64,000 nt of DNA from a virus. This document shows positions 1 to 64,000 of the stretch, piece by piece. Below the pieces are notes generated by a model, which did not search any database, was not told the origin of the DNA, and saw only the letters and a program-made list of their open reading frames with translations. The position numbers and the translations under genes are program-made. Each line of letters starts with the position of its first letter. Position 1 is the first letter of the stretch. The DNA is taken from positions 32,001 to 96,000 of the IMG/VR virus record IMGVR_UViG_3300044634_004833; one strand, written 5' to 3'.

Positions 1-75
1 TCTATAATTTTGTTCCGTCGTTTAATTATTTTTCAAAAACAGAGTATAATACGAATAAACTGTTTGTTCGTAAAA

Positions 76-104
76 TTGCAAATACAGTAAAGTTATTCTA
101 TAAT
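76..104 (+). promoter_or_regulatory. sigma70-type promoter upstream of rpsU
   Basis: TTGCAA(76-81)-17 nt-TATAAT(99-104); further TATAAT boxes at 3 and 45. Confidence 0.6.
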
Positions 105-110
105 AAAAAT

Positions 111-190
111 GTAGGAAGTCCAACTTATTCAAAAGAAATAAGTTTTGATACAGAAAACTTTTGTCATTCAAAGCTTAATTACTTCCGTAC
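111..190 (+). ncRNA. putative structured 5' leader (three-way junction) of rpsU
   Basis: P1 GTAGGAAGT(111-119)/ACTTCCGTAC(181-190); P2 AACTTATT(122-129)/AATAAGTT(137-144); P3 146-155/159-166; 5' end coincides with the predicted TSS. Confidence 0.35.
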
Positions 191-219
191 AAAAAAGGTT
201 TTTTTCTTGAGGAGTCCTA

Positions 220-507
220 GTGATGCGTAAAGCAAATGTCAGAGTTGAGGCCAGAGATCTTCCTTTTAATGCTTCTCGTGAAGAAAGAGAAAGAAATTTT
301 AAAGGTTTAATGAGTACTTTCAGACAAGCATGTAATAAGGCTGGTATTATGAAGCAAATCAAGAAGAAGGAATACTATGAATCTCCTTCTATACTTGCAA
401 GAAGAAAGAAGAGAGAAAAGGAAGCGACTATTCTTAAGTTGAAGCTGAAAGAGTTATTTCCAGAAGCTGGCAATCCTCCAAAAAGCAAAAATAGAAATAG
501 GGATTAA
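220..507 (+). CDS. rpsU: ribosomal protein bS21 (phage-encoded, extended)
   Basis: FRQACNKAGIMKQIKKKEYYESPS..RRKK matches the bS21 pattern; SD GAGGAG. Confidence 0.85.
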   Translation: MMRKANVRVEARDLPFNASREERERNFKGLMSTFRQACNKAGIMKQIKKKEYYESPSILARRKKREKEATILKLKLKELFPEAGNPPKSKNRNRD

Positions 508-508
508 A

Positions 509-778
509 ATGCCTTCAAATAAAAAATCTAAAACATTTAATGTTTATTTAGAGCAAGAGTATCAAGGCATACTAAAAGAATATGCAAAAGCATCCGGCAT
601 ATCAGTTAGTCAATTATTGAGAAATTTAATTAATAAGTATTTAAAAGTTGAATCGGGAACCAAAAAGGTAGTTCTTAATATACCTAAAGAGGTGGCTGTT
701 GATTCAGAGGAGCTTGATAAGTGGCTTACAACCAAAAAGAATGCTTTGGTAAACTATTTCAAGGGCATTTCCCCTTAG
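509..778 (+). CDS. ribbon-helix-helix (CopG-like) DNA-binding protein
   Basis: TFNVYL..LKEYAKASGISVSQLLRNLINKYL RHH pattern. Confidence 0.6.
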   Translation: MPSNKKSKTFNVYLEQEYQGILKEYAKASGISVSQLLRNLINKYLKVESGTKKVVLNIPKEVAVDSEELDKWLTTKKNALVNYFKGISP

Positions 779-1260
779 TTATAGTTTCATCTGAAAAAAT
801 ACCCAAAGCAGAAGATATTATTTCTTTTCGTGAAAACGAGATAGATTTTTATATAAAAACGGCTGTTAACATGCAGATACTTTGTTCTGTAAAAAACGGG
901 TATGGATTGTCTGCTGTTCAATGTGGAATTCCATTAAAATTGTTTGTTACAAATGATGGCACAAATCAATTTAGAACTTTTATAGATTGTGATTATGTTG
1001 GAAATGGAGAAAAGGCAGAATCTTTAGAAGGTTGCTTGAGTTTGAGATTAGGAAGCGGGTCAATTAGAAGGTTTATTGTCCCTAGATACAAAGATATTCG
1101 TGTGTCAGGATATGAAATTTTTATTAATTCAATCGATAAAAAATTTGCCAAGATAGAAGACAATTTTTCTGGAATCCCTGCCATAGTGTTGCAACATGAG
1201 ATAGATCATAATAATGGAATTTTAATAAGTGATATAGGTAAAGAAGTAGAGGTTTTTTGA
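721..1260 (+). CDS. def: peptide deformylase (start uncertain)
   Basis: motifs GYGLSAVQCG, EGCLS and QHEIDHNNG. Confidence 0.9.
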   Translation: MAYNQKECFGKLFQGHFPLVIVSSEKIPKAEDIISFRENEIDFYIKTAVNMQILCSVKNGYGLSAVQCGIPLKLFVTNDGTNQFRTFIDCDYVGNGEKAESLEGCLSLRLGSGSIRRFIVPRYKDIRVSGYEIFINSIDKKFAKIEDNFSGIPAIVLQHEIDHNNGILISDIGKEVEVF

Positions 1261-1517
1261 TGCCATTATCCAAATTGCAAGTAATAAATGTATGTCAACC
1301 CAAAGGTGAGGTTGTTTGCAGATATCTTTCTGAAGACGAGTTTGATCCAAACATTTATTTTTGTTTAAAGAAGACAAGCCGCAAGTCTGTGATTGACGAA
1401 ATGGTTGAAAAAAGCACAAAAGGTAAAAAAGATACATCTGATATGCCTGTTGGAGATAATTGCAAGGGATATCCTTTGCTAAGGCATGTTGAAGTTGGAT
1501 ATGATAAAAAAAATTGA
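1257..1517 (+). CDS. small Cys-containing hypothetical protein
   Basis: ORF coupled to the def stop; four spaced Cys. Confidence 0.6.
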   Translation: MMPLSKLQVINVCQPKGEVVCRYLSEDEFDPNIYFCLKKTSRKSVIDEMVEKSTKGKKDTSDMPVGDNCKGYPLLRHVEVGYDKKN

Positions 1518-1554
1518 AAAAAAATGATGTTTTGCTCTGGCAACCCAAGAAGAT

Positions 1555-2043
1555 ATGAGCTACAATCTTGAACTACAATCTTCGACTACTGGCAGGAGGC
1601 CTTGGATGTCAAAACTTTTCTTTCGTAATGGCGATTTTTCAAGCGCTTTTGATCTAGTAGAAGATAACGACTCAATAAATATCTCCGAAGTAGAGATAGA
1701 CATAACCAAGCCAGAGTACATTCAAGGAATGTACTCTAAAGTCTTTGGGCAAGATGAAAAAATTACTCCTAAAGAGTTGCAAATCATAAGCACTTTTAGT
1801 ATTGAAAAAAGTTTCGAGCGGGCCGTAACTTTATGTCACAAGATGATATCTGCATATGACCCCATGCAAGATGAAGATGTTGTTCACGATTCCGAAGAGG
1901 ATGATGCAGAATACACTCCCGATTCTTGTGATGTTTCAACAAAAATTATTATAGAATCTCATAATACTCTTATAGAGAATAAGGTCCCTCATGTTTATAA
2001 AGCGGGAATGTTGTTGATATCAGTATTAAAAAGAAAGAGATGA
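1555..2043 (+). CDS. hypothetical protein (acidic)
   Basis: 162-aa ORF in the operon. Confidence 0.6.
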   Translation: MSYNLELQSSTTGRRPWMSKLFFRNGDFSSAFDLVEDNDSINISEVEIDITKPEYIQGMYSKVFGQDEKITPKELQIISTFSIEKSFERAVTLCHKMISAYDPMQDEDVVHDSEEDDAEYTPDSCDVSTKIIIESHNTLIENKVPHVYKAGMLLISVLKRKR

Positions 2044-2044
2044 T

Positions 2045-2368
2045 ATGCCGAGTTATTTTGAGAAAAACGTTGCGTTTATAAATCAAAATTACGAAAGATT
2101 TCAAATACCTAAAGAGTTTTCATTTCTAAAAAAGTATTTTAGAACCAAGCCTCAGAAAGCGTTTTTGCGATATTATTTTATTATGAGAGATGGGCGTTAT
2201 TTTTCAAGACACACAGGACATGCAGCGCATGATTCATTTGTAAGCAAGATGAAATCAAAATTTAATTACTTTATGAATATGTATGAAAAAGCCAAAGTTG
2301 ATATGGATTTTGAAACAATTGCTAAATTAAATTCTAGAGAAATTATTCTTATTAAGAGGCTAAGGTGA
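2045..2368 (+). CDS. hypothetical protein
   Basis: tightly packed ORF. Confidence 0.6.
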   Translation: MPSYFEKNVAFINQNYERFQIPKEFSFLKKYFRTKPQKAFLRYYFIMRDGRYFSRHTGHAAHDSFVSKMKSKFNYFMNMYEKAKVDMDFETIAKLNSREIILIKRLR

Positions 2369-2739
2369 ATAAGAAATTTTATCAAATAAAAAAACTAGAA
2401 GGCATAACTTCTGTTTATTTTACAATTAAGAGTCAAGATACAAACCAAAATAGAAAATTTGAAATAAATGCAGATGATTTTTTATGTTTAAATAATGTTT
2501 TAATAGATTATACAATTAATAAATATATTTTTTACGCAAAAGAAATTGAATTAGTAAAAATAGAAAAATATGTTTTAGAACTTTCGTTAAAAGATGAGCC
2601 AAATAATTTTAGAAAAATAATTCCCATACCAATAAGAAGCTTTTTTAAAAATGGGTATGATGATTTTTACAACAACCTTATTGAACAAAATCCAAATTGC
2701 AAGGTAGAAGTATTTCAATTCTATAAACATGGAAAATGA
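2365..2739 (+). CDS. hypothetical protein
   Basis: GTGA overlap with the upstream stop. Confidence 0.55.
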   Translation: MNKKFYQIKKLEGITSVYFTIKSQDTNQNRKFEINADDFLCLNNVLIDYTINKYIFYAKEIELVKIEKYVLELSLKDEPNNFRKIIPIPIRSFFKNGYDDFYNNLIEQNPNCKVEVFQFYKHGK

Positions 2740-3115
2740 TATTTTTTTAATGTCTGTGGCAATTTTAAACGCATGGCGCACCGGCCATGTAACCAAAAAC
2801 TATAGTGCTGTTATTGCTAGCAAAGAATTCGAACTGCTGAAAACTATAGTTGTTCCCCAAAATAAATTTATAACAGAAGGTGCTTTGGCATTAAGTCTTT
2901 TTGGACACAATCTTAAATATTGTGATTCAAATATTTATATTAATTTTATACCAAATGCAAACATTGCAAGTTGTGCAAAGATGAAAGAAGTTGGCAGACT
3001 AGTTTATTATGGGGACCGTAATACAAAGGATTTAGAGGACTATTCTGATTTTTGTATTAATTTCGATTATAATTTTGGATCTATAATAGATTTATTAGCC
3101 ACCATAGATAAATAA
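2729..3115 (+). CDS. hypothetical protein, possibly a degenerate dCMP/cytidine deaminase fold
   Basis: SAVI..TEGAL..IYINFIP..SCAK..VGRLVY resembles the deaminase layout but lacks HAE and CxxC. Confidence 0.3.
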   Translation: MENDIFLMSVAILNAWRTGHVTKNYSAVIASKEFELLKTIVVPQNKFITEGALALSLFGHNLKYCDSNIYINFIPNANIASCAKMKEVGRLVYYGDRNTKDLEDYSDFCINFDYNFGSIIDLLATIDK

Positions 3116-3119
3116 TTTT

Positions 3120-3836
3120 ATGATTAATTATAATAAAAATATAGAATATGGGTGTGATGGAATACCAAACCTATGTCCAGATTTTACAATCAAGAGGCAT
3201 GATACAAGGCCTGTATTTAAGGTTGATATTACCGACTGTGACCTACCTGTTGATTTAACAGGGTTGGTTATTGAGGCAAGCATGTGGTTGAATACAAAAT
3301 TAAAAGCAGCTATAACAACATCCTCTTTGGCCATACAATTCGCAGATAACATAGGATTTGAACAAATAAATGAAAACACAATAATACAAATTGGCGATAA
3401 TAGAAAATTTGAAAGAATGTTAATTGATTATATAGATGAAGATTCTAAAACTATATATGTATTCAGGGGTCAGCTAGACACAAATAGTTATAGTTTTGCA
3501 AAAGGATCTAAAGTAAAATTATTAAGATTTATTAATGCTCCTGCTCAAGCCGAGCTGGAGTACCAAGATATTGAAAACCTTGATGGTACAATATCAAAAA
3601 ATACTTTGGTAAGAAGCACACTAATTTATGAATGGCAGCCAGATGATACTTGCTTTTGGGGTAAATACTTTTTAGAATTTAAAGTGATGGAAGTTCAATC
3701 AATAAAAACTCCTGTTGTATCAAACATACCTAATTACCATTGTAGCTTAGGTGCTGGTGTTGTCTGGGCTAGAAGATTTCCTTCTGATAGAGAAGGATTT
3801 TTAATTAACATATTTGATTCTCCAACAGCAGAATAG
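3120..3836 (+). CDS. BppU-like baseplate/structural protein
   Basis: FTIKRHDTRP..D..PVDLTGL and YEWQPDDT..GKYFLEFKV resemble BppU N-terminal domains; TAAATA 5 nt before the ATG. Confidence 0.55.
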   Translation: MINYNKNIEYGCDGIPNLCPDFTIKRHDTRPVFKVDITDCDLPVDLTGLVIEASMWLNTKLKAAITTSSLAIQFADNIGFEQINENTIIQIGDNRKFERMLIDYIDEDSKTIYVFRGQLDTNSYSFAKGSKVKLLRFINAPAQAELEYQDIENLDGTISKNTLVRSTLIYEWQPDDTCFWGKYFLEFKVMEVQSIKTPVVSNIPNYHCSLGAGVVWARRFPSDREGFLINIFDSPTAE

Positions 3837-3846
3837 GAAATTTTAG

Positions 3847-4416
3847 ATGCATTTTGAAAAGAATAAGTATTTTATAAACAATAAAATTCGTGCCAATTTA
3901 GTTCGTGTTACTCATGAAAATAATCAATTAGGTGTTATGCCTATACAAGAAGCTTTGAATTATTCTTTTCAAAGAGGCTTGGATTTAATACTTATAAATT
4001 CACAAACAAATCCTCCTTTGTGCATTGTTGAAGAATTTGGTAAATTTAAGTATGAAAACAAAATAAAAGAAAAAGAAGTTAGAAAAAAGCAAAAAGAAGC
4101 TGTTGTTGTTATTAAAGAAGTAAGAATGACACCAACAATATCAGATCATGATTTACAAACCAAATTAAAGTCGGTTATTTCTTTTTTAGAATCTGGTAAA
4201 TCTGTTCAGGTACAAATACGATTTTCTCATAGAGAATTAAATCATAAAGAAATAGGTATACAAAAAATTGATATAATTATAGAGAGTACAAAAAATATTG
4301 CTTCAATTGAACAGAAGCCTTCTTTTTTTGGAAAATCATTAGTTTGCAAACTCGTGCCTCTGAGGAAAAAAAATGGAATCCAAAGAAACGACAATGTTAA
4401 ACAATCAAATACATGA
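3847..4416 (+). CDS. infC: translation initiation factor IF-3
   Basis: INNKIRA..VR, GLDLILI..PPLC..FGKFKYE, IKEVRMTPTISDHDL. Confidence 0.92.
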   Translation: MHFEKNKYFINNKIRANLVRVTHENNQLGVMPIQEALNYSFQRGLDLILINSQTNPPLCIVEEFGKFKYENKIKEKEVRKKQKEAVVVIKEVRMTPTISDHDLQTKLKSVISFLESGKSVQVQIRFSHRELNHKEIGIQKIDIIIESTKNIASIEQKPSFFGKSLVCKLVPLRKKNGIQRNDNVKQSNT

Positions 4417-5296
4417 GTCTATAACAGATCATAAAAAATATTTTGTAAAAATTTATAATAAAAATAAAATAAAAGTATTTTTAAACTTATTTAAAAAGAA
4501 CTGGCTTTCACAGAGCTTCCCAGATGTTCTATATTTTTTTGAATCCATAGATATGAAACATCCTGATTTGTCTTGCTTCATAGAATCTTTATTTTATGAA
4601 GATTTTATAGATAAAGCTAAATCTATAGATACAATTATAGATTTTTGTAATAAGAAAAAAATAAATAATATTAATATTGAAAGTACCTTGCCATCTGTTT
4701 TATTAAACAGTGTTAATAACAGATTGGCAACAAATTTAGGAAACCCAGAAACAACTTTAAATCATATAAGATTTTTATCTAGTTCAAAAAGATGGATTGC
4801 CAGATCATATAAAAAAAATCAGGTTGTGTATGCAAAAGAAAAGCATGTAAATAATTTGACAAATGAAGAAACTCTTGAATATTTTGGCCACAACTCAATG
4901 AAGATAGAAGAATATTATCAAGAATTATTGCAAAAGTATGATAATTTTAAAAAAATAAATTGCAATAACATGGCCAAAGAGTTGTCTAATTATATTGAAA
5001 AGGTAAAAGAAAATTTAAATCAAAAAAAATATGGTTTTTATAGAGTTCCAATTAGCAAAATAATCAATATTATCGCAGCACAAAAATCTTTTGATGTTGT
5101 CGAAATCATACCAGTAAAAGATTTAAATTATTTAAAAAATAGAAACTGCCCTGATTTTATTAAGATTTGTGAAAACTTCTTTGGCAAAAATCATGGTATA
5201 TTTGATCATTATGCAGAAATAAAGTTTGGTGGTATAAGCACATCTTATTTAATTGGCGAAATTGATTCCAGATCATATTTTATAGGAGCTATTTAA
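4373..5296 (+). CDS. hypothetical protein
   Basis: 307-aa ORF, no recognised motif. Confidence 0.6.
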   Translation: MESKETTMLNNQIHESITDHKKYFVKIYNKNKIKVFLNLFKKNWLSQSFPDVLYFFESIDMKHPDLSCFIESLFYEDFIDKAKSIDTIIDFCNKKKINNINIESTLPSVLLNSVNNRLATNLGNPETTLNHIRFLSSSKRWIARSYKKNQVVYAKEKHVNNLTNEETLEYFGHNSMKIEEYYQELLQKYDNFKKINCNNMAKELSNYIEKVKENLNQKKYGFYRVPISKIINIIAAQKSFDVVEIIPVKDLNYLKNRNCPDFIKICENFFGKNHGIFDHYAEIKFGGISTSYLIGEIDSRSYFIGAI

Positions 5297-5715
5297 TGGC
5301 TGCAGAAAACATAGGCATTAACATTCATTATTCAGAGCTTAGAAAATTTTTAATAGATCTTTATAAAGAGGCCATTAATTCTTATGCAGATTTGGCAGAA
5401 TCGATTGTTGATCAGAAAATACAACTTCTCATTGAAAAAAAGCATTTGTCTAATGCTTCCTCGGTTAAATTTAGCGTTTTAGATGACAATGGTGAAAAGG
5501 CGCAAAAGCATCAAGCTGCTGGTGTATCTAGTTCGTGGGCATCAGTTAATAGTTCTATTTCTAGTTTTGGAAGCTATGCATTGCCATCTTATAATGGATA
5601 TTTACAAAGTTTAACAGGAACTGTAGAAATTAGTGGCAATTCTTCTTCTAATTTTCCATATGTTGTATCTGGGGATACTATAATGTTTTCAGGAGGCTCT
5701 AATCCAGCCAATTAA
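5296..5715 (+). CDS. hypothetical protein
   Basis: TAATG coupling, SD AGGAG. Confidence 0.6.
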   Translation: MAAENIGINIHYSELRKFLIDLYKEAINSYADLAESIVDQKIQLLIEKKHLSNASSVKFSVLDDNGEKAQKHQAAGVSSSWASVNSSISSFGSYALPSYNGYLQSLTGTVEISGNSSSNFPYVVSGDTIMFSGGSNPAN

Positions 5716-5729
5716 CCTTAGAGGTAAAA

Positions 5730-6104
5730 ATGAGTTCTACAAAGAAAACGTGTGATAGTAAGGGTTGTAAGTCTGAAGCACCTTGTGGAGCATATACTGC
5801 TCCAAAGGAAGTTCAATCAGTAAAGGGATGTGTGCCAGTAGCATCTCAGGTTTTGCTTGAGTTGTTGACATCTCAAGAAATTATGAACACCAGACTCCAT
5901 CTTAACAATAACAAGCCAGCAGGCGAATATCAGGCTTTCGTTTTGGCGACTGGGCCAAAGTTTGATGGTGATGCATGGGGCTTCAAGACGGGAGACAGAG
6001 TTTTAGTTTCTGGTTCTGGCGTTCCTGTTCCAAACTATGATTACGGCGAACGAGATCGTGTTTTGATGGAACCACATTCTATTAAGGGCGTGTTGCTGTC
6101 TTGA
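5730..6104 (+). CDS. groES: co-chaperonin GroES-like protein
   Basis: PVASQVLLE..AFVLATGP..FKTGDRVL..IKGVL Cpn10 pattern. Confidence 0.7.
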   Translation: MSSTKKTCDSKGCKSEAPCGAYTAPKEVQSVKGCVPVASQVLLELLTSQEIMNTRLHLNNNKPAGEYQAFVLATGPKFDGDAWGFKTGDRVLVSGSGVPVPNYDYGERDRVLMEPHSIKGVLLS

Positions 6105-7054
6105 ATTATTATGAGATTCTTGGCCTTGACCGCAGTTGCAGCCAAGAAGAAATAGAAAAAAATTACAGGAAGAAAGCTCTTGAGCATCATCCGGATAGAA
6201 ATCCGGGTGATGCTTCTGCACATCAAAAGTTTTTAGAAGTTCAAGAAGCTTATGATGTTTTAAAAGATAAGTCCAAAAAAATAAATTACGATAATAATTT
6301 AAATGGATTTAATGACCAGCCTATTGGCAACATGTTTGAGCAAGAAAATTTAGATATTAAAATTTCTATTACGTTTACAATTTCTGATACTATTTTTGGA
6401 AAACAAAAAAGCTTAAAGTTATCTAGAGCCAATCCATGTGATGTTTGTAGCGGAAAAGGCTACAAAACTTTTGATTTTTGCAAGCAGTGTAATGGTTCTG
6501 GTTCTGTTGTTACAATGCCCAATCCATTTTTTAATTTTAGAACTTTATGTGGCAAATGTGTAGGCAAAGGAAGAATACCAAAAGATAGTTGCAATTCTTG
6601 TTTAGGACAAAGATACAAGCAAATGCCAGAAGAAGAAATTTCTTATACCATTCCTAAAGGATTGATGGACGGCATGGGCCTGTGTTTAAAAGGCATGGGA
6701 AATTTTGGTGTTTCTGGTCATGTAGGAAATTTGTTCTTAGATTGCAGAATAGAACATGATAATAATTATAAAGTTGATAATTTGAATTTGATATCTACAA
6801 AAAAGATTAAATATAGCACTTTGGTTTTCGGAGGCAAAATAGAAGTACCAACTCCAGATGGAGATATTATAGTTGTTGATATACCAGCAAGCACAGAGTG
6901 TTTAACAAAGTTTACTGTTAAAAATAAAGGATTATATGATATTAAAGATACGAAAAAAAGAGGAGATCTCATAGTTTCAACAGTTGTTGCTTTGCCGAGC
7001 AAAGTAGAAAATGCAGAAGCATTAAAAACTATTTTAGAATTGCATGGAATTTAA
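6101..7054 (+). CDS. dnaJ: DnaJ chaperone
   Basis: J-domain with HPD, four CxxCxG zinc-finger repeats, C-terminal domain. Confidence 0.93.
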   Translation: MNYYEILGLDRSCSQEEIEKNYRKKALEHHPDRNPGDASAHQKFLEVQEAYDVLKDKSKKINYDNNLNGFNDQPIGNMFEQENLDIKISITFTISDTIFGKQKSLKLSRANPCDVCSGKGYKTFDFCKQCNGSGSVVTMPNPFFNFRTLCGKCVGKGRIPKDSCNSCLGQRYKQMPEEEISYTIPKGLMDGMGLCLKGMGNFGVSGHVGNLFLDCRIEHDNNYKVDNLNLISTKKIKYSTLVFGGKIEVPTPDGDIIVVDIPASTECLTKFTVKNKGLYDIKDTKKRGDLIVSTVVALPSKVENAEALKTILELHGI

Positions 7055-7524
7055 AAGGCAACGCCAGGACCTGGCGTATTTTTTATTTTATATTGATTTT
7101 TCAAAGCATCATCCCCTGTAAATCTAGATTTGCAGGATGATACTCTAGATGTATTTAAAGTTTTATCTTTTGGATTTCTATCAAAAGTTATTTCAATTTC
7201 TGTTAAATTTGGAATAAAAGGTTTATCTCCAGAAATTCTTTCATATTGATCTCTTGTTAAATATATTCTTGTTTTTTCTTTATCATCTAATATAACTGTT
7301 ATTGGATTTCTTTTAAAAAATAAATATTTTACTTTGGCTGTTTTTTTTATTTGCGGAACATTCATTCCATTATTTGCCATCATATCAAGACTGGGCAAAA
7401 AAGCACTGTGACCAGAAAGCGATTTGGTTTCATCTCCTTCGCTTCCTGTTTGGTCTGATGTCAGCAAGGAACCGGCACCAACAAATTCCATGAATTCCTT
7501 AAATTTAATTTCAATTTTTTCCAT
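7051..7524 (-). CDS. hypothetical protein with N-terminal KFKEFME motif (putative virion protein)
   Basis: 157-aa ORF; motif shared with other late-type genes. Confidence 0.6.
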   Translation of the reverse strand: MEKIEIKFKEFMEFVGAGSLLTSDQTGSEGDETKSLSGHSAFLPSLDMMANNGMNVPQIKKTAKVKYLFFKRNPITVILDDKEKTRIYLTRDQYERISGDKPFIPNLTEIEITFDRNPKDKTLNTSRVSSCKSRFTGDDALKNQYKIKNTPGPGVAF

Positions 7525-7538
7525 ACTATAATATATGT

Positions 7539-7802
7539 ATGATAGAAGTTAAATCTATAAAGCCATTTTTAATTAATATCGATGAAAATCAAGAAATTAT
7601 TTATTTCATTCCAGAAACAAATACGTTGATTGGTTGCAAATTTACAAAGCAACAAGAGAAAGAAATTTTAGAAAAAATCCTTGCCGATATGCCTCCAGAA
7701 ACACCTGTAGTTCTAGATGAATCAATTTTAGAAGAGGCCATGTCAATAAAGGAAGATGCTCAGAAAAGACTAGATAAAATTAAGGAATTGTATGTCAACT
7801 GA
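7539..7802 (+). CDS. hypothetical protein
   Basis: ORF divergent from the 7524 gene. Confidence 0.55.
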   Translation: MIEVKSIKPFLINIDENQEIIYFIPETNTLIGCKFTKQQEKEILEKILADMPPETPVVLDESILEEAMSIKEDAQKRLDKIKELYVN

Positions 7803-8244
7803 AAACTTAAACTTCAAAGTATTTAATATTTCTTCTGCTTTAAATGGATTATCAGAAAGAGATAAAAAGTTAAGAGCAACTAATCCAACTACTTTGTTAT
7901 ATTTGGAAGATGTGTACAGATTAATTGAAATTAAAACAAGTAACATTGAATTGCAAAATGTTTTGAAAGAAGAAGCTAAAAAAATTCCATACAAAGCTCT
8001 TCCTAAATTTGTTTCAAGGCTTGATCATTTGGTTGGACTACGCCTGCGCCAAATGAATGTAGAAAAATATACTTCTGATAATTTAAACCCAGTAAAAGCT
8101 AATGAAGAAGCACCTATCACTTCCGAAGATCTGGTTTCAATCCAAGATAACTTGTATAATTCAATGAATCATAATGGAGATGAAGATGCTAAGCAGTCTG
8201 TGGAACAACCTGTTCAGGAAGAAACAAACAATAATTCCGAATAA
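7792..8244 (+). CDS. hypothetical protein
   Basis: 150-aa ORF, SD AAGGA. Confidence 0.6.
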   Translation: MSTENLNFKVFNISSALNGLSERDKKLRATNPTTLLYLEDVYRLIEIKTSNIELQNVLKEEAKKIPYKALPKFVSRLDHLVGLRLRQMNVEKYTSDNLNPVKANEEAPITSEDLVSIQDNLYNSMNHNGDEDAKQSVEQPVQEETNNNSE

Positions 8245-8683
8245 TTCATTAGAAATAAAATTAGTAGCAGATGTTCCAGAGATTTTGCCCACTAGACAAA
8301 CAAAAGGTGCTGCTGGATACGATATCAGGGCTAGAATAAAAGGTGGAAACTTTCCACTCTTGCCCTATATGCCAACAATTATTAGTTGTGGCTTTAAAAT
8401 AGAGCTTCCTGATGGCTATCATGCCAAAATATGTCAAAGAAGCTCTATGGGCAAAAAAGGAGTTATAATTCCTAACTCTCCTGGAATTGTAGATTCAGAT
8501 TATCGTGGTTATGTTTCTGTAATATTATTAAACTTAAATTCTGAAGTTGTTCAAATTAAAAATGGAGAAAGAATAGCACAAATGCTTATTGAAAAAAATA
8601 TAGATGCTAGTTGGATTTTGGTTGAAAGCTTGAACGAAACCCAGAGAGGTGCTGGCGGATTTGGCAGCACTAAGGAGATTTAG
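8174..8683 (+). CDS. dut: dUTPase (trimeric)
   Basis: AAGYDI, RSS, GIVDSDYRG, GERIAQ, RGAGGFGST motifs. Confidence 0.95.
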   Translation: MEMKMLSSLWNNLFRKKQTIIPNNSLEIKLVADVPEILPTRQTKGAAGYDIRARIKGGNFPLLPYMPTIISCGFKIELPDGYHAKICQRSSMGKKGVIIPNSPGIVDSDYRGYVSVILLNLNSEVVQIKNGERIAQMLIEKNIDASWILVESLNETQRGAGGFGSTKEI

Positions 8684-8684
8684 A

Positions 8685-8897
8685 ATGAAAATTTATTTAT
8701 GCATTACAGTTGGTCAAGAAATAAATGGCAAAAATGCCGTTGTTAAAGTTGATAAAGCATCTTTGAAAAAAGAAGATATTGATCAATATGTTTCAAAATC
8801 TCAAACAACATGGGTTGAAAAAATAGAAGTTCCCGGCGGAAAAGTTGATTTCTTCTGTGAAAGACACATACAAGAAGTTGAGGTTGAAAATGAATAA
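8685..8897 (+). CDS. hypothetical protein
   Basis: SD AAGGAG then ATG at 8685 (track start 8649). Confidence 0.6.
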   Translation: MKIYLCITVGQEINGKNAVVKVDKASLKKEDIDQYVSKSQTTWVEKIEVPGGKVDFFCERHIQEVEVENE

Positions 8898-9624
8898 TAA
8901 ATATATGCATAACCCGTTGGAAGGAAATAAACCCGAACTTGTTATAGATTTAGAGAAAAGTGTCGGAGTTCCAGTAAGCATAATTATTATACATAAAGAT
9001 AGACCAGAATATTTAAATATTTTGCTACAAAGCATTGTTGTTTGTTCACAAAATTCTAGTTATGAAATTATTGTTGTAGATAATGGATCAGCAAGAGAAA
9101 CACAAGATTTCCTAACAGATATACAAAAAGAAGTTAAAGTTATTAGGAATTTAAAAAATCAATACTGGTCCGCTGCAGCCAATCATGGCACAAGAGCGGC
9201 AGATCCTAGGTCTAAATATTTTATTTTCCTTCATTCTGATGTTGTGATATTAAATCCATCATGGATAGATTTATTAATTTCTGTTGCAGAATCGAATAAT
9301 TCTGGAATGGTTGGGATTGAAACAGCATCTTATGTTGTTGGAAATCAAAAAGTAGATTTTATAAGCGAATGGTGCATGCTTATAAGTCGTGACGCTTTTG
9401 AAAAAATAGGACCTTGGCCCGAAATTCTTCCACTGGTTGGCAATTCATTCATTATGACAGTAAAAGCTCAAATTGAAAAAATAAAACCACAAGTAATGAA
9501 AAATATTATTGCACATCACTATAAGATATTTGGCGTAAATAGCAATGAATATGAAGAAATCACAGAAAAAGCCACTGCGATGATTCCTAAAATTTATCAA
9601 CAAGTTCAAGCAACGGAGTTATAG
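8890..9624 (+). CDS. GT2-family glycosyltransferase
   Basis: VSIIII..YEIIVVDNGS..AANHG..FLHSD. Confidence 0.85.
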   Translation: MNNKYMHNPLEGNKPELVIDLEKSVGVPVSIIIIHKDRPEYLNILLQSIVVCSQNSSYEIIVVDNGSARETQDFLTDIQKEVKVIRNLKNQYWSAAANHGTRAADPRSKYFIFLHSDVVILNPSWIDLLISVAESNNSGMVGIETASYVVGNQKVDFISEWCMLISRDAFEKIGPWPEILPLVGNSFIMTVKAQIEKIKPQVMKNIIAHHYKIFGVNSNEYEEITEKATAMIPKIYQQVQATEL

Positions 9625-9634
9625 ATAGATTACC

Positions 9635-10330
9635 ATGAGAAAAAATAAAAGAATATCAAAAAAAGACAACACCGAAATAATTTCAACAAATGTTGCCCCA
9701 AAAAAGAAGGCTGGAAGTTTTCATTTTGAATTCTTAAACGCCCAGCAAAGAAAAGCATGGGAAACTATTGAACAAAATGAAATTACATTCCTAATAGGAC
9801 CCGCTGGTTCTGCTAAAAGCTTCATTAGTTCAGCATATGCTTGTTCTTCTATCCTAACCAAAAGACAGCAGAAAATACTTCTTACAAGACCTATTGTTGA
9901 AAGTTCGAGAGGCCTCGGATTTTTGCCTGGAACGTTCGAAGAAAAGGTGAATCCATATATAACACCTATTTACGATGCTCTTGATGAATTAGTTGGTCCA
10001 GTTGGATTCCAAAGAGAAATAGTAAACAAATGCATTCAAATTAGACCTTTGAATTATTTAAGAGGATGTAATTTTAATGATGCTATTTGTTTGATGGACG
10101 AAGCTCAAAATAATAATTTTAAAGAATTAATGTTATACATTACAAGGCTTGCTAAGAATAGCAAGATGATTATAAATGGCGATCCTAATCAATGTGACAT
10201 ATCAGACAGTGCGTTGATGGATGTGGTGAAAAGATTAGAAGGTCTGCCCGGCATTGGGATAGTAAAATTTGATGCTTCTGCAATTGTAAGAAATCCTCTA
10301 ATATCAAGCATACTAGAAAGACTATCCTAG
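9635..10330 (+). CDS. phoH: PhoH-family ATPase
   Basis: GPAGSAKS, LTRP, LGFLPG, LRG, MDEAQN, GDPNQCD. Confidence 0.93.
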   Translation: MRKNKRISKKDNTEIISTNVAPKKKAGSFHFEFLNAQQRKAWETIEQNEITFLIGPAGSAKSFISSAYACSSILTKRQQKILLTRPIVESSRGLGFLPGTFEEKVNPYITPIYDALDELVGPVGFQREIVNKCIQIRPLNYLRGCNFNDAICLMDEAQNNNFKELMLYITRLAKNSKMIINGDPNQCDISDSALMDVVKRLEGLPGIGIVKFDASAIVRNPLISSILERLS

Positions 10331-10339
10331 TGGAGAAGA

Positions 10340-13300
10340 ATGTCAGTTACAATCGATCCTTACTATAGCGGCTCTTATACTGTAACCCAAATAGCAAATC
10401 CCGGTGGATATTGCCCAATTTATGATTATTCAAATACTAATAGAATTCTTATTGGAACAAGTAAGGGTTTTGATCTTGTCGAATTAATAAGAGATTCTAT
10501 AACAAAAAAAATTACTGGCATATCAGCAACTGGTAGAATTAGTAATTATATTAGCACACCGAAAGGTCAATACCCTTCCTATGGAAGCGCATATCTTGAT
10601 GACTATACTTTAATTTATACAGACCTTCAGGGTTATGTTTGTCAAGTAAAACCTGGCGATACCGTAGTTGGCAAAAGGGATAAGGACATATACATAAAAA
10701 CAGGTGTCTTGGACATGCCAATGTCATATTTCACAGAACCTGACACAGGAAAAATTCTTGCAACGGTAGGAACCGATAATCAAGCAGGGCTCGGACAAGG
10801 AACTGTTTATTTTTTTATTGGCGAGTATAAAAATTCATATAACTATCCTCCTTATAAAGACATTATTTTGAATAATACCGGAGAAAGAATGTCTGGGGTA
10901 GAACGTGGCAGCAGAGGAATGGTAATAGTTCCTTTGACATCGGCTTTGTTTCCAAACAAATCTTTTCTTATTATAGAAAGTGGGTTTAATGTATATTCAT
11001 GCGAATATGATTCAAATTTAAAGCCAATACCATCTACCAAGAGGCGTTTTTGTAGCACTCCTGTAGTAGGATCTATACCCCCAAGATTTCGTGGTGGATT
11101 TATTGACCCGGTAACAAATGACTTTGTTTTATTCTGGTCCAACTATACTTACATTATTTCTGGATTTGCGGCTCCTACACAACAAGAAGTGATTCCGCCA
11201 AATACTAATTGTTATTCTGCTGGTGACAATAGCCAAGGTTCTTTTGGATTATTAAACAATATAACGCCTTTGTATTATTTTACAAAAATCGGCAGAGACA
11301 AGAGCATTTATTCAGCTAAGGCTGGGCAAAATTTTTCTGTCATACTTCAAGAAGATGGTAAGTTATTTGGCACTGGATTGAATGATCAAGGGCAGCTTGG
11401 CAATCCTTCTGTATCTTTAAGTCTTAAATTCATTCAAATTGGAGTGGATTCTGACTGGAGTGATTTGGCAGTAGGCGGCAGCCATATTATAGCATTGAAA
11501 TCTAATGGGGATATGTATGGTTGTGGTTCAAATAGTTCTGGACAACTTGGACAAGTTGTTACAACTACAAAAGTAAATTCGCTAACAAAACTTAACAATA
11601 CTAAATGGAGTAAAATTTCTTCTTTCAATAATTTTACTTTTGGAATAGCTTCTGATGGAACGTTGTGGTCAACTGGGGACAACTCAAAGGGACAGCTTGG
11701 AAGAGGAACAAAAGTAAATTCTTATCTGTTTAGACAAATAGGTACAGATACTGATTGGGTTGATGTATCATGTGGATATGATTTTACATATGCAATAAAA
11801 AGCAGTGGAGAAGCTTATGCTGTTGGAAATAATGAATATGGTCAATTAGGAATTGGCAATACATTTGATCAATTAGTATTTACAAAAACAGGATTTGATA
11901 AAAATGGAGGAGTTACTAAATTTAGAAAAGTATCAGCAGGAACGACCCATGCTATGGGATTAACGAAAAACAATCTGATGTATGGTGTTGGATACAATCT
12001 TTATGGAGAATTAGGATTAGGAGATAAGGTTTTTCGAGAGTATTTTACTAAAATAGGAACAGATGTTTGGTCGGAAGTATCTGCTGGATCGGGATATACT
12101 TTAGCCATAAAATCAGATTCTACATTATGGGGAACTGGTTCTAATTATTTGGGGGTTATTGGTCTAGGCTCTGTATCTTCTCCTACTAAAGATATTAACT
12201 ACACAAGCTTTACACAAATTTTATTACAATCAGTTAATTCGCAGCCTTCTTGGCTTAGAGTGTTTGGTTCTTATGACCAATCAATTGCTTTGACAACTTA
12301 TAGTTTAACATCTAGTACCACAACTACATCTACGACTAGCACATCTACTACTAGTACATCTACTACTAGTACGACTAGTACATCTACTACTAGTACGACT
12401 AGTACATCTACTACTAGTACATCTCCAATACCTAATTATGCTTTTTATGGCGGGTATTATGTAGCTGGCTCAAGAGATAGCAGAGGTAATTTTGCAGGAA
12501 CTAACATAACAGATAAATTAAACTTTTTTTATGAAATTACATATAGGTCTACTGTATCAGATATTTCATATAATACTGATAGGCTTTTTGGTATGTCAGA
12601 TATGACAACAACTGGGTATGTTGCTGGGGGATATACAACTGATGTGTATGATTCTTTTTCAAGTACAATATCAAAAATAAACTATGCAACAGATGTTGCA
12701 AGCTTAGATTCTGCAACTCTTATGCAGGGCAGGTACTATGGCGCTGCTATAACCGATGCAGATAGCAATAGGGGTTATATTAGCGGTGGATATACTTCTT
12801 CTTCATCTGTTAATTCTACAGAAATATTTGATTTTTCAACAGACGTAGTAAGCAGTAATACTAATTCCAATTTATCATCGGCAAGATCTATAATGGCTTC
12901 TTTTAGTGATTCTAGCGCAAAAGGATTTTATTTAGGAGGAATAAGTGGCAATTTAAATAATTCAAATTATAGTATTTTGTCTATTGTCGATAAAATTTAT
13001 TTTCCAACAAATACTACATCTGTATCTTCTATAACACTATCAAATAGTACTTTTGGTGCAGTTGGATTGTTTTCATCTTATTCTTATGGTTATTATGTAG
13101 GAGGATATAGCACTGTAGCATCTCAATCTGTTTCAAGGTTAAATTTTGTTGTAGAAGTACTTGAATCTCTTAGCCCTGCGTCTATTAGTTTAATATCAAT
13201 TAATAGTGCATCTTTAAGTCTTACATACATAAAAGGATTTGTAAGTGGCGGCAGACTCAAAGTAAATGATGCCACTTCAAATGCAACTACAAATATAACT

Positions 13301-13414
13301 TATAGAATTCTTTTTGCTATACCTGAATCTGTAGCGGTTGCCTCTGCGGCAAGTCTTTCAGAAGCTAGGTGGGGACTTGCTGGAGTTTCTTATTCTGCTG
13401 ATGCTAAATGCTAA
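10340..13414 (+). CDS. modular fibre/adhesin-like protein (beta-rich domain + RCC1 repeats + Thr/Ser linker + Kelch-like repeats)
   Basis: repeated G.N..GQLG / W..VS.G RCC1 units, STTST linker, GYxxGG repeats; no signal peptide. Confidence 0.75.
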   Translation: MSVTIDPYYSGSYTVTQIANPGGYCPIYDYSNTNRILIGTSKGFDLVELIRDSITKKITGISATGRISNYISTPKGQYPSYGSAYLDDYTLIYTDLQGYVCQVKPGDTVVGKRDKDIYIKTGVLDMPMSYFTEPDTGKILATVGTDNQAGLGQGTVYFFIGEYKNSYNYPPYKDIILNNTGERMSGVERGSRGMVIVPLTSALFPNKSFLIIESGFNVYSCEYDSNLKPIPSTKRRFCSTPVVGSIPPRFRGGFIDPVTNDFVLFWSNYTYIISGFAAPTQQEVIPPNTNCYSAGDNSQGSFGLLNNITPLYYFTKIGRDKSIYSAKAGQNFSVILQEDGKLFGTGLNDQGQLGNPSVSLSLKFIQIGVDSDWSDLAVGGSHIIALKSNGDMYGCGSNSSGQLGQVVTTTKVNSLTKLNNTKWSKISSFNNFTFGIASDGTLWSTGDNSKGQLGRGTKVNSYLFRQIGTDTDWVDVSCGYDFTYAIKSSGEAYAVGNNEYGQLGIGNTFDQLVFTKTGFDKNGGVTKFRKVSAGTTHAMGLTKNNLMYGVGYNLYGELGLGDKVFREYFTKIGTDVWSEVSAGSGYTLAIKSDSTLWGTGSNYLGVIGLGSVSSPTKDINYTSFTQILLQSVNSQPSWLRVFGSYDQSIALTTYSLTSSTTTTSTTSTSTTSTSTTSTTSTSTTSTTSTSTTSTSPIPNYAFYGGYYVAGSRDSRGNFAGTNITDKLNFFYEITYRSTVSDISYNTDRLFGMSDMTTTGYVAGGYTTDVYDSFSSTISKINYATDVASLDSATLMQGRYYGAAITDADSNRGYISGGYTSSSSVNSTEIFDFSTDVVSSNTNSNLSSARSIMASFSDSSAKGFYLGGISGNLNNSNYSILSIVDKIYFPTNTTSVSSITLSNSTFGAVGLFSSYSYGYYVGGYSTVASQSVSRLNFVVEVLESLSPASISLISINSASLSLTYIKGFVSGGRLKVNDATSNATTNITYRILFAIPESVAVASAASLSEARWGLAGVSYSADAKC
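12313..12425 (+). repeat. tandem repeat encoding a Thr/Ser linker
   Basis: 24-nt unit ACTAGTACATCTACTACTAGTACG about 3 times. Confidence 0.8.
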
Positions 13415-13466
13415 TGTTTTGCTATTAAAAAAGATATATATTATGTATTCTTAAGAAAGACATTAA

Positions 13467-16400
13467 ATGGCAACAGGTTATCTTTACTCTTTTGGTGCAA
13501 ATAATCACGGACAGCTTGGTTATGGAACCTTTAGTAATAATTCTTATAGTTTTCCAGCAATTGTAGGAACTAATTACAATTGGACTGAAATATCAGGTGG
13601 TCATCAGTGCGCCTTTGCGATAAACACAGCAGGCGAGATGTATTCTTGGGGATATGCTGGAGGCGGTCTTGCTTTAGGGACTGGGGCAACAACTGATCAA
13701 TCTTCCCCTGTTAGAATTGGCACTAGTTTATGGTCAAAAGTTTCCGCTTTGGGAAGAATAGGCGGAACAAATGCTTTTGCTATTAGGAATGATGGAAAGC
13801 TTTACTTCTGGGGCTCTCTTGCAATAAGTCCTGCAAAGAACGCAACAACTCCCACACTTTTAGATGCTTCCACAAATTGGTCTGTTATTTCTTCAGGAAT
13901 GGGTTTTGGATTTGCAATTAAAAGCGATGGAACTTTGTGGAGTATTGGAACAAATCAATATGGGCAATTAGGACTTGGAGACACAACACAAAGAACAACA
14001 CTTACCAGAGTGGGTTCTGATAGTGATTGGGCTTATGTTAACTGTGGAGATGCTCATACAATTGCCATCAAGACAGATGGAAGAGTTTATGGCTGTGGTC
14101 AAAATTATTATGGGCAACTTGGACAAGGAAATGCAACAAATTTATCTGTTCTAACACAGATTGGAACCAATACATGGTGGTCTAAAATTTATGCTGGAGA
14201 GCATTCAACTTTATTATTAAAGAATGATGGAACAATATGGGGAACTGGAGCTGAATCAGATTCTATTTTTGGATATGCTGCATCTACAAATAAATTAAAT
14301 TTATTTCAATGTATAAAACTTGGTGGTAGTTGGTCAAGGTTGGCTCTTGGACATTTGTTTGGAATTGGACTGAAAACTGATGGAACATTGTGGGGATGGG
14401 GATTCCAGCCAGCAGGTTATTCAATAACTCCATCTAAAACAACCGCATATACAGATTATGTTGATATTACAGCGGCAAATAACGCAGGATATATTTTAAA
14501 AACGAGTGCAATACCAACAACAACTTCCACAACAACAACTTCCACAACAACAACTTCCACAACATCTACAACATCTACAAGTACTACAAGCACATCTACT
14601 ACATCTACTACTACGACGACTACAACAACTTTGCCACCTTTGTTAACATGGGCTCAGAGAACGAGGCCGTCAAATTCAGTTACTTCTTCAAGTTTTGACA
14701 CAACAGTTCAAAATTTTGTTCTTGTTGGCAATAGCACATATGGTATTCTTACTCCAAATGGCATAGCCTATTCGACAGTAAGTCTTTTAAATAATTTAAA
14801 TTGGACAAATGTTGAGTTTGGAAATGGAATATTTTTTGCAATATCATCTCCTGGAACTTCATTTTCTAAATCAAATGATGGAGGAAGCACTTGGATAAAT
14901 GTCCCCTCTCCAAACACATCATATCAATATTCTGCTTTAACTTATGGAGCAGGCAAGTTTGTCACATTGGCAAAAAACACAAATATTGCGTACTACACAA
15001 CAAATAATGGAGTTAGTTGGGCACAGTCTACTTTACCATATAGTGCAAATTGGAAAAGCATAGCCTATGGCAACAATTCTTTTTTAGCGGTTGATGACAC
15101 AAACTTATTTGCATTAAGTACAGATAATGGCCTTACATGGTCTCAAGTAAATTCTTATACAAACGGAACGTGGTCTGAAATAACATTTAAAAGCGGTTAT
15201 TTTGTTGTAGTAGGAACTTCTTCAAATGTTAGTTTAAGAACATCAAATGGATACGATTGGATTCGTGGAACTCTTCCGGTGACTCAGGATTGGAATTCTG
15301 TTACTTCTTCTAATGATTTATATGTTGCCGTAGGAAACTCTGCAATAGCTGCGTCTTCTTATGATGGCTTAACATGGAGAACAGAAAATATGCCAGCTTC
15401 TGGAAACTGGATAACAGTTTCTTATGGTGGCGGTTTATATTTGGCATCTCAGGACTCTTCAACAATAGCAGCAACCGCTGGAACAGCTCCCACTACAACA
15501 ACAACTACTACTACAACTACAACAACTTCTACAACAAGTACAAGTACAACTTCTACCACAAGTACAAGCACAACTTCTACTACAACAACTTCTACCACCC
15601 CTATTCCAGCCCCGCTTATTTGGTACTTGGGTAGCCAGCCTTTAATAAGCAGTAGTGTTTGTGCATTTGGAAATGGATATTTTGTACTATTAGATAATGC
15701 TTCTTCTTCATCTTTGCGGACAACAAATGGTAATGTCGTATCGGTAACAAATACTAATACTAATCAAGGATGGAATGATTTATATTTCGCTGGTAGTTTT
15801 TTTGCAGTACCTGCTGGACCATCATCTGTATGGGAGACTTCTTCTGCTGGCGCTTCTTGGTCTACAATTTCATCTCCTAATTCTTTAGGAGAATTTAAAA
15901 GCATTGCCGCTGGAGGAGGTAAGTTTGTTGCTCCTCAATATAACTCTGGTAATTTTTATTATAGCTTGGATGGTGGTGCAACATGGAACTTAACTGTTAA
16001 TTCAATTTCTTCAAATTGGAAAAAAATTGCATATGGAAATGGAATATTTTTAGCATTATCAGATAATAATCCAGTTTGGTATAAAAGTACAGATGGAATT
16101 TCATGGGTGCAGGTTGTACAGGGAGATTTTACAACTTGGTCTGATTTAGTATTTGGAGGTGGTTATTTTTACGCCTTATCGTCTGCTGGAAAAGTTGCAT
16201 CAACCACAGATGGTATTAGTTTTTATTCTACAAATTTACCAAGCTCAGGAAATTGGTCATCTTTAACTGTAGGCGAAGACATAATAGCTGCAGTTGCAAG
16301 CGGATCTGAAACAAAAACTTCCTTTGGATACATTTCTAGTTTGCCGCAGTGGTCAACAGCCTTGATGCCTGTTTCTGGTGATTGGCGATTTGTTGAATAT

Positions 16401-19400
16401 GGAAATAATATTTTCTTTTCTTCTAGTTATAATTCAACAGATACAGCCTATACTGGCCTTGTTCCAACTACTACAACAACTACTACAACTACTACATCTA
16501 CATCTACATCTACAACTTCTACAACAACTACATCTACAACAACTACATCTACTACTTCAACAACAACAACATCTACTACTTCAACAACATGTGCTCCTGT
16601 TTGCGTTTCTGTAAATAGTTCAAATATGTTTAATCAAACATATTTATCTTGTCCAGATGATGGTTATTATTATGAAAATGCAGAAATAGGTTCTGGAACT
16701 GCTACTCAAGAATTTGCAATAAATTGTACAGGAACAATTAAAGTTGAATGTTTTGCAAATAATATTTTTGCAAATGTAGATGTCACAATAAAAACATCTG
16801 TTTCTTCAACACCTTTTACAGTTGCAGTTAGTAAATCTAATCCATTAAATACAACATATTCTGTTTTATCCGGCGGAACGATTTCTTTTTCTTTTCCGGC
16901 TTCAACATATTTTGGTATTGCAGCAGTAAGTGGCAAAGTATTAACTTATAGACCTGTTACAACGACGACTACTACAACTACAACAACAACTTCAACTACT
17001 AGTACTACTAGCACAACTAGCACAACACCTGCTCCTGTTCCAAAGGTAACATGGGTTCAAAGAACATCCCCTACTTTAAGTACAAAAAATATAGTTTATG
17101 GAAATAACGATTTTATAATTCTAAGTGATTTTAATACTACTGCTTATAAAACATCTGACGGCATTACTTTTACGCCAATAACTCTCCCTATTTCTAATGC
17201 ATGGAATTCAGTCGCTATTGGAACTAATTATTTCCTTGCTTCAACAAATGCATCTCCATATTTTATTGGTTCATCTGATGGAACCAACTGGCTTACAGTG
17301 AATTCTCCTAATTCTACGGATAATTTTACATGTTTGACTTATGGAAATTCAAAATTTATAACAGTAGGGGATAATACTACTTCTTTGTATTATAGTTCAG
17401 ATACAACCAGCTGGACATTAAGCACATTACCAAATGCTAGAGCTTGGACATCTGCAGCATACGGCAGCAATAAATATATAATTGTTGCAACTGGAACAAA
17501 CAAATATGTTTATAGTTCTGATGCAATAACATGGACTGAAGCAGATTTACCATCAGTTGCAAATTGGTCAAAAATTATTTATGCAAATGGTAGATTTGTA
17601 GCGATATCTTCAGATTCAACAATTTCTGCAATTAGTGTTAATGGATTAACTTGGACTCTTGGAACTTTACCAGCAAGTGCAAAATGGACTGGATTGGCAT
17701 ATGGCAATGGTTTATTTGTTGCCACAGCAGATTCAACATATTCTGCTTCTTCTTTCAATGGAATTACATGGGTTGAAGAATTTTTACCTGTTAGCGGGTC
17801 TTATAGCTCAGTAGCATTTGGAAATAAAACATTTTTAACATCTTCATATAATAATACGGTTGCCGCAACAGCATTTTATGGTGCAGCCACAACAACAACT
17901 ACAACTACTCTAAGTCCATATAATCAAAATATATTTGGATATATTTGTGGTGGTATAAATAATAATTCAAGTAATAATTACATGAGTAAAATAGACATGA
18001 TATTCATGTCAACTGGTGTTGTTTATAGTAGTCCAAATCCATTGCTTGTTCCAAAATATGCAGCAACATCTGTAAGTTCTAGTACTTCGGGATATGTTTG
18101 TGGAGGGTCTTCTTCTTCATATCGTACTGGTAATTATTCAGCATCAATAAATAAAATAAATTATAGTACCAATACAGTTGTTTCTATATCTGCATCTCTT
18201 TCTCAGCCCAGCATTCGAGCTTCTGGATTTTCAACTTCTCAATATGGATACATTTTAGGAGGATTAAGAACGGCTCTTGGCTTGAGATCTACAGATCAAA
18301 TACAGTTTTCAACAGATGTGCAATCATACTTTATACAATCAAATCCTAGTTTTTTTGCTGGATGTGGATTTGCTCAAAGTTCTACAAATGGATATATGGC
18401 TGGGGGATTTGTAAACTCATCAGCGAGTACAGGCTGGCAAAATAATAATTATATTAATGCTTTTGGTTTGACAACAGGAATTACATCTCTTGTTTCTTCT
18501 TTTATTTCTGATAATTTTTATGGCACTGGACTTCAATCTGTATTAAGAGGTTATTTTGTAGGTGGAAGCACAGTTAATTTTGTTCCGACCAAAAACACTT
18601 ATGCTCTAGACTTTTCAACTAACACATATTTCTTGAACAGCTATAGCATGTATTATGCGAGATATTGTGCTTCATCTGTTTCTGGAAGCACTTTGGGCTA
18701 CATTGCTGGAGGATCTGATTCTTACAGTGCCATTTCCACAATTGAAGTTTTAGATTTTAATACAGACATTTATTCTCTCAATAAATATGCTCTCACCCAA
18801 CCAACTACTGGCTCAACAGGGAACATGGTATCAGTTACTGTGTCACCTGCAGAGCCACCTCCCGGCGTTTCTTGTTATGTTACAGATTATTATAGAAATA
18901 AATATGATGTTTATGATTTGGGAAGCATTATAGGATACGATGAAGTTTATTCCATTGCTTTTAAAAATGGATTTTCAAATATTTTGACTGCATCTGTAAA
19001 AGATGGAACTTCCAATAAAATATTAGAGATTCCAGTAAGAAGAGACGCTTTAACAAACAATGTTGTTTCTTTGGGAATTCCCACAGTTATAAATACAATT
19101 CCTGATTTAATTTGGGGCAATATGTTTACTGCTCCAAATGGCACTTTGTTTGCTAACAAAGATAAGCCAGTAGCAGACGGCGCATTTACTTTGTGGCAAA
19201 TTAATTCTCTTGGAAATTTTGACGAAACAAATTTGTCTTCAAATGGGATAATTTCTGAGAAGTATGGATTGGGAGGAGTTTCCATAGCTCCAGATTCTCA
19301 CTATGGTTCTGGGAAAGCTGCTGTATTAACTGTTGAAAATTCTTATTTTTATCTTTTTGAAATAGAAGAAACAGTTGATGACTATTATTCTTTTGGAATG

Positions 19401-22400
19401 AGGCAACAAAGTGTTGATTTAGATAATAGCTCATCTGGATTTTCATATGTTGCTCCGAATTCAACTTTGCTTAATGAAAACTGGATATTGGTAAATGAGT
19501 ATGAATATGAAGGAAGAATTGTTGCGTATCAATTAGATTCAGACGGAGTGCCAGACAAAACAACAAGAAGAGTTTTTGCAGAATCTGTAATAGACCCAAT
19601 AAGTTCTGCCGTCGATCCATTGACTGGCGATATTTTAATAACTTATTATAATGAATGTACAGGCAAAAGAGCAATATATGTATTTACTGGAGGGTTTAAG
19701 CCTTTTAGCCCAGCATCTCAACCTGCTGCTCTTGGTGGTTCAGATGGTTATTTTTTAGGCGGCTCTGGTGTTAATGGAGCTACAAATGTTATTGAAAAAT
19801 TAAATTATTCAACTGATGTTACAACTCAATCTACATCTACTTTATCTTACTCTATAAATTCTGCATTTTCACTATCTGATGGAAACATAAATGGATATGT
19901 AACTGATGGCGGTCAGTATTTACAAAAATTAAATTATGCAACAGATATAGTTACATCTAGTATTAATAATTTAAGCAGGCAAAGATATGATGGTGGAAGC
20001 ACATCGTTTTTAAATATTAGCGGTTACATTTATGGAGGCCGATTAACACAAGCTAGTACAGAGGCTCCATCAAGTTATACTGATAAGTTTTCTTATTCTA
20101 CTGGTATATTTTCTTTCTTGAATAATTCACTAGAGCAATTCAAGATTTTTACCACTGGTATTTCGGATGCTGCAAGTAGTGGATACTTTTGTGGAGGATT
20201 TAATGGTGTTGGAGCTACAAATGCAGTTGTAAAAGTAGATTATTCTTCTGATACTTTTTCTTTGTTATCTTCAACTCTTTCTGAAAACAGACAATCTCTA
20301 TCTTCTGTTTCAAGTTTTACAAATTATGGTTTTATCGCTGGTGGAATTTCTTCAAGCGCATCTTCTGTTTGTGACAGGCTTAACTTTAGTCAAGAAACCC
20401 TTATTGCAGTTTCAAGTGCTGCTTTGCCTGTTGCAACCTCTGGTTCTTCGGGTCTTTCTCAGGGCGGAATTAAAGGTTATATAGGTGGAGGCAGCAATAA
20501 AGCTGGACCTACTGCAGCAGTATACAAAATAGATTTTGGCACAGAGCAAACATCTTATTCAACTAATTCTTCTCTTTTAACCCCAAGAAATTATCCCGGT
20601 GCTTTAAGCAGGACATACAGCTTCTTACCTCAAGGATATATTGCTGGCGGAAGTGGTTCTAATAGCATAACTGCTTTTACACAAAAAATAGTATTTAATG
20701 TTGATGCCATAGTGAACCAACCAACAGCATATTTGGCAAATCCAAAGTATGGTTTGTCTGGAGTTAGCAATGAATCAAGTAAAGGTTACTTTTTAGGTGG
20801 CTCAACTACTTTCAATGCTAATAATTTTGTTCCTAGTATTGAAAAAATTACATATTCTACTGAATTAACAACCAGCATTAGTTCTGTCTTAGGAACAGCT
20901 AGAGGGTTTGCGTTTAATGTTTCAAATGTTGCAAGCGCTGGATATATTGCTGGAGGAAAAGGAAGCATATTAACATCAATAGAAAAAATAGTTTATAGTA
21001 CAGATGTTACATCTTTGGTTGGAACGGCATCTTTAGCCGTTGGAACAAGCAATGGTGCTTCTCTGTATTCATCTTTGATTGGATACTTCTTAGGAGGTTT
21101 AACCAATACAGGGGCTACTAATTTTATAAGTAAATTTGTTTTTGCTTCCGAAACAATATCTGGATCTAGTTCGGTACTACCAGTTAATGCTCAAAGTTTA
21201 TCTGGTTTATCATTTTTAGATATTACTGGATATGTTGCTGGAGGAATTGATGGCTACTTAATGGGCTCTGTTTACAGTTTATTTTATTCAACTGATTCAA
21301 TTTCCTCTAGTTCGGCATTGTCTTATGTAAGAAGTGGTTTGACAGCAGTAACACAAGGCATTCAAAAAGGATATTTTGTTGGTGGTGAAAACTCTGCTGG
21401 TGCAGTTAATTATATTGAAAAAATTTATTTTCCGAATGGATATTTAAGCAATGTTCAATCTGGAGATTTTTTACAAAGATTCTTTAGTGGAAGTGTCTCC
21501 AAGTTTTCTCAAGGCGGGGACATATCGTATATAATGTCCGGAATAATAAATGTTGAAGGATCATCAAAAGTAATATACCAAAAAGTAGTTGTTGGTTCTG
21601 GGACTATAGTTATAACAGGCAACACAAGATATTCTATTGATGGAACAATATCTCTTCCTTTAACATATAGAATTTTGGAAGGATTAAATACTGCACTTCC
21701 GATAAACTACCAACAGGGAAGGAAAGTTCTTTATGCGTTTAGAGTTGAAGGAGTTTGTTTAAGCCTAACTAATGGAGAGGCCCCATTTATTAACAATGAG
21801 ATTTTGTGTAATTCAAGAAGCATACAGACAATAATTGCAAGCAATCCAAGAGAAGTTTGTCAAAAGTTAATAGATCAAAATTGGATATGGCCAATAAAAA
21901 GATTTCAGCGTTATACAAAGCCAATTTATAAGGAAGATGAATCTTATTTAGAATCTTTTGATTTATATGATCCAAATGATGTTAGATTTGTTAATGAACC
22001 TTTTTGTACATATAAAGAGTGCTTGGATTTCTGCGCCGATTTTATCATTACAGAAACAATTACCTTGCAAAGTTTTTCTTTATTGAGTAGCAATGCTGTA
22101 ATTATGGAAGGAAATGTTTACGTTTCTGGAAGTGTTGCAATAACTTCATCTAAATTTAAATATACTGGTTCTGGAACGATAATAATAAATGGCTATTTTG
22201 GTGTTTCAACAAGTTGGACTGTAACAAATTATACTGGTTCTGGTAATATTCTTGTAACTGGATCTTCTACAGTTGAATCATCTTATTTGGGAGAATTTGT
22301 TGAAGACTGCACTATACTGTCTGAAATAACTCCAATTGAATTTATTTATGGAATTACATCTGGACTTGAGTTAAAATCAATTTCTAATAATTTGCTTATT

Positions 22401-22946
22401 GATCAATGTGGTTGTACAGATATACAAAGTAGGTTTAATTTAGTTACAAATTTTGATAGAAGGCCATCAAAGTTCACAAACTTTATACTATCTAATAATT
22501 TGAAATTTAATCCAATTTTTGTATTAAATTATAATACTAATACAGGTGTATATTTATATACCAAACAGTTTTTAAACAGTAGTAAAGATGAAAAATGGTC
22601 TATAACAACATCTTTAATGTGTGATACAGATCTAAGCAATTTTGATACTAATTCTATTTGGGTTATGAATTTGCATTTTAAACAATATAAAAAATCTTTA
22701 AATAATAAAACTATTGAAACAAATGTAAGAATTTGGATACCAAATAATATAATTTGTCCAAATATATTGCAAAACAAAATGTCATTTGACATAACAGTAA
22801 ATTTAAATTCTAAAATAGCAATCACTAATAATGGGCAAATTTTAAACAATGTTTATATTAACGACCAAATAGGTCTTTTCTCATCTACATCTTGGACAGC
22901 AGCACCAGATTTTAGAATTTATTATTCAGCTTTTGGAAATGTTTAG
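13467..22946 (+). CDS. giant modular virion fibre-like protein (RCC1, three beta-propellers, Kelch-like repeats, five Thr-rich linkers)
   Basis: 3159 aa; RCC1 repeats, S.DG..W / YGNG.FVA repeats, GY.AGG repeats, poly-Thr/Ser tracts. Confidence 0.75.
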   Translation: MATGYLYSFGANNHGQLGYGTFSNNSYSFPAIVGTNYNWTEISGGHQCAFAINTAGEMYSWGYAGGGLALGTGATTDQSSPVRIGTSLWSKVSALGRIGGTNAFAIRNDGKLYFWGSLAISPAKNATTPTLLDASTNWSVISSGMGFGFAIKSDGTLWSIGTNQYGQLGLGDTTQRTTLTRVGSDSDWAYVNCGDAHTIAIKTDGRVYGCGQNYYGQLGQGNATNLSVLTQIGTNTWWSKIYAGEHSTLLLKNDGTIWGTGAESDSIFGYAASTNKLNLFQCIKLGGSWSRLALGHLFGIGLKTDGTLWGWGFQPAGYSITPSKTTAYTDYVDITAANNAGYILKTSAIPTTTSTTTTSTTTTSTTSTTSTSTTSTSTTSTTTTTTTTLPPLLTWAQRTRPSNSVTSSSFDTTVQNFVLVGNSTYGILTPNGIAYSTVSLLNNLNWTNVEFGNGIFFAISSPGTSFSKSNDGGSTWINVPSPNTSYQYSALTYGAGKFVTLAKNTNIAYYTTNNGVSWAQSTLPYSANWKSIAYGNNSFLAVDDTNLFALSTDNGLTWSQVNSYTNGTWSEITFKSGYFVVVGTSSNVSLRTSNGYDWIRGTLPVTQDWNSVTSSNDLYVAVGNSAIAASSYDGLTWRTENMPASGNWITVSYGGGLYLASQDSSTIAATAGTAPTTTTTTTTTTTTSTTSTSTTSTTSTSTTSTTTTSTTPIPAPLIWYLGSQPLISSSVCAFGNGYFVLLDNASSSSLRTTNGNVVSVTNTNTNQGWNDLYFAGSFFAVPAGPSSVWETSSAGASWSTISSPNSLGEFKSIAAGGGKFVAPQYNSGNFYYSLDGGATWNLTVNSISSNWKKIAYGNGIFLALSDNNPVWYKSTDGISWVQVVQGDFTTWSDLVFGGGYFYALSSAGKVASTTDGISFYSTNLPSSGNWSSLTVGEDIIAAVASGSETKTSFGYISSLPQWSTALMPVSGDWRFVEYGNNIFFSSSYNSTDTAYTGLVPTTTTTTTTTTSTSTSTTSTTTTSTTTTSTTSTTTTSTTSTTCAPVCVSVNSSNMFNQTYLSCPDDGYYYENAEIGSGTATQEFAINCTGTIKVECFANNIFANVDVTIKTSVSSTPFTVAVSKSNPLNTTYSVLSGGTISFSFPASTYFGIAAVSGKVLTYRPVTTTTTTTTTTTSTTSTTSTTSTTPAPVPKVTWVQRTSPTLSTKNIVYGNNDFIILSDFNTTAYKTSDGITFTPITLPISNAWNSVAIGTNYFLASTNASPYFIGSSDGTNWLTVNSPNSTDNFTCLTYGNSKFITVGDNTTSLYYSSDTTSWTLSTLPNARAWTSAAYGSNKYIIVATGTNKYVYSSDAITWTEADLPSVANWSKIIYANGRFVAISSDSTISAISVNGLTWTLGTLPASAKWTGLAYGNGLFVATADSTYSASSFNGITWVEEFLPVSGSYSSVAFGNKTFLTSSYNNTVAATAFYGAATTTTTTTLSPYNQNIFGYICGGINNNSSNNYMSKIDMIFMSTGVVYSSPNPLLVPKYAATSVSSSTSGYVCGGSSSSYRTGNYSASINKINYSTNTVVSISASLSQPSIRASGFSTSQYGYILGGLRTALGLRSTDQIQFSTDVQSYFIQSNPSFFAGCGFAQSSTNGYMAGGFVNSSASTGWQNNNYINAFGLTTGITSLVSSFISDNFYGTGLQSVLRGYFVGGSTVNFVPTKNTYALDFSTNTYFLNSYSMYYARYCASSVSGSTLGYIAGGSDSYSAISTIEVLDFNTDIYSLNKYALTQPTTGSTGNMVSVTVSPAEPPPGVSCYVTDYYRNKYDVYDLGSIIGYDEVYSIAFKNGFSNILTASVKDGTSNKILEIPVRRDALTNNVVSLGIPTVINTIPDLIWGNMFTAPNGTLFANKDKPVADGAFTLWQINSLGNFDETNLSSNGIISEKYGLGGVSIAPDSHYGSGKAAVLTVENSYFYLFEIEETVDDYYSFGMRQQSVDLDNSSSGFSYVAPNSTLLNENWILVNEYEYEGRIVAYQLDSDGVPDKTTRRVFAESVIDPISSAVDPLTGDILITYYNECTGKRAIYVFTGGFKPFSPASQPAALGGSDGYFLGGSGVNGATNVIEKLNYSTDVTTQSTSTLSYSINSAFSLSDGNINGYVTDGGQYLQKLNYATDIVTSSINNLSRQRYDGGSTSFLNISGYIYGGRLTQASTEAPSSYTDKFSYSTGIFSFLNNSLEQFKIFTTGISDAASSGYFCGGFNGVGATNAVVKVDYSSDTFSLLSSTLSENRQSLSSVSSFTNYGFIAGGISSSASSVCDRLNFSQETLIAVSSAALPVATSGSSGLSQGGIKGYIGGGSNKAGPTAAVYKIDFGTEQTSYSTNSSLLTPRNYPGALSRTYSFLPQGYIAGGSGSNSITAFTQKIVFNVDAIVNQPTAYLANPKYGLSGVSNESSKGYFLGGSTTFNANNFVPSIEKITYSTELTTSISSVLGTARGFAFNVSNVASAGYIAGGKGSILTSIEKIVYSTDVTSLVGTASLAVGTSNGASLYSSLIGYFLGGLTNTGATNFISKFVFASETISGSSSVLPVNAQSLSGLSFLDITGYVAGGIDGYLMGSVYSLFYSTDSISSSSALSYVRSGLTAVTQGIQKGYFVGGENSAGAVNYIEKIYFPNGYLSNVQSGDFLQRFFSGSVSKFSQGGDISYIMSGIINVEGSSKVIYQKVVVGSGTIVITGNTRYSIDGTISLPLTYRILEGLNTALPINYQQGRKVLYAFRVEGVCLSLTNGEAPFINNEILCNSRSIQTIIASNPREVCQKLIDQNWIWPIKRFQRYTKPIYKEDESYLESFDLYDPNDVRFVNEPFCTYKECLDFCADFIITETITLQSFSLLSSNAVIMEGNVYVSGSVAITSSKFKYTGSGTIIINGYFGVSTSWTVTNYTGSGNILVTGSSTVESSYLGEFVEDCTILSEITPIEFIYGITSGLELKSISNNLLIDQCGCTDIQSRFNLVTNFDRRPSKFTNFILSNNLKFNPIFVLNYNTNTGVYLYTKQFLNSSKDEKWSITTSLMCDTDLSNFDTNSIWVMNLHFKQYKKSLNNKTIETNVRIWIPNNIICPNILQNKMSFDITVNLNSKIAITNNGQILNNVYINDQIGLFSSTSWTAAPDFRIYYSAFGNV

Positions 22947-22966
22947 CCAAATGTATAAAATATTTT

Positions 22967-23323
22967 ATGGAAGAAATTAGCCTAGAATGTTTTTTTATAC
23001 TCCTGATTAGCATCGCTTCTTTTGCGTTGTCTTTTATTAATTTTTTTTACATTTTAAAATTTAGAAAATTTTATGAAGATGTTAATAAAGATTATGTTCA
23101 GGCATTATCAAGCATTATGAAAGTTACGAACGATGGTTTTCGCAATAATTTTGCAAGTTTAGAAGCTATACAAAAATGGAATGAAAAGGCATTTGAAAAA
23201 AAAGTTGAGATAGATAATGAAAACGCAAAAAAAATAATTGATGCAATTGCAAGAGAACAAAATTTTTTGAGCAAGATAGGAGAGCAATTAGGCTATAGGC
23301 CAAGAACTGATTTAGAGATTTGA
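22967..23323 (+). CDS. membrane-anchored coiled-coil protein
   Basis: N-terminal hydrophobic helix. Confidence 0.6.
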   Translation: MEEISLECFFILLISIASFALSFINFFYILKFRKFYEDVNKDYVQALSSIMKVTNDGFRNNFASLEAIQKWNEKAFEKKVEIDNENAKKIIDAIAREQNFLSKIGEQLGYRPRTDLEI

Positions 23324-23324
23324 T

Positions 23325-24251
23325 ATGGAATTGAAAAATTTAAAATTTGACACAAACAGGTGTTTTGGTGTTGAGATAGAAGTTGGAAAAGAAGTTAATA
23401 GAGATTTAATTATAAATTTTATAAAGTCTAATACACACAGATATGTTAAAAAAAGCTTCTATAGACCAACAATAAATAATTCTTATTGGGATGTAAAACA
23501 TGATGGTTCATGTGGTGCTAAGTACATAAATGGAATAAATGAAGGTGGATTTGAGATTAATAGCTATAAAGCTTCTGGTATTTATCAATTAAAAGATATT
23601 TGTTATGTTATTTCAAAACTAAAAACTATAGGAGTAAAAGTAAACAGTAACTGCGGATTTCATGTTCATGTTGAAGTTTCTGATTTTGATACAGACGATG
23701 TTGGAACTCTTCTTAATAATTGGATATATGTTGAAAATATGATATTTTCATGTGTTCCTAAAAAAAGAAAAGATAACAAGTATTGTCAAAGAATAGCATT
23801 TGATTATAATTTATCTAAAGATGATTTTAAAAAACCAATAGATTTTTGGAATTTATATAAGCCAAAAACAACAACTTTGAATAATTTTGATCGTAAAAGA
23901 TCTTTGAATATAAATAATTATTATCGTTCAATTTCATTAAAAAAATTTAATAGAAAAACAATAGAGTTTAGATTTATGGAAAGCACTTTATGTGAAAAGA
24001 ATATTAAAAACTGGGTAAGATTTTTAGTTCACTTTGTAGGTTTTTGCAAGAATAGAAAAAAAATATTTCATGGGCCTTTTATTAATGATGTTGAAGAATT
24101 TTTAAATTCAGTTGGACTTGGAAGTTTAAATAATGGGTGGTGCCTTAGTCCTGGATTATTAGAAACTAGAAAATGGGTTCTACAAAGACTTTCAAGACAT
24201 GGTACTATTTTTAAAAAAGAAGCAAAATTAATTCTTGGGGGAGAAATCTAG
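23325..24251 (+). CDS. putative amidoligase (COOH-NH2 ligase, Amidoligase_2-like)
   Basis: FGVEIE, DGSC, FEINS, VNSNCGFHVH, TIEFR. Confidence 0.85.
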   Translation: MELKNLKFDTNRCFGVEIEVGKEVNRDLIINFIKSNTHRYVKKSFYRPTINNSYWDVKHDGSCGAKYINGINEGGFEINSYKASGIYQLKDICYVISKLKTIGVKVNSNCGFHVHVEVSDFDTDDVGTLLNNWIYVENMIFSCVPKKRKDNKYCQRIAFDYNLSKDDFKKPIDFWNLYKPKTTTLNNFDRKRSLNINNYYRSISLKKFNRKTIEFRFMESTLCEKNIKNWVRFLVHFVGFCKNRKKIFHGPFINDVEEFLNSVGLGSLNNGWCLSPGLLETRKWVLQRLSRHGTIFKKEAKLILGGEI

Positions 24252-24478
24252 TGAAAGATAAGAATGAATACAAATACCAATTATACAGCAACTTTTGCAA
24301 TAAGTATAAGAATATAAACAGGCAAATTATTTTTAAAACTGTAGATATGGCTTCTTCTCCTGGAAAAGCGTTTGACATTCTAGAAGAATTTATATCAGAA
24401 TTCCCAATTTCTTTTAATTTAGAAAAGAATGTATGGGAACCAGAAGTGCTTCTTGAATTTGAAATTTCTCAAGGTTAA
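24251..24478 (+). CDS. hypothetical protein
   Basis: coupled ORF, SD GGAG. Confidence 0.5.
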   Translation: MKDKNEYKYQLYSNFCNKYKNINRQIIFKTVDMASSPGKAFDILEEFISEFPISFNLEKNVWEPEVLLEFEISQG

Positions 24479-24480
24479 AT

Positions 24481-25065
24481 ATGCTTTTATATGAAAAATA
24501 TTTGTTAAAAATAAACAAAAACAAATATACATTTCCTCTTATTGAAAGCAATGGTATTATTGCATATGAATTGGATTTAGAAAATAGAAAAAAAGTTTTT
24601 TTTATAAAATTTACATCATCTAGTCAAAAAAATAATTTAATTAAATATAATTTTAAGTATTTCGAAACAAAGTCAGATTCATATGGATGTAATTACTTAA
24701 ATAATTATTTTAATGAAGTTGATTACAACAATTATTTTAGTTGCATTGAAAATATTAAAATTAAAATTAAAAAAGAAAAGCATAGGGTTGCAGCATCATA
24801 TGATGAATTTTTTTGTATGATATGGAAGTCTTTTTTGATGATTAATGATGAATGGTTTAGTGAAAATTATTCTAAATTGTCTGGAAAAATTTTTGATACA
24901 ATTGATGATAATTTATCTTTTTCAGAAAAAACAGATAATATAAACGAGATAATTAATTCTTTTAAAACAAATTTTTATCAAATTTATTATGGATGGACTG
25001 TGCATATTTCTAATTTTAGTGATGTTACGCATTTAAAATGGTTTAATGAATTTGTGGAGAATTAA
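24481..25065 (+). CDS. hypothetical protein
   Basis: 194-aa ORF. Confidence 0.55.
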   Translation: MLLYEKYLLKINKNKYTFPLIESNGIIAYELDLENRKKVFFIKFTSSSQKNNLIKYNFKYFETKSDSYGCNYLNNYFNEVDYNNYFSCIENIKIKIKKEKHRVAASYDEFFCMIWKSFLMINDEWFSENYSKLSGKIFDTIDDNLSFSEKTDNINEIINSFKTNFYQIYYGWTVHISNFSDVTHLKWFNEFVEN

Positions 25066-25710
25066 ATGTTTGAAACTGATAAAGTTTTTACAATTAGAAC
25101 ATTAAACATGTGTGAAAGCATTGGTTATTTTTGCATAATTAGAACAGACAGTTCTAATGCACTTTATTGGGATAGTTGTAGAGAAATTTTTGCAAAGAAT
25201 TTTAATTATAATTCATATGGATTTTATTATGTTGTAGATATTAAAAAAGTAGATTATATTTTATCATTTTTAATAGAGGCAGAAAAAGTTTTAAATCTTA
25301 AGGAATTCACAAAGTTTTATAGAACAAATAAAGAAAGCATTATAGCTATAATTCCTTCAAGCTTTTGGATGAAATGTTTTTTAAAAAGATCTTTTTTTAC
25401 ATTACTTTGTAGAGTTGCTTTTTTTCATAATAAAGATTCAACTTTTGAAGAGACTTTGTTTTCAGATGTTGATTGTAAAGTTGAATCAAAAATTGATTCT
25501 AATAAAAAAGATGTTGTAAAAACTAAAAGTGCAGTACTTAGATTTTTTTTAGGATATACCAAATTTTCAGGTGCTGTATTAGCAACGCCTGAACTTGGAC
25601 CTTGGAAACATGGATGGGTAGAAGAGTTTTTAAATAAAACAGACAGCCAAATCAAAAGGTTATTAGTAGCCGAAAATATGAGTTTGGCAAATATTTTGTT
25701 TTCCGATTGA
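25066..25710 (+). CDS. hypothetical protein
   Basis: 214-aa ORF. Confidence 0.6.
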   Translation: MFETDKVFTIRTLNMCESIGYFCIIRTDSSNALYWDSCREIFAKNFNYNSYGFYYVVDIKKVDYILSFLIEAEKVLNLKEFTKFYRTNKESIIAIIPSSFWMKCFLKRSFFTLLCRVAFFHNKDSTFEETLFSDVDCKVESKIDSNKKDVVKTKSAVLRFFLGYTKFSGAVLATPELGPWKHGWVEEFLNKTDSQIKRLLVAENMSLANILFSD

Positions 25711-25866
25711 ATTTAATTTTTTTTGTAGTATGGAATGCAAATACAATTTTTATTGAAAAATCATAAAAATATTTGAAATTTATCAACAATAAACATAAAA
25801 TTGGAATAAGTTGAAATTAAATGGAAAAAATAGTAAAAAATTGGAAATGAGGAACATAGATAAATT

Positions 25867-26034
25867 ATGGAAATTATTTTAGTCAATATAAGCAAAGCAG
25901 CAAAGATTCTTGGTGTAACAACCAAAACTCTAAGAAACTGGGAAGATCAAGGCAAATTAAAACCTGTTAGAACTTTAGGCAAGCATCGCAGATATAACTT
26001 AGAGGAAATAAAGGCTTTGTTTCAAGAAAAATGA
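25867..26034 (+). CDS. MerR-type HTH protein (IS607 TnpA DNA-binding domain only), 55 aa, not in the ORF track
   Basis: MEIILVNISKAAKILGVTTKTLRNWEDQGKLKPVRTLGKHRRYNLEEIKALFQEK; ATGA overlap with tnpB. Confidence 0.85.
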   Translation: MEIILVNISKAAKILGVTTKTLRNWEDQGKLKPVRTLGKHRRYNLEEIKALFQEK

Positions 26035-27251
26035 TTAGATCAACACAATTAACTTTGAAATTTGCCAATCAAGCAAAGCTTGACAAAGTTAATTATTTTC
26101 TTGATGAATACAAAAAAGTTACTCAATACTTTGTTGATTATCTTTGGGACAATTTTACCATCGGACAAAAGATTCCCAGCCTATTACCAAAAAATATTAC
26201 TGAACAAGCTAATACATGGTTAAGTGCTAGAGCAATCCAAGCAAGTGCTAAACAAGCTTCAGGAATCGTTAGAGGTTGTAGGAAGAAACATGAAAAAAGA
26301 CTTTATATCTTTAATTTGCTAACCAAAGAAGGCAAACATAGAAAAGCCAGAAAACTAGCTAATACTATAAAGAAAAAACCAATATCCAAACCAATATTAA
26401 ACACAATTGAAGCAGAACTTGATGAACGATTTGTTAAATTTGATAACAGTAAAGAAACTACATTTGATACTTGGATTAATATTACATCAATAGGAAATAA
26501 TTGTAAAATCATTTTACCAATTAAAAATCATAAACATTTTAAAGAATTAGAAAATGAGGGAATTCAATTAAAAGGGATTAGAATAAGCAAGAAATCTGTT
26601 AATATAAGTTTTGAAATTCCCGATCAATCAAAAATTGTTGGCAAGACAATTGGGATTGATATTGGAATGAATACTGCTTTTGCCTCAAGTGATAATCATT
26701 ATTCAGAACAATCGTTGAATGGTCATACAATTGAATCAGTCTGCAAGATAATTTCAAGAAAGAAAAAAGGAAGCAAAGGATTCAAAAGAGCTTACAGACA
26801 TAGAAAGAACTTAATTGGTTTTTATAAGAATCAACTTGATTGGAAAAACATCCAAACCATCAAGATTGAAAATATTAAAAACCTTCGATATAAAAAAAGA
26901 ACTTCAAGATATCTAAGTTCTTTTGTTTATCATGAATTCTTTGAACAGTTGAGACAAACTGCTGAAAGACTTGGTGTCCAAGTCCAAACTGTTTGTCCAA
27001 CTTACACAAGTCAAAGATGTTCATGTTGTGGTTGGACTCGCAAGAGAAATCGTAGCGGCAAAAGGTTTAAGTGCAGCAAATGTGGTTATACCATTGATGC
27101 CGACCTTAACGGTGCTGTTAATATTTCTCTTGACCTTGAACCGATAGGTAAAAAGGAACGAGAGAAACGATTAAACTTGACTGGTTTTTATTGGTCAAGT
27201 AAAGTTGATTCTGGACAGGAGCTTATAGTCCCTGTTGTCCAAAAACCTTAA
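26031..27251 (+). CDS. tnpB: TnpB RNA-guided endonuclease (IS200/IS605/IS607 OrfB)
   Basis: RuvC residues in IGIDIG, KIENI and DADLNGAVNI; Zn finger CSCCG..CSKCG. Confidence 0.92.
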   Translation: MIRSTQLTLKFANQAKLDKVNYFLDEYKKVTQYFVDYLWDNFTIGQKIPSLLPKNITEQANTWLSARAIQASAKQASGIVRGCRKKHEKRLYIFNLLTKEGKHRKARKLANTIKKKPISKPILNTIEAELDERFVKFDNSKETTFDTWINITSIGNNCKIILPIKNHKHFKELENEGIQLKGIRISKKSVNISFEIPDQSKIVGKTIGIDIGMNTAFASSDNHYSEQSLNGHTIESVCKIISRKKKGSKGFKRAYRHRKNLIGFYKNQLDWKNIQTIKIENIKNLRYKKRTSRYLSSFVYHEFFEQLRQTAERLGVQVQTVCPTYTSQRCSCCGWTRKRNRSGKRFKCSKCGYTIDADLNGAVNISLDLEPIGKKEREKRLNLTGFYWSSKVDSGQELIVPVVQKP

Positions 27252-27320
27252 TTTCATGTTTTTCATGATTTTGAGGAACTATAGTACTTGTAGGCACTCT
27301 TTTTACACCCGTGGTTCGCT

Positions 27321-27662
27321 ATGAAAAAATATGTAAATATTGCCGATAGACTCTTTATAAAAATTATAAATGAGTTTGGATTGATTTTTGAAAATGGAAT
27401 GTATAAACTTACTAATATTAATGATCCCAAATGTCATTTGTTAGAAATATGTTTGATTACTGATAAAGCTAAAATGACTGGCAATAAAATTAAGGATATT
27501 AAAAGCAATTTAAATGTTAGTGAAAAATGGATATTGGGATTTTTTCACGCTAGCAAAAGAGAGCAGCCAAAATTCTCAAACAAAGATTATTTAGATGGTT
27601 ATAAAGAGTGCATAGATACAGAAGAAAAAAATGTGCAAATGCAGTTATTGTGCAAAAAGTAA
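27321..27662 (+). CDS. hypothetical protein
   Basis: 113-aa ORF. Confidence 0.55.
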   Translation: MKKYVNIADRLFIKIINEFGLIFENGMYKLTNINDPKCHLLEICLITDKAKMTGNKIKDIKSNLNVSEKWILGFFHASKREQPKFSNKDYLDGYKECIDTEEKNVQMQLLCKK

Positions 27663-27690
27663 TTTGTTTAATTTTAACTATATAAATAGT

Positions 27691-27981
27691 ATGGAAAATG
27701 ACGTTAGTACATTAGAAAACCCTGTTCAAAGTGCTAGAGAAAGAATTTGGAAAATATTCCTATTCTTTTTGGGATTCCTTCGTTATGTTGGGTTTTTTGT
27801 TTTGGGAATAATTATTGGGATGGGCATAGTTCTTAAAGATCCTCCTGCCAGTAAAGAACAACAACTAAAAATTGTTCAGCTAGAAAAACAAAATGCCGAA
27901 TTAAAAGCCAAAATAGAAAATAAATTTAACGACAAATCAGCCCCAGATGTAAGCATTAAAAATGCTTTTGTAATAGACTAA
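27691..27981 (+). CDS. membrane protein with coiled coil
   Basis: TM helix; TATAAATA at 27681-27688 favours the ATG at 27691 over track start 27631. Confidence 0.55.
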   Translation: MENDVSTLENPVQSARERIWKIFLFFLGFLRYVGFFVLGIIIGMGIVLKDPPASKEQQLKIVQLEKQNAELKAKIENKFNDKSAPDVSIKNAFVID

Positions 27982-28439
27982 TCTGGCATTTTGAAGGTAT
28001 CAGGACAAGGGTCTCCCCACCTTTCTGCTTTTCTATCTACCAAATTTGGTGGCAAGCACTGCGGTTCTGATACCATGCATTTTTGTTTGTTTCTATTAGT
28101 AACTTTTATTAATTTTTCATCAGGGTCTGGCGGTAATGGTTTAAATGGCTTGACATCGCCTGGAGGCAATTTTGCTGTTGCTGCGACATATAGTTTTTTG
28201 CCATGTGGCTTTGTCCAAATTGGCACAGGCTTTAAATGATCAATTTTAAATGGTTCTTTTTCCCAGCACTTTTGTAAACGTTCGTCAGCAGATATGTAAT
28301 AAATAGCATCTGCACTACCGGGTAAAAGATATTCAGGAGGATACTGGCCTACACCTCCATATCCAAGAGGATATAAACCAGTTTTTCCACTAGTTTTTCC
28401 TTCATTAATAACTTGTAAATACTCATAGAATTTGATCAT
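27978..28439 (-). CDS. Pro-rich putative virion protein
   Basis: N-terminus MIKFYEYLQVINEG; TAAATA-N4-ATG. Confidence 0.6.
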   Translation of the reverse strand: MIKFYEYLQVINEGKTSGKTGLYPLGYGGVGQYPPEYLLPGSADAIYYISADERLQKCWEKEPFKIDHLKPVPIWTKPHGKKLYVAATAKLPPGDVKPFKPLPPDPDEKLIKVTNRNKQKCMVSEPQCLPPNLVDRKAERWGDPCPDTFKMPD

Positions 28440-28505
28440 ATTTTATTTAGAATTGAATTGAATATATTTTCAAGTTAAAATTTAATAAGGAAAGAGGATT
28501 TTAAA

Positions 28506-28775
28506 ATGGGAAATGATCCAGAATTTTATAGGCGAATTTCTGATTTAGAACAAATTTCAACTACATTGAGTGCTGTTGCAAATATTCTGGCCGCATATTT
28601 TAAATCTTTAGTTGATGCAGGATTTTGTAAAAAGGATGCTTTGAAGCTTACTATATCTTATCAAGAAATACTATTAAAAAATGCATTAGAATCAATAAAA
28701 GATCAAGCAATAGAAGATGAAGACGAAGATGATGATTATACTGAAGGAGATGATGATGAATATTCTACAAATTGA
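28506..28775 (+). CDS. hypothetical protein with acidic tail
   Basis: SD GAGGA. Confidence 0.6.
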   Translation: MGNDPEFYRRISDLEQISTTLSAVANILAAYFKSLVDAGFCKKDALKLTISYQEILLKNALESIKDQAIEDEDEDDDYTEGDDDEYSTN

Positions 28776-29037
28776 AAATGGAAAACATATTTGCGGAGAT
28801 ATAAATTGTGAGGAGTGTTGTCATGGTTATCCAGCCAAATGTCAATGTGGGGGCTTAATTCATGCAGAACATCTTGGATCTCATGCCGTTACCAGAGATA
28901 ATCCTTTTGGAATAAAGTGTTTGTGCGATAAATGCGGCGGCAGATTTATGCGTGTTTTTAGGAATAATAGAGGGGTAAGGAATCGTGCATTACATAACTC
29001 CAGACCTAATCAATCAAATCAACACCGAGGAAGGTGA
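28717..29037 (+). CDS. Cys/His-rich zinc-binding protein (true start probably near 28753-28756)
   Basis: multiple CxxC motifs; SD AAGGAG. Confidence 0.55.
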   Translation: MKTKMMIILKEMMMNILQIENGKHICGDINCEECCHGYPAKCQCGGLIHAEHLGSHAVTRDNPFGIKCLCDKCGGRFMRVFRNNRGVRNRALHNSRPNQSNQHRGR

Positions 29038-29464
29038 TGATCTTGAAAAGTTATGGAATGAGAAAATTGATTCGTTGATTAATAATTCCAATAGGATTAA
29101 AGATTATCTTCCTATAAACGCTAGAAAATTTATGGAAACTTATGATTTCATGAATTTTACGGCATTTTGTCGATCTTCAAGTTTTTATAGGGATGAATAT
29201 GCTTTTGTAATTGGAGATGCTTCTTCAGAAGAAATATACATGATTTCTTATCAAATACCAAAAGATGTCAATCCTTCTGTTGAAACATTTGAAGGAAGGG
29301 GTTTTGGCCAGTCAGAAATAGCAATTTGGCTTTACGACGAGTTTCATTATAAAAAAAGTTATTTTGAACATCATGTTATTTTTAGTGATGGCGCAAGTTA
29401 TATTATACCATTCACTAATTTTTCTTGTCGAAAAACATCTTGGTTTGCAGAATTTGGAGATTAA
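28985..29464 (+). CDS. hypothetical protein
   Basis: 159-aa ORF. Confidence 0.6.
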   Translation: MHYITPDLINQINTEEGDDLEKLWNEKIDSLINNSNRIKDYLPINARKFMETYDFMNFTAFCRSSSFYRDEYAFVIGDASSEEIYMISYQIPKDVNPSVETFEGRGFGQSEIAIWLYDEFHYKKSYFEHHVIFSDGASYIIPFTNFSCRKTSWFAEFGD

Positions 29465-29467
29465 AGT

Positions 29468-30121
29468 TTGTTTACAAGATCAGTAGATATGTTAATGCTT
29501 CCCAAGCTTACCAAACCAGTATTGATTTTAAACAAGAACTGGACAGCAATAGGAACGGCTCCTGTTTATAAGGTGCTGAATTTACTTTTGTCTGGACCGC
29601 CAAAAGCTGAAGTTATTGATGAAAGTTGTGTTCCATATACATGGGAAGAATGGTCTAAAATTAAACCTCCGAAAGACTCTGAAGAAGCAATTCATACTGT
29701 AAATTACATTTTTAGAATACCTGAGATTATTAAGTTGAATAAGTATGACAGGTATCCAAGGCAATTAATTATATTTTCTAGGGCTAATATTTTTAGGCGA
29801 GATGATTACCGATGTCAGTATTGTGGAATTAAGCCAGGTAGCGAAGAGCTTACTATTGATCATATTTTGCCAAAATCAAAGGGCGGCAAAACAACATGGA
29901 CAAATTGTGTATTAAGTTGTGTTGAATGTAACTCTATTAAAGGAGACTATTTGTTAGATAAGGTCAAGAATAAAAAATTCCCTTCTGGAATGAAATTATT
30001 TAAAGACCCAAGGAAGCCCAAAATACGAGATTTTAAATTTCATATACATTATAAATCTTGGGAACAATGGCTTGATGCAGCGTACTGGAATATAGAATTG
30101 GAGAATGAAAATGCCCGTTGA
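29468..30121 (+). CDS. HNH endonuclease
   Basis: VLILN, RDDYRCQYCG, TIDHILPKSKGG..W.N....C..CN. Confidence 0.9.
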   Translation: MFTRSVDMLMLPKLTKPVLILNKNWTAIGTAPVYKVLNLLLSGPPKAEVIDESCVPYTWEEWSKIKPPKDSEEAIHTVNYIFRIPEIIKLNKYDRYPRQLIIFSRANIFRRDDYRCQYCGIKPGSEELTIDHILPKSKGGKTTWTNCVLSCVECNSIKGDYLLDKVKNKKFPSGMKLFKDPRKPKIRDFKFHIHYKSWEQWLDAAYWNIELENENAR

Positions 30122-30356
30122 AAATCATAGAGTTTTTGATAATTTTTATTTTGTAAATGATAGGGTTGTTATAAATATAAATCAAGTTACTCATGGCGAA
30201 GTAATTAACGACCCAATGAATCCTGCAAGGCATTACGCTTTATATTTTACAAAGCAATCAAGTGCTGATAGAATTTTTCTTAACAAAGAAGAATCTGTTA
30301 AATTTTTAGCATACGTTAGTAAAACAGAAGTTTTGGAAACTTTTTATCGTGAATGA
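30105..30356 (+). CDS. hypothetical protein
   Basis: overlap-coupled ORF. Confidence 0.55.
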   Translation: MKMPVENHRVFDNFYFVNDRVVININQVTHGEVINDPMNPARHYALYFTKQSSADRIFLNKEESVKFLAYVSKTEVLETFYRE

Positions 30357-31128
30357 ACTGCAACCGAATAATATAGCTGTTAAAAAAGTAATATATAAAA
30401 ATATAAGTCAGCCTCAGAAAATAAAGCTGAGTATAGTATTACCATTTTATAAAAAATTAGATATTTGTAGTAACTTAATTGATTCAATTTACAACAAATC
30501 TTTATATATTGATTTTGAAATAATTGCCGTAAGCGATGATACTGCTAATTTGGGAACCGAACAATTTTTTAGTAATATACCCAGAGCTAAGTATTTTTGC
30601 ACCCAAAAAAACAAGGGTTTTGGACATGCAGTTAATTTAGGTTTAGAAAAAGCTAACAATGAATTAGTTTGTATAATGCATAGTGATACAGTTGTGACAG
30701 AACAAAAAATGTTTGCAAACTTGGTTAATGATTTGTTATCTTTAAAAAATCAAGGTGTTGTGACAGTTAGTGCGACAACAAATAATTTTATGTCTAAAGA
30801 ATTTGTTTCTTACCAGCAAAATGAGTCGGCAGATTTAGATCCTGTGATTATACAGAGGCCATCTCCATTTATTTGTACTATGGGATATAAAACAATTTTA
30901 TTAAAGGCAGGCGGATTTCCAGAATACCCATTTTGTTGGTTTGAAGGCGATATGATGGGGGCAAGATTGGCTAAGCTAGGTTATAAGCAAGCTATATCCA
31001 AACGTGCTTTTGTAAAGCACTTAGGCGGCGCAACTGTATTGGATTTAATAAAAAATAATTCATCTGCAAAAACCACAATTGCTGAGAATTTTAAATTATA
31101 TAAAAGGGATTTGGAAATTTTGGTTTGA
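30349..31128 (+). CDS. GT2-family glycosyltransferase
   Basis: LSIVLP..EIIAVSDD..GFGHAVNLG..MHSD. Confidence 0.8.
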   Translation: MNELQPNNIAVKKVIYKNISQPQKIKLSIVLPFYKKLDICSNLIDSIYNKSLYIDFEIIAVSDDTANLGTEQFFSNIPRAKYFCTQKNKGFGHAVNLGLEKANNELVCIMHSDTVVTEQKMFANLVNDLLSLKNQGVVTVSATTNNFMSKEFVSYQQNESADLDPVIIQRPSPFICTMGYKTILLKAGGFPEYPFCWFEGDMMGARLAKLGYKQAISKRAFVKHLGGATVLDLIKNNSSAKTTIAENFKLYKRDLEILV

Positions 31129-31132
31129 GAAG

Positions 31133-31160
31133 TTGTATTTGCTTTTGGTTTCCCTATAAT
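31133..31160 (+). promoter_or_regulatory. putative early promoter (parB)
   Basis: TTGTAT-16 nt-TATAAT with CCC before the -10 box. Confidence 0.55.
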
Positions 31161-31202
31161 TTCATCCGGTGTCACATTTCGTTTATTTGGGATTGAGAGG
31201 GT

Positions 31203-32519
31203 TTGGACATGGATGCCAATATAAAGAATGGAATTAAAAAGAACTTGGTGGCCGACAATCTTTACTCTGTTTCGTTTGAGGATATCAAAAAAGATAGTTT
31301 TGAACTCAAAGAAAAAGGGTTCGATTTTTCTAATCCTAGGATTATTTGCGAAACTTTTAATTCATCGCCAGTAGGCATGAACCAAGATGAAATGGAATAT
31401 CTTAAAGAATCCATTCAAAGAAAGGGTTTGTTGACCCCTCTTATTGCTAGGGCTAATGGCGAACAGATAACTCTTATTAATGGCCATCGTCGATACTTGG
31501 CTATTGAAGAACTGATTAAAGAGAATGCTGAATGTTTTGACATGAATACTGGCAAACTTATTCCTGCTAAAGAACTATACGAAAACGTTCTTGTTCGCAT
31601 TTTCGAAAATGCGACAGATATTGACTCTTATCATTTGGCTTTTGAAGAAGACAAAACCAAAATTAAGTTTGGTCATGGTGTTGAATACAAGTTTGTTGAT
31701 TACTGTATTGAAAAGAAAGTAGAAGATTCTAAAATTTTATTAATGACTGGAAATACTCAAGCATGGCTTGATGGTGTAAAAAGTCTTTTGAAAAAACTCG
31801 ATGGCTCTCATCCAATAGACTACGAGGTTAGAGATTGTGTTTTTAACGAAAAGATGAGCATTGCAGCAGCTAGGGTTTTGTCGGATATAGAAAATGCCGA
31901 AGATAAATCTAAAGCATTTAAAGAAGCACAGCAGGCAGCTCAAGCCGAAGCAAATGCCAAGATTGAAAAATTAGGCAAGCAATTAAAAAACATTCGCAAG
32001 AAACAAGATATAGCCAAAGCACAAAGTCTTATTTGTGCAAAAAATAATGATCAAGATGGACTGAAATCGGCAGAAGATATTCTTGAGGAAGGCCTTCAAG
32101 CTGAAACGGATATATTGACCAAGCAACAAAATATAACACCAGTAATAACAACACATAATATCGCATCTAATAACAATAATATTGGCCCTAGAGCAGGAAA
32201 GGGCAGGCCCAGTAAAAAAACTTCTGAAAAACAAGAAAATGAAGATGTTCCTGTATCTGCTCCGCAGGTAGAAACGGAGAGTAAGTCTGAAGATCCAGAA
32301 TTAGGAGATTTGGTTATTCACAAGAGTATTTTGGTAGATAAATGGTTGAAAACTATTGAAAAAATTAAAGATGATGAATTAGAGGGAATTGTTTTAGATA
32401 CATCAGTTATTAATATTACAAGAGATCTTATTGTATCATTGTTAAATGACCAGTGCTGCGTTGATTTTCTTATTCATTGGTCCAAAGAAATAAGAAGAAG
32501 CACAAGATTTGCCGAATAA
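31203..32519 (+). CDS. ParB/Srx-domain protein with coiled-coil C-terminus
   Basis: NPR, LKESIQRKGLLTPL, LINGHRRYLA. Confidence 0.8.
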   Translation: MDMDANIKNGIKKNLVADNLYSVSFEDIKKDSFELKEKGFDFSNPRIICETFNSSPVGMNQDEMEYLKESIQRKGLLTPLIARANGEQITLINGHRRYLAIEELIKENAECFDMNTGKLIPAKELYENVLVRIFENATDIDSYHLAFEEDKTKIKFGHGVEYKFVDYCIEKKVEDSKILLMTGNTQAWLDGVKSLLKKLDGSHPIDYEVRDCVFNEKMSIAAARVLSDIENAEDKSKAFKEAQQAAQAEANAKIEKLGKQLKNIRKKQDIAKAQSLICAKNNDQDGLKSAEDILEEGLQAETDILTKQQNITPVITTHNIASNNNNIGPRAGKGRPSKKTSEKQENEDVPVSAPQVETESKSEDPELGDLVIHKSILVDKWLKTIEKIKDDELEGIVLDTSVINITRDLIVSLLNDQCCVDFLIHWSKEIRRSTRFAE

Positions 32520-32529
32520 GTATTAAAAA

Positions 32530-32562
32530 ATACGACTGAGAGAAACTTTCTCTCAGTCGTAT
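32530..32562. terminator. 15-bp inverted repeat (terminator-like) after parB
   Basis: ATACGACTGAGAGAA-ACT-TTCTCTCAGTCGTAT. Confidence 0.7.
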
Positions 32563-32571
32563 ATATTTTAG

Positions 32572-32850
32572 ATGATATGCTTTTGTCCTTATTGTGGCAA
32601 GCCATTGCCAAAGCCTCTAAATAATGGTGTTTCGTTCTGCACCAATTGCACAAGAACTATAGTTTCTACCAAACAAAACGAACTTCTTTCCAGCTATAGG
32701 ATATTAATAAGCAGAGTCTATACCAACGAAGATCAATTAAAGGCTGCTTTAAAAATAAATGCAGAAGATTATGCTTTTATAAAATCGTTTGCAGACGACG
32801 GTCTGAGTGTTGATGAATTTACAAAGCATCTTAAGACTAAAATTGCTTAA
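32572..32850 (+). CDS. zinc-ribbon protein
   Basis: FCPYCG..FCTNC. Confidence 0.6.
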   Translation: MICFCPYCGKPLPKPLNNGVSFCTNCTRTIVSTKQNELLSSYRILISRVYTNEDQLKAALKINAEDYAFIKSFADDGLSVDEFTKHLKTKIA

Positions 32851-33040
32851 AAAATTCTTTTACATCTTTGTTAGATCTTTGAATTAATTCAGTTCTAGTA
32901 ATTTTATATTCGTTTTCTGCTTCGATTCCAACTCGAACTTTATAGTTGTCATCAATTCGACATACAGTTATTTTTATTAATTTGCCATCTGGGCAACTAA
33001 TTGTAATGCTTTCATCTTGTTTTCTGGTTAAAACTAACAT
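32837..33040 (-). CDS. csrA: carbon storage regulator CsrA
   Basis: MLVLTRKQDESITI..KVRVGIEA..ITRTEL; SD AAGGAG; upstream TTGATT-17-TACAAT on the minus strand. Confidence 0.88.
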   Translation of the reverse strand: MLVLTRKQDESITISCPDGKLIKITVCRIDDNYKVRVGIEAENEYKITRTELIQRSNKDVKEFFKQF

Positions 33041-33109
33041 GCAAACTCCTTTTTTAATTTTCCCTATTAAAATTGTAGACTATTAAAATTTCAAAATCAA
33101 ATTTTTTGG

Positions 33110-33137
33110 TTGTTTTCAAAATAAAATCCCCTAATAT
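33110..33137 (+). promoter_or_regulatory. putative early promoter
   Basis: TTGTTT-16 nt-TAATAT with CCCC before the -10 box. Confidence 0.5.
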
Positions 33138-33168
33138 TTCAAAAGACAAATTCATTCATGAGGGTGCC

Positions 33169-33576
33169 ATGAGCCAGAATCAACCTGTTGGTCAAGATGA
33201 CAAAAAAACACTTGTAACATTAATGGAGGAAAGAAAACTCCTGATGCAACAAATTAAAGAAATAGAAACCCAAATACAGAAAATAGGCGGCTCAATTTCA
33301 GGGGCAAGAGCTTACATCGGAGAATCTAAAATAGGCAGGCCAAAAGGCAGCACAAATAAAAAGTCTCTTGATTCTATTATTCTAGAAACCGTTTACAACT
33401 CTTCTGTTGAAGTTGGTGTAAACGATATAATTGAAAAAGTTATTTTCGAAGGCTATGTTTCTTCTTCTGGTGCAAAAGATTTTTTGAATATTGTGCGTTC
33501 TAGACTTAGTGTTCTAAAGAAACAAAAGAAAATTATTAGAAACGACGATACAGCAAAATTTTCTAAGGCCACTTGA
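33169..33576 (+). CDS. coiled-coil + winged-helix DNA-binding protein
   Basis: GRPKGS AT-hook-like motif and C-terminal wHTH-like region; SD GAGGG favours the ATG at 33169. Confidence 0.5.
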   Translation: MSQNQPVGQDDKKTLVTLMEERKLLMQQIKEIETQIQKIGGSISGARAYIGESKIGRPKGSTNKKSLDSIILETVYNSSVEVGVNDIIEKVIFEGYVSSSGAKDFLNIVRSRLSVLKKQKKIIRNDDTAKFSKAT

Positions 33577-33603
33577 TTCAGATATGTTTTTTATTACAAT
33601 CAT

Positions 33604-34830
33604 GTGATGAAAAACAAAAATAACTCAAAAGATATTTTCCTTTGCAACTTCTGCGGAAAACCTTCCGCAGAAGTTGGTCATTTAATAGAGAGTAATATCT
33701 CTAAAGACAAAGTTCGCATATGTTTTGTATGTCATAATACTTGTTCACACATTTTTTCTCATCATAGCAAACAATATAGTGCTAAAAGTTTTTCTAAAAA
33801 AAAGAAATCTAAAAACTTCGATCCTAGAAGTTTAAAAGAATATTTGGATCAATATGTTATTGGTCAAGATTTTGCAAAAAAAGCACTAAGCATTGCTGTT
33901 GCAAACCATTATAAAAGAATTAATGAAATAGTAGAATGTAATAGCAAAGATGAAGTTATTTTAGAAAAGACAAATGTTTTATTAGTTGGGCCAACTGGTT
34001 GTGGAAAAACCATGTTGATCAAAAGGTTGGCAAAATTTCTTAATGTGCCTTTAGCAATAGGCGATGCTACATCCTTGACAGAAGCTGGATATGTTGGCGA
34101 TGATGTGGAAAGTTTGATTTCTACGTTATTGCGTAATTGTGACTTTGATATAGAGGCCGCACAAAGCGGAATTATTTATATTGATGAAATTGATAAGCTT
34201 TCCATAAGCAGAAATAATGTTAGTATTTCCAAAGATGTCGGAGGAGAAGGTGTACAACAATCCTTGTTGAAAATCATAGAAGGCACCACATGTAATGTAA
34301 GTCCGCAAGGTGGTAGAAAGCACCCTGAGCAAAAAATGTTGCATATAGACACAACAAATATTTTGTTTATTGTTGGCGGAACATTTGCAGGAATTGAAGA
34401 TATTTTAGCAAAAAGAAATGGCAGAAAGATGGGTTTTCATCATTCCGCTGAAACAGCACACGAACAAGATGAATCAGTATTGCCAGAAGACCTTATTAAA
34501 TTCGGTATGATACCAGAATTTATTGGAAGGTTCCCCCTCATACAAAAATTGGAAAAACTAAGTGTTGAAGACCTTGTCACGGTTTTGGAAAAACCAAAAA
34601 ACAGTTTGGTAAAACAGTACAAAAAGCAATTTCAATTCGATAATGTACAGTTAACTTTTGAAAAAGATGCTCTTTATTACATAGCAGAAAGAGCCTTTGT
34701 TTTAAGTACAGGGGCAAGAGGATTGAAGCAAATTATAGAAAGAATATTATTTGACTATAATTTTAATGTTGTAGATTATAAAAATAAAAAAATTGTAATT
34801 ACAAAAAAATACGTTGAGGAAAAACTTTGA
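33604..34830 (+). CDS. clpX: ATP-dependent Clp protease ATP-binding subunit ClpX
   Basis: Zn-binding CNFC..CFVC, GPTGCGKT, TEAGYVG, IDEIDK, GGRKHP, TGARGL; TTGATT-16-TACAAT lies 6 nt before the ATG at 33607. Confidence 0.95.
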   Translation: MMKNKNNSKDIFLCNFCGKPSAEVGHLIESNISKDKVRICFVCHNTCSHIFSHHSKQYSAKSFSKKKKSKNFDPRSLKEYLDQYVIGQDFAKKALSIAVANHYKRINEIVECNSKDEVILEKTNVLLVGPTGCGKTMLIKRLAKFLNVPLAIGDATSLTEAGYVGDDVESLISTLLRNCDFDIEAAQSGIIYIDEIDKLSISRNNVSISKDVGGEGVQQSLLKIIEGTTCNVSPQGGRKHPEQKMLHIDTTNILFIVGGTFAGIEDILAKRNGRKMGFHHSAETAHEQDESVLPEDLIKFGMIPEFIGRFPLIQKLEKLSVEDLVTVLEKPKNSLVKQYKKQFQFDNVQLTFEKDALYYIAERAFVLSTGARGLKQIIERILFDYNFNVVDYKNKKIVITKKYVEEKL

Positions 34831-35225
34831 TACCAATTTTTGTTTATGGAACTTTAAAAAAAGGCGGTCGAGGGCACCATCTTTTAAAAAATTGTAAATT
34901 CCTTTCTGAAGTTACAACTAAAAAAAATTATAAATTATATAGTAAAATTTCTTATCCGTGTATGGTTTTGGATTTAGAAGATCCAAAATCAGTTCCTGGC
35001 GAATTATATTTAGCTGATTTGTATACCATCAAAGTTTTAAATGAATACGAAGGAGTAGACGTTGGTTTGTATTCTTTGTCTGTAATTGAATTAGATGAAA
35101 ATACTTTTAAAAATAAAGAAATTGTTGTTGCACATGGGTATTGTATGTCTTATATTTACTTAGGCGATGTTTCATATTTAAAAGTTATCGATCAATGGCA
35201 GGAGCAATTAATTCATGAATATTGA
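34827..35225 (+). CDS. gamma-glutamylcyclotransferase (AIG2-like)
   Basis: IFVYGTLKKG..H, GELY, LNEYEG. Confidence 0.88.
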   Translation: MIPIFVYGTLKKGGRGHHLLKNCKFLSEVTTKKNYKLYSKISYPCMVLDLEDPKSVPGELYLADLYTIKVLNEYEGVDVGLYSLSVIELDENTFKNKEIVVAHGYCMSYIYLGDVSYLKVIDQWQEQLIHEY

Positions 35226-36123
35226 TAAAGTTGATTTTGAGATCAACGAAAACAATTTTAAATATTGGATTACTGGAGACTTCAACGAAACTTCTTATGG
35301 CGAAGAAATAGAATCAGAAATACCAGACGCAGAAGAATTTGCAAAGAAAAAAGTTTTAATTCAAAAAGATATAAACAAGGTCGCTCCTGAAATACGGCAG
35401 TTTTATACTGAGCCACTTCTTACGAAAAAACAAGAGTTTCATATTTTTAGAAAAATGAATTTCTATAAATATAAAATGAAACTTAATTTTGATACTTACA
35501 AGCAAACTGGAATAAACAATTTTGAAAAAATATGTATTGATTATTTTTGTAAATATCAAGAAACTAGAAACTTTATTGCTACTTGCAATACTCGTTTAAC
35601 TGCTCAAGTTATTAAAAAAAGAAAAGATTATTATGGAGAAAATATAAACGATTTAATAAGCGATTGTTTATTTAATATTATGAAAGCAATAGATGGATTT
35701 GATTACACAAGAGGTTTTAAATTTTCAACTTATTGTACATGGGTTTTAATGAACAATTCTTTGAGAGACCATTCTCATGACAAAAAGTTTTATGATAAAA
35801 TTGCAACGAATATTGACAATTCTACTTTTTCAAACAAATTAGATGAAAAACAATATGAAAATGTATCTCAAGTTGAAAAAGATGAAAGCATAAATTATGA
35901 TGTTTTAAAAGTTTTAAATCTTATTAAACAAAGAGATTGCAGAGAACACTTTGTTATTATCCATTGTTTTGGTCTGCTTGGCAAAAGTAAAAAAACACTA
36001 AAGGAAATATCAGCGGAACTTAACTTAACAAAAGAAAGAGTTCGGCAGATTCGTGAAAATGGAGTTAAGTTTATCAAGGATCAAATAAAAGACGGTAAAC
36101 TTAATTTAATTTCTTTAAGCTAG
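35215..36123 (+). CDS. sigma-70 family RNA polymerase sigma factor
   Basis: region 2 FDYTRGFKFSTYCTW; region 4 TLKEISAELNLTKERVRQI. Confidence 0.92.
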   Translation: MNIDKVDFEINENNFKYWITGDFNETSYGEEIESEIPDAEEFAKKKVLIQKDINKVAPEIRQFYTEPLLTKKQEFHIFRKMNFYKYKMKLNFDTYKQTGINNFEKICIDYFCKYQETRNFIATCNTRLTAQVIKKRKDYYGENINDLISDCLFNIMKAIDGFDYTRGFKFSTYCTWVLMNNSLRDHSHDKKFYDKIATNIDNSTFSNKLDEKQYENVSQVEKDESINYDVLKVLNLIKQRDCREHFVIIHCFGLLGKSKKTLKEISAELNLTKERVRQIRENGVKFIKDQIKDGKLNLISLS

Positions 36124-36152
36124 CCCACAACTGCGGGCTGGAATCAAGACAT

Positions 36153-36263
36153 TCAACCGCCATGTTTTTTATGGTGGGAGAGCTTCTTTTTTTTCATTTC
36201 TTTTGAATCTCTTATTTTTATCCACTCTACAAATTTAATTGGTTTGTTTGGTTTTTGTTCCAT
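36153..36263 (-). CDS. 36-aa basic peptide with IKFVEWIK motif (not in track)
   Basis: MEQKPNKPIKFVEWIKIRDSKEMKKKKLSHHKKHGG; SD GGAG; coupled to the upstream stop. Confidence 0.45.
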   Translation of the reverse strand: MEQKPNKPIKFVEWIKIRDSKEMKKKKLSHHKKHGG

Positions 36264-36264
36264 T

Positions 36265-36510
36265 TTAATCTCCAGTATCTATATCTAAAAATTGCAATCT
36301 GTCTTCTTGATTAAACTTTATAATTTTATTTATTACCCAATCTTGTAAATCGTTTAGATCTATCCTTGCCATTATCAAAGAATAATTTTTTTTATTTTTT
36401 AAATTATTTATGGCATCTAAAAGGAGAGGGTTTTCTTCTATTTTTTCTTTTAGCCAAGGTCTTTTAAAATAAACTTCTTCTATGGTTTCCGCTAATTTAT
36501 CATCAAACAT
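36265..36510 (-). CDS. hypothetical protein
   Basis: coupled ORF. Confidence 0.55.
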   Translation of the reverse strand: MFDDKLAETIEEVYFKRPWLKEKIEENPLLLDAINNLKNKKNYSLIMARIDLNDLQDWVINKIIKFNQEDRLQFLDIDTGD

Positions 36511-36511
36511 A

Positions 36512-36787
36512 TTAACTCTTGCAATTACAATTTTTACATTTACAATTCTTGCAATTATTATTCTTACATTCTTTGCATGGACACTTGCATTTGTTTTCTA
36601 TGTTTCTTTTTTTCACATATTCTTTAAAAGACATAATTCTATGTTCTAGATGGGTGAATTTTTCCACATCCGCAGAACTCATTGAGTCAGCAACATTCTT
36701 TATTTTTTTACTTGGGCACTTGCCATTTTCTTGGCAGTTTTTCACGGCATAAAAAAAATTCTTTTGTTTTTGGCTTCTGGCTGGCAT
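36512..36787 (-). CDS. DUF3008-like small protein with Cys-rich tail
   Basis: MPARSQKQ..ADSMS..VEKF; TAAATA-N4-ATG defines the start at 36787. Confidence 0.6.
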   Translation of the reverse strand: MPARSQKQKNFFYAVKNCQENGKCPSKKIKNVADSMSSADVEKFTHLEHRIMSFKEYVKKRNIENKCKCPCKECKNNNCKNCKCKNCNCKS

Positions 36788-36844
36788 ACTGTATTTAGTT
36801 GTTGTATTATGATTTTCATCAACCTGCTGCACCACGAGATTAAA

Positions 36845-37159
36845 ATGTCTAGCAAAACTTCAAAAAAATCTCCTGAAAATAAAGTCCCTCTGGTTTTTAT
36901 GACAATAAAAGAAGTAGTTGAATATATTAATAATGAATCTGAATGTCCTTATTTAATTAGTTTTGAGCATAGTATGGCTGGAATGGGAGAAAATGTTATT
37001 AAGATAACTTCTAAAAATACATATAATGTTGTTTGTTATATTAACAACGAAAATAATAAAATTTTTTTCCCAAGGCCTGTTTCGTCTGCTGTTATAAATG
37101 AAATTTTAGATTTGACGAACAAAAAAGATAAACTTTTTTCAAACAACTTCATAAGTTGA
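36845..37159 (+). CDS. hypothetical protein
   Basis: likely start MSSKTSKK. Confidence 0.5.
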   Translation: MSSKTSKKSPENKVPLVFMTIKEVVEYINNESECPYLISFEHSMAGMGENVIKITSKNTYNVVCYINNENNKIFFPRPVSSAVINEILDLTNKKDKLFSNNFIS

Positions 37160-37843
37160 ATTTTTTGCTGGCATATTATTTTCATAATCTTCTATTTTTT
37201 CCAAAGCATCAAATAGGTAGTGAGATGTCAAAGTAGACATTACTTTATCGCCTCTTAGGTCTTTTACTATCTCTAGTTGGCAAGATTCAACTCTATCATT
37301 GTAATTATGTGTTGTGAAATACTTATTCATATTGTTATATGAAGCGCCGTTATATTTATCTCCAGGAAAGCTACTGTAACATTTTACACCACAATTAATT
37401 AAATTACATATTACAAATCTTTTAAGATTCAAATTGCAACTTCTATCAGGAAAAGATTTGCTTTCACCATCTCCAAAAATCATTTCTAAATCTTTTTTGT
37501 TATATTTTGATCTAATATTATTGCTTGCGCCATGTATCCAAATTATAAAACATTTTTGATAAAATTTTAATATCGTGTTAACGCTTTGTATTATTGGATT
37601 GAGAAATTCTTTTTTTACATCATCTATTATATGAGAATAGTTATTGCAATCCGCTTGCTCAGATTTTATATCTAATGTTTTAGACTTTTTCCAACCATGA
37701 TTTATGACATAATTGCATCCTAGTAATTTGGCAGTTCTTTCTGTTATCAAATCTGTATTGTAATCATCTGATTTATTGCCGTGTGGGGCAACCAACAATA
37801 AAGGTTTTGCCCCATGTCCGATTGTTACTCTGGCGTTTCTCAT
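37139..37843 (-). CDS. Zn-dependent amidohydrolase (N-formylglutamate amidohydrolase / poly-gamma-glutamate hydrolase-like)
   Basis: LLVAPHG..D..T, WIHG, CQLEI motifs. Confidence 0.55.
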   Translation of the reverse strand: MRNARVTIGHGAKPLLLVAPHGNKSDDYNTDLITERTAKLLGCNYVINHGWKKSKTLDIKSEQADCNNYSHIIDDVKKEFLNPIIQSVNTILKFYQKCFIIWIHGASNNIRSKYNKKDLEMIFGDGESKSFPDRSCNLNLKRFVICNLINCGVKCYSSFPGDKYNGASYNNMNKYFTTHNYNDRVESCQLEIVKDLRGDKVMSTLTSHYLFDALEKIEDYENNMPAKNSTYEVV

Positions 37844-37894
37844 ACTATATTTTATCCTTCGATTTAAATTTTTTTTAAAAGATCCAAAAATTGG

Positions 37895-37922
37895 TTGTTT
37901 TTTTTCTTGGATACCGTATCAT
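37895..37922 (+). promoter_or_regulatory. putative early promoter
   Basis: TTGTTT-16 nt-TATCAT with CCG before the -10 box. Confidence 0.5.
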
Positions 37923-38039
37923 TTAGGGATAAAAATCAAAGAAAGGGGGCTGCGATAAAAATTTTCTAATTGCTAGTGGCCATCGCAAGGATTTGCGTGT
38001 TAACCATAATTCCGCCAGATTTAATAAGGAGGTGTCAAT

Positions 38040-38864
38040 ATGTACAAGACTTTTACCCTAGAAGAGCGTCAAGAAATAGCCCAAGCCAATATTCTTGCAA
38101 AGAGTTACTTTGATCAGATTGCTCAAAACTTTAAAAACTATTCTGAATTTGTTGCCCTTCTAAAAAAGGATTATTCTAAAATTTACGATATGTTGCCAAG
38201 TAATCTTAAAAGTAAGTTTTTTGATGATGTTATGATTTTAAAATTGCCTTTGAAGTATGAAGACAAAATGCAAGATGTTTGCAAAGGTATTATTTTGACT
38301 GCTGTTAAGCAAAGAAGCTTTAATGGCATGGATTACGACGAAGCTTATATTGAAGGAATGATTGGGGCAGACAAGGCCCTTTGGATGTACAGGGATAGCG
38401 CAATTAAGTTGCAAACATACGCCATGACTTGTGCTAGGAGTAGGTTGGCTGATTACAGAGAAAAGCAGTTTAATAGTAAGAAGAAAGCAAAGGAATATGG
38501 TTTCGAAGACTTTGACAAGGCTCCTATAACCAAAGAAGAAAAATATCTTGGAAGGGCTTTCCGCAAGAACACAACTGTAGTGGATGCGGTGTTAGACAAT
38601 GAAGAAGCAAAGATTAAGTTTGATGATTTGATAAACATGGCGTGTTCTGATGAGCTGGATTTAGAAATCGTCAAGAACTATTTGGAAAACAATAGGAAAG
38701 GTTCCGAATCAGTTTGGGTTGTAGATGTAATTCAATTCTTTGAGGGAAAGACAGGAAAGCCAATTAGCGCCAACGCTGTGCGTAAAAGGCTTGCGAAAAT
38801 TCAACAAAGGGCAAAAGACATTGCTGACAAAAAAGGCTTTAAAAAAGAAAATATTGTTCTTTAA
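38040..38864 (+). CDS. divergent sigma-70-like factor
   Basis: DEAYIEGMIG..KALWMY..KLQTYAM (region 2-like); ISANAVRKRL (HTH); SD AAGGAGG. Confidence 0.65.
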   Translation: MYKTFTLEERQEIAQANILAKSYFDQIAQNFKNYSEFVALLKKDYSKIYDMLPSNLKSKFFDDVMILKLPLKYEDKMQDVCKGIILTAVKQRSFNGMDYDEAYIEGMIGADKALWMYRDSAIKLQTYAMTCARSRLADYREKQFNSKKKAKEYGFEDFDKAPITKEEKYLGRAFRKNTTVVDAVLDNEEAKIKFDDLINMACSDELDLEIVKNYLENNRKGSESVWVVDVIQFFEGKTGKPISANAVRKRLAKIQQRAKDIADKKGFKKENIVL

Positions 38865-38894
38865 TTTGGCTTGGCCTTCTGATATTATTTGGTC

Positions 38895-38954
38895 ATTGGC
38901 ACCGGATGCAATAGGCAGGATCGCATAGTGCGATGCATCCGGTGCCAATTTTTT
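38895..38954 (+). terminator. GC-rich 16-bp stem with nested hairpin followed by a T-run
   Basis: ATTGGCACCGGATGCA(38895-38910)/TGCATCCGGTGCCAAT(38934-38949); inner TCGCA-TAG-TGCGA. Confidence 0.6.
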
Positions 38955-39153
38955 GGATAATAAAATGACAGATGTTTCTTACGAATGGATGATGAGAATA
39001 ATGGAACTTAGGAAGTTCCCCGAGTTGGCTACTAAAGAAGATGTTCAAAAGCTAACCGATGACATCATTCTTTTGATATATGGTTTTAAAGAGAAGGCAA
39101 GCTATGTAGATATAGTATCACATATACAGGAAAGCCATGCACAACAGCCATGA
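38953..39153 (+). CDS. hypothetical protein
   Basis: short ORF. Confidence 0.45.
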   Translation: MDNKMTDVSYEWMMRIMELRKFPELATKEDVQKLTDDIILLIYGFKEKASYVDIVSHIQESHAQQP

Positions 39154-39703
39154 GTTCTTAGATAAGATATGCAAAATTCTTCAAAGGCAAAAGCAAACTA
39201 AAATAAGTGGCAAATTAGAAAAGTTAACTGTTTTTAGAGTTTTGACAAATAAAAACAATTTCCCATATGAAATAGAATTAGATGATATAAAAATAGAGTC
39301 AGTTAATGAAACAAATGAAGATTTTGTCACTCTTGTAAAAAAAATAAACCCATTTTTTAATTTTAATGTAAGCAAAGAAAAGTTAAAGTATTATAAAAAA
39401 TATTATTTTATTACAAATAAAATTTATGAATCGGTTAAAAATTTATTTAACGAAAGACAATTGGTTTCATACTTTTCAATTTATGACATTACAAATCAAA
39501 CTGATATACTTTTGGATGAACATAGACAAAATGGCGCTAGTGATCAATCTTTGTTTAAAACTTTTGAAGAAGCAAAAAATTCGCTTTATGACTATTGCCA
39601 ACTGTATAATAATTTTGGGCTAGAAATGAAAGTTGCAATTCGCAAACATAATTTCATAGGCGATATTCTAGAAGAAACAACTATAGATGTCAGCGAACTG
39701 TGA
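39137..39703 (+). CDS. hypothetical protein
   Basis: 188-aa ORF, SD AGGA. Confidence 0.55.
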   Translation: MHNSHEFLDKICKILQRQKQTKISGKLEKLTVFRVLTNKNNFPYEIELDDIKIESVNETNEDFVTLVKKINPFFNFNVSKEKLKYYKKYYFITNKIYESVKNLFNERQLVSYFSIYDITNQTDILLDEHRQNGASDQSLFKTFEEAKNSLYDYCQLYNNFGLEMKVAIRKHNFIGDILEETTIDVSEL

Positions 39704-40712
39704 GGCACAAATGCAAATTGAAAAAGAAGTCAAACTAGATTTCAATGATGTTTTAATCAAACCAAGGCCCAGCGAATTAAAAAGTAGAGCAGAAGTAAAC
39801 CTAGAAGTTTCTTATTTGTGCAAGCATGCCAATAGAATAATAGCCGGGTTTCCTTTAATTGTAGCAAACATGAGTTGTGTTGGCACAATTCCTATGGCAA
39901 AAGCATTGCATAATTATGGATTTTTTGTTGCACTACATAAATTTATAGAAGAAAAAAGATTGGTAGAGTTTTATAACTCCATAGAAAGTCAAAATTCTTT
40001 TTATACTCTTGGTTTGAACGATGATTTGGAAAAATTGGACAGAGTAATAGATTCTTCTAAATATTTAAATAAAATAAACCTTGATGTTGCAAATGGATAC
40101 ATGTATAGTTTTTTAGATTATATAAAGAAAATAAGACAAAGATATCCTAATTTTATTATAATGGCTGGCAATGTAGCAACACCAGAAGGTGTAGAAAACA
40201 TTGTAAAAGCTGGAGCTGATATAGCTAAGTGCGGAATTGCAAATGGTGGCCATTGCGAAACAAAAAACAAAGCTGGAATTGGTTATAAACAATTTTCTGT
40301 ATCAGTTGAATGTGGTCAAGCAGCTAATGAATTGAATGCCCTTTGTTGTTCCGATGGGGGTTCTAAATCTCCTGCAGACATATGCAAGGCTTTGGGAGGC
40401 GGTAGCCATTTCGTTATGGCCGGGGGGCTTTTTGCAGCCACAGATGAATGTGAATCAGAATGGAAAGAAGAGAATGGCATTAAGAAAATGCTTATGTATG
40501 GCATGTCTAGCAAGGTGGCTAATGACAAATACTGTGGCGGATTAAAATCTTACAGAGCATCAGAAGGAAGAGAATCATGGATTGATTACAAAGGACCAGT
40601 TTCTCATATAGCTGTTGATATTAGAGGTGGCGTAGCAAGTTGTTGCACCTATACAAATACAAAAAATTTAGAGAATCTTAGAAAAAACTGCATATTTACG
40701 ATTGGAAAGTGA
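39687..40712 (+). CDS. guaC: GMP reductase (probable start 39711)
   Basis: LDFNDVLIKP, ANM, DVANGY, AGNVAT, catalytic Cys loop GHCET, SDGG, YGMSS, YRASEG. Confidence 0.88.
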   Translation: MSANCEAQMQIEKEVKLDFNDVLIKPRPSELKSRAEVNLEVSYLCKHANRIIAGFPLIVANMSCVGTIPMAKALHNYGFFVALHKFIEEKRLVEFYNSIESQNSFYTLGLNDDLEKLDRVIDSSKYLNKINLDVANGYMYSFLDYIKKIRQRYPNFIIMAGNVATPEGVENIVKAGADIAKCGIANGGHCETKNKAGIGYKQFSVSVECGQAANELNALCCSDGGSKSPADICKALGGGSHFVMAGGLFAATDECESEWKEENGIKKMLMYGMSSKVANDKYCGGLKSYRASEGRESWIDYKGPVSHIAVDIRGGVASCCTYTNTKNLENLRKNCIFTIGK

Positions 40713-40716
40713 AATA

Positions 40717-40845
40717 ATGAATGAGCAAGATCAAAGTCATCTCGAATACTTGACAGCAATTATATTTTTTATTATTCCTGTTGGTCTTTTAATGAACTCA
40801 ATAGTTCTTAAATTTTGTTTGTGGATTCTAAATTTGCATTCGTAA
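40717..40845 (+). CDS. 42-aa small membrane protein (not in track)
   Basis: MNEQDQSHLEYLTAIIFFIIPVGLLMNSIVLKFCLWILNLHS. Confidence 0.4.
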   Translation: MNEQDQSHLEYLTAIIFFIIPVGLLMNSIVLKFCLWILNLHS

Positions 40846-40855
40846 ATACATCAAG

Positions 40856-41254
40856 GTGATAAAAATGATTAGTTTAAATGAATACAAAGAAGTGGGAAGT
40901 TTTTCAGGTCTTGTTTCTAAGTTTTTTGAAGCGAGAGATTTCGCTCATAGAGTTCATTTGTTGGCGAAAAATAAATCATACGCTGAACATAAAGCATTAG
41001 GATCTTTTTACGAAGATTTAATTGGTTTGGTAGACAACCTATATGAGACTCATGCAGGACAGTATGGCCCAGCCAAATTTGATTTTAATAAGATTCCCGA
41101 TGGAGATGCCACAGAATATCTTGAGTCTTTGGGAAAAATATGTGTAGCTGGCCATTCTTCTATTGATAAAAAAGATACCCATCTACACAATATTTTAGAT
41201 GAAATTACAGCTTTGGTTTATCACACATTGTATAAGTTAAAAAATTTGAAATAA
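40856..41254 (+). CDS. ferritin-like phage protein (DUF5856-like)
   Basis: H..H..SYAEHKALG.FYE.L..L.D...E...GQYG..NILDEI..TLYKL. Confidence 0.7.
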   Translation: MIKMISLNEYKEVGSFSGLVSKFFEARDFAHRVHLLAKNKSYAEHKALGSFYEDLIGLVDNLYETHAGQYGPAKFDFNKIPDGDATEYLESLGKICVAGHSSIDKKDTHLHNILDEITALVYHTLYKLKNLK

Positions 41255-41255
41255 T

Positions 41256-41519
41256 TCACAACTTTGCTTTTTTTAACTTTTTATAGTAGTTAGAATCTTC
41301 TTTAAGATGTGCTAATGCAATCTTCAATATTCTTTCCTCATGTCCTTCGATAACATCAAGCTTTTTAATAGACATATGTTCTTTTTCAGTGTTAACGCCA
41401 GAAACTAATTCCTCTTTACTAAAATTAGAAATATTTAGCTTTGCTTTTTTAGCTATATTTTCAATGTCTTTATAATCAAATTTTTTAGATTCTATTAAAA
41501 TCCACTCTTTGAATTTCAT
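41256..41519 (-). CDS. DUF5661-like protein with N-terminal MKFKEWILIE
   Basis: G..TEKEH..KIALAHLKED..YY..L. Confidence 0.7.
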   Translation of the reverse strand: MKFKEWILIESKKFDYKDIENIAKKAKLNISNFSKEELVSGVNTEKEHMSIKKLDVIEGHEERILKIALAHLKEDSNYYKKLKKAKL

Positions 41520-41527
41520 TTTTTTCC

Positions 41528-41794
41528 TTAACGCATTTCTGCTGTCAACCAGTTGTAAACTTCTTCAACATCATCTTTTGATGTCGCAATATGATCATTT
41601 GCCCAATCATGGCCATTTTGAAGCATTTTATCTACTTTTTCAGGATCAAGTGATAACATGTGGTCAACTCTGTCTTTAATAGTTTTTAAATTGTTGAAAA
41701 ACATGTAGTGTTGAACATCATGATCTTTTTCATAATCATGACTTTCTTTGAGTAGTCCTGCCAATATTAGTAGTTCTTTATTTTCTTTTTGCAT
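41528..41794 (-). CDS. conserved phage hypothetical protein
   Basis: YMFF.NL..GHDWANDHIATSKDD; TATAAATA upstream. Confidence 0.65.
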   Translation of the reverse strand: MQKENKELLILAGLLKESHDYEKDHDVQHYMFFNNLKTIKDRVDHMLSLDPEKVDKMLQNGHDWANDHIATSKDDVEEVYNWLTAEMR

Positions 41795-41826
41795 AAATCC
41801 CCCTGAAAATATTTATAATCTGGCGG

Positions 41827-41854
41827 TTGTTTTTGAAATAGTAGCCCCTATAAT
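41827..41854 (+). promoter_or_regulatory. putative early promoter
   Basis: TTGTTT-16 nt-TATAAT with CCCC before the -10 box. Confidence 0.6.
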
Positions 41855-41931
41855 ATAATCTGTGGCAAGCATACTGTATGTTTGCAAATTAAAATTTGAT
41901 TTTTATATAGAGAAGAAAGGTGGGTAACCAC

Positions 41932-42342
41932 ATGCGTAATTTTATTTTTGCTTTGACTGTTTCTGTTGTTTCTTTGGCTGGCGTTCAGGCTGGCGATGCT
42001 CCCAAGGCCCAAGCTGCTCCTGCTGCCAAGGCTGCTGTCGCTTCCTGTGATTGCCAACCAGCAACTGCTGCTCGTCGTCCTCTTCTGGGTCGCCGTAACG
42101 CTTGCGCTGAGACCGTTCTAGTCGAAGGCACCAAGAAGGTCACCGTCCTTGAGCCTAAGAAGGTTCTGGTCGAAAAGACCGTTATGGTTCCTGTCCAGAA
42201 GGAAGTCAAGACCGTGACTCCAGTTAAGGTTGTTGCTGCTCCTGTTTGTTGCAGCACGGCTGCTGTAGCACCAGCTCGTCGTCTTGGCCTCCGCACCCGT
42301 GGCGTTGTGGCTGGCGTTTCTGACTGCGCTAACTGCAAGTAA
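41932..42342 (+). CDS. secreted Ala/Val/Cys-rich protein, GC-rich gene
   Basis: signal peptide MRNFIFALTVSVVSLAGVQA; strongly biased codon usage. Confidence 0.75.
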   Translation: MRNFIFALTVSVVSLAGVQAGDAPKAQAAPAAKAAVASCDCQPATAARRPLLGRRNACAETVLVEGTKKVTVLEPKKVLVEKTVMVPVQKEVKTVTPVKVVAAPVCCSTAAVAPARRLGLRTRGVVAGVSDCANCK

Positions 42343-42369
42343 ATCTTGCGTTGTTATTGCTCTTGAATT

Positions 42370-42411
42370 AAAGGTGTAGAGCTTTACAATAAAGCTCTAC
42401 ACCTTTTCTTT
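42370..42411 (+). terminator. intrinsic terminator
   Basis: 17-bp stem AAAGGTGTAGAGCTTTA-CAA-TAAAGCTCTACACCTTT followed by a T-rich tail. Confidence 0.85.
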
Positions 42412-42424
42412 TAGGAGCGTTATT

Positions 42425-42871
42425 ATGTTGGTAGCCATTCTTCTAATTTTAGGCCAGCAGCCACTACCTGCTATGGTAGTATCCATGCCTTTTATAAAGG
42501 CAGATACAATCTGTAAAAATAATCAAAATGAAACAGATAAGACTTTGTTTAGTGACAAGTGTTTAGACAATATGGCTAAAAACTACAAGCCTGTGAAAAT
42601 TTATTATGCTATGTATGGGGTTGATGGCAAAGAAGATATAATTCCTCTAGGAACTGTTTCGTGTATCTATATAACAAAAAACACCATTTATGCAAGGTGC
42701 GAGTTTGATGTTGCTCCTCCAAAAAATATAAAAGATTATATTTGCAACGCCAAACCATATGCTGGAAAAGGTGATTTTGATTTTTCAGACAATTGTATCT
42801 ATACAATCAATAAGGCCGAAATTAAATATTTTGTATTAAGGCCTAAAAATAAAGCTATTATTTTCGAATGA
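42425..42871 (+). CDS. hypothetical protein with hydrophobic N-terminus
   Basis: SD AGGAG. Confidence 0.55.
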   Translation: MLVAILLILGQQPLPAMVVSMPFIKADTICKNNQNETDKTLFSDKCLDNMAKNYKPVKIYYAMYGVDGKEDIIPLGTVSCIYITKNTIYARCEFDVAPPKNIKDYICNAKPYAGKGDFDFSDNCIYTINKAEIKYFVLRPKNKAIIFE

Positions 42872-43552
42872 TCAACTGGTATGAAACCAAATTGAGAAGG
42901 TCACATGTTCTTTAGCAAGATATGTGACCTTTAATAATTTGTATAGTTCGTCAGCCAAAAGCACTCCTGCTTTATAATCGGAAGGATAGTGTAGTCCAGC
43001 AAGAATTCTATTCTTTCCCATGCTCTTGCCAAGTTCACTCAATTCGGGTTTTTTCTCTGGAAACATATGGCCCAAAACTTTGGCTGCTAATGCGCCAAAT
43101 GTAGCATGACCGCTTGGGTAAGATGCTGTACTAGCTGTTTTTGATGGGAATATTTTAAATTGCTCCCCCATTTTAGATGCCAAAAAGGCTGGTCTGGGTC
43201 TGTCATATTTCTTTTTGTAGTGCTTTACCGCAATTTCTGTATCCATTTCTAGCAGATAGATGAACTTTTCTAAAGTGGGATCGTCAATTTTTAAGGCATC
43301 ATAAAAAATCGTATTTAGTCTAGGCCAGTATCCATCTTGTTCTTTTATTTCTTTTTTCTGTTTGGTTGTTAATGATTTGAAAGACTTCTCAATCAGCTTT
43401 AGTTCTTCAAAAGTTTCTTTTGAATCGTTAGCAGGAGGATCTGGCAATTTAATTTTATCCCAAGAATCTTCAAATATTTGAATTTTCTTTTTTGGAACAT
43501 CGTAATAATCACGATGTTTCATATCTGAATCTTTTAGATTTTTAATATCCAT
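42872..43552 (-). CDS. PAP2 / class A acid phosphatase (vanadium haloperoxidase-like fold)
   Basis: K....RPRP, SYPSGH, RILAGLHYPSD. Confidence 0.88.
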   Translation of the reverse strand: MDIKNLKDSDMKHRDYYDVPKKKIQIFEDSWDKIKLPDPPANDSKETFEELKLIEKSFKSLTTKQKKEIKEQDGYWPRLNTIFYDALKIDDPTLEKFIYLLEMDTEIAVKHYKKKYDRPRPAFLASKMGEQFKIFPSKTASTASYPSGHATFGALAAKVLGHMFPEKKPELSELGKSMGKNRILAGLHYPSDYKAGVLLADELYKLLKVTYLAKEHVTFSIWFHTS

Positions 43553-43555
43553 GCA

Positions 43556-44569
43556 TTATTTATTAGTGTGATTAATAATTGCATCAACATCTTCTATTTT
43601 TGATTCAATAATGTGTGCATGTGATAGATTTAAATTTTTGTAAAAGTCACGATACCTCATCAAGTCATACTTGGCTTCAAGGGCCAATTTGATTACGGTG
43701 GGACTTGGTTTTCTTGGCCGTTTGCTAAGTACAAGTTTTATTAATTTGGGGGTGTAATTATCATGATTGCTGATATTACCCAAATAAGTCCTTATTACAT
43801 AGGCAAGCCCTGAATATCCTTTGTCTATGATGTATTCCAAGCAAAATACAGAATAATTACGGGTAAACACCTCGGCCATTGTTTGAAGGTTATGTGGATT
43901 GATTTTATTGAAAATCATAGTCTGCAAGAAGTCAATGACTTTTTGCTGGCAAATATTTGAGCCAAAAATTGTAGTATTAAATACTATTGGATCAATCTTT
44001 TTATCTGTATAAAGGAAATATTTTAATGCCTTAAGCTTTTCTTCATCAGTATAAGCAGAATTGTGGACAATCAAATGTAAAACACTAATATCAATTGGCA
44101 AGTGTGGTCTATTCTGAGGCCAGCAATAAAATGATAGAAGTATGTCTATTACATACATAGTATCATTTTTTTCTATTTTGCCTTCATCTAGAAAGCTCAT
44201 GAAGTGGTAAATTATTTCTGTGTCCAATTTATTAAGATTTTTATATTTAATTGCATAGTATGCACCATCTTCGGTATCGAGTAATTCGTTAAATCTTTCT
44301 GTGCTTTCCTTGCAAGTTTCTAGTAGCAATTTTATAGCTTGTTCCAAGTAATCATCAGGATAAGATTCATCATGCAAATCTTGATAATTGCAAAATTTAA
44401 TAAAGTCTTTTCTGCTTTTTATGTCAAAATATTTGAAAGAAGAATCGTTAAGCATAAGATGCAAGGCATTTACTACTTTTCCTTCATTTACATTTTCTGT
44501 AAAAGATAGATACATAAAAGATTTAGTAGCGTATATTTCTGGACTGATTGTAGTATTTGCTGGGCACAT
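43556..44569 (-). CDS. hypothetical helical protein
   Basis: 337-aa ORF. Confidence 0.6.
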   Translation of the reverse strand: MCPANTTISPEIYATKSFMYLSFTENVNEGKVVNALHLMLNDSSFKYFDIKSRKDFIKFCNYQDLHDESYPDDYLEQAIKLLLETCKESTERFNELLDTEDGAYYAIKYKNLNKLDTEIIYHFMSFLDEGKIEKNDTMYVIDILLSFYCWPQNRPHLPIDISVLHLIVHNSAYTDEEKLKALKYFLYTDKKIDPIVFNTTIFGSNICQQKVIDFLQTMIFNKINPHNLQTMAEVFTRNYSVFCLEYIIDKGYSGLAYVIRTYLGNISNHDNYTPKLIKLVLSKRPRKPSPTVIKLALEAKYDLMRYRDFYKNLNLSHAHIIESKIEDVDAIINHTNK

Positions 44570-44579
44570 ATAATATTTC

Positions 44580-44987
44580 TCACAATGTGGGTGAAATCAA
44601 CTTCAGTATATCTGCCGAAATTTTTGGTATAGTTGCAGATCTGTTTTTGTTGTGTTTTAACATTTTTTGATGAGGCACGGCTTGTATTCCTTGCCTAATA
44701 TCTCCAACATGCCATACGACATCTCCCAAGCAAATCTTTTCTTCAGAAACATAAATTTTTTGAGTTTCAAATATATTTTTTTTATTTCTTTCTACGATTG
44801 CTTTTTTTAGGTCATCAGAATAGTAATGCAATATTTTTATAGTTTCTTTTATGCCGATGGAGGATATTGCTCCGAATGGCTGATAAATGTTTAAAATTTC
44901 AAATGCTTTTTTTAACTTTTCAAGAAGGATTGGGTTACGAGTAAGGGGAATGTCCCCTTCGACTTTAAATGGCCTATGTTTAAGCAT
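44580..44987 (-). CDS. hypothetical protein
   Basis: SD AAGGA. Confidence 0.55.
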   Translation of the reverse strand: MLKHRPFKVEGDIPLTRNPILLEKLKKAFEILNIYQPFGAISSIGIKETIKILHYYSDDLKKAIVERNKKNIFETQKIYVSEEKICLGDVVWHVGDIRQGIQAVPHQKMLKHNKNRSATIPKISADILKLISPTL

Positions 44988-45011
44988 ATTTTCCTTCTTT
45001 CCGCTATTGGT

Positions 45012-45239
45012 TTAATTATTCGTTTCTTCTTTAAAATTATATGGGCTGTCGGAATTAATAGCCCAACTATTTAGACTGTCGATAGTCCAGAGAGAGTCTG
45101 TTGAGAAAAAATCCCAAGCCCGGGTGTGGCTTGCGAGGCCAGACCACATGCTCGACCACGAATCTAAAGATCTGCTATTGAATATAGATTCTTTTTTTTC
45201 CCAAATCATTCCTGTGGAAAATACTATGTTTCTTTTCAC
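45012..45239 (-). CDS. small Trp/Ser-rich protein
   Basis: GTG start with SD AAGGA. Confidence 0.45.
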   Translation of the reverse strand: MKRNIVFSTGMIWEKKESIFNSRSLDSWSSMWSGLASHTRAWDFFSTDSLWTIDSLNSWAINSDSPYNFKEETNN

Positions 45240-45264
45240 TTTTGCATCCTTGCAAAAAAATGTG

Positions 45265-45513
45265 TTAGTTTTTAACCTTGTATCCTGCTTTTTTTAAAGT
45301 TCTAAAAACCTTTTCCCAGTCTCCTGCAACTGACAATTCTCGTCCATATTTGTCTTCATATTTAATTTTATATATTTCTGCTTCTGGAAGAACGATTGGC
45401 TCTTCTTGGTCTTTTGGATTAAAGCCAAGAGTATTGGTTAGCAAAGAATCTTCATGAATTTTCACAGCAAACTCCAATTGTTGAATACAGTTTAACTGCT
45501 TGTTTGCTTCCAA
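45265..45513 (-). CDS. hypothetical protein
   Basis: ORF in the operon. Confidence 0.5.
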   Translation of the reverse strand: MEANKQLNCIQQLEFAVKIHEDSLLTNTLGFNPKDQEEPIVLPEAEIYKIKYEDKYGRELSVAGDWEKVFRTLKKAGYKVKN

Positions 45514-45519
45514 TCAATA

Positions 45520-45795
45520 TTAAATTGGTCTTATAGAAAAATCTGATCTCTTGTAGACAAATTTTTCAGCTTCTTCTTTGTTTTTGAACCTTGGGCTTAA
45601 AGTTTCAAACTTGACATGGCCAAGTCCATCTCTGCAAAGGAGGAAATAAACATATCCCCCCTTTTTGGATGTGCTGAAATTACATGGGAAAAATTTGAAA
45701 GCTCCAACCTCAAAAGGTTTGAATTCAGCTATCTTTTTTTTTCCACTGCTTTTAAACTGATTGTTTATAACCGTTCCAACTTTCTTCTTTGGCAT
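45520..45795 (-). CDS. hypothetical basic protein
   Basis: SD AGGAG. Confidence 0.55.
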   Translation of the reverse strand: MPKKKVGTVINNQFKSSGKKKIAEFKPFEVGAFKFFPCNFSTSKKGGYVYFLLCRDGLGHVKFETLSPRFKNKEEAEKFVYKRSDFSIRPI

Positions 45796-45803
45796 AGCAG
45801 CTC

Positions 45804-46565
45804 CTAGTTTAGCAATCCTTCGATTACTTCTCGCACTTCGTGTTTTTCTTTATAGAATTTTTTCAATCGATTTCTGGTATTATAAAACATGAATTTATCT
45901 GTCTCTCCTGTTTCAAGATACCTTTCAATAGATTTTCTTTGTTTTTCAGTAAGATTTGCATCCTGACAAATCTTATCAATAAATTCTTTGATTTCAAACA
46001 ATTCTGATTCAATATTTTTTTCGTCTTCTATTGAAGCAGCAAAAGAACCTTCTTTAGAACCAGATAGTTCTTCATAAGATATAAATTTGTTAAGAGCGAA
46101 CTTTTCTCGAATTCTAGCAATCGCTCTCGGAATTCCAATTTTCAAACCATTGATAGCGTAAGTTGAGAACATTATATCAGGACGCAGATACATCCAAACA
46201 GAATTTCTCAAGCTAAGCAACATTTCAGCATATACTTCTTCTCTTTGATCTTCTGTAAGTTGGTACTTGTTCATCCATGAAAAAATTGCTGGAACAAACT
46301 TAATGATGAGATCATTTTCTACGATTTCACCATAAAACATTTTTGGATAATCTCTTTCAAATGCTTTACCTAGCAAGTTGGCAGCTTCTTTGCGATGTTT
46401 CTTGAAAAATTGCACATAATAAACAACCGTGCCATTTTTACGAATGCCGAAGGCAGATGTAAACATTTTGCGATTTGTTTCATTTATCAAAGCCATAGTG
46501 CGTTGTCGCCATTTCAATAGAATGGCGTTGGATTTGGCTAGTTTCTTGTAATCAATATTATCCAT
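45804..46565 (-). CDS. divergent sigma-70-like factor (paralog of the 38040 gene)
   Basis: EEVYAEMLLSLRNSVWMY..IMFSTYAING; LTEKQRK; SD AAGGAG favours a start at 46565 over 46706. Confidence 0.6.
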   Translation of the reverse strand: MDNIDYKKLAKSNAILLKWRQRTMALINETNRKMFTSAFGIRKNGTVVYYVQFFKKHRKEAANLLGKAFERDYPKMFYGEIVENDLIIKFVPAIFSWMNKYQLTEDQREEVYAEMLLSLRNSVWMYLRPDIMFSTYAINGLKIGIPRAIARIREKFALNKFISYEELSGSKEGSFAASIEDEKNIESELFEIKEFIDKICQDANLTEKQRKSIERYLETGETDKFMFYNTRNRLKKFYKEKHEVREVIEGLLN

Positions 46566-46839
46566 TGTTTGCACTCCTTGTATTGTTCCTGTTATGTCGA
46601 GACCCTTTAGTACCTTCAAATCCATGAGAAAAGCAATGCCAGCTTTCATTCGAACATTCGAAAGACCACATGCTCGATACATTGCCGTTGTTCTTAAAGT
46701 TTCCATGTCCCGTCGTGGGAATATTAAAGAGAATAGATTGAACAGTTGTTGTGTCTACCCCTCCCAGAAAAGGAATATTTAACCACTTGACATCAAAATG
46801 CCATGATTCAATCCCGGTGCTGTTTATAAACATTATCAT
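46558..46839 (-). CDS. small Trp/Ser/Asn-rich protein
   Basis: SD GGAGGG; stop overlaps the sigma start; shares SSMWS with the 45012 ORF. Confidence 0.4.
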   Translation of the reverse strand: MIMFINSTGIESWHFDVKWLNIPFLGGVDTTTVQSILFNIPTTGHGNFKNNGNVSSMWSFECSNESWHCFSHGFEGTKGSRHNRNNTRSANNG

Positions 46840-46953
46840 TTATTTGGCCCTCCATGATTCCTTGAATTCCCCACGCAAAAATAATACGGGGACCGGCTAA
46901 AAATTTTTCCTTTATTTTCGAGTTTTTTATTTTTGACACTAAAATATAATCAT

Positions 46954-47331
46954 ATGGAAGCCAATATAAATTTTGAATCTTTGCCAAAAACAATTGTATG
47001 CGATATTGATGGTTGTATATTTAAACATCAGGGTAGTTTATGTGCTATGATAAATAGTGAGCCAGAATTATTAGATGGTGTTAAAGAAAAGTTTGATGAA
47101 TGGGATAAGAAAGCATATAGAATAGTATTGTTGACAGGCAGAAAAGAAAGTATGAGAGAGATTACCGAAAGCCAATTGCGAAAATTTGGTTTATTCTGGG
47201 ATTTTTTGATCATGGGAGCGACCAGAGGAGAGCGAGTTCTAATTAACGATAAAAAACCTGGAATTGACAACAACACAGCAACTGCCTTTAATTTGACTCG
47301 CAACGAAGGCATGTCATCTTTGAAAATCTAA
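46954..47331 (+). CDS. HAD-superfamily phosphatase
   Basis: CDIDGC, LLTGR, LINDKKP. Confidence 0.8.
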   Translation: MEANINFESLPKTIVCDIDGCIFKHQGSLCAMINSEPELLDGVKEKFDEWDKKAYRIVLLTGRKESMREITESQLRKFGLFWDFLIMGATRGERVLINDKKPGIDNNTATAFNLTRNEGMSSLKI

Positions 47332-47353
47332 TATAATTTATAAGAAGGCAACT

Positions 47354-48568
47354 ATGAATTACGAAATAAAAAATTGCTTGTGTTGCAATAAAAGCAATTT
47401 GTCTTGTGCTTTGGATTTGAATAAGCAGCCTCTTGCTAATAGCTACAGTCCTGTAGGAACTGAACTAGAAGAATATCCATTGGCTATAAACCTTTGTGAA
47501 GATTGTTTTCATTTACAGCTATCTTTTAGAGTTGATCCAGATCTTATGTTTAGAAATTATTTATATGTAAGTGGAACTACCCAAACTTTAAGAGATTATT
47601 TTGATTGGTTTGCAAATAAAGTCAAGTCAGAATATCCAGAATCTACAAGTGTTTTAGATATTGCTTGCAATGATGGATCGCAACTTAATTCTTTCAAAAA
47701 AATTGGATATAACACTTTTGGAATAGACCCAGCAAGCAATCTTTTAAAGTTAAGTACAGATAGTGGCCATAAAGTTTTATGTGATTATTTTAATTCTAAC
47801 TCAGTTGAAAAAATAAAAACTTTTTATAAAACACCATATATCGATGTAATAACTGCTCAAAATGTATTTGCTCATAATGACAATCCTTATGATTTTCTTC
47901 TTTCGTGCAAAAAGCTAATGCATGAAAAAACAAAGTTGTATATCCAAACTTCACAAGCTACAATGATAGAAAATAATCAATTTGACACAATTTATCATGA
48001 GCATATTAGCTTTTTTAATACAAATTCTATGAAGGCTGTAGTAGAAAGAGCTGGCTTATCTTTAAATAATGTAGAAATAACAAATATACATGGAAATTCT
48101 TATGTCTTTGAAATTGGAAGAAAAAAAGCTGATGGTCAAAATGTACAGAATAGATTAAATCATGAAAATATTCTTGGGCTTTTTGATAAAAATACTTATT
48201 TAAATTACGCTAACTTTTGTAAAAATATTTGCTCAGACTTAAAAAATAAAATAAACGAATTCAGAAATGAAGGCTACAAAGTAGCCGGATACGGCGCAGC
48301 AGCAAAAGGTGTTGTGCTTATAAATTTTGCAAAAATAAATTTGGATTTTGTTGTAGATGATAATCCTTTAAAACACAACTTGTGTATGCCTGGAACTAAT
48401 ACTCTAATACATAGTCCATCATTTTTATCAAACTATTCTAATGATAAATTAGTTTTATTGCCATTAGCTTGGAACTTTTTTGACGAAATAAAACTTAAAG
48501 TTAATAACATATTGGGAGAAAACAAAGCTTCGTTTTTAAAATATTTCCCAAAGGTTGAAGTATGTTAA
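47354..48568 (+). CDS. NDP-hexose C-methyltransferase-like SAM methyltransferase
   Basis: Zn motif CLCC..CEDC, LDIACNDG, FDTIYHEH, GYGAAAKG, LAWNF. Confidence 0.88.
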   Translation: MNYEIKNCLCCNKSNLSCALDLNKQPLANSYSPVGTELEEYPLAINLCEDCFHLQLSFRVDPDLMFRNYLYVSGTTQTLRDYFDWFANKVKSEYPESTSVLDIACNDGSQLNSFKKIGYNTFGIDPASNLLKLSTDSGHKVLCDYFNSNSVEKIKTFYKTPYIDVITAQNVFAHNDNPYDFLLSCKKLMHEKTKLYIQTSQATMIENNQFDTIYHEHISFFNTNSMKAVVERAGLSLNNVEITNIHGNSYVFEIGRKKADGQNVQNRLNHENILGLFDKNTYLNYANFCKNICSDLKNKINEFRNEGYKVAGYGAAAKGVVLINFAKINLDFVVDDNPLKHNLCMPGTNTLIHSPSFLSNYSNDKLVLLPLAWNFFDEIKLKVNNILGENKASFLKYFPKVEVC

Positions 48569-49452
48569 GAGTTTTATTAATTGGATCAAATGGATATATT
48601 GGTTCAAGATTTTATTCTGATTACAAAAATAAATATTATTTTAACTTAGTTGATAATTGTTTGCATAACAAAGCTTTATTTGAAGATACAATAAATCAAG
48701 ACTTTAAAAGTTTATCAAACTATTTTATTCAAAGTTTCGATGCAGTCGTTCTTCTTGCAGGGCATAGTAGTGTGCCAATGTGTAGAGGGAATTTTTTAAC
48801 ATCTTATAAAAATAATGTAGATAATTTTGTTGATTTAATATCTAAGCTAAATAAAACACAAAAATTTATATATGCTAGCAGTTCAAGTGTTTATGGAGTT
48901 GTAGATAGTCCAGTAGACGAAAATCATTTATGTTTTAAAACATATGAAAATTATGATACACAAAAAATTATAATTGATTTAATAGCAAATCAAATGGATT
49001 TAAATTATTATGGATTAAGATTCGGAACAGTTAATGGTTATTCTCCGCATACTAGAGAAGATATTATGTTAAATGCAATGACAAAGTCAGCATGGGAGAA
49101 AAATGAAGTTAATATTTTTAATCCAAAAACTAAAAGACCAATACTTGCAGTTGGAGATTTAGCAAGAGCAATAGATTGTATTATTCAATCAAAAGATGAT
49201 AATCATGGAATTTATAATCTTGCTTCTTTTAATTCAAATGTTTTATATCTTGGAACAGAAGTGGCTAATTATTTTAATGTTAATATTAAAAACAATGGAG
49301 ATAATGGAAATAAAACTTATGATTTTGCAATTGATTCATCTAAATTTAAAAATACATTTAATTTTGAATTTAGATATGATATAAAAAAGATATTGCAGGA
49401 ACTTGATTTTTATAAGAATGAATTAAAGTGGACAAAATTAAATATTAGTTAA
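48562..49452 (+). CDS. NAD-dependent epimerase/dehydratase
   Basis: GSNGYIG, ASSSSVYG, YDTQK, LRFGTVNG. Confidence 0.88.
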   Translation: MLRVLLIGSNGYIGSRFYSDYKNKYYFNLVDNCLHNKALFEDTINQDFKSLSNYFIQSFDAVVLLAGHSSVPMCRGNFLTSYKNNVDNFVDLISKLNKTQKFIYASSSSVYGVVDSPVDENHLCFKTYENYDTQKIIIDLIANQMDLNYYGLRFGTVNGYSPHTREDIMLNAMTKSAWEKNEVNIFNPKTKRPILAVGDLARAIDCIIQSKDDNHGIYNLASFNSNVLYLGTEVANYFNVNIKNNGDNGNKTYDFAIDSSKFKNTFNFEFRYDIKKILQELDFYKNELKWTKLNIS

Positions 49453-50094
49453 TATTGTTTTTATATATTTAATTTTATTTTCTATTGTATCTTCATGTTT
49501 TCTGAAAATTGTACCTGTTCCACACACCAAATTATTTGCTCCAGCTTTTACCATCAAAGGTATTGTTTCTGGTTTTACTCCGCCATCAATTTGAATTTCA
49601 AGATTGGGATTGTGTTTTTTGGCCTCAGAAATTTTATTGTAAATGTTATTATAAAATTTACCTCCTAATATTCCTGGATCTATGGCCATTAAGCAAAGGA
49701 TGTCAATATCTTGAATGATATCTAAAATAAAGTGTATTGGAGTGCTAGGATTTAATGCTATGCCAGCTTTTAATCCCAATTCTTTTATTTTGTGAACAAC
49801 TCTACTAGAATGCTTTGTTGCTTCTTGGTGAAAAACAATATAATCCGCTCCGCTTTTGGCGTAAACATCAATATGTTTTTCAGGATCATCAATCATTAAA
49901 TGAACATCAACTGGCTTTTTAGAAATCTTTTTTAACTCTTGTAATATTTCAGGATACAAACCAAATCTAGGAACAAAAATGCCATCCATAACATCAAAGT
50001 GTATTTGATCTATATTGCCGTTTTCTAAACAATATATGTCATCTTTTAAATTTATAGGATCTGCACATATTAATGATGCTGATAGTTTTGTCAT
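49438..50094 (-). CDS. rpe: ribulose-phosphate 3-epimerase
   Basis: HFDVMDGIFVP, DVHLM, MAIDPG, IDGG. Confidence 0.9.
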   Translation of the reverse strand: MTKLSASLICADPINLKDDIYCLENGNIDQIHFDVMDGIFVPRFGLYPEILQELKKISKKPVDVHLMIDDPEKHIDVYAKSGADYIVFHQEATKHSSRVVHKIKELGLKAGIALNPSTPIHFILDIIQDIDILCLMAIDPGILGGKFYNNIYNKISEAKKHNPNLEIQIDGGVKPETIPLMVKAGANNLVCGTGTIFRKHEDTIENKIKYIKTILTNI

Positions 50095-50098
50095 AGTT

Positions 50099-50653
50099 TT
50101 ACTCTAGAATACTGTGTGTTTGTTTCATTGATTCTTCTGTAATATTTAGTTTATCCATCATTAATAAAATTAAACTATCAAAAAATAACCACAAGCTTTG
50201 TTCATTTAAAGTTGTCATTGGCTGAATTGATTTTGTTTGATGGTTTCTAATTTTATTTGGGGCTTTAATTTCAATAGCAACGTCTGATAATTTTCCAATT
50301 GTTGATTCTATATTGTTTGTAAATGCAATTATAGTAGCGTTACTACTTTTAGCTATTTTTGCAAGTTCTACAATTGTTTTTGTTTCTCCAGAACCAGAGG
50401 CAACTAAAAACAAGTCCCCTTCGCCAATTCTTGGAACTGTTGTATCCCCTAGATGTGTTGCGTCAAATTTGCAATGGCCTAAGCGCATGCAAAAAGACCT
50501 TATGGCATACCCTACTCTTCCAGCACCACATGTAACTATTTTCTTACTTGAAGAAATATGGTTAATTACTTTTTCTATATTTTCATATTCTGCCAGTAAT
50601 AAAACATTCTCTATTTCATTTAAAACTATTTTTATTTTTTCTTTTATAGACAT
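50099..50653 (-). CDS. SIS-domain sugar-phosphate isomerase (HxlB/PHI-like)
   Basis: GAGRVG, ASGSGET, QPMTTLNEQ, HSILE. Confidence 0.85.
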   Translation of the reverse strand: MSIKEKIKIVLNEIENVLLLAEYENIEKVINHISSSKKIVTCGAGRVGYAIRSFCMRLGHCKFDATHLGDTTVPRIGEGDLFLVASGSGETKTIVELAKIAKSSNATIIAFTNNIESTIGKLSDVAIEIKAPNKIRNHQTKSIQPMTTLNEQSLWLFFDSLILLMMDKLNITEESMKQTHSILE

Positions 50654-50655
50654 GT

Positions 50656-51450
50656 TTACCTTCTTTTATTTTTTTCGCATAAATCTTTAAAGTATAAAAC
50701 ACATTTCATTGTATCTTCTAAAACATTCCATTTAAAATGTGTTTTATATTGATTGTAATATACTGTAAAATCATTATTGTTTAAACAAGTAACTAATAGT
50801 CCGCATTCATTTCTTATATAACTCGCAGAAGCTATTTGCCAACAACTTCGTGAGTCTCCATAAAAATCATAAAAATTTGCTATCTTATCCATGTTTTCAC
50901 TAGTTGCAAACCAAAGCACATCTTCAACTCTGGATGGCCCGTAGCATTCTGCATGGGCTCCATATACAAAAGTTTTTTCATCTACTTGACTTAAATCATC
51001 TTTTAAAGATTTAGAACTTGAAAATATTAAATCTGGTCGCATTCTTACAACATAATCGTATTTAAAGTTATTGTCTCTTTCATAATCTTTTTTAAAACTA
51101 TTTACATAGTAGCCAGATTCAAACATTGCAACTACATTTTTATTTAATTGTTTGTTAAACCTTAAGCCGCCTTGTATGTTTTGAATTTGCGTATTATTAA
51201 ATTCTTCTATGACTATTCTTTTGGGGTTATAAATTTCTCTAAAATCGTGAATTGTAGATTGAGAAATGGGGTATTGAGTAAAAGTTTGTCTTTCGCTTGG
51301 CAATCCTATATTATGACTTACTGTATCTATGTCCCATGTGTGGACAAAGAAATCACAGTTCTCTTTAAGATATCCTATATATTCTAAAATATTTTTAGAA
51401 CAGTCTACTCCATCTCGTATTTGTCCATTGAAGCAAATTGCAATTTTCAT
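50656..51450 (-). CDS. putative glycosyltransferase-like protein (paralog A1)
   Basis: MKIAICFNGQIR..DFFVHTW..YDYVVRMRPD; TATAAATA-N4-ATG. Confidence 0.65.
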   Translation of the reverse strand: MKIAICFNGQIRDGVDCSKNILEYIGYLKENCDFFVHTWDIDTVSHNIGLPSERQTFTQYPISQSTIHDFREIYNPKRIVIEEFNNTQIQNIQGGLRFNKQLNKNVVAMFESGYYVNSFKKDYERDNNFKYDYVVRMRPDLIFSSSKSLKDDLSQVDEKTFVYGAHAECYGPSRVEDVLWFATSENMDKIANFYDFYGDSRSCWQIASASYIRNECGLLVTCLNNNDFTVYYNQYKTHFKWNVLEDTMKCVLYFKDLCEKNKRR

Positions 51451-51511
51451 GAATTATTTATAAAATATACTGACTATTTTAATAATATTAACTACTAAAA
51501 AGAAAAAAATT

Positions 51512-52303
51512 ATGAAAATAGCAATATGTTTCAGTGGACAAATAAGGACAGGTTCGGAATGTTCTAGCAATTTTTTAAATTACATTGGAGACTTAATCAC
51601 AGATTGTGATTTTTTCGTGCATACTTGGGATGTTGAAACAATAAGCATGAACCTCCATGTAGACATAGGAAAAGAAACAAACAAACCATTTGTTGTTGAT
51701 AACAGTGTTTTTGAAACTTTTAAAAATATTTATAATCCAAGAAAAATGACAATTGATAAATATGACTCTGTTTTAACCAGAAACGCACCAGGCGGATTAA
51801 GATTTAATCAAAAAACTAATAATTATGTTGTCTCTTTGTTTGAATCTGTTTTTTATGCAAATGAATTAAAAAAACAATATGAAGAAGAAAATAATTTTAA
51901 ATATGATTATGTTGTTCGTTGTAGACCAGATTTAATTTTTTGTAGTTCTAAATCTTTAAAAGATGATATAGAACAAGCAAGAGATAAGCTTTTTTTATAT
52001 GGAGCACATAAACGTTGTTTTGGCGTAGAAAGAGTTGAAGATATATATTGGATAGCTAAAAGCGATGAAATGAATTGTGTATCAAATTTTTATGAATACT
52101 ACGCTAATCCTAACAATTATATCGGAGTAAATAGAGACTGGCAATTTGTTTTGTCTCATTACATTCAAAAAGAATGCAAATGTAATATAAGTTGTTTAAA
52201 AAATAATGAATTTACAGTTTATTATAATCATTATAAAGATTTATTTGGATGGGATACAACAAATGTAGAGGAATGTATCAAAAGGTGTCGTGAGTTACCT
52301 TGA
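51512..52303 (+). CDS. putative glycosyltransferase-like protein (paralog A2)
   Basis: MKIAICFSGQIR..DFFVHTW..YDYVVRCRPD. Confidence 0.65.
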   Translation: MKIAICFSGQIRTGSECSSNFLNYIGDLITDCDFFVHTWDVETISMNLHVDIGKETNKPFVVDNSVFETFKNIYNPRKMTIDKYDSVLTRNAPGGLRFNQKTNNYVVSLFESVFYANELKKQYEEENNFKYDYVVRCRPDLIFCSSKSLKDDIEQARDKLFLYGAHKRCFGVERVEDIYWIAKSDEMNCVSNFYEYYANPNNYIGVNRDWQFVLSHYIQKECKCNISCLKNNEFTVYYNHYKDLFGWDTTNVEECIKRCRELP

Positions 52304-53837
52304 ACAATTCTAAAAATCCTTTTAAAAATAAATATTGTCCAAATTTTTCTGGATGTAATGGCGACATATTTAAATAAGATAAAGCTGCTATTGTTTTTAC
52401 ATGAGAAAGATCATAGTTTTTAATAATCCATGATTCATATAATTCTAAAAACTTTGAATTATTTTTTGTTTGAAAAACTTTTAAAATGTATTTGTTTTCT
52501 TCGTTTGAGAAAGGATCTGATTCTTCGTTTGCAAGACTAAAGTTTACGTTTGTTCCAGCATAAAGTTTTGCTAAATCATAATAGCTATCGCCTAACAAGG
52601 CTCCTTCAAAATCGCTTCTCCAATCTATTAATTTGAATGAATTATTTTTTGTATAAATTACATTTCCAAAATTTAAATCTCCATGAAATATAGAACAGAT
52701 ACCCATATCAGAAATTTTTTCCCAATTTATGTTTTCTAATATAGTATAAATATTGCTTACGTTAATGTTATCAATAATAATATTGTTTTTATAATTTAAA
52801 TTTTTATTAATATAATCTTTTACTCTTTTAAAAGTTTTTTCCTTGTAAAAGGAAAGGCAATTTTTTTTAAAATTATCATATTTTGGTTCTGTTTTATTAA
52901 AAAGATTTTTTTCTAGCCATAATAAAAACTTTTCAAATACTTCAATATTGTCAACCTCATAGAGTGTTTTTCCTTCTATAAAGTTATGGCAAATTAAATT
53001 TTCACAATCTGAATTTATAGAAGATTCTATTAGATTTGATAGCATTTCTGCTCTTTGTTTTTTTAGTTTTATTTTTTCTGGCAGATTTATTTTAGCTACT
53101 TTGTTATTAACTTTGTATGTAAACTCATCTATATCTATTTTTTTAAGTTCATAATGAGCCATTCCTTTTGTTTTTTTATTTAATTCTTCATATAAGCTTT
53201 TTCTTCCAACATCAATCCATGATATTTCTTTTGCAAAAATATCAGCAAAAAAAGGTTTGTAAAAAACCACAACATTTTCTACTTCTTTTTCTCCTTTGCT
53301 TCTTTTATGACTTTCAAATTTTTCCCAGAATTTATCATAATCTTTTATAGCTGCTATTCCAGTATAAGCATATTCATAACTATCTTTTGATTTGTTTTTA
53401 AAATCAACAAGTTTGCCATTTTCAACTTTGCAAGTAGAATAATTTTCCAAGTCATCAACTTTTGAAATACCAATCCAGTTTTGGTCAATGGCTGGCAAAG
53501 TTTTGCCAATAAAAGAATCTGCTGTTGCAATATAGAAAGGACATTGAAGTTCGTTTTTGCAACAATACATGCTATAGCCAGGCCCAGAACCTGGCTTGTC
53601 ATAATTATCAACTATAACAAATTTTATTTTTTTATCCGGATGCAAAGTCTTGCAGTAATCAACTATTTGTTCTGACTTGTATCCTAGAGCTAATACAATT
53701 TCATCAACATCACAGTTTTCTATTACATGGCTTATTACTGCTTTTCCGCCAATAGGAAGCAAGCCTTTGTTTATTTGATTTGTGTAAGATTCCATTCTGG
53801 ATCCTACTCCAGCAGCTAGAATAAGTAGTTTTTTCAT
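52278..53837 (-). CDS. sugar nucleotidyltransferase fused to an APH/choline-kinase-like domain
   Basis: ILAAGVGSRM..NKGLLP; C-terminal FHGDLNFGN..LIDWR..YDLAK; TAAATA-N4-ATG. Confidence 0.85.
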   Translation of the reverse strand: MKKLLILAAGVGSRMESYTNQINKGLLPIGGKAVISHVIENCDVDEIVLALGYKSEQIVDYCKTLHPDKKIKFVIVDNYDKPGSGPGYSMYCCKNELQCPFYIATADSFIGKTLPAIDQNWIGISKVDDLENYSTCKVENGKLVDFKNKSKDSYEYAYTGIAAIKDYDKFWEKFESHKRSKGEKEVENVVVFYKPFFADIFAKEISWIDVGRKSLYEELNKKTKGMAHYELKKIDIDEFTYKVNNKVAKINLPEKIKLKKQRAEMLSNLIESSINSDCENLICHNFIEGKTLYEVDNIEVFEKFLLWLEKNLFNKTEPKYDNFKKNCLSFYKEKTFKRVKDYINKNLNYKNNIIIDNINVSNIYTILENINWEKISDMGICSIFHGDLNFGNVIYTKNNSFKLIDWRSDFEGALLGDSYYDLAKLYAGTNVNFSLANEESDPFSNEENKYILKVFQTKNNSKFLELYESWIIKNYDLSHVKTIAALSYLNMSPLHPEKFGQYLFLKGFLELFKVTHDTF

Positions 53838-53853
53838 AACGTATTTATTATGA

Positions 53854-54960
53854 TTAACCTAAATATAAATTTTTAAACCATTCTTTTGGCGGAGTATTTT
53901 CATTATCAAATCCATGACCATAAGTTTGCATAGGGACTGTAACAGATTCTAAAATGTAATGATTGTATCCTTCTTTTATTTGATTCATATCTATTTCAGG
54001 AAAAATGTCTGTTTCTTGTAATTTTTTATGCCAAAATAATGGTATTCTGTCTAATGTAAATCTATAGTCAGTCCCATTTATTCCATATGCAGATTTTAGT
54101 TTTCGAATTGCTGGATTTACATTTGTAACAGTAGGATCATATTCGTTATATCCATATTTAATTTTCATTGTTTTATTAAAAAAGCCTAATGGAATTTCAA
54201 GTGCTGGCCCACAATTTGATAAATTGCCAACATGTGAATATCCATCGTAGTGTCTGCAAAGTTCTCTAGTTGGAACCCAAGTGTCTACAAACAATTTGTG
54301 GCCTGTAGCTACTGTTATTCCATCTGTTCGATAAAGCGCCCAAGGGTGATATGAATTTTGTTCTCTTTCGAATGCCTCAAGTTCTAGATTGAACCAATAG
54401 TGATGCCACAATTCTTTTCTAACTATACGAATAGCATCGTGAAAACACCAAGGAAATTTTGCTGCCATTTTACTTTCATCTAAAACAGCTTTCAAATTTT
54501 TTGCAATTCTTATTGTTTCAAACCAATGAGAATATTGTAAGGCTGCATGGGGATTTTCAGACTTTGAAACTAGATCATTGCCAATTCTTAAAGCATCTAA
54601 ATTATAATCCATAAATATATGGTCATCATTTCCCGCAAAAAATATTGTGTTGTCGTCGATGCTTTCTAAAATTGGATAAGTATTTCTCCAATTTGCTAAA
54701 TTTTCATTTCTTGTCCAAAATATTTGAACTTTTTCTTCCCCCATCTCATCAATTATATATTTTTCAAGATTGTCTCTCTCGTCAATCAAATCATGGTCTA
54801 GCTTTATATAAAATATAAATTTACTTACAATAGGGTCCATGACGGCGTAACTACTTATGCAATATTTAAAAACATCAAGTCTTTTATCGGTTCTTAAATT
54901 ATGCCTCTGAAATGGCATAAGTCTTTGATTTGAAATTTTTACGTTGAATAAAACAATCAT
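53854..54960 (-). CDS. putative glycosyltransferase-like protein (paralog B1)
   Basis: GNDDHIF.DY, SHW.E, PTRELCRHYDGYSHVG. Confidence 0.55.
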   Translation of the reverse strand: MIVLFNVKISNQRLMPFQRHNLRTDKRLDVFKYCISSYAVMDPIVSKFIFYIKLDHDLIDERDNLEKYIIDEMGEEKVQIFWTRNENLANWRNTYPILESIDDNTIFFAGNDDHIFMDYNLDALRIGNDLVSKSENPHAALQYSHWFETIRIAKNLKAVLDESKMAAKFPWCFHDAIRIVRKELWHHYWFNLELEAFEREQNSYHPWALYRTDGITVATGHKLFVDTWVPTRELCRHYDGYSHVGNLSNCGPALEIPLGFFNKTMKIKYGYNEYDPTVTNVNPAIRKLKSAYGINGTDYRFTLDRIPLFWHKKLQETDIFPEIDMNQIKEGYNHYILESVTVPMQTYGHGFDNENTPPKEWFKNLYLG

Positions 54961-54969
54961 TTTTCACCA

Positions 54970-55560
54970 TCACTTAGTTACTTCGCAAAACATTTGTTGC
55001 CAGTCGCTTCTAAAAAGAAGCTTCACTTCTCTATTGTAATTCTCTAACCAACGATTAAATGCTCTCAATTCTTGATTATATTCCTCATCATGGCCGTTAT
55101 AAATTTCATCAAACAAAATAAAAGTTCCTGGAGCAATATAATTGTTTAATGAATCAAATATTTCATTTGTAGAATATTCTAAATCGCAATCTACATGAAG
55201 AAACTTAATTTTTGTATTATTGTTATCTAAATGCTGTATAAATCCGGGAAGAGTCTCTGCAAAGTAGCCAACCCACAATTTGACATTACTGTTTACAGGA
55301 GGCAAGCCTTCTTGTGCAAAAGCTCCTGCTGGCAAGTCTCGCCATGCTTCTGATAGACCTTTGAACGAATCAAACCCATGTATAGTCTTTTGAGGATAAA
55401 GAGTGGCGAATTTATTTATAGAAGCCCCAGAGCCAACTCCAAATTCTGCAAATTCACCAGAAGGCAGCTCCTCATTTATATAGCTTTTTATTTCCCAGTG
55501 ATGGTCATATAGCCTAAAAACTTTGGGAATTGCAAAAATATCTGACTCAGTTATTTTCAT
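54970..55560 (-). CDS. TylF/MycF-like class I SAM methyltransferase
   Basis: EFGVGSG, GFDSFKGL, GYFAETLP, LHVDCDL, LFDE. Confidence 0.85.
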   Translation of the reverse strand: MKITESDIFAIPKVFRLYDHHWEIKSYINEELPSGEFAEFGVGSGASINKFATLYPQKTIHGFDSFKGLSEAWRDLPAGAFAQEGLPPVNSNVKLWVGYFAETLPGFIQHLDNNNTKIKFLHVDCDLEYSTNEIFDSLNNYIAPGTFILFDEIYNGHDEEYNQELRAFNRWLENYNREVKLLFRSDWQQMFCEVTK

Positions 55561-55573
55561 TTTTTTCCTTGAC

Positions 55574-56191
55574 TTAATTATGAACAAATAGAATGTTTTC
55601 AACCTTTATTGGATTTGTAATAGCAGCAATTTTGCCAGCATAAATGCCATCGGCACACGCTATAAAATCAGTCCAAGGAGTTGTTTTTACCAAATCCATT
55701 CTGCTAATGAATGCTCCCATGTCTATTCCGTTTGGACCTGGTCTAGTATGGAATAGCCTCCAAGTATGATGTGAATGTATCATGTTACAAAAAGACATTC
55801 CAGAATTATTGTTGACTGCAGCAGCAAGCATTATTTTAAAAAAGTCTGGAACATAATAATTATCTTCGTTTGTAAAAAGAACCCAATCTGCATGAGGTTC
55901 GATCATAGCTGTTGGATGGCGGTGGTGAAAACCCCAGCATCCTTTTTTGGGAAGATTGTCTAAAAATGTTATCTTGGGACTTAAATTTCTAAATTTATCT
56001 GCTAATGTAATATCATTAAGAGGTCCATCATGATGTATGAAAATTTCAAAATTAGTATAAGTTTGAGCTAGTAATGAATGGACACAACAAAAAGCAGCAT
56101 CTATTTTTCTTTGATCTACATTTAAGTATGCAGATACTACTGCTCTTATTTTTGGATTTCCAGATATATTTTGGTGTGCGTATCTTCCCAT
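55574..56191 (-). CDS. GT2-like glycosyltransferase
   Basis: SLLAQTY.NFEI..HDGP..WGF..FTNEDNYY..IDMG. Confidence 0.75.
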   Translation of the reverse strand: MGRYAHQNISGNPKIRAVVSAYLNVDQRKIDAAFCCVHSLLAQTYTNFEIFIHHDGPLNDITLADKFRNLSPKITFLDNLPKKGCWGFHHRHPTAMIEPHADWVLFTNEDNYYVPDFFKIMLAAAVNNNSGMSFCNMIHSHHTWRLFHTRPGPNGIDMGAFISRMDLVKTTPWTDFIACADGIYAGKIAAITNPIKVENILFVHN

Positions 56192-56238
56192 TTTATTAAA
56201 TTCTTTTCTTTTTTAAACTAGTAATTATTATTATATTT

Positions 56239-57348
56239 TTGATGATTATTTTATACAACATACACTTGAAGCCAAATAGAACTGTATTTTACGAAAGACC
56301 AAACTTAAGGTCTGATGATAGAATAGATATTTTTAAATATTCTATTGCAACTCATGCAGTTACAGATCCTTTGGTTTCTAAATTTTTGTTCTTTATATCT
56401 ATAGATCCAGAATGGGAAAACAGAAAAGAAGAAATTGAAAAATTTATTTACAACAACCATGATGAAGAAAAAGTAAAAATTGAATGGAAAGCCAAGGAAA
56501 CATTAGAAGAATGGCAAAATTTAAGTTACGAACTCGATAAAATTGATGATAAAACAATTTATTTTTTGTCAAATGAAGACCATATTTTTATTGATTATGA
56601 TTTGGAAGCTTTGTTTTATACCATTAAAGAAGTGGAAAATGATCCGAATCCTTTTTCAGCCATGTTTTATTCCCATTGGCCCGAATTAATAAGAGTTGCA
56701 AAAAGACTCGGTGGCAACTTAAGTTCTTCTGGATATTCTGTTAATTTCGACTGGTCTGTACACGATTCTATAAGATTGATTAGAAAAGAACTCTGGAGAA
56801 AATATTGGTTCGATTGGGATTTTAGAGATTTGCCTCCTTCTACAAATATATCGAGCATTAAAAAGTTTTTACCAGATGGATTTAATGTAAGCTGTCATGT
56901 TCCAACGAGAGAAATTTGCAGACATTATGACGGATATTCGCATGTTGGCAATCTTTTTAATTATTATCCACCTCTTGAAATACCAAAAGGATTTTTAAGT
57001 AAAAATATGACAGTTCGTTATGGATGGAATGATATTTGGACTCATGATAATTTTTCAAATATTAATCCATTGATGCCAAATATGAAAACTGTAGATCCTA
57101 GATGTGGAGTAGATTATAAACTTACCCTTGACAAACTACCAATGTCATGGTGGGGAAGAATATCTGATATTAATGAAAATCCTCATATGAATGAAGAAGA
57201 AATGGCTGTTGGATACAAAAATTGGCTTTATGATTCTCTAAAAGTTCCTATAGGAGCTTATTGTATGCATTTTAATGAAAATGATTTTCCACCAATAGAA
57301 TGGATTGAAAAACATATAAAACAAGTAAAAATGCTAAGAACCTTTTAA
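56239..57348 (+). CDS. putative glycosyltransferase-like protein (paralog B2)
   Basis: SNEDHIF.DY, SHWPE, PTREICRHYDGYSHVG. Confidence 0.55.
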   Translation: MMIILYNIHLKPNRTVFYERPNLRSDDRIDIFKYSIATHAVTDPLVSKFLFFISIDPEWENRKEEIEKFIYNNHDEEKVKIEWKAKETLEEWQNLSYELDKIDDKTIYFLSNEDHIFIDYDLEALFYTIKEVENDPNPFSAMFYSHWPELIRVAKRLGGNLSSSGYSVNFDWSVHDSIRLIRKELWRKYWFDWDFRDLPPSTNISSIKKFLPDGFNVSCHVPTREICRHYDGYSHVGNLFNYYPPLEIPKGFLSKNMTVRYGWNDIWTHDNFSNINPLMPNMKTVDPRCGVDYKLTLDKLPMSWWGRISDINENPHMNEEEMAVGYKNWLYDSLKVPIGAYCMHFNENDFPPIEWIEKHIKQVKMLRTF

Positions 57349-57355
57349 ATATAAT

Positions 57356-57949
57356 ATGTTTGACTTAGTAATTGCAAAATATAAAGAAGATATATCATGG
57401 GCAGAACAACTGAATTTTAGAAAATTTATTTATAATAAAAATGATGAGCCTTTTCCCAATTCTATAAAACTTAAAAATATTGGAAGAGAAGCACATACAT
57501 GGGCTTATCATATAGTAAAAAATTATAACAATATTGATGAATATACAATATTCGTACAAGGAGACCCTTTTTACCATTTTGAAAATTTTATGGAAATTGC
57601 AAAAAGATTACCAGAGTCTTTAGATCAACTTAATAAAGTTGATGATGGATTGTATAGTCTTGCTGATATTAATCAACCAGAAGATTTAGATTTTTTAAAA
57701 AATAGAAACGTTCATCCAGATAAAGTTTTAAAATTAATTTCTTCAAAAGAACAAAATAAAACTTTGTTTCCATTTGCTTGGGGAGCCCAACATATTGTAC
57801 ATCGTAATAATATTCTTTGCAAGTCTATTAATTTTTGGCAGAAACTAGTTGAAATACATGATACTGCAATTCATTGGCCTTGGAGTATCGAAAGATGTTG
57901 GTTTGATATTTTTGGTTCTAAAACTTTTAATAATAAATTATTTTTTTAA
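57356..57949 (+). CDS. DUF3431-like protein
   Basis: VIAKYKED.SW, NIGREAHT..HI, FVQGDPF.H; TAAATA-N4-ATG. Confidence 0.75.
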   Translation: MFDLVIAKYKEDISWAEQLNFRKFIYNKNDEPFPNSIKLKNIGREAHTWAYHIVKNYNNIDEYTIFVQGDPFYHFENFMEIAKRLPESLDQLNKVDDGLYSLADINQPEDLDFLKNRNVHPDKVLKLISSKEQNKTLFPFAWGAQHIVHRNNILCKSINFWQKLVEIHDTAIHWPWSIERCWFDIFGSKTFNNKLFF

Positions 57950-57992
57950 CTTCAAAAATTTTTATATTTATTTGTTTTTTAATAAATAAAGC

Positions 57993-58517
57993 ATGAAAAC
58001 TTTTAGTGAATATTACAAAGATTCTGGCCTAGGGAAATGGTTGGACGAAAAGTGGGTTGACATTAGCAGAAAAGACAAAAGTGGCAAACATCCACCTTGT
58101 GGGGCTTCTGCTAAAAAAGGAACAAGAAAAAAAGGCCAAAAGAAAGCATATCCTAAATGCAGGCCCGCTGCAAAAGCAGCCGCTATGAGCGATGATCTTA
58201 AAAAGAAAGCAACTCAACAAAAAAGAAGAGCCGAAGGAAAAAATAAGCACAAAAAAGGCAGGAAACCAGTCGTTGTATCTCATAAGAATTTGAAAGAGGA
58301 TGTTATGTTAAATGAGGGGAAAAAAAATAAACCTAACAATCCTAAATTATGGAGTAGAGCGCAGGCTTGGGCGAGAAAAAAGTTTGATGTACATCCTAGT
58401 GCCTATAGTAATTTAGCTGCAAGCAAGTGGTACAAGGAACGTGGCGGCACATGGAGAAGCACAAACGAATCTTATTTGCCAACATTCAAGGAATGGTTAG
58501 ATATTAATGCACTTTAA
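57993..58517 (+). CDS. basic phage protein (DUF5872-like), putative virion protein
   Basis: GLGKW.DEKWVD..PCG..YPKCRP and PSAY..KWYK..GG.W; N-terminus MKTFSEYY; TAAATA-N4-ATG. Confidence 0.65.
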   Translation: MKTFSEYYKDSGLGKWLDEKWVDISRKDKSGKHPPCGASAKKGTRKKGQKKAYPKCRPAAKAAAMSDDLKKKATQQKRRAEGKNKHKKGRKPVVVSHKNLKEDVMLNEGKKNKPNNPKLWSRAQAWARKKFDVHPSAYSNLAASKWYKERGGTWRSTNESYLPTFKEWLDINAL

Positions 58518-61308
58518 ACAATTTATTTTATTATCAGAATCTTTAAACAAAGAAATTGAAGATTTTTTACTAAATGTCAAGAATATTGACAAAGTTGAGA
58601 TGCGCAAATTTATTGATGAATTAAAGGCATCTCCTGAAGAAATTGATAAAAAAGCAGCCTTTGCCAAGATGCAGGAAAAGTTTGGTTTTGCCAAAAAGAA
58701 AAATTTGCCAGACCCACCGAAAAATCCTGCCTTGCAATCTTATTACGATAATTTAGTTGATGGCAAAATAACAATCCCAGAGTATAAGATTGCTGCTCAT
58801 TATCAAAATGCTGCTGGATTAAGTGAAATAATGAGTTCTTTAAGAAGACTTGTGAATCAAGGAATTGTAAATTTACAATACAAAGATGGGCCTGAAATTA
58901 TATACGGAGATGAATCACTTAGAGATTTTGCAGATTCTACAAAGTTTGCTGCTTCTATTCATAAAATAGAATCACAAGCTGGGCTGGCAAAAAAAGAAAT
59001 AAAAGGTGGAACTGCAGATCCATATCTGTTGCAAATAAGCAACGAAGCAGACCAAGTGTGGCCTCCTGCTGGCACAAAAGATAATCCTAGCAACATTTAT
59101 GTGTTCAAAGCTGGATTTGATCCGCAAAAATGCAGATTGATGGGCAAAGGACAAGTTTGGTGCATCTCTAGCTCTCATTTCAAAAAATGGACTATGGCAT
59201 ATAGAATAAACAGAGGTCAAGTTCAATACTTTATTTTTGATTTAAACAAAGACAAAGATGATCCAACACGTTATGTAAATGCAGGTGTTGCAGAATCAGA
59301 AGAGGCAGAAGATGAAGATTATGATACATCTACACTCATGGGAGGCGAATGGGTTGATGCCAGAAATCATCCAGATGAAATAGAAGGTTATTCAAGCGTT
59401 GAAGAGTATGAAAGGTATTTGGCCAGCAAAGGAGTTCCTGTTGAAAAAGTTTTTGTGCCAGAACCACTAAGTGATGATGAAAAAAAATTAAAAACATATT
59501 TAAAACAACAAAACTGGAAGGAAGCCAAAGCTTTAAGCACGGAGCTTTGGGAAGCCTACATATTGTTATCAGATAGACTGCCAGATGAAGCTTACAATAC
59601 GCTTTCTGAAGAACAAAAAACAACTTTTAGACATGGTAAATTACAAACTTTAACTACAAAGCAAATAAGCGATGCTGTTGGTGAAAGGAAAAATAATAAG
59701 AGGAATTTCAAAGAATGGGTAAAAAGCTTATTATTGTACGATATGACAGTCGAGGATATGCTGGGACTAGTTCCCGAAAATGAACAATATGAATTTATGG
59801 ACGAATTTTTAGGATCTGTTCAAGATGGAACTCTTACCAAATTACTTTCACATGGATTAAGAACTATTAATAATAAACAATTTTCAGATTTGCTTATAAA
59901 GCATAGTGAAAAATTTGACAACTCAGCTTATATTGACATGCTTATTTCTAAAGGAATAACAGAGTTTTCTCCAGAAAATATAAAAGTAATTGAAAATATG
60001 CCAGAATATAATTTTGGCAATAGCATGCTTAGTCTTATGCCTGATAAAGGCGGGGATGAAAATTCTGAGACGATGTTTTGGAGTTTGGTTGAAAACCATG
60101 CTGATGTTGTGGCCAAAAAGCTTTCTAAAAACAAAATTTTGTATTCAAATATTTTGAACCTTTTTGGTGATTATAAAATGTTCACAAAGTTTTTTAATGC
60201 AATAAATCCAGAGATTATGAAATATTTGGGTGGCAAGATAGAATCTTCTCTAGATTGGATGTCTCATTCTGACTTGAAAAATTTGCTTAATAAAAGTAAT
60301 AGCGATATCGTAAAATTTATTTACGATAATACAAATGAATATACTCATAGGAAATTATCTCCATTTTTTGACGAAGGAAATAACGATACAGCTAAATTGT
60401 CTCATCTAAAACATGCTAAATATAACTTTGAAAATGGCGAATTATTAAATGGGATTTTAAATTCCAAAAACCCTTTGAGTTTTATATCTGACATAGGTGT
60501 TGAAAAGTTTAGAAAACTTCTATGGTATCCCGAATTCATTGTGAAGGCTATTGAAGTTTTGAATAGAACAAGATCAATTTCACAAAATGATATTTATGAT
60601 TTGATATCCACTGAAACTTTAGACAATTTAGGCTATGAAGACATAAAAAATCTTTTGAAAAAACTACATTTTGATCAAATGTCAGAGTCCAAACTTGTAG
60701 ATTACCTGTTGCAAAGATTAATTGGAATGGAAGTATCTGGAGGAAAGAAAATAGAGTCTAGCAAAGAGGATAGAATCGCTGAATTATTAAATTCTATTCA
60801 TAGTCTGGATAATTCTCTATCTGTTTCAAAATTGCAAAAGCTAAAGAATATGGCTGGCGACAGTGTGTGGAATAATATAAAGCCACAAGCTGTGGCAGAA
60901 TTTTTGCTTAGATTGCCGGAACTACGTTTAAACGAATCAACTATAAATGAAATAGCAAATTTGTTTAATTTGCAATCTTTGGAATCTTTGCCAGTTTCCA
61001 TTTTGGTGAAACTGCTTGATAAGCTTCCAAATTTAAATTACACCAATGGATTTTACCAAGCTATAAAAAATGATCTTGGTTCGTACATGAGATACATGCC
61101 ACCCTTTGTTGTGCTTCTTCTTGATAAAGCAAAAGGCAAAATAGTTTTATCGCCAGCAGAAATTGCCGATTTGATAAACAAAAAGGAATTTACTGCTGTT
61201 GAGACAATAAAAAGGCTGGGCAAGGAACGAATGACCCCGCAGGTTGTTGCGCTTTTGAAGCCAAAAATCAGGGATTATTATCAAAGCGATATGCTTCCGA
61301 GGATGTAG
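58507..61308 (+). CDS. large hypothetical protein, putative head-packaged
   Basis: N-terminus MHFKQFILLSES; internal WCIS..YR..YFIFD domain; helical C-terminus. Confidence 0.65.
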   Translation: MHFKQFILLSESLNKEIEDFLLNVKNIDKVEMRKFIDELKASPEEIDKKAAFAKMQEKFGFAKKKNLPDPPKNPALQSYYDNLVDGKITIPEYKIAAHYQNAAGLSEIMSSLRRLVNQGIVNLQYKDGPEIIYGDESLRDFADSTKFAASIHKIESQAGLAKKEIKGGTADPYLLQISNEADQVWPPAGTKDNPSNIYVFKAGFDPQKCRLMGKGQVWCISSSHFKKWTMAYRINRGQVQYFIFDLNKDKDDPTRYVNAGVAESEEAEDEDYDTSTLMGGEWVDARNHPDEIEGYSSVEEYERYLASKGVPVEKVFVPEPLSDDEKKLKTYLKQQNWKEAKALSTELWEAYILLSDRLPDEAYNTLSEEQKTTFRHGKLQTLTTKQISDAVGERKNNKRNFKEWVKSLLLYDMTVEDMLGLVPENEQYEFMDEFLGSVQDGTLTKLLSHGLRTINNKQFSDLLIKHSEKFDNSAYIDMLISKGITEFSPENIKVIENMPEYNFGNSMLSLMPDKGGDENSETMFWSLVENHADVVAKKLSKNKILYSNILNLFGDYKMFTKFFNAINPEIMKYLGGKIESSLDWMSHSDLKNLLNKSNSDIVKFIYDNTNEYTHRKLSPFFDEGNNDTAKLSHLKHAKYNFENGELLNGILNSKNPLSFISDIGVEKFRKLLWYPEFIVKAIEVLNRTRSISQNDIYDLISTETLDNLGYEDIKNLLKKLHFDQMSESKLVDYLLQRLIGMEVSGGKKIESSKEDRIAELLNSIHSLDNSLSVSKLQKLKNMAGDSVWNNIKPQAVAEFLLRLPELRLNESTINEIANLFNLQSLESLPVSILVKLLDKLPNLNYTNGFYQAIKNDLGSYMRYMPPFVVLLLDKAKGKIVLSPAEIADLINKKEFTAVETIKRLGKERMTPQVVALLKPKIRDYYQSDMLPRM

Positions 61309-61359
61309 TTTCGTCAACCACCCCCTATAATTTAAATAAAATCAAGGAGGACAACAATC

Positions 61360-61881
61360 ATGAAATTTAAAATTACGATCTTTTTGACGGCTATGCCTTT
61401 TATACTTTTTATTCTGCAAAGTCAGACACAGTTTTCAAAAATTAATGATAAAAACATAAAGTTGGAAAATGAAGTAGCAGTATTAAAAAGCGAATTAAAT
61501 AATCTTCAAGAAACAACGATTGTCAAAATGTTTCAATCCGCAGAAGAAGCAAAAAAGAAAGCTTTGGATATGCTTGACCAGAATATTCAAATTTATAAAA
61601 AAAATGAAGAGTTTAGAATAAAACTATTAAAAGAGTTGGCTGAAGCTTCTGATACTGCCAACAAATATGTTGAAGCCTATGCCAAAAATATTGATTTGGG
61701 AGAATATGGCAAAATGGAACTGATTGCTACTGCTTCTCCAAAAAAGAGGAAACAATTAGAATCGGCTATTGAAAATACTATTAGGCATACAACAGAAGAA
61801 CAAAGAGAGAAGGATATTGAATTGAAGAAACATTTGTATGAAGCTAAAAAAGCATTGCATAATATTAAGAATAATTTTTAG
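61360..61881 (+). CDS. membrane-anchored/secreted coiled-coil protein
   Basis: hydrophobic N-terminus; CCCCC-TATAAT (61321-61331) and SD AAGGAGG. Confidence 0.6.
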   Translation: MKFKITIFLTAMPFILFILQSQTQFSKINDKNIKLENEVAVLKSELNNLQETTIVKMFQSAEEAKKKALDMLDQNIQIYKKNEEFRIKLLKELAEASDTANKYVEAYAKNIDLGEYGKMELIATASPKKRKQLESAIENTIRHTTEEQREKDIELKKHLYEAKKALHNIKNNF

Positions 61882-62294
61882 TCTTCTTCTTCTCCTTCAA
61901 GATCTTCTAATTCCAAATGTGAGTCCTCTATTTCACCACAGAAAACACCAAATTTACTAGATAGATGCCCAACTACTTCGATAGGAACTCTGCTGAAAAA
62001 CAATCCTTGGTTTTGATTATTGCATTTATGCTTTTTCAATTCTTTTTTGCCAATCTTAACAAGATGGTAGTCTTTGTCTAACAATCTATCTAAAATGTTT
62101 AAAAATATTATTGGATTGCCATCTACAAATATGGGCTCAAGACTTTTATTTTCTTCATCAAAACAACAATATGCATACTTGTCATCAAGGTATTCAAAAG
62201 TAATAAATTTTATTTTTTCATCAAGACATTCTAAAATTTGTTTAAACCAAGATTTTTCATGCTGCACAAGTGGAATAAGTTTTAGTTTTTCCAT
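61878..62294 (-). CDS. hypothetical protein
   Basis: TAAATA-N5-ATG. Confidence 0.55.
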   Translation of the reverse strand: MEKLKLIPLVQHEKSWFKQILECLDEKIKFITFEYLDDKYAYCCFDEENKSLEPIFVDGNPIIFLNILDRLLDKDYHLVKIGKKELKKHKCNNQNQGLFFSRVPIEVVGHLSSKFGVFCGEIEDSHLELEDLEGEEED

Positions 62295-62368
62295 ACCTCT
62301 ATTTATGGGTTTTGTTAATTTTTATTTATTCAGAAACTATAAATAGAATATACTTTGTGGAGATAGAA

Positions 62369-64000
62369 ATGAAGAATTTAGAGGGTTGCACATTCATCGA
62401 ATGGCTCAAAATTGATGAAAACATGGTTTTTATGACAGAAGCAGAAGATACTAATCCAAAAGATACTGATCCAAAAGATACTGATCCAAAAGATACTGAT
62501 CCAAACGCTAAAGGTGAAATTGCTACCGATCCAAAAGCAGGACATACTTTATTTGTTGTTCAAAATAAAAATACGGGCAAAATTTATGCTGCAAGACCAT
62601 TTTTTCCAATTGGAACAAGTAATATTTCTTTTGGAGAAAAAACTATAAACTTCCAAAAAGGTAAGATTTCTTTTGTTCTTAAAATTGAAGAATTTAAAAA
62701 AGAATATCAATTTATGGCAGAAAAAAGCGCTCCAAACAAACCAATAAAATTCAGTTCAAGGAAAGGTTTTATATATGATGCTGTTAATCCAATTTTTGAC
62801 GGATTCATATATCCTGCGAGATTTTGCAGGATGGAATTAGTTCCCGTTATTGACGGTAAGCAGACAGCAGCAAATACTACAAACATTCCTGTTGTAGACA
62901 CAACTGGATACAATCCTTGCAAAGATAAAGAAGAAGCTCCCAAACCTGGTACTGCTGGAGCTAGTGCTGCCGTTGCTAAACAACCAGAAAGCAATGATAA
63001 AAAATCTGGCGATCAAGCTGATGTAAAAGTACATGTAAATGAATTAGATGAAGATTGCAAAATGAAGCTTGGAGACCCTGAAAAGAAATTTGTTGATGAA
63101 GCTTTTTATAATGTTTTAAAATCTGGCAAGCGTGGAAATATTGTTGTTAATGCTTTGGCAGGTTCTGGCAAAACTAGTACACTTGTTTGTCTCTGGGAAA
63201 AGTATGGAATGTATAGTGGTCAAAGATGGTTGTATTTAGTTTTTAATAAAAAAAATCAACTAGAAGCAGCAGAAAGATTTAGATCAGTTGACCAGAAAGA
63301 ATTAACAAGTGCAAAAGGTGAAAAATATATTGTTAACAATGATATTATCATTAAAACTACAAATAAGTTTTTAGGCGATGTATTGAAGCAAACCCCTGGA
63401 TATCATGTTCCAAGAACTGAAAGAAGTGGCGATGCCTTTTTAGCTGGGCAAAAGTTTGATGATAAAGGAACCCCTTTGCCACTCAGAAAAAAATATGAAC
63501 AAATAACAAAGATTGCAGTTGCACAAGATACAGTAGAATTTGACAATCTTGTAGAAGATTCCAGTTTGCCAAAATATGATGTTGTGAAAAACAAATTGTC
63601 ATCTAATAGGGTAGACACTAGATATTCTGCTTTGGGCGGCAAAGGTTTGTCTTTTGTAAAAAGACAAAGGAAAGCTATTATCGAAGCATCGGAAAAACTT
63701 GCAAATTTATCAAAACAATTTGGGGCAGATCCATTTGATAATAAAAAACTAGAAGAAAAATTAGATAACATTCTTGACAGATATGATATTTCTATAAACC
63801 TTAGTAAGGTTATGGAAGGTTGGTATGAAATTCCTAATAATCGCTTTTTTTCTACGGAGTATAGGAATTTGTGGTACCACGTTAATTCTTTTATTGAAGA
63901 TATTTCATTAAAAGAAAAATTAGATATTATTAAGCAGTTGGCAAAATGGCTATTAATAAAAACTGCTCCAGGCAATAAAGATTTAAATGATGCGCCACTT
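62369..64000 (+). CDS. UvrD/REP-like SF1 helicase with long N-terminal extension (truncated by the window end; not in track)
   Basis: frame from the ATG at 62369 appears open to the window end; Walker A VNALAGSGKTST (~63146-63181); motif Ia LYLVFNKKN. Confidence 0.8.
   Translation, partial: MKNLEGCTFIEWLKIDENMVFMTEAEDTNPKDTDPKDTDPKDTDPNAKGEIATDPKAGHTLFVVQNKNTGKIYAARPFFPIGTSNISFGEKTINFQKGKISFVLKIEEFKKEYQFMAEKSAPNKPIKFSSRKGFIYDAVNPIFDGFIYPARFCRMELVPVIDGKQTAANTTNIPVVDTTGYNPCKDKEEAPKPGTAGASAAVAKQPESNDKKSGDQADVKVHVNELDEDCKMKLGDPEKKFVDEAFYNVLKSGKRGNIVVNALAGSGKTSTLVCLWEKYGMYSGQRWLYLVFNKKNQLEAAERFRSVDQKELTSAKGEKYIVNNDIIIKTTNKFLGDVLKQTPGYHVPRTERSGDAFLAGQKFDDKGTPLPLRKKYEQITKIAVAQDTVEFDNLVEDSSLPKYDVVKNKLSSNRVDTRYSALGGKGLSFVKRQRKAIIEASEKLANLSKQFGADPFDNKKLEEKLDNILDRYDISINLSKVMEGWYEIPNNRFFSTEYRNLWYHVNSFIEDISLKEKLDIIKQLAKWLLIKTAPGNKDLNDAPL
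62445..62505 (+). repeat. 15-bp tandem repeat (DTDPK x4)
   Basis: AAGATACT(A/G)ATCCAA four times, in frame. Confidence 0.9.

Follow-up and report, generated by a model that had tools for sequence, protein, structure and literature searches.

Late promoters of bacteriophage T4 carry the consensus TATAAATA at positions -13 to -6, and the corresponding sequence in phage Aeh1 is CTAAATA (PMC1524935). T4 also encodes RegB, an endoribonuclease that cleaves GGAG within the SDs of SD-led early mRNAs and thereby inactivates them (PMC3014915). The Thermus phage phiYS40 reportedly has leaderless middle and late mRNAs, and is reported to raise IF2 and lower IF3 (PMC3594737). In E. coli, raised IF3 inhibits leaderless translation (PMC9031893). 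The bS21 protein of Bacteroidia is recognizable by its C-terminal tail, which is only weakly basic, and by a tyrosine (Tyr54) 12 residues past a KPS/T motif (PMC7797042). Al-Shayeb et al. (2020, PMC7162821) have already reported deformylase, IF3, and extended forms of S21 from huge phages, whereas CsrA and leaderless mRNAs are unmentioned in the main text of that paper. The genome LR756511 originates from the same study, and the accompanying table assigns it as 82% unknown and 4% Proteobacteria.

In the present study we describe a 64,000-nt stretch of viral DNA, referred to as the window. It is part of a 155-kb contig, which is estimated to cover ∼31% of the genome of a huge lake-water phage. 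All 20 sequencing runs matching positions 50001-60000 of the window were DNA, lake or freshwater metagenomes. Megablast with a 20-kb query returned zero matches among GenBank phages, and IF3 as the lone query retrieved no relative among viral contigs. The contig was compared with a close relative, L027 (73% identical), and with a distant one, LR756511. The latter is 595 kb long with a GC content of 42%, against 31% in the contig, and the median protein identity between the two is 40%.

TAAATA motifs next to start codons

A set of genes in the window was previously noted to carry TAAATA only 4-5 nt before the ATG. This arrangement exceeds chance by a wide margin, although the spacer extends to 4-7 nt. 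Across the contig, TAAATA ranks first among hexamers at spacers of 2-7 nt (19 observed, 1.1 expected, p ∼3e-17), with ten sites at N4, four at N5, three at N6, and two at N7. Dinucleotide-preserving shuffles (n = 300) of the final 30 nt before starts gave 2.3±1.5 sites at spacers of 4-7 nt, with a maximum of 7, against the 19 called starts; one of these (40856) was later re-assigned, leaving ∼18. The contig holds 13 TAAATA-N4-ATG sites, and 10 of them coincide with called gene starts, compared to 0/4 for N2 and 0/6 for N8. The motif, its spacing, the absence of an SD, the conservation, and the identities of the genes were all observed directly. The sites in the window are:

3109..3122, + strand: TAAATA-N5-ATG of gene 3120-3836, overlapping the stop codon of the previous gene
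28437..28449, - strand: TAAATA-N4-ATG of gene 27978-28439, within the 66 nt between two divergent genes
43550..43562, - strand: TAAATA-N4-ATG of the PAP2 phosphatase gene 42872-43552, conserved in L027
51448..51460, - strand: TAAATA-N4-ATG of gene 50656-51450, followed by the SD-led sugar-isomerase-like gene 50099-50653
53835..53847, - strand: TAAATA-N4-ATG of the 519-aa nucleotidyltransferase/kinase-like gene 52278-53837
57346..57358, + strand: TAAATA-N4-ATG of the DUF3431 gene 57356-57949
57983..57995, + strand: TAAATA-N4-ATG of the DUF5872 gene 57993-58517, followed by an SD-led 933-aa gene
62292..62305, - strand: TAAATA-N5-ATG of gene 61878-62294, with 17 nt between the divergent genes
41792..41815, - strand: short-leader TAAATA-N15-ATG of gene 41528-41794, with a GGGGG SD
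40843..40867, + strand: short-leader TAAATA-N16-ATG of the DUF5856 gene (start 40865), with an AAGGTG SD

Genes with a near TAAATA lack an SD. Their median SD pairing energy is +0.8 kcal/mol, against -8.2 kcal/mol for genes behind the two other promoter types (p = 3.5e-6). Seventeen of the 19 start with ATG. A pyrimidine occupies position -1 in 17/19, compared to 58% of SD-led genes (p = 0.013), and the same preference is found in LR756511 (26/34 against 45%, p = 5e-4). Upstream information in this set is confined to positions -11 to -5, reading A-T-A-A-A-T-A, with no -35 element. In a second group, about a third of cases, TAAATA lies 13-22 nt upstream and an SD is fitted between; the spacing is bimodal, and an SD occurs only where room allows. 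The site at 40843..40867 belongs to this short-leader group, since a relative places the true start at ATG 40865 and not at 40856.

Divergent gaps of 17-86 nt hold 8 of the 19 sites. At approximately five near sites, the motif runs into the stop codon of a same-strand gene that closely precedes it, and longer transcripts could therefore also cover those genes. Most TAAATA-headed genes are of unknown function or sugar-related, and are not classic late genes. Judged from coordinates, no TAAATA-N4-7 site seems to fall in the CTGCGATAA array at the right end.

The pattern recurs in both relatives. Site by site, spacer letters vary in L027 while motif and distance are unchanged: at 28437..28449 the motif and spacing are retained with different letters in the 4-nt spacer, and at 41792..41815 TAAATA and the 15-nt spacing are kept with the SD altered to AGGAG. 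LR756511 has 34 sites against 5.3±2.2 in shuffles (N4=16, N5=9, N6=6, N7=3). Its orthologue of gene 3120-3836 carries TATATA-N5-ATG, and the head-tail adaptor gp13 of T4 has a look-alike among its TAAATA-N5 genes. In front of its capsid gene, TAAATA lies at a distance of 33 nt, which leaves a leader with an ordinary SD, and its structural module is mostly SD-led. The same analysis applied to phiYS40 as a positive control recovered a peak of the -10 hexamer TAAAAT 6-7 nt before ATGs. TAAATA enrichment is absent from LR756502, a phage with bS21. As a separate observation on raw sequence without gene calls, LR756502 contains 41 TAAATA-N2-ATG sites, against 23 in the reversed control.

Promoter types and candidate sigma factors

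The SD-led genes lie behind other promoters. The TTGTWT-N16-TAWWAT type claimed for them is real, with four copies in the window against 0.86 expected; three, ahead of genes 31203, 33169, and 41932, have either CCC-TATAAT or CCCC-TAATAT at their ends. Genes 31203, 33169, 41932, and 61360 belong to the promoter group as originally proposed, whereas 38040 has a different, bipartite motif.

31133..31160, + strand: sigma-70-like TTGTAT-N16-TATAAT with CCC before the -10, SD-led ParB-like gene 31203
33110..33137, + strand: TTGTTT-N16-TAATAT with CCCC before the -10, SD-led gene 33169
41827..41854, + strand: TTGTTT-N16-TATAAT with CCCC before the -10, signal-peptide gene 41932
61324..61362, + strand: CCCCC-TATAAT promoter, 28-nt leader and AAGGAGG SD, gene 61360
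37950..37978, + strand: bipartite CTGCGATAA-N14-CTAGTG upstream of the sigma-like gene 38040, conserved in L027

In L027, CCC-TTATAAT is kept at the 31203 promoter. The region upstream of 61360 reads CCCCCTATAAT plus AAGGAGG. On the plus strand of the contig the bipartite type occurs 15 times, in most cases with a strong SD after it, and the promoter-proximal genes of both non-TAAATA classes all have GGA-containing SDs. A scan with a generic sigma-70 consensus (59 sites, 45 expected) is uninformative in such AT-rich DNA.

The reading we favour, and consider probable, is that TAAATA belongs to a set of promoters for a phage sigma factor, at a distance that would make the AUG the transcription start. 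What we infer from the sequence comprises the role as a promoter, the point where the RNA begins, late expression, and the sigma involved. Three promoter types can be distinguished: a sigma-70-like TTGTWT-N13-CCC-TATAAT (type 1), the bipartite CTGCGATAA-N14-YTAG (type 2), and (A/C)TAAATA without a -35 element, which equals the core of the T4-family late promoters that a gp55-type phage sigma reads (type 3). Behind types 1 and 2 come leaders of 16-130 nt that carry strong SDs. From near type 3 sites, transcription would begin on the AUG or at most 3 nt from it; with TAAATA 4-7 bases from ∼18 start codons, those genes probably give leaderless mRNAs. The first gene of such a unit would be read from a leaderless mRNA, probably by 70S ribosomes, and later genes through usual SDs, while type 3 sites at 13-22 nt would leave a short leader that accommodates a normal SD. 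If the register of T4 applied, with the last A at -6, RNA from sites with the most frequent spacer, N4, would begin at the U of AUG, so a register one base shorter must be assumed. Of the proposed split into SD-led and leaderless genes, the distinct promoter and leader classes stand, as does the lack of room for a leader or SD after TAAATA; leaderless mRNAs are a probable consequence rather than a proven one.

Two sigma-related genes lie in the window:

35215..36123, + strand: phage sigma-70-family factor with regions 2 and 4 (PF04542, PF04545; phrog_351)
38040..38864, + strand: orphan sigma-like protein (Sigma70_r2, 22.8 bits, just below the cut-off)

The 35215 factor has orthologues in L027 and LR756511. 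Gene 38040 has the strongest SD of the contig, AAGGAGGTG, and its product is a candidate phage sigma with four homologues in total, all from related phages, and a weak collinear match to a gp55-like protein of LR756511. An AF2 model reached a pLDDT of 64.5 (below 60 in the sigma region 2 part); sigma factors topped the Foldseek list, none at E<=0.001. There was no tblastn match in phages, no phmmer match among PDB sequences, and nothing by BLASTP against T4 gp55. Because model and searches are weak, we name the protein only sigma-like. The gp55 family profile (phrog_234) matched two proteins of LR756511 (E 7e-8, 186 aa; E 2e-5, 124 aa) with moderate specificity, since it also matched 8 of 14 bacterial genomes in the control; it had no match in the 155-kb contig, which holds ∼31% of the genome. 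Another late-sigma family, phrog_12791, matched neither the contig nor LR756511. Two further LR756511 proteins match the T4 Gp23 capsid (290 bits) and the T4 portal (249 bits). The structural proteins of phiYS40 gave no BLASTP match in the contig or LR756511, and a profile search for the Pfam tail sheath PF04984 gave none. The label 'late' is plausible, given the match to the T4-family late core and the gp55-family sigma and T4-type capsid and portal of LR756511. Within the same probable reading, taken as a whole, head genes and late-transcription system would be distantly T4-like.

It is unlikely that TAAATA-N4-ATG acts instead as an mRNA signal, an A/U-rich, SD-independent element for ribosome loading or re-initiation in longer transcripts. 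A/U-rich sequence upstream of start codons does aid initiation, and several TAAATA sites lie 3-16 nt past a same-strand gene, overlapping its stop codon. However, the same heptamer also occurs 13-22 nt upstream in the contig and 33 nt upstream of the LR756511 capsid gene with an ordinary SD between, and TAAATA is an exact match to a known promoter core. The pyrimidine at -1 suits start-site choice by RNA polymerase, and the eight sites in divergent gaps necessarily have a promoter near.

A host sigma could also read TAAATA as its -10 element, which would make the leaderless genes constitutive or early, not late. Other -10-like boxes (TATAAT, TATATT, TATATA, TAAAAT) likewise lie 4-8 nt before some ATGs, including one overlapping pair:

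7525..7538, no strand assigned: 14-nt divergent intergenic region with overlapping boxes TATAAT-N6-ATG (+) and TATATT-N5-ATG (-)

TAAAAT is used with host polymerase in phiYS40, and a gp55 gene was not found in the 155-kb contig. We nevertheless consider this quite unlikely, because TAAATA lacks the final-position T required by sigma-70 and yet is far commoner than canonical hexamers at the same position, and because LR756511 encodes gp55-family proteins and T4-type head genes. A chance product of an AT-rich genome (GC 31%, with ∼500 TAAATA expected on both contig strands from base composition) and TAA stop codons is rejected as having a negligible probability, since local-composition shuffles fall far below the observed count, the peak persists at GC 42%, and 14 sites are at least 13 nt from a same-strand neighbour or within a divergent gap.

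If the start sites are confirmed, leaderless mRNAs would be produced from T4-type late promoters in a whole clade of huge phages from the environment, affecting about 1/10 of the genes. A pyrimidine at -1 combined with (A/C)TAAATA-N4-7-ATG gives a rule that improves annotation of start codons and promoters in such genomes, 10 of 13 N4 sites being gene starts.

Translation genes and the proposed switch

The earlier note had named bS21, deformylase, IF3, and CsrA genes, and Pfam searches identify all four:

220..507, + strand: bS21 homologue (PF01165, 37.3 bits, cut-off 27)
509..778, + strand: ribbon-helix-helix (RHH, CopG-like) protein between bS21 and deformylase (PF01402, 24 bits)
721..1260, + strand, exact start uncertain: peptide deformylase (PF01327, 67 bits)
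3847..4416, + strand: IF3 with both domains (PF05198, 70 bits; PF00707, 86 bits)
32837..33040, - strand: CsrA homologue of 67 aa (PF02599, 57.6 bits), putatively RNA-binding
33046..33100, - strand: CsrA promoter and leader, TTGATT-N17-TACAAT, ∼20 nt, AAGGAG

The bS21 gene is SD-led (GAGGAG), and its product is extended at the N terminus and has a basic tail at the C terminus; its syntenic homologue in LR756511 is 36% identical (27 bits). The RHH protein keeps its position there (reciprocal best hit, 35% identity). The deformylase, 44% identical to its LR756511 orthologue, carries the three metal-site motifs GLSAVQCG, EGCLS, and QHEIDH. IF3 is full length (PF05198 positions 1-69 of 70, PF00707 positions 1-85 of 86), 39% identical to its LR756511 orthologue, and its gene starts 10 nt past the TAAATA-headed gene 3120-3836. 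CsrA has orthologues in L027 and LR756511 (58% identical in the latter), and L027 keeps the -35, spacing, -10, and SD of its promoter. This promoter is of the classical sigma-70 type, so host polymerase probably reads it. Across this clade of phages, the genes for bS21, RHH protein, deformylase, IF3, and CsrA are conserved as an accessory set. Such translation-gene sets, and the gene content by itself, are already known from huge phages; the conserved gene order bS21-RHH-deformylase is described here.

From these genes a switch had been proposed, in which CsrA, bS21, and IF3 repress SD-dependent host and early mRNAs and steer ribosomes to leaderless late mRNAs. The four genes are conserved in synteny in both motif-bearing phages, GGA-containing SDs are found on all promoter-proximal genes of the two other classes, a csrA homologue affects plaque size in another phage (PMC11879866), and with a conserved, host-type promoter CsrA could be made early. 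The evidence nonetheless leaves the switch very doubtful. SD-led genes share operons with TAAATA genes, directly downstream of the TAAATA-headed first gene (3120 followed by IF3, 4373, 5296, 5730, and 6101; 57993 followed by 58507), and the IF3 gene itself is one of them. As the structural module of LR756511 is mostly SD-led, late genes would suffer if SD use were shut off globally. Excess IF3 disfavours leaderless translation (PMC9031893), and phiYS40 is reported to lower IF3 (PMC3594737). The phage bS21 is not of the anti-SD-sequestering Bacteroidia type: after SPS it reads ILARRKKREKEA, with alanine at the signature position in place of tyrosine, and its tail is strongly basic (13 K/R against 5 D/E). 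Co-occurrence of these genes with the motif holds in this phage and LR756511, which as relatives count as a single observation, and fails in phiYS40, leaderless without bS21, IF3, or CsrA, and in LR756502, with bS21 and no motif enrichment.

A related reading, in which a clade of huge, distantly T4-related phages has moved late promoters onto the start codons of many genes, and its conserved bS21-deformylase-IF3 module and CsrA retune initiation during infection and balance leaderless and SD-led messages in time, seems to us a long shot; if true, the virus would encode a programme that influences which class of mRNA the ribosome chooses. Since one phage supplies both mRNA classes, it offers a clean test of the action of phage IF3, bS21, and CsrA.

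Comparison with T4 and phiYS40

The outcome of RegB activity in T4 is of the kind proposed for the switch, but RegB is a nuclease and not an RNA-binding repressor, and T4 late mRNAs still use SDs. phiYS40 resembles this phage in its large size, low GC (32.6%), SD-led and leaderless-type gene classes, and -10 elements abutting ATGs, and the two have in common a PrkA-SpoVR-type operon (PrkA 31% identity). The phiYS40 box is a canonical TANNNT, whereas here it is TAAATA; phiYS40 encodes none of bS21, IF3, and CsrA and is reported to lower IF3, whereas this phage adds an IF3 gene.

T4-like features are found in LR756511, with its gp55-family genes, T4-type capsid and portal, and gp13-like adaptor. 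The T4 genome has zero TAAATA-N4-ATG sites. T4-family late promoters, which depend on gp55, gp33, and the gp45 clamp, have the same (A/C)TAAATA core and no -35 element, but in the T4 late region the motif lies 12-35 nt before the ATG (mode 27-28) with an SD between, whereas here the mode is 4 nt.

Genome and relatives

The window covers bases 32001–96000 of an IMG/VR virus contig (154,941 bp; completeness 31% by CheckV). GC content is ∼31%, with 0 tRNAs, and near-identical DNA is present in many lake and freshwater metagenomes. PHROG and Pfam scans identified a split DnaE polymerase, a PrkA/SpoVR-type operon, ClpX and two sigma-like genes, and left many genes without functional assignment. The closest GenBank record is LR756511.1 (Al-Shayeb et al. 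2020), a curated huge phage of 595,163 bp sampled from the mud of a vernal pool, with 45 reciprocal best hits to the contig, a median identity of 40% and long synteny. A closer relative, L027, is ∼73% identical and comes from another lake metagenome.

The PrkA-like kinase, the SpoVR-like gene and neighbours common to phiYS40 and LR756511 lie at 16020–21359 in whole-contig (G000) numbering (L003/L004). The kinase is 31% identical to that of Thermus phage phiYS40 and 67% to that of LR756511, and by sequence the group is a conserved operon in large phages. The phage genome also contains a transposase (phrog_506) and an HNH endonuclease of the free-standing type (window 26031–27251 and 29468–30121). 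RCC1-like repeats (phrog_7220) occur in three giant proteins of 1024, 3159 and 1418 aa (window 10340–22946 and G000 119306–123562); the gene of the 1418-aa protein has TAAATA 16–20 nt upstream, with a Shine-Dalgarno sequence (SD).

TAAATA at start codons and other probable promoter classes

Start contexts were analyzed for the 201 genes called across the whole contig, with every hexamer ranked by position. TAAATA at spacers of 2–7 nt ranked first (19 observed, 1.1 expected), above the SD hexamers. Spacers N4, N5, N6 and N7 accounted for 10, 4, 3 and 2 genes, after which positions were near-empty up to a second group at 13–22 nt (the far group). When the final 30 nt of every upstream region were shuffled, the count of such TAAATA-near genes was 2.3±1.5. 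Called genes started at 10 of the 13 TAAATA-N4-ATG sites on the contig, and at none of those with N2, N3 or N8. Median SD energy was +0.8 kcal/mol for the near genes, equivalent to no SD, −5.9 for the far group and −8.2 for genes behind CCYATAAT or CTGCGATAA motifs (p=3.5e-6). The earlier note's observation of TAAATA 4–5 nt before the ATG, which would leave essentially no leader, is confirmed and extended, and SD score differs between promoter classes, the comparison it had suggested. Site 40856 was moved to the far group, because L027 shows the true start to be ATG 40865 with its SD.

Near genes begin with ATG in 17 of 19 cases, and equally often carry a pyrimidine at −1 (58% of SD-led genes). 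Eight near sites lie in divergent gaps of 17–86 nt. Overlap with the TAA stop of a close preceding gene was rejected as the cause of the pattern, as it covers ∼5 sites and leaves the others unexplained.

Motif and distance are kept in the L027 orthologues of 27978(−), 42872(−) and 41528(−), with differing spacer letters or SD. LR756511 (GC 42%) has 34 near genes, against 5.3±2.2 in shuffles, distributed 16/9/6/3 over N4–N7; 26 of them have a pyrimidine at −1 (p=5e-4), and the motif takes the form CTAAATA or ATAAATA amid otherwise GC-normal sequence.

TTGTWT-N16-TAWWAT occurs four times (0.86 expected), and three copies, with CCC before the −10, precede genes which the earlier note had listed as SD-led behind this or the CCC-TATAAT type. 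That assignment stands for these three and fails for 38040, which has a different element:

37950–37978: CTGCGATAA-N14-YTAG copy before the sigma-like gene 38040

The plus strand carries 15 copies of the full motif, CTGCGATAA-N14-YTAG(T/G)G, and an array at the right contig end (G000 ∼141,900–154,300) contains the majority. Most are followed by strong SDs, and the array copies mostly front small SD-led genes; this is probably a third promoter class. Reading of coordinates revealed no TAAATA-near sites in the array, which would fit separate temporal classes. L027 retains the CCC-TATAAT box, the CTGCGATAA-CTAGTG box and the CsrA promoter (TTGATT-N17-TAYAAT, then AAGGAG).

Behind a CCCC-TATAAT promoter sits the gene of an Ala/Val-rich secreted protein with a signal peptide (41932–42342), GC-rich against the 31% background. 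At 32520–32571 a terminator-like hairpin, GACTGAGAGAAACTTTCTCTCAGTC, is directly followed by the TATATA-N6-ATG of gene 32572; both are kept in L027, with compensatory stem changes. In two divergent gene pairs the gap is just 14–17 nt (window 7525–7538, G000 6430–6446). The two −10-like boxes in each gap overlap one another as well as the start codon of the opposite gene, and by implication both genes of a pair would be leaderless.

Translation-factor genes and the proposed switch

Pfam matches verified bS21, deformylase, IF3 (both domains) and CsrA, as the earlier note had reported. It had also placed the first three in one gene run, correctly: bS21, a ribbon-helix-helix gene and deformylase adjoin, IF3 follows on the same strand 2.6 kb beyond, and a single bidirectional terminator (7061–7077) closes the run. 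LR756511 has the identical gene order, and CsrA too.

509–778: ribbon-helix-helix protein, between bS21 and deformylase, position kept in LR756511

This protein could be a regulator of the bS21-deformylase module. IF3, S21 and deformylase have been reported in huge phages before, in a paper whose main text mentions neither CsrA nor leaderless mRNAs (Al-Shayeb et al. 2020, PMC7162821); csrA homologues are known from other phages (PMC11879866).

That these factors silence SD-led mRNAs in favour of leaderless late ones, as the earlier note proposed, is an improbable addition to the promoter reading. TAAATA-first and SD-led genes share units: downstream of 3120 come IF3 and then four SD-led genes, as far as the terminator, and SD-led 58507 and 50099(−) likewise follow 57993 and 50656(−), respectively. 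The LR756511 capsid gene has a 33-nt spacer and a weak SD; strong SDs precede the majority of the structural genes around it. Raised IF3 inhibits leaderless translation in E. coli in vitro and in vivo (PMC9031893), and phiYS40 reportedly lowers IF3 (review PMC3594737); the position of a phage IF3 gene directly downstream of a TAAATA gene is difficult to reconcile with the switch. In Bacteroidia, the bS21 that conceals the anti-SD is recognised by Tyr54 together with a tail of weakly basic character (PMC7797042), whereas the phage protein has alanine at that position and a strongly basic tail (13 K/R, 5 D/E). Since strong SDs precede ∼40% of the genes of the phage itself, SD recognition by the host is very probable. 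Six phages were compared, and only this phage and LR756511, which are relatives, combine the motif with the factor genes; LR756502 carries bS21 but shows no enrichment at N4, and in phiYS40 leaderless genes occur without any of the factors. CsrA could still have a regulatory role, acting early from its conserved host-type promoter.

Comparison with T4 and phiYS40

The late promoters of T4 (TATAAATA at −13 to −6, first T weak) and Aeh1 (CTAAATA from −12) are read by gp55 (PMC1524935). The gp55 family has two matches in LR756511, of 186 and 124 aa. The same genome encodes a T4 Gp23-type capsid protein (290 bits) and a T4 portal (249 bits), together with a gp13-like adaptor whose own start is preceded by TAAATA-N5; on these grounds the clade appears distantly T4-like in head and late transcription. 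In the T4 late region, however, the motif lies 12–35 nt before the ATG (mode 27–28) with an SD between, and T4 has zero TAAATA-N4-ATG, unlike this contig. In phiYS40, a positive control analyzed identically, the −10 hexamer TAAAAT peaks 6–7 nt before ATGs, and middle and late mRNAs are reported to be leaderless (review PMC3594737). Because this control behaves alike, the TAAATA-near architecture is that expected of leaderless genes.

In the T4 register, +1 falls on the A of ATG with N5 but on the U with N4, and the reading therefore has to assume a register shorter by one base; the step from pyrimidine to A at the ATG speaks for the A as transcription start. The best-supported reading, which we consider reasonably likely, is that gp55-class promoters are fused to start codons and yield leaderless first genes. 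LR756502.1, another huge phage, has 41 TAAATA-N2-ATG sites over its whole record (23 in a reversed control), which may represent a related arrangement with other spacing. The nearest known kinds are the late promoters of T4 and leaderless late genes of the phiYS40 type.
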